A DNA stretch of 33,998 nucleotides, from assembly GCA_038045425.1 (NCBI GenBank), contig JBBSYD010000032.1:1-33998 (forward strand), in the 5' to 3' direction. The translations under genes were made by a program, and so were the position numbers. The notes beneath the pieces were generated by a model that had not been told where the DNA came from, did not search any database, and saw nothing but the letters and a program-made list of their open reading frames with translations. Source of the stretch: Nanobdellota archaeon. GTDB lineage: Archaea > Nanobdellota > Nanobdellia > Pacearchaeales > GW2011-AR1. Numbering within the stretch: the stretch's first letter is position 1; each line of letters opens with the position of its first letter. Positions 1-33,998 of the stretch are shown here, piece by piece.

Positions 1-81
1 TTGGAAAGATGTATTTATGCGGAGAGTATATCCTTCTTACTAAGGGTCACTCTCTAAATATGATAATTTTAACAAAATAAT

Positions 82-507
82 ATGGGAATAAAATCGTTAT
101 ATGGAATAGAAGTACCTCAATCATTAAGAGAAAATGTAGAGAGAGCAACTGCTTATGTTGCAGGAACTGTTTTAGCAAGAAAATCTGATAGAATTGAAAA
201 AGTTCCTGCTGGCTTACAGGAAGTATGTAAAAGATATGCTAGTAATTTTACTAAAGATGTTGAGCGTTCTGGTTTAATGGTTCCTGAAGTTACTCCTGTT
301 GAAAGTTCATTTTGGGCAGGATATTTGACTGGAGCTAGTTCATTGAGAGATAAAGAAAGAAGTGGTGCATATGAAAGACACATTCCGGATGCTGTAGATA
401 TGATGAATCAGTATAGATTTACTAGAAATTTGGAAAAAGAATTAGCTGAAATGTGTCATACCGATTTTGATGTAACTATTTTTGATGCATTGTCTGATAC
501 GAATTAG
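82..507 (+). CDS. hypothetical protein
   Basis: 141-aa ORF after an AT-rich upstream region; no recognisable motif. Confidence 0.6.
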   Translation: MGIKSLYGIEVPQSLRENVERATAYVAGTVLARKSDRIEKVPAGLQEVCKRYASNFTKDVERSGLMVPEVTPVESSFWAGYLTGASSLRDKERSGAYERHIPDAVDMMNQYRFTRNLEKELAEMCHTDFDVTIFDALSDTN

Positions 508-1073
508 AACTCTTCTTTAGCTTTTAGGAATTTGACTAACTCTTTTGATATTCTTGGTTTGCCGTTTACTAGAGGGTATTTGTATGGGAGAATAAAGGAT
601 TCAATTTTGTTCTTTCTGATTTCTATTTCTGTTTGGAAATGCATTTGGTTTAGGGGAATTTTGTTGACTATTATGTTGTGGGTGACGAAGACTGCATTAT
701 CCGTGGAGAATTGTTCTTTTCCTATGTGTCTTTTTTCTAAATTTGGAAGAAATTGAGTTAGTTCTGGGCCTGTGCGTTTTCTTGGAGGATTGTCTCCTAG
801 AATGCCTCCGAAGATGAAATAATTAAAGGATTTGTCTTGTGGGGAAAGCTCTTGGGTGGCATCTGGGTCAAGAATACAGGCATTTTTTAGACTGAGAGAT
901 TTTACTGATTCGGTGAAGACTTTTCCTAACTTAGCGAGTTTTGGAATGTCTTCGGTTTTTATATTTGTAAACCATAGATTAGCAGGCCCTACTATTTTTG
1001 AGATGCTTTTGTATTCTATTACGCACCAAGGGAAAAGTTCTGGTTCGAGATGTTCGATTATGAAAATGGTCAT
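504..1073 (-). CDS. Sfm1-like SPOUT SAM-dependent methyltransferase
   Basis: N-terminal FIIEHLE..W..IEY and FIFGGILGDNPPRKRT motifs as in the yeast Sfm1 family. Confidence 0.85.
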   Translation of the reverse strand: MTIFIIEHLEPELFPWCVIEYKSISKIVGPANLWFTNIKTEDIPKLAKLGKVFTESVKSLSLKNACILDPDATQELSPQDKSFNYFIFGGILGDNPPRKRTGPELTQFLPNLEKRHIGKEQFSTDNAVFVTHNIIVNKIPLNQMHFQTEIEIRKNKIESFILPYKYPLVNGKPRISKELVKFLKAKEEF

Positions 1074-1109
1074 AGGAGTAGGTAGTTTTAGGATTATTAA
1101 ATTATTTGA

Positions 1110-2285
1110 TTATAAGTTTTTCAAATGACTTTCAAGATCAAAGATATTTGTGAAAATAATTTCACATCCATTAACTTTCGATTTTCCAGATTGACCATTG
1201 TGAGAAAATACAAATGCCTTTTTTGGTTTATACTCTTCTATAAAAGAACGCATGCCTGTTTCTATTTTTTCAGGCGAGGCATTTAATTTAACTTCGATAG
1301 GTATAATTTCAGAGTCTTTCTCGATAACAAAATCTACTTCTGCTCCAGATTTAGTTCGCCAATATTTTGGAGTAAATCCTTGTTTTATTAATTCAGAAGC
1401 AACATAATTTTCAAATAGATGTCCTGAAACTTCTGTTAAAGAGTCTTTAGAAATTATATTTCTTAATCCAGTATCGATAAAGTATATTTTTTGTTGTTTA
1501 GTTATTTCTTTTAGTTTATTATTATAAAATGGCTGAATTCTAACAAGAAGATAACTTTTTTCCATTGCATCTAGATATTTTTTAAGAGATTGAAACGAGA
1601 TACCGAGATTCTTAGAGATATTTTCATAGGCGATAATTTCTCCAATATTCAATGAGAGATATTTTATCAATTTTTCAAGCTCATTTGAATCCTGAATTGA
1701 GAATGTTTTAGCGATATCTTTTAGCACCATAGTGCTGTACAAATCTTGAAGAATAGTTTTTTTCAATTCAATGTCGTCAGTGATAACTACTTTAGGATAT
1801 CCTCCGTAAGATATATGCTCAGAGATATTTCTTTGCATGACTTTTTCAGTTGCTTCCTTTTGATTTTTTGATTTTAGAAATTCTTTCAGAGAAAATGGAT
1901 ATAACTTTAATATTGAGACTCTACCGACTAAATAGGATAAAACTTCTTTTGAAAGAATTGCTTCAGATGAAGCAGTAATCCACAGCTTATGTCCTTTATC
2001 TGCAAGATATTTTAAGTTTCTGCCTGCATCTTTGCAGTATTGCACTTCATCAAGTATAGAAATATCATTTCCCTCGATAAATTGTGTTTCAAATTTTTTG
2101 ATATCTTCTTCAAAAAGTGAACGAATATCTGGGTCATCGAATAGTAGATATTTGGATTTTTTCTGAATTAAATGCTCTTTTAGAAAAGTAGTTTTTCCTG
2201 ACTGTCTTGCTCCGACTAGAGTGACAACTGAATAAACTGATTGAATTTTTTCAAACTTGCTTTTAATTTCTCGTTCAATGTACAT
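1110..2285 (-). CDS. AAA_14/DUF4143 ATP-binding protein
   Basis: Walker A GARQSGKTT, Walker B ILDEVQ, YGGYP, KIYFIDTGL, C-terminal EVDFV...PIEVK nuclease-like motif. Confidence 0.93.
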   Translation of the reverse strand: MYIEREIKSKFEKIQSVYSVVTLVGARQSGKTTFLKEHLIQKKSKYLLFDDPDIRSLFEEDIKKFETQFIEGNDISILDEVQYCKDAGRNLKYLADKGHKLWITASSEAILSKEVLSYLVGRVSILKLYPFSLKEFLKSKNQKEATEKVMQRNISEHISYGGYPKVVITDDIELKKTILQDLYSTMVLKDIAKTFSIQDSNELEKLIKYLSLNIGEIIAYENISKNLGISFQSLKKYLDAMEKSYLLVRIQPFYNNKLKEITKQQKIYFIDTGLRNIISKDSLTEVSGHLFENYVASELIKQGFTPKYWRTKSGAEVDFVIEKDSEIIPIEVKLNASPEKIETGMRSFIEEYKPKKAFVFSHNGQSGKSKVNGCEIIFTNIFDLESHLKNL

Positions 2286-2316
2286 GATCTAATGAGAATT
2301 TCTGGATATTTAAACT

Positions 2317-2382
2317 TTACTAAACCTAACATGGAGTTTAAGTTTAGTATTACTAATCCTAACATGGAGTTTAAGTTTAGTA
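2317..2382. repeat. 2 x 33-bp tandem repeat upstream of the AAA ATPase gene
   Basis: TTACTAA(A/T)CCTAACATGGAGTTTAAGTTTAGTA at 2317-2349 and 2350-2382, one mismatch. Confidence 0.9.
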
Positions 2383-2455
2383 AGCTAATAGACGAGAGAA
2401 TGAACTTAGAGTCTATTAGGTATAGTGTCACTTTATAATTACTACAAAAGAAAGG

Positions 2456-2487
2456 TTTAAAAAGCATATGTATAGGTTATGTATAGG
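2456..2487 (+). promoter_or_regulatory. TATA-like box followed by direct repeat TATGTATAGG x2 (putative operator)
   Basis: TTTAAAAA at 2456-2463; TATGTATAGG at 2467-2476 and 2478-2487, between the TATA box and the ATG at 2495. Confidence 0.55.
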
Positions 2488-2494
2488 ATATAAT

Positions 2495-2656
2495 ATGGAA
2501 AAACAAACCAAATTTATTATAACTAAAAGAATTGCCAAGCATGGGAATCAGGCAATTATAGTTATACCTAGAGTTCTGGAAGAGCATTTGAAGCCAGGGA
2601 TGATCGCGGAGATTAGTATTAATTTAGTGGAGGAAGCACAAAATGGGAAGCAATAA
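2495..2656 (+). CDS. small AbrB/DUF2080-like DNA-binding protein (module 1)
   Basis: ITKRIAKHGNQAIIVIP swapped-hairpin pattern; start re-called at ATG 2495 by comparison with the paralog at 18511-18696. Confidence 0.75.
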   Translation: MEKQTKFIITKRIAKHGNQAIIVIPRVLEEHLKPGMIAEISINLVEEAQNGKQ

Positions 2657-3137
2657 AGGAAAGATTGGTTCTGTAGACACACTAGCTAATGTAACATATT
2701 CTCTCGGCGTTGGAGCATTAACTGATTTTTGGTCTGGACTGAATGCATTGGGAGTTTTATCTTCAAGATTATCTTCAGTACCATTAAACATTGTAACGGG
2801 AAGTCCTTATGCATTATGGACGGAGAAATTGTATTCTTGGACTAAGACTAAAAAAGAGTCTAGTCAATCTAGAAAATTTTTAGTAGATTTATTGGCATTT
2901 AATACTTTTCAAGTCCCAGTTTATGGTGTAGCCTTGGCAGTTGGCTCTGTATGTTCACAAACAGAAGTAGATTGGAAAAAAGTTGAATCTGGAATGACTC
3001 ATTTAGCTCAAATATCTCCATTTATTGCTCCAACTCTTAGAATGTACACTAATTCATTAAGAAAGATATTTGGTATTAAATCAATTTCTGAAGGAGCATA
3101 TAGAAATGAGCGGGAGGAAGCTGAAGATGGAAACTGA
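2643..3137 (+). CDS. AlaE (YgaW)-family L-alanine exporter-like membrane protein
   Basis: DTLANVTYS, LSSRL, PY..W and DLLAFNTFQVPVY match my recollection of the AlaE family pattern. Confidence 0.75.
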   Translation: MGSNKGKIGSVDTLANVTYSLGVGALTDFWSGLNALGVLSSRLSSVPLNIVTGSPYALWTEKLYSWTKTKKESSQSRKFLVDLLAFNTFQVPVYGVALAVGSVCSQTEVDWKKVESGMTHLAQISPFIAPTLRMYTNSLRKIFGIKSISEGAYRNEREEAEDGN

Positions 3138-3648
3138 TTATCGCCCAGAAATTCCAGTTGTAATGGTTCATCCATTCTATATCTTTCCAGATGTACCCGA
3201 ACTGAATTTGAATTTAATGCCTAAAGTAGGATTATGGACAGATGAATGCGTAACCGAAAAGCCAGCATATGTAGATAATATAATCGATTTAATAGAAAAT
3301 CATCAAAAAGAACTTATTGTTTTGGAAGAGGCACACAAAGTAACTCGTACAAGAAAATTTATTGAGCAAGTGAGAAAAGGAGATTCGGTTATGTTTATTG
3401 AAACTAAATATTGCAATCCCGAGCCAGTTTCTGGATGGGATGTTTTATTTGATAAATTGAAAGAGATTAATGCTTCTGAAGTTGGACTTGTTGGAGGGAT
3501 TAATTGTCGATTCGTTAAATGGTTTGAAAAAGAGGGATGTCTTGGTGTTACAAGAAAGAGATTATCAGAACAAGGATACACTCCTCAAATAATTAGAGGA
3601 CATTTTTTTGATATGCATGAAGAGACTAAGAGGTGGAGATATGGATAG
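3127..3648 (+). CDS. hypothetical protein (possible cysteine-hydrolase-like alpha/beta fold)
   Basis: Start re-called at ATG 3127 after GGGAGG; VMVHPFY and VGG...GCL pattern only weakly suggestive. Confidence 0.55.
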   Translation: METDYRPEIPVVMVHPFYIFPDVPELNLNLMPKVGLWTDECVTEKPAYVDNIIDLIENHQKELIVLEEAHKVTRTRKFIEQVRKGDSVMFIETKYCNPEPVSGWDVLFDKLKEINASEVGLVGGINCRFVKWFEKEGCLGVTRKRLSEQGYTPQIIRGHFFDMHEETKRWRYG

Positions 3649-5728
3649 TCAAACTGAAATTTTTGACGGAGTACAAACTGGAAGAGCTAGAAGAAAATTG
3701 ATTTCACAAGAAGGATTAACTAAATTATTGGAAACTCATGCATTTTCAGATGTAACGCCATTTACGGATGAACAAGGACAACAAAAGAATTGCTTTATTG
3801 CTAGAGAAGGAAGTGGGGGCAATACAAGATCAGTATTTATTGCTGTAGATAAGGCTCCAGGAAGTGCTGTTGCACAAATGCTTGAAAATAAAGGATATAA
3901 TTTAGGTAACGAAGTAAAAATTACATTAGGGCTACCTGTGGATGAAGCAATACTTCATGGAGTAAATCCTCTTTTGAGATTTATGGAAGTTGATGGAAAT
4001 TATGTAGCAATTTCACCCCATTTTGTTAATTCAAAATCTTTGAGAAGAAAAGTTAAAGAAGAAGGAACGTTGTCTAAACAAGAATTTGTATCTGTATTCA
4101 AACAAGTTATCGCTGCGGAGGATTATTTAATTTCTAAAGGAATAGTTCATAGAGATTTAAATCCAGGAAATATTCTTTTAAGAGGAAAAGGAAAAGGAAT
4201 TGAGAGTAGATTGACGGATTTAGCTACTGCAGGAAGTTTAGGTAATGAATCAGATAGCACGCTTCCTACTGGAGGACAGAGAGCAATAAGGGATCCTAAA
4301 TATGGTAAAGTATTTACTAATCAAACAACTAATTCTGTTCAAAATGAAATGTATGGTATTGCAATGGATGCTTTGTTTGCAATAAACGGAGCCTTACCAG
4401 TATACTATGATTTTATTAGTGGAATGGGAATTGAAACTGCTACTGGAGAAAGTTTACTTGATGAAAATGGAAAAATTGTTCCTGAAAAACATAATGCTGC
4501 AATAGATAGAGCAATCGCTAAACTTCCTCGATGGGCAAAGAGACATGCTTCTTGGATTAAAAAAGCAACTCAAAGTGAAGGAAGATATCAATCATTTCAA
4601 CAGTTTAAAGAAGATTTTGAAAAATCTGCAAGCCCTAGTTTAATTGAAAGAGTTAGAGAATTAAGTAATAAAACAAAGGGGGCAATTGCAGGAGGTTTGG
4701 TAGGAGTTATGGCATTAACTGGTGTTGGAGCAAAGTTAACATATACCCAAATTCAAAAGCAACATGAAACTGAAGTTAGTGAAGCTAGAAAATATAAAGT
4801 TAATACTGAATGGAATGGATTGACTGCTGAACTCAAGAATAATATTGCTGATTTAGAGACAGTTATATTTGTTAAAGGAAATACAAATTATTATCCTAAA
4901 ACTAAAGTACTACATGCTAACGCGGGCGGGATATTAGATTTGAGTATTAGTGCAATTGACAAACAGACAGGTGATACCTTACCAACTATGCCTGGAAGAG
5001 TATATTTAGAAGGCGTTGATACAAATGATGTTCCAGTTCAATCATTTTATATTAGTCCCGTAAATAATAGTCAGACTCCTAGTGAATCTAGTTCGTTTAG
5101 TGGAGACAAAAAAATAGTCCTTCCTAAAAATCTACCTGATGGAAATTATATTTTAGCAGTTGAATTACAAATTCCTAGAATTAAAATGAGAGATGACGAA
5201 TGGGACATAAAAGCGAAAAAGAAACATTTAGCGAAAGTTGCATACCAGGGGAATACTTTATCTAGAAAAAGAATTCCTATTGTAGTTGGGAAGCCGTCTC
5301 AAGAAGTAGATTTAGGTAATGTATATATTGCAGGATATGGCTTTGATTCTGTATCGTTTAGAGACTTAAGAGAAGGTGAGATATATGGAGATAATTATGC
5401 TTCTCCTCGGGGGAAAAACATGGAATATGAATTTTATTTATTTGGAAAATGCATTTCTCAATCAGGTGACAGTTATACTGGTATTTGGTTACCTGAAGTA
5501 AATAATACTGCTTCGGATATTCTGAATGTGGTTATAAAAGAAAATGGAATTCCATTTACATATAGTGGTATTCCTGTTGAAAGAGTGAATGAATTAGGGA
5601 GATATAGATGGAAAGTTTCTAATTTTTGTCCTGAAGATATGCCTAAAAGAATTGCTGATTTTAGAAAGAATTATGAGTCTAGCTTGAATATAGCTCATTC
5701 TTCAACTAGTGAGAAAACTAGTAAATAG
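3641..5728 (+). CDS. membrane-anchored Ser/Thr (Hanks-like) protein kinase with extracytoplasmic beta-rich domain (module 1)
   Basis: Gly-rich loop EGSGGN, catalytic loop HRDLNPGNILL, DFG-equivalent TDLA, TM segment GAIAGGLVGVMALTGVGA; start at ATG 3641 after GAGGTGGAG. Confidence 0.85.
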   Translation: MDSQTEIFDGVQTGRARRKLISQEGLTKLLETHAFSDVTPFTDEQGQQKNCFIAREGSGGNTRSVFIAVDKAPGSAVAQMLENKGYNLGNEVKITLGLPVDEAILHGVNPLLRFMEVDGNYVAISPHFVNSKSLRRKVKEEGTLSKQEFVSVFKQVIAAEDYLISKGIVHRDLNPGNILLRGKGKGIESRLTDLATAGSLGNESDSTLPTGGQRAIRDPKYGKVFTNQTTNSVQNEMYGIAMDALFAINGALPVYYDFISGMGIETATGESLLDENGKIVPEKHNAAIDRAIAKLPRWAKRHASWIKKATQSEGRYQSFQQFKEDFEKSASPSLIERVRELSNKTKGAIAGGLVGVMALTGVGAKLTYTQIQKQHETEVSEARKYKVNTEWNGLTAELKNNIADLETVIFVKGNTNYYPKTKVLHANAGGILDLSISAIDKQTGDTLPTMPGRVYLEGVDTNDVPVQSFYISPVNNSQTPSESSSFSGDKKIVLPKNLPDGNYILAVELQIPRIKMRDDEWDIKAKKKHLAKVAYQGNTLSRKRIPIVVGKPSQEVDLGNVYIAGYGFDSVSFRDLREGEIYGDNYASPRGKNMEYEFYLFGKCISQSGDSYTGIWLPEVNNTASDILNVVIKENGIPFTYSGIPVERVNELGRYRWKVSNFCPEDMPKRIADFRKNYESSLNIAHSSTSEKTSK

Positions 5729-6576
5729 TTATTTATCTTTATTATAGTATCTAAAAGCTCTATCAAGTTTGCATCAATTTTATCTTTACTGGAAACTGAT
5801 TTTTTTATGAATTCATATCTTTTAGCACATTCTACAAGTTCTTTTTTGTTAAATTCAAATATTAATTTTTTAAAATAGGATAATAACTCTCTACTTTGAG
5901 ATATGGTTTTAATTTGATTTTTGTTTAGCTTATCTGTTTTGCTTTCAATTGCTATTTTTTTATAGCTATCTCCGATTTCTTCTAAAAGATTTATAATTCC
6001 ATAGATTTGAGAGGTTTTTTCAAATTCCTTATAGCTAGATTTATTTAGAATTCGCATACAAAAATGGCACAATCTATTTACACTAGAGTCTACTTGAATT
6101 ACTTGTTCTAATTCACTTCCTTTTTGTAAATTTAATGCTAATTCTTCCGCCATGGAGTCGAGTATTAAAAAAATTCTTTTAATTAGTTCATCAATATCTT
6201 GATTTTGTGAACCAGTTACATCTTTTAGAATAAAAGTAGTTTGAGTTTGTTTAATTATTTCAAATCCCAAAAGTTCAGAAATAACTCTTTTTTGAAAGTC
6301 TTTTACATCTTCTTTATTGCTAAATGTCGCTTCAATTTCATCGACTCCGTGAACATAAAGAGCAATAAATGAACGATTTATTAATGGAGAAAGTCCTGAA
6401 ACATCAATTTTAACTTTTTTTTGAATTGGAGAAGAATTTGCTTCTATAATTAATTTGTTTTCATCTTCAGTAACATTAATATTATTTCCTTTATTCAATC
6501 CATTTCTTTCTATCCATTTTTTAGGTAGATAAATTGTATATCCTCCTCCGCCTTGCTGAATTAGCTTTCTTTCCAT
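5695..6576 (-). CDS. AbrB-PhoU family regulator (archaeal phosphate-uptake regulator-like; module 1)
   Basis: RKLIQQGGGGYTIYLPKKWI AbrB domain, LYVHGVDEI, GFEII, DSSVNRL and LEEIGD PhoU-like helices. Confidence 0.88.
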   Translation of the reverse strand: MERKLIQQGGGGYTIYLPKKWIERNGLNKGNNINVTEDENKLIIEANSSPIQKKVKIDVSGLSPLINRSFIALYVHGVDEIEATFSNKEDVKDFQKRVISELLGFEIIKQTQTTFILKDVTGSQNQDIDELIKRIFLILDSMAEELALNLQKGSELEQVIQVDSSVNRLCHFCMRILNKSSYKEFEKTSQIYGIINLLEEIGDSYKKIAIESKTDKLNKNQIKTISQSRELLSYFKKLIFEFNKKELVECAKRYEFIKKSVSSKDKIDANLIELLDTIIKINNYLLVFSLVEE

Positions 6577-6597
6577 GATGAATTGTAGACTTTTGAC

Positions 6598-6637
6598 TAT
6601 TTAAACATTTTGATATCACTGATATCATTAATATCAG
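6598..6637. promoter_or_regulatory. TATA box of the AbrB-PhoU gene plus three 9-bp-spaced T(G/A)ATATCA boxes
   Basis: Minus-strand TTTAAATA at 6598-6605; TGATATCA 6611-6618, TGATATCA 6620-6627, TAATATCA 6629-6636. Confidence 0.6.
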
Positions 6638-6764
6638 AAAGATATTAAAGGGAACTTCTTGATTGATTGTTGTGTAATTACTTAGTAGTTACATAAACAA
6701 CCTGAGCGCGTAGGGTAAAGAGATTTCCTCTAAAGACTTCTTAGGTTTGTAGGAGAAAAACAAA

Positions 6765-8000
6765 ATGAAAAACACAATAAGAAACGGAATAAATACAGGG
6801 TTAGTTGGACTTAGTACCTTGATAAGTGCAAATGCTCAGACACCTCAAGGTAATCTGGATAGAATGGCAAGTCAATTTGATGAAGGAAGAGTAAAGAGTG
6901 AATTCAATAGCGACTTTGATGATAGAAGCACAGTTATGACTACTTTAGGTTTTGGACCAAAGGGAACTTATTCTATCGAAGGAAAACCTCAACCTAGTTA
7001 TGGACAGATATTTGAAGCATTTAGATTGTATGATACATTCTCTAAGGGAATGGGAAATGCAAGAGGAGCAGAGTGGAGTCATTGGACTGCGGCAGGATTT
7101 AGGTCTTCATTGAATATTGGTGGATTGGATCAAAAATTCTTAGTATACGGAGTTGGAGGAGATAAACAAGGAATTGGATTTGATATTGAACCTAGAGTGA
7201 GTGAGCATTTATCACTTAACTTAGTAGTTGAAGAAAGTTTGAGAGATAACCGAGAAAGAATTGGAGGAGGAATTAATTTACAAATTGGAAAACCTCTTAC
7301 TATTAATTTAGGATATGATGAAGTTAGCAAATCTGGAATTAATCAGATTTCTCAACCTCATGTAAGAATAATGTATGATATAACTCCAAATGACGCAGTT
7401 GGATTTGCATTTGCAGAAAAAAATATGCCTGGAAATACTGAACATGGAGTTGGAATGTTTTATGCTCACTGGGGAAAGGATAAAACTTGGGGAGGAAGAG
7501 TATATGAGGATATTAGAAGTGATGAAAAAGGAAACTTTGCTCAAGCTGGACACGTAATATTTGCACCAAATAAGAATTGCACTGTTGGAAAAATGGGAAT
7601 TGCTGGAGCACTTGCAAGAGTTCCTTCTGAAGATGGAGCATTCAATAATGGAGTTTTACCAACTACTGTTAATAGACTTGAAAAATTGGAAACACATGAT
7701 AGGACATATGAAGGACTTGCGTTTAGATATAATTGGAAGAGTGCAGAAGCGGGAAATAAAAAATCTGGATATTACTCTGGAGATGTAGCTTACAATTTCA
7801 AAGAAGGAATTTGCGGAGGAAGACTTGGAGTTACAGCAGGGATGGCATATAATTGGAGCAATTTTGCTAAAGATGGAATTACATTTAATCCTTCATTCGC
7901 TTACAGACTTGGAAATGTAGATGCTGAAGCAGGATTAGTTTTGCCTTTGAATACTGATGACAAACCAATGGTAAGATTTGGTTTGCAGGGATGGTTTTAG
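6765..8000 (+). CDS. secreted beta-strand-rich protein, beta-barrel-like, C-terminal Phe (module 1)
   Basis: Signal peptide ending ANA-Q; alternating Gly/aromatic strands; ends VRFGLQGWF; RBS AGGAG. Confidence 0.6.
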   Translation: MKNTIRNGINTGLVGLSTLISANAQTPQGNLDRMASQFDEGRVKSEFNSDFDDRSTVMTTLGFGPKGTYSIEGKPQPSYGQIFEAFRLYDTFSKGMGNARGAEWSHWTAAGFRSSLNIGGLDQKFLVYGVGGDKQGIGFDIEPRVSEHLSLNLVVEESLRDNRERIGGGINLQIGKPLTINLGYDEVSKSGINQISQPHVRIMYDITPNDAVGFAFAEKNMPGNTEHGVGMFYAHWGKDKTWGGRVYEDIRSDEKGNFAQAGHVIFAPNKNCTVGKMGIAGALARVPSEDGAFNNGVLPTTVNRLEKLETHDRTYEGLAFRYNWKSAEAGNKKSGYYSGDVAYNFKEGICGGRLGVTAGMAYNWSNFAKDGITFNPSFAYRLGNVDAEAGLVLPLNTDDKPMVRFGLQGWF

Positions 8001-8001
8001 A

Positions 8002-8334
8002 ATGGACAAACTTTACACAATATTGCTTGGAGAGTTGGTTATAGGGACAATATCCCAGGGGTACGGATATGTTAAAGGAATTAAGAAAGGGATCGAATGG
8101 TCTGCTCCAGTTAAGGTTATTCAAACAGATCTTAATGGAGATGGAGTTAAAGATATTATAGTTTATAATGATTTAAGAAAAGATAATTCTAGAATATTTA
8201 TTGCAAATACAAACGGAACTTATACTCCTTGGGAGGTATATAAGTCTAATTTAGTTAATCAGCCTAGAGAAGGAATAGAGAAACTTGAGAGAGAAGTTGA
8301 ATCTAGAGTGAAGGGATTGGAGGGAAGACAATGA
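8002..8334 (+). CDS. small membrane-anchored protein with DxNxDG loop, array paralog P1
   Basis: N-terminal TM helix, DLNGDGVKD, NTNGTY, C-terminal charged helix ending EGRQ; start re-called at ATG 8002. Confidence 0.75.
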   Translation: MDKLYTILLGELVIGTISQGYGYVKGIKKGIEWSAPVKVIQTDLNGDGVKDIIVYNDLRKDNSRIFIANTNGTYTPWEVYKSNLVNQPREGIEKLEREVESRVKGLEGRQ

Positions 8335-8837
8335 CCTCCGAACTAACAACCCTAGGATGGATGAAAGAACTTCGAGACAAGGCACCTATGAATTATTATG
8401 GAATAAGCGGAGCTTTAGAATTGTATCTTAACGCGCAAGACATGATTGAACTTAGTAAAACTGGAAAAGTAAGACCACGTACTGAAGCGAAAAAGAAATT
8501 AATTAATTTAACTAATACAATAGGATTAGGTGTTCCTATATCTGCAATGATTGGAATAGCAACAATAGGTGGAGCAGTTGCATTTGGATTTTATAACGGA
8601 ATAACTGGACAGCCGGCACTAGGAAATGGAAATGGATTGAATGCACGGGACATTGTTGAACTATGCGGAATTGCTGGAGCATCGGGAGCACTTGCAACTG
8701 GAGCAATTATTGAAAGAGAAAATTTAGGAGAGACAGTAAAAAATGTTGCAGGATCATTAACATTTTTTCCTGCAGGAGTTGCAATGTATCACGGAATAGG
8801 ATTTGGAATTGGATGTTTAGCAAGGGAGATGATATAA
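8331..8837 (+). CDS. hypothetical Gly-rich multi-pass membrane protein
   Basis: Several Gly/Ala-rich hydrophobic segments; ATGA- and TAATG-coupled to its neighbours. Confidence 0.7.
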   Translation: MTSELTTLGWMKELRDKAPMNYYGISGALELYLNAQDMIELSKTGKVRPRTEAKKKLINLTNTIGLGVPISAMIGIATIGGAVAFGFYNGITGQPALGNGNGLNARDIVELCGIAGASGALATGAIIERENLGETVKNVAGSLTFFPAGVAMYHGIGFGIGCLAREMI

Positions 8838-9166
8838 TGGAATCTTTTGACAAAATAATGATTGGACTAATCGGATTCACCTTAGGAGCATTAGGAATTC
8901 TTAAAACAATAGATTATGTGGCAAAATTGGGCGAGCCACAAACTATAGTTTCAACAGATCTTAATGGAGATGGAGTTAAAGATTTAGTTATTTATGGAAA
9001 TCGCTCTTGGGATTCTAGAGGGAAAATATTTATCGGAAATACAAATGGAACTTATGCTCCTTGGAAAAGTTATAGATCTAATTTAGTTAATCAGACTAGA
9101 GAAGGAGTGGAGAAGCTTGAGAGAGAAGTTGAGTCTAGAGTGAAGGGATTGGAGGGAAGACAATGA
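8837..9166 (+). CDS. small membrane-anchored protein with DxNxDG loop, array paralog P2
   Basis: TM helix, DLNGDGVKD, NTNGTY, ends GLEGRQ; start re-called at the TAATG overlap at 8837. Confidence 0.75.
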   Translation: MESFDKIMIGLIGFTLGALGILKTIDYVAKLGEPQTIVSTDLNGDGVKDLVIYGNRSWDSRGKIFIGNTNGTYAPWKSYRSNLVNQTREGVEKLEREVESRVKGLEGRQ

Positions 9167-9750
9167 GTCTTCAATTTAAACTCGGGGGACAAGAAGATAT
9201 TCCACAAGTAAAAGAACTTTTGGGAAGAAATTTATATTTAGGTATTCCTATGGGGCAGAGAGCAAATAATGGCTTTTTGAGATATGATATTGAACCTGAA
9301 GTTTTTGATAGATGTGCAAGAGAAGGAAATTTAGTTGTAGCTAGAAATGAAAGAGAACTTGCAGGATATATGGTTTGTTTTACAAAAGAACAAAGCATGA
9401 ACAATCCATTCTTTTCTGAATTTTTAAGAAATGCACAAGAAATGGAATTTGAAGGTAAAAAAATTAGCAATTTGAATTTTGTAATTTACGCACAAGTTTG
9501 TATAGATAAAAGATTTAGACATCAGGGAACGTTAGCAGGGCTTCATAGAACTATGAGAGATATTCAAAGAGAAAAATATGATATTGGAATTAGTGAAATA
9601 GATCAAGAAAATGCTGTTTCATGGAATGCTAATATAAAAAGAGCAGGAGTTATTCATGTGGGAAATTATGCAGCAAGTAGTGGAGCAAACTGGAGAGTTG
9701 TTGTTTTGAATTTACATAAGAAGTTACCATTTGATGAGGGAAGACAATGA
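9163..9750 (+). CDS. GNAT-family acetyltransferase
   Basis: LAGY strand, QVCIDKRFRHQG acetyl-CoA-binding motif A, EIDQEN..S. Confidence 0.8.
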   Translation: MSLQFKLGGQEDIPQVKELLGRNLYLGIPMGQRANNGFLRYDIEPEVFDRCAREGNLVVARNERELAGYMVCFTKEQSMNNPFFSEFLRNAQEMEFEGKKISNLNFVIYAQVCIDKRFRHQGTLAGLHRTMRDIQREKYDIGISEIDQENAVSWNANIKRAGVIHVGNYAASSGANWRVVVLNLHKKLPFDEGRQ

Positions 9751-10754
9751 GCATCGATATTGTAATATTAGGTACGGAAAAGGGAAGTAAAGTTGTTCCG
9801 CTTGCTGAAATTGCTCAGAAATTTGGAAAAGCGGAGGATGTAAAGAGTTTAGAGAGATGTGGAACAACTAATTTGTATAGATTTGCAGAGGGGGAGAGTT
9901 TAGAGTCAAAGGCGACTGAAATTGTTAGAGGATTTTTAGATATTCCTGAAATACAAATCAAGCCGTCTGGATTATCTCCACCAGAACAAAACATTTCTGG
10001 AATATTTTCTAGTGTTGCATGTACTACTAGTGATTATCAAATGCCTGGGCTAGCAAGAAGTGTAGGACATAATCTTGGACTTTCAGGAATACCTATGATT
10101 AATTTGAGTATGGGTTGTGCTGGAGGAATGCATGCTCTTCAAATGGCTTACAATCAGTTAGTTGTTGATTCTGTTAATGGAAAAAGAGCAAATTATGTTG
10201 TTATAGCTGGAGATCATACTTCTAGAGTGTTGGATAAGGAAGCTTGGGATACTGCGGGAATATTTAGTGATGGAGTTGCTGCTGCACTTGTAAGTAATTA
10301 TGTTCCTGGGCCGTTTAGTATTAAGAAAATAGGAAGTACTAATCTTGAAGGAGATATTCATTCTATGAGAATTGATTCTAAAGAGAAAATATTTAGAATG
10401 GATGGAGGAAAGGTTTTTGATTTTGCTACTAAAAAAGTATTTCCTGCCGCATTAGGATTATTAGGATTAGAGAAATTACCTGAAAATGTTTATTTTATTC
10501 CTCATCAAGCAAGTGGAGCAATTCTTGACGGGATGAGAAGAAGACATAAAATACCTACAGAACAATTTTATTCTGATGGAATTAAAAGAGAGGGAAATAT
10601 TCCTGCCGCTTCTGTTTATTTTGGATTGCTTGATGCTGAAAACAAAGAGCTTTTTGGATATAAAGACGTAATTCTTTGTGGTTTTGGTGCTGAACTTGCG
10701 GTTAGTGCGGTATATTTGAAAAATAATTTGAATGGAGGAAGTGAAAATGAATAA
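9747..10754 (+). CDS. 3-oxoacyl-ACP synthase III (FabH)-like condensing enzyme
   Basis: Cys-His-Asn triad: MGCAGG, IPHQAS, GNIPAASV; FSDGVAA; FRMDGGKVF; GFGA. Confidence 0.85.
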   Translation: MSIDIVILGTEKGSKVVPLAEIAQKFGKAEDVKSLERCGTTNLYRFAEGESLESKATEIVRGFLDIPEIQIKPSGLSPPEQNISGIFSSVACTTSDYQMPGLARSVGHNLGLSGIPMINLSMGCAGGMHALQMAYNQLVVDSVNGKRANYVVIAGDHTSRVLDKEAWDTAGIFSDGVAAALVSNYVPGPFSIKKIGSTNLEGDIHSMRIDSKEKIFRMDGGKVFDFATKKVFPAALGLLGLEKLPENVYFIPHQASGAILDGMRRRHKIPTEQFYSDGIKREGNIPAASVYFGLLDAENKELFGYKDVILCGFGAELAVSAVYLKNNLNGGSENE

Positions 10755-11097
10755 TAAAAGAGAAGATATGCAATTTATTCCTACCTGGCCGTACGGAATA
10801 CTTTTAGCGTTGGCATTAGTTGCAAATGTGTTTCATAGAATAGGTTATAAAAAAGGACTAAAAGCAGGAGAAATTGTTCTGGTTAAAGAAGATAATTATA
10901 ATAATGAAGGACTAAAGAATATTATAGTACATAGCGAAATTGGAAGAACTTATCGTTTTATTAGAAACACAAATGGAGAGTACCTCCCTTGGGAATATTA
11001 CCGAACTTTACCTGAGAGCGATGGGAGCGAGAAAGTTGAACGACTTGAGAGAGAAGTTGGGTCTAATGCCTTGCAAAGAGTGGAGGGAAGACAATGA
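10747..11097 (+). CDS. small membrane-anchored protein, array paralog P3 (DxNxxG loop)
   Basis: TM helix, DNYNNEGLKN, NTNGEY.PW, LEREV, ends EGRQ; start re-called after GGAGG at 10747. Confidence 0.7.
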   Translation: MNNKREDMQFIPTWPYGILLALALVANVFHRIGYKKGLKAGEIVLVKEDNYNNEGLKNIIVHSEIGRTYRFIRNTNGEYLPWEYYRTLPESDGSEKVERLEREVGSNALQRVEGRQ

Positions 11098-11507
11098 AAA
11101 CTTCAAAGTTTAATGGAATTGAAGTAATCGCTTTTAATTATGAAACTCATTTTGAGGGATTAAAAACAGGAGATTTAATTCTTTACCCTCAATTGACCGC
11201 GTCAGACTTTTCTGATTCGGCTAAATTAGATGGAGACCCTATGCGTATGAATGGAGTACATCAAATTGCAATAAATTTTAATGATTTATGCATTGCAGTT
11301 ATAACAAAAAAACAAGGAAACTTTGTTGACTACTTAGCTACAAGACTTAATGGAAGCACTAAAAATGGTACATTATGCCTAGACTATGGACTTAATGGAA
11401 CTGCAATTCTTCATAGAGAAAGCGAAGGAAAACTAGTACTTTACTGTAGCAAGCCTAAATCAGAAATTGTGCAAAGATTAACAAATGAATCGGAGGGAAG
11501 ACAATGA
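11094..11507 (+). CDS. hypothetical protein
   Basis: 137-aa ORF bounded on both sides by the 15-bp junction motif; no visible similarity to P1-P4. Confidence 0.7.
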   Translation: MKTSKFNGIEVIAFNYETHFEGLKTGDLILYPQLTASDFSDSAKLDGDPMRMNGVHQIAINFNDLCIAVITKKQGNFVDYLATRLNGSTKNGTLCLDYGLNGTAILHRESEGKLVLYCSKPKSEIVQRLTNESEGRQ

Positions 11508-11965
11508 ATTGGAATAAGGCTTTAGTTCTGGGTGCATTAGGATTTAGCTTTGTGACTGGAATAATTATTGGAGACCGAGTTCGGTATTTAGCAATTAATA
11601 AAGCAAATGAATCATCCTACTCTTTAGGATATCATCAAGGAGTAAGAGACTCTGTTCCAACACATATATTCTCAGAAGAGGTGAATAAAGACGGAATTAA
11701 AGATTTAGTTGTTTACAGCAGGGCATATACAAATGGCTCTGCGATATATATAGGAAGCACAAATGGAACATTTGAGAGCTTTGATGAATATAAGGAAAAA
11801 GTTCTAAGAGAATATAAATTTAAAGTAGAGAATCTTGAAGCGGAACTAAACTCCATACAAAGAAAAGTAGGAAGTGGGATATATGAGTCTAAATTAAGAG
11901 AAAATATGAAAGAGCCTTCTGAGTGGCAGGCAATAGAGAGGCCTGAATCTGGAGGGAAAAGATGA
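11504..11965 (+). CDS. small membrane-anchored protein, array paralog P4
   Basis: TM helix, EVNKDGIKDLVVY, STNGTF, C-terminal charged helix; ends in the degenerate junction. Confidence 0.7.
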   Translation: MNWNKALVLGALGFSFVTGIIIGDRVRYLAINKANESSYSLGYHQGVRDSVPTHIFSEEVNKDGIKDLVVYSRAYTNGSAIYIGSTNGTFESFDEYKEKVLREYKFKVENLEAELNSIQRKVGSGIYESKLRENMKEPSEWQAIERPESGGKR

Positions 11966-11982
11966 ATGAAAATAATAAAATC

Positions 11983-12159
11983 TTATCTAATTTGAAAATC
12001 AAGTCCTGAAATTTGTTGATCTGATTCTCTTGATGAGAATTTATTTTTGATTGCATCGCCAATTGCCTTATACATTAAATTCTTGTGAGGCCATGCCTTA
12101 ATCAACAATTTATAATCTCTGATTAATTCTTCTGAAAATCGTGGTGTTTTTGAAGTCAT
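11983..12159 (-). pseudogene. 58-aa ORF, probable truncated N-terminus of a class I methyltransferase paralog
   Basis: Translated by hand: MTSKTPRFSEELIRDYKLLIKAWPHKNLMYKAIGDAIKNKFSSRESDQQISGLDFQIR; aligns by eye with the N-terminus of 12165-12911 and stops at the motif I position. Confidence 0.5.
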
Positions 12160-12164
12160 TTTAT

Positions 12165-12911
12165 CTATTCTATAGTCTCCAAATAAGATTTACTTCTTGT
12201 ACTTGCAACATAAACAGCTTCCGTGTGTCTACGAAATACTCTCTGTACATCTAAAAATCCAGTAACTTCTAGTCTGTTAGTAAATTCACTTTCTTTTAGA
12301 ATCAAGTCATCTTGATTATCCCTTAGATAATGCTGCTCCCAATAAGTTCTTAATTCTGGTTTGCCTATTCTATCAAATTTCTTAAACTGTTCCATTTGCC
12401 AGGCTAAACTTTTCTCATGTGCCTTGGGATCATCTTGGGCTATTTTATCTGCATTGATGAATAACTTGTCTACTCCGAGTGCACAATAGACTGCATTTAT
12501 TAATGAATCCCGTTTGGTTCTAGGTAAATTATGAATCATAAATGCAGTTACAATTGCATCATATTTTGCTCTTAATGTTCTACAAGCTTCTTCTGCATCC
12601 AACTCAAAAAGGTTTACTCTTCCAGCTAAATTTTGTTTTCTTAACTTGCTACCTATTTGTACAATCATATTATTCTCGTTGTCTACTGCATCGACAATTA
12701 TTCGAGGGTCTGCGTTAAGAATAATCTCAGTAGTAATTCCGGTACCGCATCCAAGTTCAAGAACTCTAAAAGTTGAATCATCTCTTTTTTCAAACCGTTC
12801 GGTCAATATTCGACCTATAACTTTCTCAGCCATTCTTGCCGGTCCAAAAGCAGTTCGATAAACTAAGTCATATTCCAAACTTTCAGAACCTGAAAATCTT
12901 TTTTCAATCAT
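12165..12911 (-). CDS. class I SAM-dependent methyltransferase
   Basis: VLELGCGTG motif I, AVDN, YDAIVTAFMIHNL, FINAD. Confidence 0.9.
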   Translation of the reverse strand: MIEKRFSGSESLEYDLVYRTAFGPARMAEKVIGRILTERFEKRDDSTFRVLELGCGTGITTEIILNADPRIIVDAVDNENNMIVQIGSKLRKQNLAGRVNLFELDAEEACRTLRAKYDAIVTAFMIHNLPRTKRDSLINAVYCALGVDKLFINADKIAQDDPKAHEKSLAWQMEQFKKFDRIGKPELRTYWEQHYLRDNQDDLILKESEFTNRLEVTGFLDVQRVFRRHTEAVYVASTRSKSYLETIE

Positions 12912-13618
12912 TTTTTAGGCCCCTCTAATATCGTAATAAAATCACCCATATTATCTCTCGCAAATCTTGGCCAAGATCTAGTAGTTGTGATCTTGTTGTG
13001 AAAATATTTCTGCATCAAAGGAAGTCGTTTAGCAAGAGAGGTCTTAAACTCTCCATCTGCTAAAACATCATTAGATATTATATCTGCAGTCGCCTGTATA
13101 ACGTCATCTGGAGCACCATTTTTTATTGTCTCTTTAAGATATTCATATCCCAATCTAGCAGCTTCTAATTTTCTTTCCTTCTCAGTTGAATAATCTCCTA
13201 TATAACAGTCAGAGAGTATTGCAGTTCCTGAAGGATTAAGCCAGTAGGCCATCCTCTGGATTACTTCCTCTTGTCTTTTATAGGGAATATGATGCAAAGC
13301 GCCAGTACATGCAATTACATCAAAATGTTCGGCAGATCCATATTCGAGGACATCTTTTAACTGAAAATTATGTTCTGGATATTTTTGTCTTGCATGTTTG
13401 ATATACTCTGGATCTATGTCAACGCCTTGTAAAGATAAGTCGGGTCTAGTCCTTGAAACAAGCCCTAACAAATATCCTGGTCCACACATCAAATCCAAGA
13501 CAGTTCCACTTTTAGGAGCATGCCTAGTTATTATACCCACAACTCTATGTATTGAATCTCTGTAGGGCATGAACTCAAGCTCTCGCTCATAAGTCTGGGC
13601 AGGAGGAAGAGGTTTCAT
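12908..13618 (-). CDS. class I SAM-dependent methyltransferase
   Basis: VLDLMCGPG, GVDID, FDVIACTGALHHI, LNPSG. Confidence 0.9.
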   Translation of the reverse strand: MKPLPPAQTYERELEFMPYRDSIHRVVGIITRHAPKSGTVLDLMCGPGYLLGLVSRTRPDLSLQGVDIDPEYIKHARQKYPEHNFQLKDVLEYGSAEHFDVIACTGALHHIPYKRQEEVIQRMAYWLNPSGTAILSDCYIGDYSTEKERKLEAARLGYEYLKETIKNGAPDDVIQATADIISNDVLADGEFKTSLAKRLPLMQKYFHNKITTTRSWPRFARDNMGDFITILEGPKK

Positions 13619-14043
13619 TTGGTTACCTCTTTCTCATCTAAAATTTGTTGCAATCCTGAAGTTCTTAGAAATTCCCTGACTGCTTCCTGTGCAGGAATGG
13701 GCTCTTCATATGGAATATGATTAAGTCTTATTAAGTTTCTAAGCTTTATTGCGGCGAGTAAAGATTTAAACTCGCCTTCTGCCCACACGTTATGCCCATA
13801 ACTATCTTTATCTGAGTCGTATACTAATTTCACAGTAGGTTCTCCTCCAGAAAATTCTCCTATTTTTTGATAAGGATGAAATGACCTACCCGCAGGGCAG
13901 TCTTCTCTGAATATTGTCCTAGAAGAATAATCGATGCCAAAACCTAAAGATTCTAAAAATACTGGAAAAGAAGGTTGTAGATTTTTAGGCATTATCCAAT
14001 TACTCCTGCATAAAACATCCATATTGAATTCAGAATCTGCCAT
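13615..14043 (-). CDS. hypothetical protein
   Basis: Start re-called at ATG 14043 just after the upstream stop, with GGAG RBS; ATGA overlap with the next gene. Confidence 0.65.
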   Translation of the reverse strand: MADSEFNMDVLCRSNWIMPKNLQPSFPVFLESLGFGIDYSSRTIFREDCPAGRSFHPYQKIGEFSGGEPTVKLVYDSDKDSYGHNVWAEGEFKSLLAAIKLRNLIRLNHIPYEEPIPAQEAVREFLRTSGLQQILDEKEVTK

Positions 14044-14044
14044 A

Positions 14045-14506
14045 TCATCTGTTCTCCTGAGAAACATTGGGGGAAGTCAATTTTTCTCCTCTCTCGCCGC
14101 CTACAGTAGATCCTTTAGATATGACATCATATCCTTTATCTCTCAAATACTCCAAATATTTTGCAGCTACAGGCCTTTTAATCGGATTAACAATACCAGA
14201 TTCATACTTGTAAAGATCTATTTCGTGAACTCTACATTCAAGTTTATCGATCAATGCTCTTCTGTTAAGCCCATCGTCCTCGCGAATTTTTCTTGCCTTT
14301 TTACCATCGAATGGTGAATGTCTAATTGTAGGTTTAGGTTTACGTGCAAGTTTCTCAAGAGAAGACAAGATAAAACTTCTTTGTTTTTCTGAATCTGACT
14401 CTAGATAACGTGTTCTTAGAATGGAATAATTTGTATCCAATAAGGATAGTTTCGCATTCATTAATTGATTCTGCAAATCATCGGATTCTATTTGTGGGGA
14501 GTCCAT
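14045..14506 (-). CDS. XRE/Cro-like helix-turn-helix protein
   Basis: IREDDGLNRRALIDKL...LYKYESGIVNP HTH pattern; start re-called at ATG 14506 after the stop of the upstream gene. Confidence 0.6.
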   Translation of the reverse strand: MDSPQIESDDLQNQLMNAKLSLLDTNYSILRTRYLESDSEKQRSFILSSLEKLARKPKPTIRHSPFDGKKARKIREDDGLNRRALIDKLECRVHEIDLYKYESGIVNPIKRPVAAKYLEYLRDKGYDVISKGSTVGGERGEKLTSPNVSQENR

Positions 14507-14507
14507 T

Positions 14508-15281
14508 CTAAAACTTCTTTGTAAGGCCAAACTCAAAAACAGAGTTATCCTTGAAAGTTCCTCCAAGTGACTTAAATGCTTTTTGGAATCTTGTTCCTGC
14601 GCTAGCTGAGAATCCTTTTCCAAGATTGTAATTTAAGCTCGCTCCACCTGCTACGGTTGTAAATCCCCTGCCATCGACAAAATAGCTATTATTGTAAGTT
14701 GCACGAGTTTCTAAAGACAAAGAAAGCCTAGTGGATATCGGAGTTAAAGGAATATTTTTAGCCGCTCTAAATTGAAACAACTGCCCATCATATGTTCCTT
14801 CACCAATCGCGTGAGCACCATATAGACTAAGATCTAATGGTAAACCTTTAGAATGTAATCCTAATCCTAAGGTGACAGATGTTGGAAACGCTTTAGTTGG
14901 AGAGCTAAATACTATTGCGTCAGGTTTTAGAGTAAGATATTTTGTTTCTATGGCTGTTGAAAAAGTATGATCTGCTTCAGTCCATCCTTTATTCAAATCG
15001 TAATTATTCCAGAAATCATAATTTAGTCTACCAACACTAAAAGAAAGATCACTAGTTATTACTGGTCCATCTGAAAGAGTGAATCCATAGGTCCCAAGAT
15101 ACTTTGAATGAAATCCAGAATTTAAAGTTACATTTTTCGGTGCTAACTCTCCTAACTGGTCTTTAATCCATGATGTCTGTGCAGGGCTATTTGTAGACTG
15201 AGCATTCGCTTGAGAGGATAATGCTGATGCAACTATAATCCCTAATGCAAAGTTAGTTATTTTTTGAGTTGTATGTTTCAT
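14508..15281 (-). CDS. secreted beta-barrel-like protein resembling TorF/Gcw_chp-type putative porins (module 2)
   Basis: Signal peptide ending ANA-Q; SKY..G...DGPV, W.N.D...E.D.T pattern; amphipathic strands; ends VFEFGLTKKF. Confidence 0.6.
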   Translation of the reverse strand: MKHTTQKITNFALGIIVASALSSQANAQSTNSPAQTSWIKDQLGELAPKNVTLNSGFHSKYLGTYGFTLSDGPVITSDLSFSVGRLNYDFWNNYDLNKGWTEADHTFSTAIETKYLTLKPDAIVFSSPTKAFPTSVTLGLGLHSKGLPLDLSLYGAHAIGEGTYDGQLFQFRAAKNIPLTPISTRLSLSLETRATYNNSYFVDGRGFTTVAGGASLNYNLGKGFSASAGTRFQKAFKSLGGTFKDNSVFEFGLTKKF

Positions 15282-15349
15282 GTTTATTTTCTAGTAACCC
15301 CTATCAAGTTACAATATAACTCGTGAAAAGATGCTATTAATATCTATTG

Positions 15350-15373
15350 ACTATTATTAATATTAATAATAGT
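15350..15373. promoter_or_regulatory. perfect 24-bp palindrome (putative operator) in the divergent promoter region
   Basis: ACTATTATTAATATTAATAATAGT is its own reverse complement; 5 bp upstream of TATA-like TTAAAAAT (15379-15386). Confidence 0.6.
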
Positions 15374-15406
15374 AAAGCTTAAAAATAGAAGAATATTGGA
15401 AGAATC

Positions 15407-16312
15407 ATGATAAGAAAGCTTATAGGTCAAGGTTTAGGGGGAATGACTATTCATTTACCTAAGAAATGGATAGAGGCATATCATTTGAGCAAAGGTGATG
15501 ACATTTATATCGATGATGCAGAAGGAAAATTAATTATTTCCCCTAAGAGCCAAAAATTAAAGAGGGAGACAACAATTAAGTTAATAGGACTTGAAGAGTC
15601 TTTAATTAGAATTCTAATAGGAAATACTTACCGCCTAGGATTCGATAAAATTGTGGTTGAATTTGAGAGCGAGAAACAATTTGAGATTTTACAAGAAGTA
15701 ATTCAGAAAAGAACTATCGGTTTTGAGATTGTAAAAAAAGAAAATAAAAAATGCATTGTAGAGAACGTTACAGAACCTTCTGAAGATCAGTTTGATAATA
15801 TCCTTCTAAAAATCTTTATGAATATTGATGAGTTATTTGAAGAAACAAGTAAGAGATTAAATCTTGTTAAAGGAGAAAAGCAGGAAAATATTGATGAGAT
15901 TGAAGATAGAATAATACGTTATGATCAATTTTGTAGAAGAATTCTTCTTAAAAAAAGATTTGAGCCAAAGTCTAGTCTGCATCTTGCATTTATACTCATG
16001 ATAATCCACGGGCAGAGAGAATTATATTACCTAACTAAAGCAGTTAGTAAAGAAAATAAGTTTTCTAAAGAGACTTTAGCCTTGTTTTCAAAGATTCTAG
16101 AATTATATCGTCTTGTAAAAGAAGCTTATCTTGCTAAAGAATCATCTCAACTAGCTCAGATAAATAAACAAGGACGAGATATAATATACAAGAAAGGATA
16201 TTCTTTAATAGAAAAAACAAAAGGAAAAGAATCTATTATAATTTATCATTTACTTGCCTGCGCTCGTAATTTTTACCAATCAGTTAGTTCTTTGAGCGGT
16301 CTTTTGCTCTGA
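15407..16312 (+). CDS. AbrB-PhoU family regulator (module 2)
   Basis: RKLIGQGLGGMTIHLPKKWI, YRLGFDKI, GFEIV; paralog of 5695-6576. Confidence 0.88.
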   Translation: MIRKLIGQGLGGMTIHLPKKWIEAYHLSKGDDIYIDDAEGKLIISPKSQKLKRETTIKLIGLEESLIRILIGNTYRLGFDKIVVEFESEKQFEILQEVIQKRTIGFEIVKKENKKCIVENVTEPSEDQFDNILLKIFMNIDELFEETSKRLNLVKGEKQENIDEIEDRIIRYDQFCRRILLKKRFEPKSSLHLAFILMIIHGQRELYYLTKAVSKENKFSKETLALFSKILELYRLVKEAYLAKESSQLAQINKQGRDIIYKKGYSLIEKTKGKESIIIYHLLACARNFYQSVSSLSGLLL

Positions 16313-18511
16313 CGCTTCTAATTGAGAACGATATCTTGCAACTTTCTCTGTAAACTCTCTAGGTGGACGAGCAAGATCCCAATCAAGAAGCTTATACCCT
16401 CCAAGGGGTCCATATTTTAGAGGATATGCTGTAGAAAGTACTTTCTTGCCAGATGCTTTATCTCGAATATCTAAAAGAAAAGTATAATTTCCTACAGGTA
16501 TATTTGTCCCTCCTGGAAGTGGGAGTGTCACTAAATGAGGCCAGTTAACTTGAGAGTAATTCAATTCAGGTATGCGACAATCCATTTCATAGTTATCTCT
16601 AAAATTGTACTCTAGACCATTCAATAGCCCATTAGTTGGATTAAATGTATCAAACTGTATCTCATTCTGAAGATATGAAAACTGTACTTTAGATACTCTA
16701 AGAACTTCAGAAGGCATTTTTCCAACTATTAGAGGAATTCTTTCTTCGACAAGAGCATTTGTTCCATTTGCCTTTATAATAAAATCTATGTCATCTCTAG
16801 AATTTACTTCTTTTGGTGGAAATGCATTTACTATAATCGTATAGTTTCCTGCAGGCATGTTTGTAGGTATTCTTAGCGATGCAAAATTTTTATTAAACTG
16901 ACCCCCTGGAGGATATCCCCTTGAAGAAACAGACTTAGGGTTAGTTGATAAGCTATTAAACTCTTCAGAAGGTATATTCGTCGTCCCCTCAACTGAAACC
17001 TTTATAGGATAAACTAAGTAAGGAACTCTAAGATTTCTTGAAGGCAAAGGTCTTTGGAGAATATCCCCCGTAACAGTTACAATGTCTCCAGGTTTAGCTA
17101 ATATTAATTTAGTTTTTGATGGATAATGTTGGTCATTTGTAGAGGCACGATCATAACAATCTGCTCTCGCTTTCATATCAAACAATGCAGAAGGCACAAG
17201 TCTATTATTTCCATCCCAATCAGCATCTAATAATATTGTCTTTTGCTCATCCCCCATAAGTTGTCTAGCATAATTCAAAGCGTTAGAATTATTTATGGCG
17301 ATATTCGTCCCAGCTCCAAGTGCCACGAGCCCAGTTAAAGCAATTAACGAATTTCTAACCCAATGTTTTTTTACTTTCTGCCAAGTACTTGGCTTTTCAA
17401 CACAATCTAATCTTTTAACTAGACCCATTAGTGTAGGAATTCTTTTAGAGTCATATCTTAATCCATCGTAAAGTAATTCTTTGTAGTCTTTTGCATTTTC
17501 TGGTAATCTATCTAAAGCAGTGCTCAACATTTTGTCGTATTCATTTTCATCAAAAGGATTTGAATCATAAGGACTTACAGGCAGAAAATCTTCACCCAAA
17601 AGCATCATCCCAAACATTTTTGTTAGAGAATAAACTTCTGACGCCTGATCGTATTTTGAAGCTTTGCCAGTTCTCGCACCCATTAATCTTGGGTCACAAG
17701 TCTTTCTTCCAGGGCATGAATGAGTGAATTCATCAACTTCTTCATTAGGTCTTCCAGCAGCAGAAGTATCTGTAATAACTAAATCTCCCTGTCTTCCACC
17801 TAGAGCTACTAAAAGATTAGAAGGTTTAAGATCCCTATGTAAATGACCTGTTCTAGCAAAAAATGCTTGACTCTGTTCAAACATCTTTCTTGCATAATGA
17901 GTAGCAATATGAACGGGTAATGTTTTCTTTTGTTCAAGTATTTGTTGCAATGAAGCTGAAGGAACAAATTGTTCAGCATAAGCATAACATCCAAGATATC
18001 CTACATCTGAGAGGTCCCTTCCTTCTACTGGAGAAGAAAATCCAGTTAATCCACTTGTCTCAATAGCCATACTAGCTTCACGTCTTGAATTATACTCCTT
18101 CCTGTAATGTTTTAACATTGCTGGCGAAGCAACAGAAACAACTTCGCTTTCAGGTTTATCCATTTTTACTGCAAAGATTATATGTTTTTGCGAAGCGCTG
18201 TCAAAAACTGGCTGAGCTACAAAAACGTCTTTTATGTTTCCAGATTGATAATGCCCCCAATCATTCCATTGGGGAAACTTTGATTTCAGAGCATCGGCTT
18301 TTGCACGTAATTCAGGAGTTAGTTGAATATAAGGGACAATAGGGGGTTGTGAAACATCGCTCAAAAATTCTTTAAGAGTTTGAGGTTTTGGTTGATCTGT
18401 AAAAAATAGAGATCTAAACCCACTCCATAAACTTTTTCCAAGAGTTCTTTTGATAGATTCTTCATTTTTACTAGGTGCATTCGCAAGTGCCAAGTCCATT
18501 TCTAGGCTCAT
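16280..18511 (-). CDS. membrane-anchored Ser/Thr (Hanks-like) protein kinase with extracytoplasmic beta-rich domain (module 2)
   Basis: FAVK lysine, HRDLKPSNLL, ITDTS, SEVYSL, TM LIALTGLVALGAG; C-terminal P.GNY and RIP.IVGK shared with kinase 1. Confidence 0.88.
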   Translation of the reverse strand: MSLEMDLALANAPSKNEESIKRTLGKSLWSGFRSLFFTDQPKPQTLKEFLSDVSQPPIVPYIQLTPELRAKADALKSKFPQWNDWGHYQSGNIKDVFVAQPVFDSASQKHIIFAVKMDKPESEVVSVASPAMLKHYRKEYNSRREASMAIETSGLTGFSSPVEGRDLSDVGYLGCYAYAEQFVPSASLQQILEQKKTLPVHIATHYARKMFEQSQAFFARTGHLHRDLKPSNLLVALGGRQGDLVITDTSAAGRPNEEVDEFTHSCPGRKTCDPRLMGARTGKASKYDQASEVYSLTKMFGMMLLGEDFLPVSPYDSNPFDENEYDKMLSTALDRLPENAKDYKELLYDGLRYDSKRIPTLMGLVKRLDCVEKPSTWQKVKKHWVRNSLIALTGLVALGAGTNIAINNSNALNYARQLMGDEQKTILLDADWDGNNRLVPSALFDMKARADCYDRASTNDQHYPSKTKLILAKPGDIVTVTGDILQRPLPSRNLRVPYLVYPIKVSVEGTTNIPSEEFNSLSTNPKSVSSRGYPPGGQFNKNFASLRIPTNMPAGNYTIIVNAFPPKEVNSRDDIDFIIKANGTNALVEERIPLIVGKMPSEVLRVSKVQFSYLQNEIQFDTFNPTNGLLNGLEYNFRDNYEMDCRIPELNYSQVNWPHLVTLPLPGGTNIPVGNYTFLLDIRDKASGKKVLSTAYPLKYGPLGGYKLLDWDLARPPREFTEKVARYRSQLEASEQKTAQRTN

Positions 18512-18696
18512 TAGTAGTTCACCTCATTTTGATTATTATCTAAAACATTATCTTCATCTAGAATGTCAATCGTCAGTTGAGTAAGCATTCCAGGCTTAAT
18601 TATTTCAGAAAGATGCTTTGGAACTACAATTATAGTATCGCGCCCATGCTTGGCAATTCTCTTTGTAATTATAATTTGGCGTCTTTTGGTGTTCAT
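18511..18696 (-). CDS. small AbrB/DUF2080-like DNA-binding protein (module 2)
   Basis: IITKRIAKHG...IIV.P...KPGM shared with 2495-2656; TAATG-coupled to the kinase. Confidence 0.78.
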   Translation of the reverse strand: MNTKRRQIIITKRIAKHGRDTIIVVPKHLSEIIKPGMLTQLTIDILDEDNVLDNNQNEVNY

Positions 18697-18707
18697 TGTG
18701 GATATCT

Positions 18708-18741
18708 GCTGTAGCTGGGCTACAGCGAAAGGGTATTTAAA
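18708..18741 (-). promoter_or_regulatory. inverted repeat GCTGTAGC-N3-GCTACAGC between TATA box and start codon
   Basis: Palindrome 18708-18726; minus-strand TTTAAATA at 18734-18741. Confidence 0.55.
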
Positions 18742-18849
18742 TGTAACTATAAAATGACAACATTAGCGTGTATTTTTAGCAATATTACAAAACACGCAGA
18801 AGTCTAGGACATCTAACTTCAGTATTCTTATATTTCATAAGATTTAGTA

Positions 18850-19119
18850 TTAAGACGCACGGGTAACTGGAACCGAAGTTGGTTTAGGTGAAGGAGAGGG
18901 AGTTACAACGGAGTCGGGAGTTGGGGTAGGAGTTACTTGAGCGATTGCATTGATGGAGTTGGTTGAATTGGATTTATTTGATGTGGATGAGGATTGATTA
19001 ATTGGAGGATAATCTTGAAGAATGGATTTTGAAGGGGTGAGAAGTCCAATTGCTAAAATGTTGATAACTAGAACTGCGAAGATTATGAGAGAGATACCGA
19101 CGATTAATTTTGATTTCAT
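18850..19119 (-). CDS. small membrane-anchored Ser/Thr/Pro-rich protein ending TRAS (candidate ApbE substrate)
   Basis: N-terminal TM helix, low-complexity linker, last gene of the apbE cluster. Confidence 0.65.
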   Translation of the reverse strand: MKSKLIVGISLIIFAVLVINILAIGLLTPSKSILQDYPPINQSSSTSNKSNSTNSINAIAQVTPTPTPDSVVTPSPSPKPTSVPVTRAS

Positions 19120-19120
19120 T

Positions 19121-20410
19121 TTATTTTAGATTGAAGTCTTCGAAGTGGATGTCTTCGGACTTTACTCCTTTTTTCTTTAGTTGAGATTCTAGGGAGAGCA
19201 TCATATTAGTTGGACCGCAAAGAAGAAATGATTTGTTTGCTAGTCCTGAAATCTTTTCTATAATTTCTGCGGAAAGACGAGGTTTTTCTTCAGTATGATA
19301 TGGAATTATTTTTAGATTATTGTTTGATTTGTTTGCTATTTCATTTAAGATTGGAAGAAATATTGCGTCTTCCTTATTTCTGGTGCAATAATATAAGTCT
19401 ACTTTTGAATTGAATTTGATTGATTGAGCTATGCTTAGAAAAGGAGTAATACCTATTCCCCCAGCTATCCAGACTTGTTCTTGAGTTGGTTTTGCATTTT
19501 GTCCGAATTTTCCATACGGGCCTTCTATTTCTACAATTGCTCCTGATGAAAGAGATTTTAGTTGATTGGTGAAATCTCCTAGAGATTTTATTGCAAAAGT
19601 TAATTTTTCATTGTCTGGGCCTGATGCGATGGTAAATGGATGGCTTTCGTTTTCTACTCTTGAATCAAGGAATTTGATAAATATAAATTGCCCTGGTTTG
19701 AAATTTATTTTCTTTCCTAAAGGAGAAAATTTTAGAAGAAGGATATTGTTGCTAAGAGATTTTATGCTTTCTAATTTATATTTGAATGGACTTTTTAGTT
19801 CATGACGAACAAATGAGCCATAGAGATAGGAGAGTGCTCCCATGACTGAAATTAAAATCATATAATATTTTAGAAGAGGATAGAAAGTTATATCTGTAGT
19901 AACTAGGAATACATGGAAACAGGCAATTAGAAATACTAAACCCATGAATTTATGAGAAATTCTCCATTTCTTATAAGTTATTTTTGCAAATATTGTTAGA
20001 ACTATAAGAAGAATCATAGCTAAGAGGGCGATTATTCCGAAATTTATTGGCCAACTTGAACTTGGAAGTAAATAAAGTGCTGCTTGTTGGATATTAGAGG
20101 GGATAAACTTTATGACTAGCAGTAGAGGATGAAATAGGATTAATACAAAAGATAAAATTCCTAATAAATGATGAAATTGATAGACTTTGTCTAAGCCATT
20201 AAAATATTCTTCTACTATTTTTAGTCGCATTGTTAGAATGAATGTTAAAGCAAACATAGTCATGCCTACAAGTCCAGATAATTGACCTAGAGAGTGAGTA
20301 ATAACTGAGTAGTTTGAGAACATAGGAGTTCCTGAACGAACAATTAGCCAGAGGAGAATGGGAATTGCTGAAAAAATCCAGAAGATGGTTGGACCGAGTT
20401 TAGTTTTCAT
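19121..20410 (-). CDS. ferric reductase-like transmembrane protein with FAD- and NAD-binding domains
   Basis: TM heme histidines (FHH, FHP, SHK, FHV), KPGQF, HPFTIAS, EGPYG, AGGIGITPF, CGP, FEDF. Confidence 0.92.
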   Translation of the reverse strand: MKTKLGPTIFWIFSAIPILLWLIVRSGTPMFSNYSVITHSLGQLSGLVGMTMFALTFILTMRLKIVEEYFNGLDKVYQFHHLLGILSFVLILFHPLLLVIKFIPSNIQQAALYLLPSSSWPINFGIIALLAMILLIVLTIFAKITYKKWRISHKFMGLVFLIACFHVFLVTTDITFYPLLKYYMILISVMGALSYLYGSFVRHELKSPFKYKLESIKSLSNNILLLKFSPLGKKINFKPGQFIFIKFLDSRVENESHPFTIASGPDNEKLTFAIKSLGDFTNQLKSLSSGAIVEIEGPYGKFGQNAKPTQEQVWIAGGIGITPFLSIAQSIKFNSKVDLYYCTRNKEDAIFLPILNEIANKSNNNLKIIPYHTEEKPRLSAEIIEKISGLANKSFLLCGPTNMMLSLESQLKKKGVKSEDIHFEDFNLK

Positions 20411-21260
20411 TGTTTACCTCTCTAATCAACTGAGAAAAACAATTATAATGCTTTTGGTTTAGTTTTATGTCTATGGTTAGAACTTTAATTTGAGGATTTT
20501 TTGCTATGAGCTCTTCTCTTTCTTTTATGGAGAGGACAAAGAGAGAAGTTGAGAAGGCATCGGCTTCAGTAAGAGTTGGAGCGATTACTGTGACTGAACA
20601 TAAATCTTTTTGATTTAGGATATGAGAATTTTCAAAATATTTTGAGTATTGATAGTAATCTCCTGAAGTGGCAATGCAAGAATCTTTTACTTCAATTGAT
20701 GAAATTGATTTTTCTTTATCTCTTGGATGTTGAATATTTACTTTTTGAGGTTCTCCTGAAATGATTATGTCTCCTCTTGCATCAACTAAAAAAGAAGATA
20801 ATCCTTTTTCTTTTAGGAAATCTGCGATTTTATCTGCGATGTATCCTTTAGCTATACTACCTAAGTCTAGAATCATTTCTGGATGATTTAGAGAAATTTT
20901 GTTTTTTATTATTTGGATGTCTTTATAGGAATAGGGAAATAGAGCTATGGATTGTTGATTTGCCTTACGCTGAAGAAATTGCTTTCCTAGAGAAATATCA
21001 TATCTTCCTTTGGTGAGTTTGGAAAATTCAATTGCTTTTTTAATTACAAATAATAAATCTGGAGAGACCTTAAGAGAGCGATTTTTGTTTAGAAGAGAAA
21101 GTTCACTCTCTTTGTCGTAGAAATTAAATATTTTTTGAAGTTTTAATCCTAAGAGATATGCTTCTTCTAGTATCTCCTGAGTTATTAGCTCTGGGGCATT
21201 GAAGGCTATTAACTTTAACTCTTTCCCGAATAGGGGCTTAGATAATTGAGAGTGTTCCAT
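20400..21260 (-). CDS. apbE: FAD:protein FMN transferase (ApbE family), no obvious signal peptide
   Basis: SELSLLN, DLGSIAKGY, IATSGDY, SHILN, SVTVIA..ADAFST. Confidence 0.92.
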   Translation of the reverse strand: MEHSQLSKPLFGKELKLIAFNAPELITQEILEEAYLLGLKLQKIFNFYDKESELSLLNKNRSLKVSPDLLFVIKKAIEFSKLTKGRYDISLGKQFLQRKANQQSIALFPYSYKDIQIIKNKISLNHPEMILDLGSIAKGYIADKIADFLKEKGLSSFLVDARGDIIISGEPQKVNIQHPRDKEKSISSIEVKDSCIATSGDYYQYSKYFENSHILNQKDLCSVTVIAPTLTEADAFSTSLFVLSIKEREELIAKNPQIKVLTIDIKLNQKHYNCFSQLIREVNNEN

Positions 21261-21268
21261 TAGAAAAT

Positions 21269-21607
21269 TTATCCTAAATTCCCTTTAAATGTTCCGACTT
21301 TTGGAATTTTGTAGGAGTTATTTTCTCCGTGCTTGTTATTAAATGCATTTTCAAAGTTGTCGCTCGTTCCGCAGAAAGGAATTATTGCCTCTGGCTTTCC
21401 TGGATGATTTGGAAGGAAAGAAGTTATGTCATATACTTCATTTCCGTAGGACACCCAACAGTCAGAAGGTGAATTATGCTTGCTTAATTCTGCAAGGGAG
21501 ATGGTTTGAGAAGAACTGATTGAGTTTCCAGTTAGTTTGGGAATTAAGATAAATAGACCTAACGCCAAGACCAAAATTGCTCCGAGAATAAATACCGACT
21601 TTTTCAT
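21269..21607 (-). CDS. membrane-anchored cytochrome b5-like heme-binding protein
   Basis: N-terminal TM; HN..DCWV, VYDIT, HPG, second His in KHG. Confidence 0.9.
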   Translation of the reverse strand: MKKSVFILGAILVLALGLFILIPKLTGNSISSSQTISLAELSKHNSPSDCWVSYGNEVYDITSFLPNHPGKPEAIIPFCGTSDNFENAFNNKHGENNSYKIPKVGTFKGNLG

Positions 21608-21685
21608 ATAGTGACTTATTTGAAAGTGCTTTTATAGCTTATGGAAGATACTTCTATTTTATAAATATAATCAAGTTTGATGTAG

Positions 21686-22306
21686 TTATTTCTTTTCTAT
21701 AATTAGACAGGAAAGAAAGAAAATAAATATTGCTAGAAGGAAACCTGCTAGGACATCTGAAAAATAATGAACGTTTAGGTAGATTCTTGTAAACCCTATT
21801 AAGAGAGTCATTAGAACTGCAGCGATAGATAATGAAATTTTACTTATCTTTGAAATATGATGTTTGAGTGAAAATATTAAAATTATGAAGAAGAGGCAGG
21901 CAAAGGTTGCATGCCCACTGGGAAAACTAAATCCTGAAGAATAGATTAAGGAATTGTCTGGTCTAGCTCGAGATAATAGAAAGTTTAATCCAAATTTTAA
22001 TATTAATGCTAAAATGAATGAAAGAATAATTACTTTTGATTTCTTGATACCATGGCGTTTGTAGACTAAATATGCAAGAAATAGTCCTAGAATAATTAAG
22101 ATAGTTGGTTGGAAAATATTTGTAATTTGATGAAAAAAAGTTGTTAAGAAAGGAGATTGAATGTACGGAATGAGTTGAGATATTTGATTATCTAGGAGGT
22201 AGATTTGTCCTTGAGTTTGAATATTTACTGCGATAACGGCAAGGAGAATTAGAGATAGAAAGACTAGGAGAATGCGTAATCTATTTAGAGGATTGAAAGT
22301 TTTCAT
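21686..22306 (-). CDS. PAP2-family membrane phosphatase
   Basis: K..RARP, SFPSGH, TRIYLNVHYFSDV. Confidence 0.93.
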   Translation of the reverse strand: MKTFNPLNRLRILLVFLSLILLAVIAVNIQTQGQIYLLDNQISQLIPYIQSPFLTTFFHQITNIFQPTILIILGLFLAYLVYKRHGIKKSKVIILSFILALILKFGLNFLLSRARPDNSLIYSSGFSFPSGHATFACLFFIILIFSLKHHISKISKISLSIAAVLMTLLIGFTRIYLNVHYFSDVLAGFLLAIFIFFLSCLIIEKK

Positions 22307-22307
22307 T

Positions 22308-23459
22308 TTAATTTATAGGTTTTTTGTTTAGATAAACTTTTATATGACGTTTGCCGAGTTCAGAAATAAATTTATTATGGGGAACACATCCCTCTGGGGC
22401 ATGAACTCCTGAGGATTTTATTTCTCCCTTAAATAACATTTGAGAAATGATTGAAATTGTTCTTCCTGTGTCTATATTACTTCCTGCGGATTCCCATCCC
22501 TTTTCAGTTTTGACTATGCAGTCTATTTCTGCTTTTAATGGCTTGTCGTTTTTCTTTCCTGAAATTCTTACCCAGATATTTTCTACTTCTTTGTATCCTT
22601 TTGGAGGATGAATTTTCTTCAGTTCTTGGGTAATATAATACAAAGGAGTTGTGTTTATTCCATTGATTGTAGTAGGTTTTGATGAATTATATCCTTGTTT
22701 TATAAGATTCTGAATGTAATCATATGAATGTTTTGGAAAACCTGCAAGATAATGAACATTTTTTATTCCTTTGGACTTGAAGTATTTTGCAAATGTGTAG
22801 ACTTCTGAATGGACTATGCAATAGCAAGTTTGTTTTCCCACTGCTTTGAAGTTGAATGTTCCTTGACATTTTATTCTGTTGGATTTGAAAAACTTTCCAT
22901 CTGAAAGAACTACTGGAGGTTGAGTAAATTCATCGAATATACTTTGAATGGAATAGGGCGTAACAAATACTTTTTTATTTGAATCCCAGGCAAAACCTAA
23001 GTCTATGGTATCAACTGAATCGAAATCTTCAATTATGTGTGCAGTAAGAACATTTGAAATTCCGGGAGTTGAACCACAGCCAGTTATGCAAAGAATATTT
23101 TTATTTTTGAATTGATTGTCAAGAGAGAATTGCTGTTTGGTTATTTTTTGTAATCCTCCCAAGTCAGTTAGAGAAGTTTTTGTTTTTAGGCAAGCATTCA
23201 TTATGGGGATATTGAAAGTTAGTTCTGCACAATTGATTACTACTTTTGCTTTTGATTTCATTATTGCTTGAGAAATTGAGGATTCATTTTTCAAGTCTAC
23301 TTTGAGAAAACCTGCTTTTTTATTTTTGAGAAGATGCTGAATTCCCGTTGGGTCTCGCCCGACTAAAAGAATGGAATATCCTGATTGAAGTAAGTCTTTT
23401 GCACAAATTCGTCCTTGCAACCCTGTGCCTCCAAATATAATAAAGTCGTATTTCATCAT
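22308..23459 (-). CDS. saccharopine dehydrogenase-family oxidoreductase
   Basis: GGTGLQG Rossmann motif, VINC, DLGG, GCGSTPGISN, HSEV, GVHAPE. Confidence 0.85.
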   Translation of the reverse strand: MMKYDFIIFGGTGLQGRICAKDLLQSGYSILLVGRDPTGIQHLLKNKKAGFLKVDLKNESSISQAIMKSKAKVVINCAELTFNIPIMNACLKTKTSLTDLGGLQKITKQQFSLDNQFKNKNILCITGCGSTPGISNVLTAHIIEDFDSVDTIDLGFAWDSNKKVFVTPYSIQSIFDEFTQPPVVLSDGKFFKSNRIKCQGTFNFKAVGKQTCYCIVHSEVYTFAKYFKSKGIKNVHYLAGFPKHSYDYIQNLIKQGYNSSKPTTINGINTTPLYYITQELKKIHPPKGYKEVENIWVRISGKKNDKPLKAEIDCIVKTEKGWESAGSNIDTGRTISIISQMLFKGEIKSSGVHAPEGCVPHNKFISELGKRHIKVYLNKKPIN

Positions 23460-23754
23460 TTCACCTCTGTTATAAAAATGGAAATGGGGGTTTTTATTAG
23501 TTGTGGATTATGAATAATTTTCTACAGCAAAACATATTGTTAGAATTGAATAATAAAGATTTAGGTGAATTTTAAGAGATAAATGGTTTTAATGCGTGCG
23601 TTGTAGGAGAATGTGTGTAGTATGAGATTAATTTTTTAAACATATTGAGAGATATTGACATGAATTTTAGATTTTAGTTGAAGTTATGAAACTTGTATTC
23701 TGGGCTTAGAATTTAAAACTAAAGGTTTTAATAGGGTTATTTTTTGATATTTTT

Positions 23755-24219
23755 ATGGATATATTAGACTATAAAGTGCGAGCAATTATTAATGAACCCT
23801 TTGAAGAAGGGGGAAGAGGAGTATTTTTAATTCAAACTCCTAATACTGTGAAGAGCAATAGATGGACAACTCCGGGAGGAAATATAAACCATGCACAAAA
23901 TCCTAAGGAATGTATATCTAGGCATATCTATGATGATTTGGGCATAATTGCAAATGTTTATCCCCATCCCTTATTAGAAGCAGTTCAATCAAAAAGAACT
24001 TCAATTGATGTTTTCAGGGCAGAATTACCTGAAGAGTATAATTTTATTATAAGAGGAAATGCACTAAATGCGAGATTTTTTGCACCAAGAGAGATATTCA
24101 CTTTAGGAATTGCTCTTTCCCTGGATAATAGGATTATATTTAGTGTGCTAGCTAAAAGAGGATTTTTTGGAGATGAGTTTAGAAGTTCTTGTTTACAGAC
24201 TGTGGAAATAGCTGTATAA
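23755..24219 (+). CDS. Nudix-fold protein with degenerate Nudix box (copy 1)
   Basis: WTTPGG....NPKECISRHIYDDLGI follows Nudix-box spacing, but the REUXEE residues are replaced. Confidence 0.7.
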   Translation: MDILDYKVRAIINEPFEEGGRGVFLIQTPNTVKSNRWTTPGGNINHAQNPKECISRHIYDDLGIIANVYPHPLLEAVQSKRTSIDVFRAELPEEYNFIIRGNALNARFFAPREIFTLGIALSLDNRIIFSVLAKRGFFGDEFRSSCLQTVEIAV

Positions 24220-24435
24220 AATCAATTATATCTAATTTTAGTAAGGAGTTTATGCTGAAGATATTTTATAGTAGATATTAGAATTATTGAAAATTATATG
24301 TATGAGGTTGCTATTAGAAAATTATATAAGATTAGGGAGATTATTAGACATTAAATTTAGTGGTTATGACCCATTAAAATGATATTTTATCTAGGATAAA
24401 CCTATTTTTTACAAAAGCTTTTAATAGTATTATTT

Positions 24436-24915
24436 TTGAACCTGTTTGTGAAATTAACAAGATATAAATTAAGAGCGTTGATGTATGAAGAGGGAAGAGG
24501 AGTATTTTTAATTCAAACTCCGAATCTTATGAAAAGCAATAGATGGACAACTTCTGGAGGGTATAGAACTCCTGGTTTGAATCACTTGGAATGCATTTCT
24601 AGGCATATCTATGATGATTTGGGAATTCGAACTAGAATAACTGATTTGCCTATATTACGAAATGTTACTTCAAGTAATACTTTGATGGATGTTTATAGTG
24701 CAACGTTACCAGCAGGATATAAATTCTCTGGGCAAGGAATTGCAAAAAGAGCGAGATTTTTTGCACCGAGAGAGATATTTGAACAAGAAATTGAACTTTC
24801 TATGGATAACAGAACAATATTTGAGATACTTGCTAAGAGAGGATTTTTTGGAGATGAGTTTAGAAGTTCTTGTTTGCAAACTGGAGAAACTGGAGCGTAT
24901 AAACAACAACCTTAA
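24436..24915 (+). CDS. Nudix-fold protein with degenerate Nudix box (copy 2); start uncertain (TTG 24436 or GTG 24448)
   Basis: Tandem paralog of 23755-24219 with identical DNA blocks. Confidence 0.65.
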   Translation: MNLFVKLTRYKLRALMYEEGRGVFLIQTPNLMKSNRWTTSGGYRTPGLNHLECISRHIYDDLGIRTRITDLPILRNVTSSNTLMDVYSATLPAGYKFSGQGIAKRARFFAPREIFEQEIELSMDNRTIFEILAKRGFFGDEFRSSCLQTGETGAYKQQP

Positions 24916-24939
24916 ATATACTAAATTTATATCTTATTT

Positions 24940-25278
24940 ATGTCAATGCAATTTTGTCCAAAATGTAAAACTCCTCTTAAATATGTAAAATTTGAAGGAA
25001 AGAATTTAGTATATTGCTCATGTGGTTTCAATAAATTTTCAGACACTCCTTTGATATCTGATGAAAAAATAGCTCATAAAAAAGTAGGAAAAGGAATTGC
25101 AAAAGAAAAGAAAAACAAACTCTCTGACTTTCCTCATGAATGTAGCAAATGTGGACACAATGGATGTGAAGTCATTTCTTTAGGCCCAGCATATAGTGAT
25201 GAATCAGATAGAATTTTATATATCTGCGGAAAATGCAATCACGTAGACAGACAGGCAGATGGAAGTAGTAATGGATAA
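24940..25278 (+). CDS. TFS/RpoM-like double zinc-ribbon transcription factor
   Basis: MQFCPKC...CSC N-ribbon; CSKC...SDE...YICGKC C-ribbon with acidic tip. Confidence 0.8.
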   Translation: MSMQFCPKCKTPLKYVKFEGKNLVYCSCGFNKFSDTPLISDEKIAHKKVGKGIAKEKKNKLSDFPHECSKCGHNGCEVISLGPAYSDESDRILYICGKCNHVDRQADGSSNG

Positions 25279-25340
25279 TTTTTTATAAATTAAGAGTAAA
25301 TAGAAAAAGTTTAAGAGGAGTAAGAGGGGTATTATTTAAT

Positions 25341-25601
25341 ATGAAGATTGAGAAGAAATGTTGGCCTGATTCATTTAATAAAATTCTTAGTGGAGAAAAA
25401 ACATATGAATTGAGATTGGGAGATTTTGAATGTAAATCTGGAGACGTTTTGGTATTGAAGGAATGGGATCCTGAAACTAAAGATTATACTGGGAGAGTTA
25501 TTGAAAAGAAAGTTGGGCATGTTGGTATGGTTTCTGGAAATCTATATTGGAAGCAGGAAGATATTGAGAAATATGGGTTTCAGATAATTAGTTTAAGATG
25601 A
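25341..25601 (+). CDS. ASCH/DUF3850 domain protein
   Basis: K.WP..F..ILSGEKTYELR, GDVLVLKEW, YTGR. Confidence 0.85.
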   Translation: MKIEKKCWPDSFNKILSGEKTYELRLGDFECKSGDVLVLKEWDPETKDYTGRVIEKKVGHVGMVSGNLYWKQEDIEKYGFQIISLR

Positions 25602-26633
25602 GATTATCTCTGACAACCTTCTTTCTCTTAAATTACCTCTTGCTCGATTAGGATAATCTTTAAAGAACATGTCATGACAACTGCTAACAAATCCATCATG
25701 ACTTATTCTAATGTCTCTGATGAGAGTTCTAGGAACTGGGATATAATTGATGAATACCCTTCCGAATTGATTAAAGATAGTTGCATAATCATCAGTCAAT
25801 AGTTTGTTTAATTCTATTATCCTTCTTTCTGCGAGCAAATTCATTAGAGGTTTTTGAGTATCATAATCTACTTTTAGTAACAATTGATCTTCAGATTTAA
25901 GCCAAGAATTTGCTTTTGCTTTTAGGACAGCATAAGTATCTGCAATCTGCTCTTTAGTTATCCCAATATCTTCTCCACTTTGATTTATACTTGGAGCATA
26001 AGGAGAAATCATGAATTTCTTTACTCCTTTGTTTTGAAGCTCTTTAATCATTTCTTCAATTAAAGAGTGACGATTGTTTCTTCCCATTAAGGTAAAGCTT
26101 ATGAACAATTTATCAGAAAACTCTGGGGCTTGTCTAATTATATTTTCAATTGCAGATACAGATTTATGATAATTTCCATAACCTCTAATTGAATCATGAA
26201 CTTTTTCTGTTCCGTCAATACTGATATCTAAATAAGTAGGATGGGCTTCAATTAGTTGAGATATTTTTTCAGGAGTTAATAAAGTCGCATTCGTAACAAG
26301 CCCGTATCTTATTTTTGGATTTTCTTGTCTTTTTTGCTTTAAAAAATTTAAAAGCTGAATTGATTTATTCCATGAAAGAAGAGGTTCTTTTCCAACATTA
26401 CCGAAAGTTAAAGCTCCTAAACTTAAAGCATCACAGAATACATTTTGCCATTCTTCAACAGAAAGAGCATTTTTTGATTCTTCGTAGCCAACATAACAAT
26501 GCCCACAGGTGAGATTGCACGTGTTATTTACAAAATAAGATATCTCTAATGGTTTGCTTGCGAAATCTTGCTCAATAGATGAACTTGATTTTGGGTTTAT
26601 TCCTCCATTGCTTCCTGAAAAACCTAATGCCAT
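25593..26633 (-). CDS. radical SAM protein
   Basis: CNLTCGHC (CxxxCxxC), GKEPLL, VTNATL, ISIDG..HDSIRG, C-terminal DG.VSSC. Confidence 0.9.
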   Translation of the reverse strand: MALGFSGSNGGINPKSSSSIEQDFASKPLEISYFVNNTCNLTCGHCYVGYEESKNALSVEEWQNVFCDALSLGALTFGNVGKEPLLSWNKSIQLLNFLKQKRQENPKIRYGLVTNATLLTPEKISQLIEAHPTYLDISIDGTEKVHDSIRGYGNYHKSVSAIENIIRQAPEFSDKLFISFTLMGRNNRHSLIEEMIKELQNKGVKKFMISPYAPSINQSGEDIGITKEQIADTYAVLKAKANSWLKSEDQLLLKVDYDTQKPLMNLLAERRIIELNKLLTDDYATIFNQFGRVFINYIPVPRTLIRDIRISHDGFVSSCHDMFFKDYPNRARGNLRERRLSEIISS

Positions 26634-26756
26634 AAGTTTTACATGAATTACTCGGATATTAATATGCTTAGTTATATTTACTAATATTATAAAATATATT
26701 GGAGTATATTTTATTTAAATAGTAATATTTATAAAATACTCCCTAATAAGAATAAT

Positions 26757-27704
26757 ATGAAATTAGACGTAATAGACAGAAAGCTTTTGACTTACTTGTA
26801 TCACAACTATCGTTCACCTTTAACTAAAGTTGGAAAGGCGTGTAGAATCTCAAGAGACCAAGTAGAGTACAGATTAGAAAAATTTGAGAAGTCAGGATTA
26901 ATAAAAAAATATTTGACTATATTTAATTATTCTTTATTGGGCTTTAATGATTTGTTTATAGTTTATATCAAAACTAAGAATAAGAATAAAATAAAATCTG
27001 ATTTACAAGATATAAAAAACACTATTTCCTTAGGAGACGTTGTTTCTACCTTTGATGTTTTTGTTAATTTTATTTGTAAAGATAAAAATGAATTTGATGA
27101 AATGTTTAGTTCATTCTTGGGAGAACATAAAGATGAAATTCAAGATTATGAGATATTTAATACGAGTTATGCTGAATTATTTCCTCTTAAAGCATTTGGA
27201 AATCAAAAAGAAGAAGTCTCTTATAGGGCTTTAGAGTCTGGGGAAAAAATAAGTTTAGATAAAAATGAGATAGAAATTCTTAAAATCCTTGAGAAAAATG
27301 GAAGAATTAAAATTATTGATATTGCTTCAAAAATAGGAATTTCTGGAGAATTAGCATTGTATAAATTAAAACAATTAAAAAAGAAGGGTATAATTTTAGG
27401 AAATAGAATACAATTTGATATGAAAAAACTGGATTTTAATTTCGCAGTATTAAGATTAAGAGTAAATAATTTGGATAATATTCTGAAAGAAAAGATAAGA
27501 ATCTTTTGTAAACATAGTCCTTATGTCAATGTGTTGGCGTTTGGAATTTCTGAATATAATGTTTTAATTCAATTAATGAATAAGGATGAAAATGAATTGA
27601 GAAAAGCAATAAGTGAAATTCGGGAAAAATTGAGAAATGAAATAAGTCAAGATTCTTTAATATTGATTGAAAATGAAAGCGAAGCTAAAACTTTAGCTAT
27701 TTAG
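26757..27704 (+). CDS. tandem (double) Lrp/AsnC family regulator
   Basis: Two HTH + RAM repeats: LDVIDRKLL...VEYRL and LDKNEIEILKILEKNGR. Confidence 0.88.
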   Translation: MKLDVIDRKLLTYLYHNYRSPLTKVGKACRISRDQVEYRLEKFEKSGLIKKYLTIFNYSLLGFNDLFIVYIKTKNKNKIKSDLQDIKNTISLGDVVSTFDVFVNFICKDKNEFDEMFSSFLGEHKDEIQDYEIFNTSYAELFPLKAFGNQKEEVSYRALESGEKISLDKNEIEILKILEKNGRIKIIDIASKIGISGELALYKLKQLKKKGIILGNRIQFDMKKLDFNFAVLRLRVNNLDNILKEKIRIFCKHSPYVNVLAFGISEYNVLIQLMNKDENELRKAISEIREKLRNEISQDSLILIENESEAKTLAI

Positions 27705-27746
27705 ACTTATATTTGATTTGAAGAAGTTGTGGCTCTGAATAGGTAA

Positions 27747-29174
27747 TTATCCTTTTACAACTGCGAGAGGTTTGAGTCGGGCGACTAATTGGCCGATTCC
27801 TAATTCGTCCGAGACACGGACAACTTCGTCAATATCTTTGTAGACTTCTGGGGCTTCTTCTAATGCTCCCCTCATGGAGCCTACTCTCATTAGAACATCT
27901 TTGTCAGACATTTCTTTTTCTAGTTTCTTTTCAGAGAGATTATTTATTGCATAACTTCTGGACATGACTCTGCCTGCTCCGTGGGCTGTTGAGCCAAATG
28001 AAAGTTCCTCTGCTTTTTTTGTTCCTATGAGGACATAGGAAAATGTTCCCATGCTTCCTGGAATAAAAATTGGGCAACCTATTTTTCTATAAATTGCGGG
28101 AATTTCTTTTCTGCCTGGACCGAATGAACGAGTTGCTCCTTTTCTGTGGACGCAGAGAGTGCAGGATTTTCCTTTGACTTTGTGTTCTTCAAATTTTACA
28201 ATGTTATGAGTAATATCATAAACTAAATCAAGTTTACTTTTAGGAAAGAATTTAGAAAATGCTTTTCTTATTTGATGAGTTATTAATTGTCGGTTTACGA
28301 ATGCAAAGTTTGCTGCTGCGTTCATTGCCGAACGATATTCTTGTCCTAATTTGGAATTTATTGGTGCACATGCAAGTTCTCTGTCTGGGAGATGTTCAAA
28401 TCCATATTCTTTTTCCATCTTTTGAACGTAATCTGAACAGGTTTGATGACCTAAACCACGAGAGCCAGAGTGAACCATAATAACTATTTGCTGTTTATCT
28501 TTTATTCCTAAAATTTTGGCAGTTTTTTCATTAAATATAGATTCTACTTCCTGCAACTCGATGAAATGATTTCCCGAACCTAGAGAACCGAGTTGATTTT
28601 TACCTCTGGCTTTTGCTCTCTGACTTACTTTTGATGCGTCTGCTCCTTGAAGGCAACCATTATCTTCTATTCTTTCTATGTCTTCTTTTGATGCATATCC
28701 ATTTTTTAATGCCCAGTTAATTCCTGTGTTAAGAACGTCATCAAGTTCATTAATTGTTAATTTGAAATCTGACTCTTTTCCTACTCCTGATGGAACGTTT
28801 TTGTAAATTTCATTTAGAACTTCAGTTCTTTTTTTAAGGAAATCAGATTTTGTTAAGTTAGTTACTAGAAGTCGAACGCCACAATTTATATCATACCCGC
28901 ATTGCCCTGGGGAGATTACGCCTTTTTCTAAATCATATGCTGAAACTCCACCTATGCATGCCCCGTAGCCTTGATGAGCATCTGGAAGAACAACCACTTT
29001 TTCTACAACGCCTTGCATCATCGCCATGTTTTTTGCTTGCTCAAGAGTTTTGTCTTCTTTGATCTTTGAGAATAATATTTCTGATGCAAATATTTCTACG
29101 GGAACATTCATTTTCCCCGATTTAGGTAATTCATAGATATTTTCAGTTATCTTATTTGTTTTATTTTTTAACAT
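27747..29174 (-). CDS. rtcB: RtcB RNA ligase
   Basis: PDAHQGYG, GYDINCGVR, LGSGNHF, HSGSRGLGH, HN, HRKGATR, PGSMG, HGAGR, EEAPEVYKD. Confidence 0.97.
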   Translation of the reverse strand: MLKNKTNKITENIYELPKSGKMNVPVEIFASEILFSKIKEDKTLEQAKNMAMMQGVVEKVVVLPDAHQGYGACIGGVSAYDLEKGVISPGQCGYDINCGVRLLVTNLTKSDFLKKRTEVLNEIYKNVPSGVGKESDFKLTINELDDVLNTGINWALKNGYASKEDIERIEDNGCLQGADASKVSQRAKARGKNQLGSLGSGNHFIELQEVESIFNEKTAKILGIKDKQQIVIMVHSGSRGLGHQTCSDYVQKMEKEYGFEHLPDRELACAPINSKLGQEYRSAMNAAANFAFVNRQLITHQIRKAFSKFFPKSKLDLVYDITHNIVKFEEHKVKGKSCTLCVHRKGATRSFGPGRKEIPAIYRKIGCPIFIPGSMGTFSYVLIGTKKAEELSFGSTAHGAGRVMSRSYAINNLSEKKLEKEMSDKDVLMRVGSMRGALEEAPEVYKDIDEVVRVSDELGIGQLVARLKPLAVVKG

Positions 29175-29204
29175 TGATAGAAATGGTTGGAAGATATTAT
29201 AAAC

Positions 29205-29861
29205 TTAAGGGTTTAACTTTTCCCAATCAGCCAATGTTTCAAGTCCTTGCTTTCTTGAAGTAATTCCTTCTTGACTTTCTTGAATATATGGTGGTTTTAA
29301 TAAAAATAATCTCTTATTTGGATAATATCCAAACTTAATTAAAGAACTCGCTAAAAAGGTTATGTCTTTTTTACTTGTTGCAACTCCTGCAGTTTGTGGA
29401 GCAGAGGGATTATAATCTAAACCTATAAATCCTGAGTTTATATCTCCTACATTTATCCAACGAATTGTATCTCCAAATTCTTTGACTGGTCTTTCTTCAT
29501 CTTTTGTCCAGAGAACACCATTAAATTGATAAGACATGGCTTCAATATGATGCAGTCTACTTCCAATTATAAGCATGGTCCTTCCAGTTTCTCTTTCTGT
29601 TACTCCTTTTGTGAATGGTAAACCAATATATTGATCATATTTAGTGTCATTTTGTTTCATTTTAATTAATACCATTTGCCCGTTTAGATTAAATCCTAGT
29701 AATTCATCATTAATTTGAGGGATTCTTTCTACAGATACTTCTTTTTTTGATCTACTTCCCACTGAAGCAACTAGTTGTCCTTCACATCTAGTTCTTAGAG
29801 TTGAAGATGCTGAACTACCTGAATAATCCCCGTATCCTGTTCTTGAACCTGTTTTATACAT
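29205..29861 (-). CDS. hypothetical protein
   Basis: 218-aa ORF with GGAG RBS; no motif recognised. Confidence 0.65.
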   Translation of the reverse strand: MYKTGSRTGYGDYSGSSASSTLRTRCEGQLVASVGSRSKKEVSVERIPQINDELLGFNLNGQMVLIKMKQNDTKYDQYIGLPFTKGVTERETGRTMLIIGSRLHHIEAMSYQFNGVLWTKDEERPVKEFGDTIRWINVGDINSGFIGLDYNPSAPQTAGVATSKKDITFLASSLIKFGYYPNKRLFLLKPPYIQESQEGITSRKQGLETLADWEKLNP

Positions 29862-29973
29862 GTTCTTTCTCCGTAGATTTTTCTAAATGGTCTTTATTTC
29901 TTTCTTTGTTCTCTTTTTGAGATTCTTCTTTATCTAAATCTGGAAAACCGTGTCTTGGACATCGAATGACCAT
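29854..29973 (-). CDS. small 39-aa charged ORF absent from the ORF track
   Basis: MVIRCPRHGFPDLDKEESQKENKERNKDHLEKSTEKEHV; TAATG overlap with the MBL stop and 8-nt overlap with the next start. Confidence 0.5.
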   Translation of the reverse strand: MVIRCPRHGFPDLDKEESQKENKERNKDHLEKSTEKEHV

Positions 29974-30926
29974 TATACTTCTACCTCCATGCCTTCTTTA
30001 GCAAAAAATACTTGAATGTCTTTTTTGAGAACTTCTTGCATGTATTTTTGTGCTTTTGATTCCATGGCTCTTAGAGAATCGTCAGAACTATTAGGATCGT
30101 GATGAGTTATGTAAACTCTTTTTACATTTGCTTCAGCAGCAATTCTACAGGCACCTTCATAATGAGAATGTCCCCATCCCTTTGTCTTGGTAATATAAAA
30201 TTCAGGAGTATATTGCGCATCAATTATTAGGGCGTCTGCATTTCTTGCCCAATCAATCATTTTTCTGTCGGTTTCTCCTCCGTCCTGTTCATAGTCTCCA
30301 GTATTGACTAAAGTTCTTCCATTTTCTTGAACTTTGTATGAGAACATTCCTCCGGGATGAGCATTGTGAAACATGTAACTGAAGTTTAATCCGTTTTCTA
30401 CTAAGTCGTATTCTTTTAGATCGTGGAATTTTATGTTTGCGCCCATAACTGAAACTGGTACTGGAAAGTATCCTGCTTTAACATTTTGTTGACCTTCGAA
30501 AACTTCTTTAGTGTGATTAGTTTCTGACGATTTATGCATTACTACAGTATTTCCCATTCTACCTTCTAAATCAGAGCGTCTTAGGAAAGCAGTTTCTGAA
30601 CGTGCATTTTGATCAACTAATTTTGCTCCTAATTGTTTGTCTCCGCTGTATACGTCTACTTCATTTCCTGGAACATAGGCTGGGACAAAAAATGGAAATC
30701 CTTGAATGTGATCCCAATGATCATGGGAGATTAGTATTTTAATTTTTTTTACTCCTCTTTTCATTAAATCATTTCCAAGTTCTACTATGCCATTTCCGGC
30801 ATCTTCTATGTAAACATCTCCCTCTTTTGAGAGAACTTCTAGACAGGTAGTATTTCCTCCGTATTCAATTACATTTCTTCTCGAAACTGAACGAGAACCT
30901 CTTACTCCCCAGAACTTTGCTTTCAT
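29973..30926 (-). CDS. MBL-fold metallo-hydrolase (RNase Z/PhnP-like)
   Basis: FWGVRGS, YGGNTTC, DAGNG, SHDHWDHIQG, HPGG, GWGHS, THHDP. Confidence 0.92.
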   Translation of the reverse strand: MKAKFWGVRGSRSVSRRNVIEYGGNTTCLEVLSKEGDVYIEDAGNGIVELGNDLMKRGVKKIKILISHDHWDHIQGFPFFVPAYVPGNEVDVYSGDKQLGAKLVDQNARSETAFLRRSDLEGRMGNTVVMHKSSETNHTKEVFEGQQNVKAGYFPVPVSVMGANIKFHDLKEYDLVENGLNFSYMFHNAHPGGMFSYKVQENGRTLVNTGDYEQDGGETDRKMIDWARNADALIIDAQYTPEFYITKTKGWGHSHYEGACRIAAEANVKRVYITHHDPNSSDDSLRAMESKAQKYMQEVLKKDIQVFFAKEGMEVEV

Positions 30927-31273
30927 GCTAATGCCTCCTGGACTGCAATCATTCTTTCTGCATCTTCTCTTACTGAAGTGTATACTTCATAGCTTAATTC
31001 TCCATGATTTGCAAAATGTCTAACTGGCTCGCAAATCATTGTTCTAAAAGAATGCTTTCCAGTTCGGGATAATAGAATTGGAACATTTGATTCTAGTATT
31101 AGAGTTATATCTTTAGACAGACTTGAACCTAAAATTCTTGTTACGGGATTTGCTCTTGGAGGGACATATCCTTGGTTTCTTATTTCATCTAGTGCTTCCT
31201 GAGCAATTCCAGGGCATAGAAATTCAATTACTCCTAGCAATTGGAGTTTGGTCATTGTTGTTTTGTAATCCAT
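30923..31273 (-). CDS. hypothetical protein
   Basis: 116-aa ORF, GGAG RBS, ATGA-coupled to the MBL gene. Confidence 0.6.
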   Translation of the reverse strand: MDYKTTMTKLQLLGVIEFLCPGIAQEALDEIRNQGYVPPRANPVTRILGSSLSKDITLILESNVPILLSRTGKHSFRTMICEPVRHFANHGELSYEVYTSVREDAERMIAVQEALA

Positions 31274-31382
31274 TTTTTTCTCCGATTATACTAGTATTAG
31301 ATTAGTAAGATATATAAAAGAACGGAGTTGAATTATAGTAGAAAAGAGTAAAATATATAAACTAATTACTTATTATTATTAC

Positions 31383-32414
31383 ATGAGAGTACTTCCTATA
31401 GATGAAATTGGTATAAATAAGGTTATTTTTCATAAATACGATGAGAAGATACTTTCTTTGTTATGTAAAAACGCAAGAATTCCATTATCTAAGATTGCCA
31501 AGATGGTTAGATTGTCTAGGCAATCCGTTGAATATAGAATTAGGGTTATGGAAAAAGAACATTTACTTGCAGGATCTAGAGCAGTCATTAATATAAGAAA
31601 ACTGGGATATCAGTCCTATCACTATTTTCTAACTTTAAATGAGGAAAAGAGCGAAAAGGAGTTTATCTCTCGTGCTATTGAGAGTAATAATGCAAACGTT
31701 CTTATTAGCTATAGTGGTAAATGGAATTATGAATTGAGTATAATGGCTAAAAATCCTACTGATGCTCAAAGAGTATTTTTAGAATTGATAAAGGAGATTA
31801 TAGTTGTAGATTATGTTCCTTTGATTTTACTAGATAATATAAAAGCAGAAGTATTACCTGAAATAAATTCTGGTAAGAATATTTCTCTTAAGAATATAAG
31901 AAATGACCCTTCTTTTTCTAAACAGTTTATTACTAATGAGATAAAATATCTCCCAGATGAAAACGATTTGAATATTCTTTTTAGACTTTCACAAAATTCT
32001 CAAATTACTTTGGCAGAATTAGGAAAAAAGACTAAAATGGGAAGAGATTCTATATCCTATAGAATAAAAAAACTAATTAGAAGTAAGTATATCTTGGAAT
32101 TTAGACCAGTAGTTGATTATTCTGTTTTGAATCTTTCAGTTCAAACGGTTTTACTTAAAGTAAATAGGGGAATTAAACAGGACGATAGATTCAAAGAATA
32201 CTTGAAAAGAAATAAAAAGATTATTTGGGCAACGGAAGTATTTGGTTCATGGGATTATCTTATTTATGCTCTAACCGAATCACAGGATGAAATTAATAAT
32301 TTTATAAATGAGTTGAGGAAAGAGTTTTCTTCCTATTTGTTTTCCTATGAAATGTTATTTGCATATAAAGAACATAAGTATTCTTTTATGACGGAAGCGA
32401 TGAAAGAAATGTAG
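31383..32414 (+). CDS. tandem (double) Lrp/AsnC family regulator
   Basis: DEKILSLLCKNARIPLSKIAK..VEYRI and DENDLNILFRLSQNSQ..ISYRIKKL; GKWNY/GSWDY RAM motifs. Confidence 0.9.
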   Translation: MRVLPIDEIGINKVIFHKYDEKILSLLCKNARIPLSKIAKMVRLSRQSVEYRIRVMEKEHLLAGSRAVINIRKLGYQSYHYFLTLNEEKSEKEFISRAIESNNANVLISYSGKWNYELSIMAKNPTDAQRVFLELIKEIIVVDYVPLILLDNIKAEVLPEINSGKNISLKNIRNDPSFSKQFITNEIKYLPDENDLNILFRLSQNSQITLAELGKKTKMGRDSISYRIKKLIRSKYILEFRPVVDYSVLNLSVQTVLLKVNRGIKQDDRFKEYLKRNKKIIWATEVFGSWDYLIYALTESQDEINNFINELRKEFSSYLFSYEMLFAYKEHKYSFMTEAMKEM

Positions 32415-32475
32415 TTTTACTATTGAAAATCAGTGAAGATAAGGTTTAAATAGCTTCTTTATGGAGCATAAATTC

Positions 32476-32703
32476 ATGAACCTAGATTATCTAGAATTAC
32501 AAAAACGATTGGAAAGAGCAAGGGAGCTCGGAACAAAGAGAGCAGAAATTCCTGTAGATTTAGCTGGAGAAGAGAGAGCAGGAACACCTGTAAATTTAAC
32601 TGGAAATGATGGGAGAGGATATGCATCTAGAACTGCTCCATATTCTTGGGACTTGCAGGTAAAACCTGTAGATAGAGATAGAACTCACCCCCATAATGAG
32701 TAA
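32476..32703 (+). CDS. small hypothetical protein (start 32476 or 32461)
   Basis: TTTAAATA at 32445-32452 favours a leaderless start at ATG 32476. Confidence 0.5.
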   Translation: MNLDYLELQKRLERARELGTKRAEIPVDLAGEERAGTPVNLTGNDGRGYASRTAPYSWDLQVKPVDRDRTHPHNE

Positions 32704-33020
32704 TTTCTTTTTAGCGGATTAAAACTTAAAGTTTTGGAAGTTTCAATTAATTTATTGTAAACTAGTTGATTACAACTTGGGAAAAATGCTTATTAAGATT
32801 ATCACTATCTTTTTGAATTATAAAGAACTTTGTAAAATTACTAAAGATTCTCTAAAACCTTTAACTAAATCAATGAGGAGGGTTATAATAAAATATCCTT
32901 ACATTGAAAGGCAGATAATAACTTCCAAATAAGATTTAGCAAGATATACTTTATACCTTAATATTTATCTCTCGTATATAAAATTTAGGGTATAATTAAT
33001 TTTAAATACTCACTCTAATT

Positions 33021-33632
33021 GTGTTTTTTATGTCAGAGGGATTATTTTCAAAGATTAGAGGAATGTTTAGTTCTAAGAAAGAGGAACCTGTTGAAGTTCC
33101 TGAAAATGAATTGGAGAAGCAAGTAAAATTGTATGGGTTGAAAGATATTCCTTCTGTAACTCCTGAGCATTTGTATGTTCCTACTCTTAGTTCAAGAAAT
33201 AATATTATTGAAAAAGTAGCAGAATACTGGAATTCTGCTAGACCTAAATCTGCTTTTGATTATGTTGTTGCTGCAACTTCAACTGTGCCTGGATTGAGCG
33301 GGGCGAGTTCATTGGTGAGAATGTGGAAGATGCCAGAAAACGAGCATGCTAAATTGAATAATTTGTTGGCTTCTGCATATGCTTTGTCTAAAGTTCATCC
33401 TGTGGCACAAACAGTTACTGGTTTAACGTATGCGGTTTCACAGGCAATATATGGATTAAAAACAGGACAAGGAGCACATATTCTTTCTGGACTTAAGGGA
33501 ATATTAACTCATACTGATAAGATGGCTGTTGGAGGATTGCAATTGAAAGATAGAGCGGGAGCAAGAAGAATTTCAAATGGGGCACAGTCTTTATTGGAAA
33601 CTATGGTTCAGGCACAGGTAGAGAAGAATTAG
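33021..33632 (+). CDS. hypothetical protein (likely start ATG 33030)
   Basis: About 200-aa ORF with weakly hydrophobic helices; no motif recognised. Confidence 0.6.
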   Translation: MFFMSEGLFSKIRGMFSSKKEEPVEVPENELEKQVKLYGLKDIPSVTPEHLYVPTLSSRNNIIEKVAEYWNSARPKSAFDYVVAATSTVPGLSGASSLVRMWKMPENEHAKLNNLLASAYALSKVHPVAQTVTGLTYAVSQAIYGLKTGQGAHILSGLKGILTHTDKMAVGGLQLKDRAGARRISNGAQSLLETMVQAQVEKN

Positions 33633-33768
33633 GAAGTTAATGTTCTTTAGAAATATGAAATTATGAAAATTAGATAATTGTGATTTAGAAGCGATTTTAT
33701 TATTTTGGTGTAACTTTAAAGAGATAACAAATAGAAAGATTTAAATATGAGATATTTTAGGATAAAAT

Positions 33769-33998
33769 ATGGTAAAATTGCTTGAAACTATATGTAATAA
33801 TAAGTGGAAATCTTTATTAGGAGTTGGACTTTTGACTTTAGCAGGGCTTTCAACACAAGAAAATGTCCATTTTGGCTCAACTACATTTAATAAAGACCCT
33901 CAAAAAACAACTTATGTTTTAGGCATAGCACCAATAACAACTATCTCTTCTGGAATAAAATCAACAAACGATTTTATAATTTATGGATTACTTGTAGG
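33769..33998 (+). CDS. partial ORF running off the window end; membrane-anchored or secreted hypothetical protein
   Basis: MVKLLETICNNKWKSLLGVGLLTLAGLSTQENVHFG..., open to the end of the window. Confidence 0.55.
   Translation, partial: MVKLLETICNNKWKSLLGVGLLTLAGLSTQENVHFGSTTFNKDPQKTTYVLGIAPITTISSGIKSTNDFIIYGLLV

Follow-up and report, generated by a model that had tools for sequence, protein, structure and literature searches.

A candidate receptor kinase and AbrB-PhoU regulator cassette that may control a divergent beta-barrel operon in DPANN archaea

Two gene cassettes face each other in the window, that is, the whole 33,998-nt stretch of archaeal DNA analysed here, and the conserved core of each is a small gene leading into a receptor Ser/Thr kinase gene that is convergent with an AbrB-PhoU regulator gene. 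With somewhat more confidence than doubt, we read this as a receptor-kinase/transcription-factor cassette of DPANN archaea controlling a divergent barrel operon. Direct observations are the genes present, their conserved order and co-divergence, the catalytic residues of the kinase and conserved blocks in the intergenic DNA, together with a confidently modelled barrel fold for the right-hand protein, whereas phosphorylation partners, binding of the regulator to the intergenic blocks, a signal and the destination of the barrel are putative. Literature searches found no published description of a kinase/AbrB-PhoU/barrel cassette, in agreement with a sequence-only reading of the same DNA, which had not recognized a described system. 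The two arms comprise the following features.

2468-2656, plus strand: small 'KHG-motif' protein, left (ORF; probable start 2495)
2643-3137, plus strand: AlaE-like gene, left insert (Pfam AlaE, 69.3 bits)
3070-3648, plus strand: 192-aa ORF, left insert
3608-5728, plus strand: receptor Ser/Thr kinase, left (Pkinase, 44.3 bits; probable start 3641)
5695-6576, minus strand: AbrB-PhoU regulator, left (MazE/AbrB, 32.9 bits; PhoU, 16.8 bits, below cut-off)
6577-6764, no strand: divergent control region, left, 188 nt (sequence; alignment with other loci)
6765-8000, plus strand: secreted barrel-like protein, left, 411 aa (ORF; same-slot homologues in loci L073 and L078)
7978-11965, plus strand: left cargo operon (Pfam and NCBIfam; paralogy)
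12165-14506, minus strand: right cargo genes (Methyltransf_25 at 43.9 and 58.3 bits)
14508-15281, minus strand: predicted secreted 12-stranded beta-barrel protein, right, 257 aa (AF2, Foldseek)
15282-15406, no strand: divergent control region, right, 125 nt (22-nt perfect palindrome)
15407-16312, plus strand: AbrB-PhoU regulator, right (MazE/AbrB, 28.0 bits)
16280-18511, minus strand: receptor Ser/Thr kinase, right (Pkinase, 37.4 bits)
18511-18696, minus strand: small 'KHG-motif' protein, right (ORF; similarity to left copy)

The mirror-image order and orientation claimed by the sequence-only reading are borne out by the positions of the ORFs, as is its claim that two extra genes separate the small gene from the kinase in the left copy only; the AlaE-like gene of this insert has a paralogue at C32:68798-69280. 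The starts that it had chosen on the left are also the likelier ones, 2495 rather than 2468 for the small protein and, with a better Shine-Dalgarno sequence, 3641 rather than 3608 for the kinase. Pairwise BLASTP shows homology between the arms for three of the four gene pairs, which are strongly diverged, as it had stated: the small proteins share 51% identity over 45 aa (E 5e-17), the kinases 22% over 462 aa (E 7e-17) and the AbrB-PhoU regulators 36% over 195 aa (E 8e-33). The fourth pair, which was said to share only architecture and termini, is without BLASTP similarity (best E 0.19); both proteins start with a hydrophobic stretch that closes with ANAQ, and Phe is their last residue. The arrangement is more than chance, because other genomes repeat it in identical order and orientation.

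A mirror image could also arise through recent inverted duplication or as an artefact of assembly; the symmetry itself, with nothing further, speaks for such an explanation, which we regard as scarcely credible. A sister relationship of the window copies is rejected by AU tests for the kinase (p 4e-89) and for AbrB-PhoU too (p 4e-47), and the cassettes are therefore old paralogues of different subfamilies lying face to face. Among 91 pairs, the similarity of the window pair ranks only 84th for the kinase, 59th for AbrB-PhoU and 71st for the small protein. No long inverted DNA repeats link the arms, which share only coding patches of 35 and 40 nt (86% and 73%). Contigs from four runs, which come from two samples of one study, are possibly the source of the DNA and are hence not independent, tile positions 2001-19500 at even depth with 0 differences; the junction of the arms is spanned by a single contig (9134-19500), and contigs break only at a 142-nt, 89% repeat between two cargo paralogues. 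As far as short reads can tell, the artefact that the sequence-only reading had named as a possible refutation is thus contradicted.

When other DPANN genomes were searched with a profile of the kinase ectodomain, the order of small gene, kinase and convergent AbrB-PhoU gene was kept in all 12 complete loci, and three further loci end at contig edges with their remaining genes consistent with the cassette order. The sequence-only reading had staked its four-gene functional unit on such co-location in other genomes; the conserved unit is real, but its core consists of three genes and the fourth position is variable. Gene spacing is similarly constrained. In 11 of 14 cassettes, the kinase and AbrB-PhoU genes share 9-63 nt at their 3' ends (34 nt in the left arm of the window and 33 nt in the right). 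The small gene overlaps the kinase or lies no more than 1 nt away in 12 of 14 (on the right, its stop and the kinase start have 1 nt in common), and the spacer between AbrB-PhoU and the fourth gene measures 87-188 nt in 14 of 14. A reciprocal test started from the right-barrel family, for which 12 loci were fetched from the 26 genomes holding it: AbrB-PhoU adjoins the barrel in seven loci, six of these have a convergent Pkinase gene and the seventh stops at a contig end. The other five loci examined are without AbrB-PhoU, two of them having a TrmB regulator instead, and a kinase of this ectodomain type is absent from 24 of the 26 genomes.

The core genes have also diverged together. The comparison of phylogenies that the sequence-only reading had proposed reveals four clades common to the kinase and AbrB-PhoU trees, namely WinR+L072, L067+(L075+L077), L068+L070 and WinL+L073+L076, where WinL and WinR are the left and right window copies. 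Identity matrices are correlated between kinase and AbrB-PhoU (r 0.33, p 0.016) and between kinase and small protein (r 0.53, p 0.002), and not between AbrB-PhoU and small protein (r 0.11, p 0.24).

The small protein carries the core ITKKIAKHGxQxIIVIPR, conserved in 16 of 16 aligned members, and its earlier label of 'AbrB/DUF2080' finds no profile, PDB or Pfam support. Pfam gave no AbrB, MazE or DUF2080 match, and hhalign against the AbrB-PhoU profile returned a probability of 0.15%. Six of the seven members scanned are matchless in Pfam at E up to 0.1, the right copy has a weak HicA_toxin match (E 0.017), the PDB holds no match at E 0.09 or better, and none of the 120 matches listed, of at least 3135 relatives, carries a Pfam domain. 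In related cassettes, a CopG-type ribbon-helix-helix protein takes the place of the small protein.

The kinase combines a Hanks-type domain in the cytoplasm with a single TM segment (residues 356-375 on the left, 387-406 on the right) and a family-specific ectodomain, about 330 aa long in the left copy, which is the fastest-diverging part of the protein and has no Pfam or PDB match. Both window copies pass the gathering cut-off of Pkinase (PF00069; 44.3 bits on the left and 37.4 on the right against 31.7), and all 16 family members match it. The HxD motif, the catalytic Asn, the Mg-binding Asp of DFG and the Glu of APE are invariant in 16 of 16 aligned kinases, and the ATP-anchoring beta3 Lys occurs in 14 of 16, including the right copy, in a stretch where the alignment is possibly off by a few residues. 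The left kinase and that of L078 have Ala at this column, subject to the same possible local shift, and the left kinase could be a pseudokinase. Only three close homologues of the right kinase exist among 5.8 billion clusters, and a search of the genome, which is 85% complete, turned up no PP2C phosphatase.

A precedent for such a kinase acting on such a regulator comes from Bacillus subtilis, for which Kobir et al. (2014) is reportedly the primary paper. According to a review, the Hanks kinases PrkC, PrkD and YabT phosphorylate AbrB there (PMC6213207), and the parallel to the cassette proposed here would be a membrane-anchored Hanks kinase acting on an AbrB-type transcription factor. The window system differs in that kinase and regulator genes form a fixed convergent pair, the regulator includes a helical part resembling PhoU, the ectodomain belongs to no known family and is not of the PASTA type, the host is an archaeon, and phosphorylation of the regulator by the kinase is putative.

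In the regulator, the MazE/AbrB domain (PF04014) passes the Pfam cut-off of 24.7 in both copies (32.9 bits on the left, 28.0 on the right) and is found in 16 of 16 members. By sequence, PhoU (PF01895) reaches 16.8 bits on the left, below the cut-off of 23.5, gives no match on the right and matches 2 of 16 members at E up to 0.1; this part has no PDB sequence match either. In the ESM Atlas, the right regulator lies close to archaeal MazE+PhoU clusters of 403, 462 and 57 members that are 97-100% archaeal (feature score 0.96-0.97, TM 0.84-0.92), and its Atlas model (residues 1-301) has a TM of 0.84 to a cluster with PhoU in 98% of its members and MazE in 95%, a comparison of predicted models only. 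The window regulators appear to have the two-part architecture of archaeal AbrB-PhoU ('putative phosphate uptake regulator') proteins, of which the genome carries two further paralogues, on C18 and C19; compared with other such proteins, those linked to the kinase make up a cassette of their own, with two subclades separable in the tree.

Archaeal AbrB-PhoU proteins are usually annotated as regulators of phosphate homeostasis. The window regulators might accordingly be phosphate regulators that merely stand beside unrelated genes, as the name of the nearest named structural cluster in the Atlas would suggest. We consider this very doubtful: in other genomes it is a Hanks kinase, not a transporter, that is the conserved partner, and an NCBIfam scan of 42 window ORFs named no Pst, PhoR or PhoB-type gene, which bears out the remark in the sequence-only reading that phosphate transport genes are missing. 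Control of the pho regulon offers a parallel in mechanism: PhoU binds the sensor kinase PhoR and modulates signalling (PMC13577022), a case of a PhoU-fold protein bound to a membrane sensor kinase. The window kinase is, however, of the Ser/Thr type and not a PAS-containing histidine kinase, the regulator joins its PhoU-like part, which matches PhoU below the Pfam cut-off, to a DNA-binding domain, and no Pst transporter lies near the window cassettes among the 42 ORFs scanned.

Conserved DNA separates the regulator from the fourth gene. Both window control regions align with five other loci, and the intergenic DNA of seven loci from other genomes has 33 invariant columns in common. The left region contains a TATA-like box followed by the AT-rich repeats GATATC, AATATC and GATATT, the right one a 22-nt perfect palindrome (15351-15372), and each region has one copy of GATATTAAWRG, which is found nowhere else in the window. 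AT-rich operator-like motifs are only weakly enriched over shuffled sequence, with 15 matches where 8.2 would be expected, a count reached in 3 of 100 shuffles. Downstream, the left cargo comprises four small TM proteins that are paralogues and carry an FG-GAP-like repeat, a membrane protein of 168 aa, ORFs of 195 and 137 aa and a FabH-like ketosynthase (9747-10754), and the sequence GGAGGGAAGACAATGA is common to five junctions of this operon. The right cargo comprises two SAM methyltransferases (12165-12911 and 12908-13618) and ORFs of 150 and about 153 aa; homologues of the second methyltransferase (MT2) occur in the cargo of L073 (49%) and L076 (42%).

Because of the gene geometry and the conserved intergenic blocks, we infer that kinase and regulator may control the surface protein and its cargo. 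The ectodomain of the kinase would detect something at the cell surface, and the kinase would act on the DNA-binding AbrB-PhoU protein, whose gene lies tail-to-tail with its own, either by phosphorylation or by docking of the PhoU-like helical part, and perhaps also on the small protein translated directly upstream. AbrB-PhoU would control its own promoter as well as the divergent one at a distance of 90-190 nt, which would drive a secreted porin-like beta-barrel together with variable envelope or modification genes, often methyltransferases.

The same genes could instead form a conflict system, either an anti-virus defence or a toxin-antitoxin-like module, in which the kinase would serve as effector or toxin, with the AbrB/MazE-type proteins as its antidotes and the barrel as a membrane-permeabilising effector. 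Such a role would suit the patchy occurrence of the kinase type (9 of 355 genomes of the family, and no match in seven congeners with the whole right-hand kinase as query), the presence of more than one diverged copy in one genome and the N-domain of the regulator, which matches a Pfam family named MazE_antitoxin. The kinases also match the PADLOC models PD-T4-6, mad6 and PglW, and MT2 matches mad2, but all PADLOC and NCBIfam matches are limited to generic catalytic cores (e.g. residues 138-196), with MADS6 scoring 32.3 bits where the curated cut-off is 460 and PglW 26.1 where the cut-off is 990; the known anti-phage kinase systems (PD-T4-6, MADS, BREX PglW) gave no full-length match. A TM helix and a large ectodomain fit extracellular sensing, AbrB-PhoU proteins fall into large archaeal clusters with hundreds of members, and the window yielded no nuclease, PIN or MazF partner, so we judge a conflict role quite improbable.

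The fourth position of the cassette is a positional class of at least seven families that are unrelated in sequence. Barrel types by locus are B1 (WinR, L072), B2 (WinL, L073, L078), B3 (L067, L075) and B4 (L068, L070), and something else fills the slot in 2 of 14 cassettes (L069, L071). A C-terminal Phe is present in 10 of 17 slot proteins against 57 of 1066 genome ORFs, the slot proteins being related and the trait having helped their selection. On either the kinase or the AbrB-PhoU tree the barrel type changes 7 times against a shuffle mean of 9.4-9.5, and as few or fewer changes arose in 15 and 4 of 1000 shuffles for the two trees. This tracking of kinase clades by types B1-B4 is also what might be seen if kinase and AbrB-PhoU were a regulatory pair and the barrel the extracellular partner or ligand of the kinase rather than its transcriptional target, with the ectodomain monitoring barrel assembly or occupancy in the envelope as an envelope-stress sensor would. 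The rapid divergence of the family-specific ectodomain, which resembles nothing in Pfam or the PDB, would fit as well; joint inheritance alone could nevertheless explain the tracking, and we hold such a partnership to be rather unlikely. It is compatible with transcriptional control of the barrel operon, and both can be combined.

The right-hand protein is confidently predicted to be a closed antiparallel 12-stranded barrel like KdgM, NanC and PcoB. Its AF2 model, built on a 56-row alignment (pLDDT 89.9, 12 strands), has a Foldseek probability of 1.0 to PcoB, NanC and Tsx and superposes on KdgM (Z 16.7, rmsd 2.8 over 167 residues), PcoB (Z 16.2) and NanC (Z 15.7), as well as on FapF and the COG4313 channel. 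Like bacterial 12-stranded outer-membrane channels, it has a signal peptide and a C-terminal Phe (KKF), although sequence identity to the solved channel structures is only 10-13%. Its family counts 65 representatives; of 56 members, 2-4 distant ones match each of MipA, OMP_b-brl_3, Gcw_chp and Porin_2 in Pfam. The left protein has a signal-peptide-like N-terminus, the C-terminus GWF and homologues in the same slot of L073 and L078. It may be barrel-like as well; the leads, unlike those for the right copy, are its ESM Atlas neighbours, which are bacterial OmpG-type/beta-barrel clusters (feature score 0.93, TM 0.50-0.55).

In contrast to the bacterial channels, the right barrel is encoded in an archaeon, in whose genome (G000, 85% complete) no Omp85/BamA (PF01103) was found; the control search was positive in 7 of 14 reference genomes, all diderm bacteria. 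We know of no outer membrane in this archaeal group, and to our knowledge proteins shaped like outer-membrane pores are not expected from archaea. Against that expectation, this archaeon encodes a secreted protein with the predicted fold of a bacterial outer-membrane pore.

ORF checking bore out the gene positions, order and strands that the sequence-only reading had assigned to both arms of the mirror-image arrangement, including the two additional genes, one of them AlaE-like, between the small gene and the kinase of the left arm. In each arm, a small gene with a KHG motif leads to a receptor Ser/Thr kinase, an AbrB-PhoU gene converges on the kinase and a fourth gene diverges from AbrB-PhoU, and the cargo of the two arms faces inwards. 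The description of the arms as mirrored pairs of four genes holds for three pairs, namely the small proteins (51% identity, E 5e-17), the kinases (22% over 462 residues, E 7e-17) and the AbrB-PhoU regulators (36% identity, E 8e-33), whereas the signal-peptide proteins in the fourth position are not similar (best E 0.19), as had already been remarked of their sequences. The features referred to here are:

3608-5728: left kinase
6577-6764: left spacer between AbrB-PhoU and the fourth gene
6765-8000, + strand: left barrel-like protein
11983-12159, - strand: 58-aa ORF of no family, standing alone where the two cargo sets converge
14508-15281, - strand: right barrel
15282-15406: right spacer
19121-21260, - strand: beyond the right cassette, a ferric-reductase/NOX-like membrane flavoprotein (domains Ferric_reduct, FAD_binding_8 and NAD_binding_1) adjoining an ApbE-like flavin transferase

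The window opens a 108-kb contig, of which it covers the first 34 kb; the assembly (1.2 Mb, 108 contigs) is 85% complete. It is archaeal, encoding TFS, RtcB and Lrp-type regulators; the closest relatives of its proteins are labelled Nanoarchaeota, Woesearchaeota or Pacearchaeota archaeon, the Atlas label is Nanobdellota, and no 16S rRNA was found in the incomplete assembly. That the mirror arrangement is an artefact is contradicted by contigs from four independently assembled runs (two samples of one study, possibly the source of this DNA), which tile 2001-19500 with 0 differences and flat depth. Contigs break only within 8124-9163, where a 142-nt repeat (89%) lies between two cargo paralogues, and a single contig (9134-19500) crosses the meeting point of both arms. 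The arms resemble each other in DNA sequence only over two brief coding stretches, one of 35 nt (86%) and one of 40 nt (73%). Homology of three pairs, tiling contigs and the near-absence of DNA repeats together indicate that the arrangement did not arise by chance and shows no sign of an assembly artefact.

The kinase subfamily is rare. A search of 5.8 billion protein clusters gave just three close homologues of the right kinase (47-58%), and the whole protein as query found no counterpart in 7 congeners or in 24 same-family genomes; one genome, G033, gave a match to the kinase domain only. A whole-kinase scan of genome contigs was uninformative, returning 50 ordinary bacterial kinases drawn by the generic HRDLKPSN motif. 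A profile of the ectodomain alone (A2) matched 9 of 401 genomes in a phylum sample and 10 of 401 in an order sample, the window's own genome (G000) counted, and 9 of 355 genomes within the same family; three further matches, in G237, G138 and G071, were weak (E 4e-5 to 6e-4; ORFs of 181-481 aa). A metagenome scan with the ectodomain alignment yielded three loci, with the cassette in L054 only; L055 and L056 were rejected, the match being 49 residues of a 1245-aa protein. We compared 14 regions around A2 matches together with L054, leaving out the three weak matches and G033. All 12 sufficiently long loci keep the order small gene, kinase and convergent AbrB-PhoU, so the proposed synteny extends to other genomes, and the remainder of L074, L079 and L080, which are cut by contig ends, fits the same layout. 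In 11 of the 14 complete cassettes (window counted), the kinase and AbrB-PhoU genes share 9-63 nt at their 3' ends; in 12, the small gene and the kinase overlap or are at most 1 nt apart; and in all 14, a spacer of 87-188 nt separates AbrB-PhoU from the divergent fourth gene. For a relative of the kinase (P0003) and one of the barrel (P0013) alike, the contig measures 406,493 bases. In L072 (contig C80 of G739, 155-1414), which holds the cassette most closely related to the right one, a second small-protein gene, nearer the left-copy type, is divergent and 377 nt from the first; after it, at the contig end, comes a 168-aa fragment terminating in Phe, which hints at recurrent pairing of two cassette types.

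Starting from the barrel broadens the picture. Of the 355 family genomes, 26 contain a match to the family profile of the right barrel (A3), and only two of these, G467 and G739, are among the nine with the ectodomain kinase. Loci from 12 of the 26 genomes were fetched, and an AbrB-PhoU gene adjoins the barrel in seven. One of the seven is cut at a contig end; in the other six, the convergent gene encodes a Pkinase protein (28.6-92.7 bits, 520-601 aa) whose C-terminal part differs. The gene ahead of the kinase encodes a KHG-motif small protein in three of the six and a CopG-type ribbon-helix-helix protein of 46-50 aa in the others (L085, L089 and L091), a call made by Pfam (RHH_1) in the two loci scanned and by eye from the sequence in the third. 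Because these loci carry other kinases, the cassette extends past this kinase subfamily. In two of the five barrel loci without AbrB-PhoU (L086 and L088), the neighbour is a Pfam-confirmed TrmB regulator, and barrels can thus also pair with other regulators.

Comparison of phylogenies supported the suggested co-divergence, with four clades common to the kinase and AbrB-PhoU trees. The window copies group with other genomes rather than with each other (right copy with L072; left copy with L073 and L076), and AU tests reject them as sisters (kinase p 4e-89, AbrB-PhoU p 4e-47). In similarity, the window pair ranks 84th, 59th and 71st among 91 pairs for the kinase, AbrB-PhoU and small protein, respectively. 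Identity matrices correlate for the kinase versus AbrB-PhoU (r 0.33, p 0.016) and versus the small protein (r 0.53, p 0.002), p values that are generous given related rows, and do not correlate for AbrB-PhoU versus the small protein (r 0.11, p 0.24). The trees, AU tests and low ranks identify the window pair as old paralogues from two subfamilies, which arose either by ancient duplication or by separate acquisitions.

All 16 kinase members match Pkinase, and the HxD motif, catalytic Asn, DFG Asp and APE Glu are invariant in the alignment of 16 sequences. Fourteen of the 16 have the beta3 Lys, and Ala takes its place in the left window copy and in L078; judging from the alignment, the left kinase may be a pseudokinase, or another Lys may serve. 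Each kinase has one hydrophobic segment (residues 356-375 on the left, 387-406 on the right), and the ectodomain has no Pfam match or match in a profile search of PDB sequences, except for a sub-threshold Y_Y_Y. Besides the two window copies, the assembly has no large Pkinase gene, its third match being a 211-aa ORF; PP2C_2 was not found in this 85% complete genome. In the regulators, the AbrB/MazE domain is above cut-off in both window copies and matched in 16 of 16 members, while PhoU falls below cut-off by sequence and matches in 2 of 16. Over its whole length, the Atlas model of the right regulator superposes on archaeal MazE+PhoU clusters (TM 0.84-0.92); the AbrB-PhoU profile found nothing useful among PDB sequences. 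Complex prediction of kinase residues 1-385 with AbrB-PhoU, run without controls, scored 0.01 against a mark of 0.32. Further AbrB-PhoU paralogues of G000 lie at a contig end (C19:17291-18172) and on a 2.2-kb contig (C18:908-1954), and the assembly may hide further cassettes.

The small protein is not recognisable as the AbrB/DUF2080 protein it was taken for: it has no Pfam family, no hhalign relation to the AbrB-PhoU profile and no PDB relative. Its core is strongly conserved, and its family, which has no name, is very large, counting at least 3135 clusters and including forms of ~100 aa, about twice the usual length; the named relatives among the matches listed are all hypothetical proteins of DPANN archaea. 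Two more paralogues in G000 (C32:90239-90409 and C108:13806-13967) stand at the head end of other small operons, far from kinases.

The right barrel has 65 relatives among 1.8 billion representatives, 55 of which were aligned with it (10 fragments or long multi-match proteins were left out); the named members are 'archaeon' and Pacearchaeota records. Its AlphaFold model (pLDDT 89.9) has 12 strands from residue 49 to the C-terminal Phe and matches 12-stranded bacterial outer-membrane channels: Foldseek returned PcoB (E 2e-7), then NanC, Tsx and the intimin barrel, and VIA-align returned KdgM (Z 16.7), PcoB (16.2), FapF (15.8) and NanC (15.7). Distant family members match MipA, OMP_b-brl_3, Gcw_chp and Porin_2, each in 2-4 of 56. 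The left barrel-like protein has homologues solely at the corresponding position in L073 and L078, and a word-index search found itself only. Its single-sequence AF2 model (pLDDT 30.8) is unusable; in the ESM Atlas its neighbours are OmpG-type and other barrel clusters from bacteria (feature score 0.93; TM 0.50-0.55 on a low-confidence model of the protein), a pointer to a beta-barrel rather than proof of one. Elsewhere, the fourth position holds at least six further groups without mutual profile similarity; among the eight groups, hhalign aligns only the signal peptides of those containing the two window proteins, and the A3 profile recovers none of the other putative barrel groups. A C-terminal Phe ends 10 of 17 fourth-position proteins versus 5.3% of genome ORFs. 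A third barrel-like gene in G000 (C66:2206-3045; 279 aa, signal peptide, Phe-terminated) follows a lipoprotein gene near a regulator that is TrmB-like by eye, and Omp85 was not found in this 85% complete genome. A literature search found no paper describing porin-type barrels in Nanoarchaeota; for Altiarchaeales, the accessible part of one report mentions a possible distant PopA relative (PMC12228718).

The spacers between AbrB-PhoU and barrel genes carry a TATA-like box first and then AT-rich repeats. Those of seven loci from other genomes have 33 invariant columns in common, and both window spacers align with five others. The right spacer contains a perfect 22-nt palindrome at 15351-15372, and GATATTAAWRG occurs twice in the whole window, once in each spacer; operator-motif enrichment is statistically weak in this AT-rich DNA. 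The left small gene is preceded by a direct repeat of 33 nt in tandem (2317-2382, 97% identical, with an internal inverted repeat and no counterpart at the right copy), which may be the operator of the left small-gene/kinase operon. Cargo varies by locus. SAM methyltransferases recur, in the right window copy, L067, L072 (SFM1-like), L073 (three), L076 and L092, and FG-GAP-like small membrane proteins occur in the left copy and L073. One string recurs in the left cargo operon:

8311-8334, 9143-9166, 9734-9750, 11074-11097 and 11484-11507: gene-junction string GGAGGGAAGACAATGA

It consists of a Shine-Dalgarno sequence, a spacer and an ATG overlapping the stop, and its presence at the junctions accounts for the EGRQ ending of five consecutive left-cargo proteins; the string is a cassette for translational coupling rather than a protein motif. 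Cargo genes of L073 and L082 have similar endings (GGK, GRK or GEK). The same operon includes, with membrane proteins, a FabH-like ketoacyl synthase III gene (9747-10754; NCBIfam 109.6 bits, below the family cut-off) adjoining a 195-aa ORF of no family. For a DPANN archaeon, fatty-acid or polyketide-type chemistry would be unusual.

The best-supported interpretation is that a receptor-kinase/transcription-factor cassette controls the divergent barrel operon. Of the functional unit proposed earlier, the established parts are the conserved order, co-divergence, intact catalytic residues, conserved spacers and the barrel fold of one protein; that kinase and regulator control a surface protein, and the signalling steps by which they would do so, we infer. 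Parallels exist in Bacillus, where Hanks kinases act on AbrB (PMC6213207, accessible part), and in the docking of PhoU on a sensor kinase (PMC13577022, accessible part), both analogous to the kinase and regulator here. Alternatively, the kinase ectodomain could sense the barrel itself. The cassette might instead be a conflict system, and PADLOC does return matches, but these are confined to generic domains. Phosphate control was likewise considered; a scan of 42 window ORFs named no pst genes, as the sequence-only reading had noted for the surroundings of AbrB-PhoU. A literature search found no paper on such a cassette, and the sequence-only reading had not recognised it as a described system either. 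We rate the cassette as a signalling system of a known kind, with the barrel as an unexpected class of putative target.

Little is known of signalling in DPANN archaea or of the ways in which these tiny symbionts sense and contact partners. Because the kinase sits at a fixed place beside a transcription factor and a likely target promoter, the circuit is directly testable. Its likely target, a 12-stranded porin-type barrel, is modelled with confidence; the protein carries a signal peptide and a C-terminal Phe, and no Omp85 was found in the 85% complete genome of this archaeon. If the barrel sits in a membrane, it would challenge the view of such barrels as confined to bacterial and organellar outer membranes and would bear on the nature of the DPANN envelope and on metabolite passage. 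A more far-reaching proposal, which we consider improbable, is that some DPANN archaea make genuine bacterial-type transmembrane beta-barrel pores without a BAM machine and deliver them to an outer layer of the envelope or into the membrane of an attached host, each barrel type having its own receptor kinase and regulator cassette that turns the barrel on in response to a matching surface or host cue. If true, a genome with several diverged cassettes would hold a toolkit for different partners or conditions.

What the first reader, a model, noticed from the sequence alone, without database searches (positions are those of the whole stretch)
8002..11965. Cassette-like gene array joined by an identical 15-bp RBS/stop/start junction (GAGGGAAGACAATGA)
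Seen: the exact 15-mer lies at five gene boundaries (8320, 9152, 9736, 11083, 11493), with a degenerate sixth (11951-11965) closing the array. It encodes the last residues of the upstream gene (EGRQ-stop), a Shine-Dalgarno-like GAGG and the ATG of the next gene (ATGA overlap). Three copies end paralogous genes, but two end unrelated genes (GNAT, 11094-11507 hypothetical), so gene paralogy cannot explain it. Other ATGA-coupled junctions in the window (12908, 13615, 30923) do not share the sequence, so coupling alone does not require it. The repeats define units of one or two genes: 8335-9166, 9167-9750, 9751-11097, 11098-11507, 11508-11965. Inference: it may be a recombination/attachment site through which cassettes are gained, lost or shuffled while staying translationally coupled behind one promoter, i.e. 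an integron-like expression array without attC hairpins. No recombinase is visible in the window.
Basis: partly seen in the sequence, partly recalled or inferred. Interest (0 to 1): 0.88.

Follow-up and report, generated by a model that had tools for sequence, protein, structure and literature searches.

The report
Identical ribosome-site junction repeated in one operon
Five gene boundaries in one operon of a small groundwater archaeon carry the same 15-base ribosome-binding, stop and start sequence; it looks like a locally copied translational-coupling junction, not a mobile gene-cassette site.

Summary
GAGGGAAGACAATGA occurs exactly five times (8320, 9152, 9736, 11083, 11493), always as the last codons (EGRQ-stop) of one gene plus the Shine-Dalgarno sequence and ATG of the next. 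It occurs nowhere else in the 1.2-Mb genome. Among 126 other ATGA stop/start junctions in that genome, no two share the 11 bases before ATGA.

The integron-like reading found no support:
- no recombinase on the contig
- no hairpins at the copies
- no alternative joints in the contigs of 4 runs
- native base composition in every unit
- no multi-copy occurrence elsewhere

The motif is the 3' tail of a small membrane-protein family (P1-P3; P4 has a decayed copy). Distant relatives in another genus also carry a conserved SD-bearing tail. P1 and P2 show a mosaic, low-synonymous-divergence 3' tract ending in the motif, which points to local duplication or gene conversion.

How the motif came to sit on the GNAT and on the 137-aa ORFan is unresolved. 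My favoured guesses are loss of an intervening P gene by SD-to-SD microhomology, or short-patch copying.

Best reading (confidence 0.55): a termination-reinitiation coupling junction, locally copied and kept uniform. Interest is moderate to low.

The parts
6765..8000 (+). First gene of the operon: 411-aa protein with an N-terminal signal-like segment (..SANAQT) and a C-terminal ..GWF. It has no Pfam hit. An AGGAG lies 13 nt before its ATG.
8002..8334 (+). P1, 110 aa: N-terminal hydrophobic helix, one FG-GAP-like blade, and a long C-terminal helix ending LEGRQ.
   Evidence: PF13517, E 1e-4, below the curated cut-off; low-confidence model, pLDDT 54
8320..8334 (+). Junction copy 1 (P1 -> X1).
8331..8837 (+). 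X1, 168 aa: glycine-rich hydrophobic protein with no Pfam hit. Its stop overlaps the P2 start by one base (TAATG).
8837..9166 (+). P2, 109 aa: paralogue of P1 (56% aa identity). Its last 142 nt are 89% identical to P1.
9152..9166 (+). Junction copy 2 (P2 -> GNAT).
9163..9750 (+). GNAT-fold acetyltransferase-like protein, 195 aa. The fold aligns to homologues up to about residue 183-191. EGRQ (residues 192-195) is not a feature of the 15 homologues aligned.
9736..9750 (+). Junction copy 3 (GNAT -> KAS III-like). This is the only copy preceded by T rather than G.
9747..10754 (+). KAS III-like condensing enzyme, 335 aa. Its C-terminal ..NGGSENE extension, absent from the two nearest orthologues, encodes the GGAGG for P3.
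10747..11097 (+). P3, 116 aa: paralogue of P1 (39% aa identity). It overlaps the KAS stop by 8 nt.
11083..11097 (+). Junction copy 4 (P3 -> 137-aa ORFan).
11094..11507 (+). 137-aa ORFan. It has no Pfam hit, no credible homologue, and is not a P-family member.
11493..11507 (+). Junction copy 5 (ORFan -> P4).
11504..11965 (+). P4, 153 aa: the most divergent paralogue (30% aa identity to P1), with a ~40-aa longer C-terminus.
11951..11965 (+). Degenerate junction copy at the end of the array (GGAGGGAAAAGATGA). No real gene follows it; only a 15-codon frame does.

Best explanation
The 15/16-mer is a translational-coupling junction. It consists of an intragenic Shine-Dalgarno sequence (GGAGG), a 7-nt spacer, and an ATGA overlap of stop and start. 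At such a site a ribosome that terminates on the upstream gene re-initiates on the next gene.

The junction belongs to the 3' tail of a lineage-specific family of small membrane proteins (P1-P4). It was multiplied inside this one operon by local duplication and gene conversion of P-gene 3' ends. Need for re-initiation, possibly at equal efficiency at each junction, would then keep it uniform.

The two copies on unrelated genes (the GNAT and the 137-aa ORFan) are secondary. The most likely origin is loss of an intervening P gene by deletion between the SD in front of that gene and the SD in its tail. Short-patch copying between two junctions that already shared GGAGG and ATGA is the alternative. 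Either event gives the upstream protein a new EGRQ end.

Shown: the anatomy, the uniqueness, the P-family origin, the P1/P2 mosaic, and the lack of any cassette features. Inferred: coupling in vivo, and the route by which the motif reached the two unrelated genes.
For: (1) Anatomy. All five copies are EGRQ-stop plus ATG with a 4-nt overlap. GGAGG is complementary to the ..GGATCACCTCCT 3' end of 16S rRNA in two genus relatives.

(2) The genome uses SD mainly at such junctions. SD-like 4-mers occur at 79 of 126 other ATGA junctions against 273 of 1235 first-ATG ORFs; GGAGG occurs at 20 of 126 against 55 of 1235. Upstream of ORFs in general there is an A-rich signal at -24..-22, as expected for leaderless archaeal mRNAs. 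The genome has TBP, so it is archaeal. This matches the pattern described for archaea in PMC6728339 (passages read).

(3) The motif is near the genome's generic junction type. Examples elsewhere are GGAGGAAGACGATGA, GGAGGAAGAAAATGA and GGAGGAAGATAATGA.

(4) P-family origin. Three of the five copies end P genes, and P4 ends in a decayed copy exactly where no gene follows. In another genus, two tandem P-like paralogues both end in TCTGTTCAGGAGGAAA followed by the next start. In a same-order genome, a P-like gene sits in a chain with tails ..EGGK/..ERGKR encoded by GGAGGG/AGGGG plus ATGA.

(5) Local copying is visible. In the last 47 codons of P1/P2 there are 36 identical codons, 4 synonymous and 7 non-synonymous differences. 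The N-terminal 35 aligned residues have only 8 identities. Identity rises to 100% toward the motif.

(6) C-terminal extensions that encode the next gene's SD are a habit of this operon. The KAS carries ..NGGSENE, which the orthologues in G528 and G234 lack. None of 15 aligned GNAT homologues ends in EGRQ.

(7) The P3 RBS (GGAGGAAGTGAAAATGA) shares GGAGG and AAG with the motif, so SD-to-SD microhomology for a deletion exists.
Against: - No direct evidence of expression or coupling exists; no RNA run holds the locus.
- The deletion route needs two independent in-frame events that each left exactly the same 15-16 bases, and no remnant of a lost P gene is detectable. hhalign of the ORFan against the P profile gives probability 0.2%, and 8-mer matches around P4 are at chance level.
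- Short-patch conversion across only 5 + 4 bases of flanking identity is not an established process in this organism.
- Selection for an SD does not explain why the 7-nt spacer is also identical. At two positions (G at -4, C at -2) the motif departs from the junction consensus (frequencies 0.12 and 0.11).
- P3 is only 39% identical to P1 yet keeps 16 of 16 bases, which needs either strong constraint or recent conversion.
Confidence: 0.55

Rival explanations
1. Cassette junction. The motif is a recombination site at which one- or two-gene units are inserted, excised or shuffled, so that every unit stays in frame and coupled behind one promoter.
For: - Single-gene units (the GNAT and the ORFan) are flanked on both sides by the exact repeat. 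That is what a single crossover of a circle carrying one copy would give.
- Seen from downstream, five unrelated genes (X1, GNAT, KAS, ORFan, P4) share the same 11 bases before their ATG.
- KAS orthologues elsewhere stand alone in other contexts, so the KAS was recruited into this array.
- The array genes are lineage-specific.
Against: - Neither of the genome's two PF00589 matches is on this contig; they lie on C14 and C58. No recombinase family was found in 39 window ORFs.
- No inverted repeat or hairpin lies at the copies.
- Contigs of 4 runs show one fixed order, with 9137-12100 contiguous in all four. These are contigs only, from one study.
- The motif is absent from the rest of the genome and from 60 relatives beyond chance: 5 single 1-mismatch hits against 4 control hits.
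- 0 of 80 listed loci with the exact 16-mer in the genome collection have a second copy.
- GC 0.32-0.38 and GC3 0.15-0.25 in all units lie within the genome's range.
- Three junctions inside the array do not use the motif (411aa->P1, X1->P2, KAS->P3).
Confidence: 0.1
2. Sequence-specific RNA element. The identical 15-mer is an operator on the mRNA. It would be a binding site for a translational regulator or small RNA, or a processing site just before the ATG that yields leaderless downstream mRNAs. Five genes would then be controlled together.
For: - The spacer as well as the SD is identical. The motif departs from the junction consensus at two positions that all five copies keep.
- The one copy with no gene behind it has decayed.
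- The genome appears to use mostly leaderless mRNAs.
Against: - No complementary stretch of 12 or more bases exists anywhere in the assembly (the genome is 85% complete).
- There is no common secondary structure around the copies. Pairing partners and directions differ, and copy 5 is mostly unpaired.
- No Rfam family matches in the window.
- No RNA-binding protein is evident in the operon.
- No RNA data could be found.
Confidence: 0.15
3. Protein-level signal. The C-terminal peptide EGRQ is itself functional (a docking, sorting or degradation tag shared by five proteins of one complex), and the DNA identity follows from codon bias.
For: - Only 9 of 1915 ORFs of 60 aa or more end in RQ, and 5 of those are in the array. 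EGRQ tails occur only here.
- AGA, CAA and GGA fit the AT-rich composition of this genome (32% GC; low GC3). That they are the preferred codons is my inference; I computed no codon-usage table.
Against: - P4 keeps the DNA motif in another reading frame (SGGKR), and P-like relatives end in ..VQEE(R/IK). What is conserved is the SD-bearing DNA, not the peptide.
- Identity ends exactly at the SD on the left and at the stop/start on the right.
- The proteins are unrelated in fold and probably in location (membrane P proteins against a soluble GNAT).
Confidence: 0.07
4. Chance, or independent convergence on an optimal junction.
For: Near variants of the motif occur at other junctions. The number of genome sites within edit distance 2 (7 outside the exact copies) lies within the range seen for 20 shuffled patterns, 0-10.
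Against: - 0 of 7875 pairs among 126 other ATGA junctions share the 11-mer, and 3 pairs differ by one base.
- The position-matrix probability of the motif's 11-mer is 5e-6.
- All five exact copies lie within 3.2 kb.
Confidence: 0.03

Closest known systems
Overlapping ATGA gene pairs coupled by termination-reinitiation, with an intragenic SD (Huber et al. 2019, PMC6728339; I read passages; for PMC10666635 I saw the search listing only)
   Same: Co-directed genes with a 4-nt stop/start overlap and an SD inside the 3' end of the upstream gene. It occurs in an archaeon where SD is rare at first genes and common at overlaps.
   Different: Known pairs each have their own sequence. Here one exact 15-16-mer, spacer included, serves five junctions of one operon and gives five proteins the same four last residues. 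None of the 126 other junctions of this genome repeats another.
Integron gene-cassette arrays (features from established knowledge: intI, attI, attC hairpins, Pc promoter)
   Same: One- or two-gene units in one orientation, separated by a repeated element and probably read from one upstream promoter.
   Different: There is no integrase next to the array, no attC-like imperfect inverted repeat, and the repeat is only 15-16 bases and lies inside coding sequence. No variation in content was seen. Three junctions lack the repeat.
Concerted evolution (gene conversion) of tandem paralogues
   Same: P1 and P2 have a near-identical 3' tract with few synonymous changes next to an unalignable 5' third. 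Identity peaks at the junction.
   Different: Conversion normally needs flanking homology. Two copies sit on genes with no similarity to the P family.
Short conserved 'boundary' or linker sequences at module junctions of phage genomes, and the short homology that precedes orphan toxin/immunity modules in CDI/Rhs loci (both recalled; no call or paper read here)
   Same: A short shared sequence at gene boundaries that could guide exchange of neighbouring genes by homologous or microhomology recombination.
   Different: Those cases are defined by comparison of many genomes that show exchange. Here there is a single genome and no exchange has been seen.

Membership tests
Termination-reinitiation coupled gene pair | Co-directed genes whose stop and start overlap (ATGA) | tested here: met
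   All five copies: TGA of the upstream frame overlaps the ATG of the next ORF.
Termination-reinitiation coupled gene pair | SD motif in the 3' end of the upstream gene, complementary to the 16S 3' end, at working distance from the start | tested here: met
   GGAGG (GAGG in the GNAT copy) lies 7 nt before the ATG. The 16S 3' end ..GGATCACCTCCT was read in two genus relatives. The genome's own 16S is not assembled.
Termination-reinitiation coupled gene pair | Downstream translation depends on translation of the upstream gene | not testable with these tools
   Needs reporter constructs with premature stops. No RNA or ribosome data exist for this organism.
Integron-like cassette array | Site-specific (tyrosine) recombinase encoded beside the array | tested here: not met
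   PF00589 matches only on contigs C14 and C58. No recombinase family was found in 39 window ORFs. Contig C32 beyond the window was covered only by the PF00589 search.
Integron-like cassette array | Cassette-end recombination sites with imperfect inverted repeats (attC-type hairpins) | tested here: not met
   No inverted repeat at or beside any copy. No shared fold.
Integron-like cassette array | Cassette content or order varies between strains, with breakpoints at the site | tested here: inconclusive
   Contigs of 4 runs (1 study, 2 samples, probably the source) show one order and no joints. No related locus was found in 60-400 relatives or in the metagenome, genome or viral collections.
Concerted evolution of tandem paralogues | Tracts of near identity with low synonymous divergence inside otherwise diverged paralogues | tested here: met
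   P1/P2: 142 nt at 89% identity. In the 3' part, 34 of 38 identical residues use identical codons; the N-terminal 35 aligned residues have 8 identities.
GNAT acetyltransferase (gene 9163-9750) | GNAT fold and sequence family | tested here: met
   Pfam gave no hit. The ESM Atlas structure search gave TM 0.84-0.90 to GNAT clusters. phmmer found 399 homologues at E<=1e-3. Catalysis was not tested.

The most novel reading that the evidence does not exclude
The 15-mer is a minimal, recombinase-independent 'operon-building' junction. Because it combines SD, stop and start in one short sequence, recombination between two copies (homologous or microhomology-mediated; recombination on short homology in archaea is recalled, not checked here) always yields in-frame, translationally coupled gene orders. 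An operon could then gain, lose or reorder genes at these points. The GNAT and ORFan units, each flanked by exact copies, would be products of such events.
Probability: 0.1. Interest if true: 0.75.

Novelty: new variant of a known kind. Interest (0 to 1): 0.35.

Why it matters
If the best reading holds, this is a clear natural example of two things. First, a coupling junction, and not only a gene, can be copied and homogenised within an operon. Second, the ribosome-binding site of one gene dictates the last residues of the protein before it: the EGRQ tail appears on unrelated proteins, and the KAS carries an SD-encoding extension.

That is useful for annotating small archaeal genomes, and for choosing native junctions to test what besides the SD sets re-initiation efficiency. 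PMC6728339 leaves that point open (passage read).

It would matter much more if the junction turned out to guide gene shuffling, but nothing found here shows that.

Tried and rejected
1. Genome-wide signal: rejected. The motif has 0 copies outside the array and is not found in relatives beyond control level.

2. Comparative approach: led nowhere.
- The GNAT was not found in 150 family genomes.
- The word-index search returned only the query itself for the GNAT, for the ORFan, and for P2 plus P1.
- The ORFan had 3 weak, non-credible hits in 400 order genomes.
- There was no DNA match to 12.7 kb around the array in 7 genus genomes.
- The P profile and the KAS found no relatives in metagenome contigs, and the P profile found none in genome or viral contigs.

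3. Strain variation. Only Logan contigs of 4 runs from one study could be laid. They gave no joints, and contigs break only at the 31-nt or longer P1/P2 repeats. 'No RNA holder listed', so nothing can be said on expression.

4. RNA structure and antisense: no shared fold, no Rfam hit, no complementary 12-mer.

5. Remnants of lost genes in the long P4 tail. ATGAGTCT is shared with the GNAT start and AGGAAGTG with the P3 RBS. Both are rejected as chance, because 8-mer matches have E about 6 in blastn-short.

6. Kinship of the motif with a junction on contig C71 (GGAGGG-CT-AAGACAATGA, tail GGLRQ): not significant. 7 sites lie within edit distance 2, against 0-10 for 20 shuffled patterns. The C71 198-aa protein resembles the GNAT only weakly (pairwise E 0.026; no tblastn hit at E<1).

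7. The AlphaFold model of P1 was of low confidence (pLDDT 54), so I made no fold search.

8. A frameshift or fusion reading of the motif was considered from the sequence alone and dropped. There is no slippery heptamer, and I ran no tool test.

Supplementary files of papers were not requested; the supplementary tables of PMC6728339 (SD lists) might refine the comparison.

10. The literature search for repeated junctions at gene boundaries and for DPANN/FG-GAP gave nothing relevant. I therefore claim only that I found no description, not that none exists.

Full report
**Observation.** The 15-mer GAGGGAAGACAATGA is present exactly five times in the window, all on the + strand, at 8320, 9152, 9736, 11083 and 11493. 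No further match appears at up to 3 mismatches. The full assembly of the organism (1.20 Mb, 108 contigs, 85% complete) has no other copy at up to 1 mismatch on either strand. In 60 related genomes there are only five single 1-mismatch hits, against four for the backwards control pattern. Four copies share a 16th base (GGAGGG..). Identity stops exactly after ATGA on the right. In the two non-paralogous copies it stops at the GGAGG/GAGG on the left. The sixth, degenerate copy at 11951-11965 is real: it differs from the 16-mer by 2 substitutions and 1 deletion.

**Anatomy.** The array is one co-directional gene string running 6765-11965. Its order is:
- a 411-aa signal-peptide protein
- P1
- [junction]
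- X1 (168 aa, Gly-rich, hydrophobic)
- P2
- [junction]
- a GNAT-fold protein
- [junction]
- a KAS III-like enzyme
- P3
- [junction]
- a 137-aa ORFan
- [junction]
- P4, ending in the degenerate copy

In each junction the upstream frame reads GAG GGA AGA CAA TGA (EGRQ-stop), and the ATG of ATGA opens the next gene. GGAGG lies 7 nt before that ATG. Three other junctions in the string do not use the motif:
- 411aa->P1: TAG, one base, then ATG
- X1->P2: TAATG
- KAS->P3: an 8-nt overlap preceded by GGAGGAAGTGAAA

P1-P4 are paralogues (56, 39 and 30% identity to P1). Each has an N-terminal helix, one FG-GAP-like blade (PF13517, below the cut-off) and a long C-terminal helix (low-confidence model). 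The GNAT assignment has three strands of evidence: the Atlas structure search (TM 0.84-0.90), 399 phmmer homologues, and no Pfam hit. The ORFan is not a P-family member and has no homologue.

**Organism and translation signals.** The genome encodes TBP, RtcB and Lrp-type regulators. It is 32% GC and comes from groundwater metagenomes. Its relatives have 0.4-1.3-Mb genomes. So it is a small-genome archaeon; 'DPANN-like' is my label, not a tool result. Upstream of ORFs there is an A-rich signal at -24..-22 and little SD. At ATGA overlaps SD is common: SD-like 4-mers occur at 79 of 126 junctions outside the array, against 273 of 1235 first-ATG ORFs. Two genus relatives have the canonical 16S 3' end ..GGATCACCTCCT; the genome's own 16S is not assembled. 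This is the pattern that Huber et al. describe for archaea with leaderless mRNAs, in which ATGA pairs are coupled by termination-reinitiation and the intragenic SD often, but variably, raises re-initiation (PMC6728339, passages read).

**Is identity expected?** No. Among 131 crude ATGA junctions, the five array copies are exact and the next best differs at 2 positions. Among the other 126, no pair out of 7875 shares the 11 bases before ATGA. The position-matrix probability of the motif's 11-mer is 5e-6. The motif is nonetheless a member of the genome's generic type, with near variants at other junctions. The number of sites within edit distance 2 is not above that for shuffled patterns. What needs explaining is therefore the exact copying within 3.2 kb, not the kind of sequence.

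**Where the motif comes from.**
- Three copies are the ends of P genes. P4, the one P gene with nothing behind it, has a decayed copy read in another frame (SGGKR).
- P-like genes in other genera show the same habit. In G033, two tandem paralogues both end TCTGTTCAGGAGGAAA and then run into the next start. In G050, a P-like gene sits in a chain of coupled small genes whose tails (..EGGK..ERGKR) are encoded by GGAGGG/AGGGG plus ATGA.
- Within the window, the last 142 nt of P1 and P2 are 89% identical with almost no synonymous change: 34 of 38 identical residues use the same codon. Their N-terminal thirds barely align, and identity climbs to 100% at the motif. That is the signature of a recent partial duplication or gene conversion that includes the junction.
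- C-terminal extensions that encode the next gene's SD recur in the operon. The KAS has ..NGGSENE, which its nearest orthologues (41% and 38% identity, standing alone in other contexts) lack. None of 15 aligned GNAT homologues (of 150 listed) ends in EGRQ.

**Tests of the cassette idea.**
- Neither of the genome's two PF00589 matches is on this contig; they lie on C14 and C58. No recombinase family was found among 39 window ORFs scanned.
- There are no inverted repeats at the copies.
- Every unit has native GC and GC3.
- Contigs of four runs (one study, two samples, probably the source) show no alternative joint, and 9137-12100 is contiguous in all four. Contigs cannot show rare variants.
- The exact 16-mer occurs singly in all 80 listed loci of at least 119 stretches in the genome collection.
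- Relatives lack the locus, so gain and loss could not be studied.
The idea is thus unsupported but not excluded.

**Other readings.**
- A shared RNA structure is not seen, nor any Rfam family, nor an antisense partner of 12 bases or more.
- A functional EGRQ peptide is unlikely, because P4 and the P-like relatives conserve the SD-bearing DNA and not the peptide.

**How the two unrelated genes got the motif (inference).** I see two simple routes. The first is deletion of a P gene that once lay between GNAT and KAS, and between the ORFan and P4. The break would lie between the SD in front of that P gene and the SD in its tail; the P3 RBS shows that such microhomology exists. The second is copying of the 7-nt spacer between junctions that already shared GGAGG and ATGA. 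Both predict identity starting at the SD and ending at the stop/start, as observed. Neither left a detectable remnant. A crossover between two motif copies would give the same picture, which is why the cassette-like reading keeps about 10%.

**Verdict.** The best explanation is a termination-reinitiation junction native to the P-gene tail, copied locally and kept uniform (confidence 0.55). The integron-like interpretation is partly supported: coupling yes, mobility no evidence. It is a new variant of a known kind, of moderate to low interest (0.35).

Noticed in passing
window 3608-6576 and 15407-18511: The region holding the array is bracketed by an old inverted duplication. On each side a protein kinase (706 and 743 aa, 22% identity, E 7e-17) is followed by an AbrB/MazE-PhoU-type regulator (36% identity, E 8e-33; 134 nt at 69% DNA identity). 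Each regulator is divergent from an operon whose first gene has a signal-like N-terminus (..ANAQT / ..ANAQS) and ends in Phe (411 aa and 257 aa).
   Followed up: partly
genome contigs C2, C3, C5, C7, C9, C10 and many others, mostly at contig ends: A repeat family containing GGCTACATCCCAAA occurs 46 times, with two sub-families of about 24 and 22 copies that extend 40 nt or more. It sits mostly within 40 bases of contig ends, so it looks like the ends of an insertion-sequence or MITE-like element that breaks the assembly. The genome (1.2 Mb) is also larger than its genus relatives (0.6-0.9 Mb).
   Followed up: no
genome contig C71:7601-9699, minus strand (locus L050): A second fully ATGA-coupled operon has tails ..GGLRQ and ..QGSRQ encoded by GGAGGGCTAAGACAATGA and AAGGGAGTAGACAATGA. 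Seven of the 9 ORFs (out of 1915) that end in RQ lie in this operon or in the array. The similarity to the motif is not above shuffled-pattern controls. The 198-aa protein is only weakly GNAT-like (E 0.026).
   Followed up: partly
L014:1340-1800 (genome G033): Two tandem P-like paralogues in another genus end in the same 16 bases (TCTGTTCAGGAGGAAA), but with different spacers and stop/start arrangements. The second overlaps a gene by ATGA whose sequence I read by eye as NAD-synthase-like (no tool call).
   Followed up: partly
window 8319-8341: Only at junction 1 is the GGAGG followed, right after ATGA, by its complement CCTCC. The predicted fold pairs the SD there (unpaired probability 0.0 for the first four bases), which could make this junction strictly dependent on upstream translation.
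   Followed up: no
window 10720-10754, with L048:1851-2816 and L049:8272-9306: The KAS III-like protein has a C-terminal extension of about 9 residues (..NNLNGGSENE), absent from the two nearest orthologues, that encodes the SD and start of P3. The orthologues stand alone among unrelated genes.
   Followed up: partly
window 8124-8154 / 8954-8984 and 8305-8334 / 9137-9166: Exact repeats of 30-31 nt between P1 and P2 break the Logan unitigs of all four runs at these points. Short-read assemblies of this array therefore rest on scaffolding across repeats.
   Followed up: no
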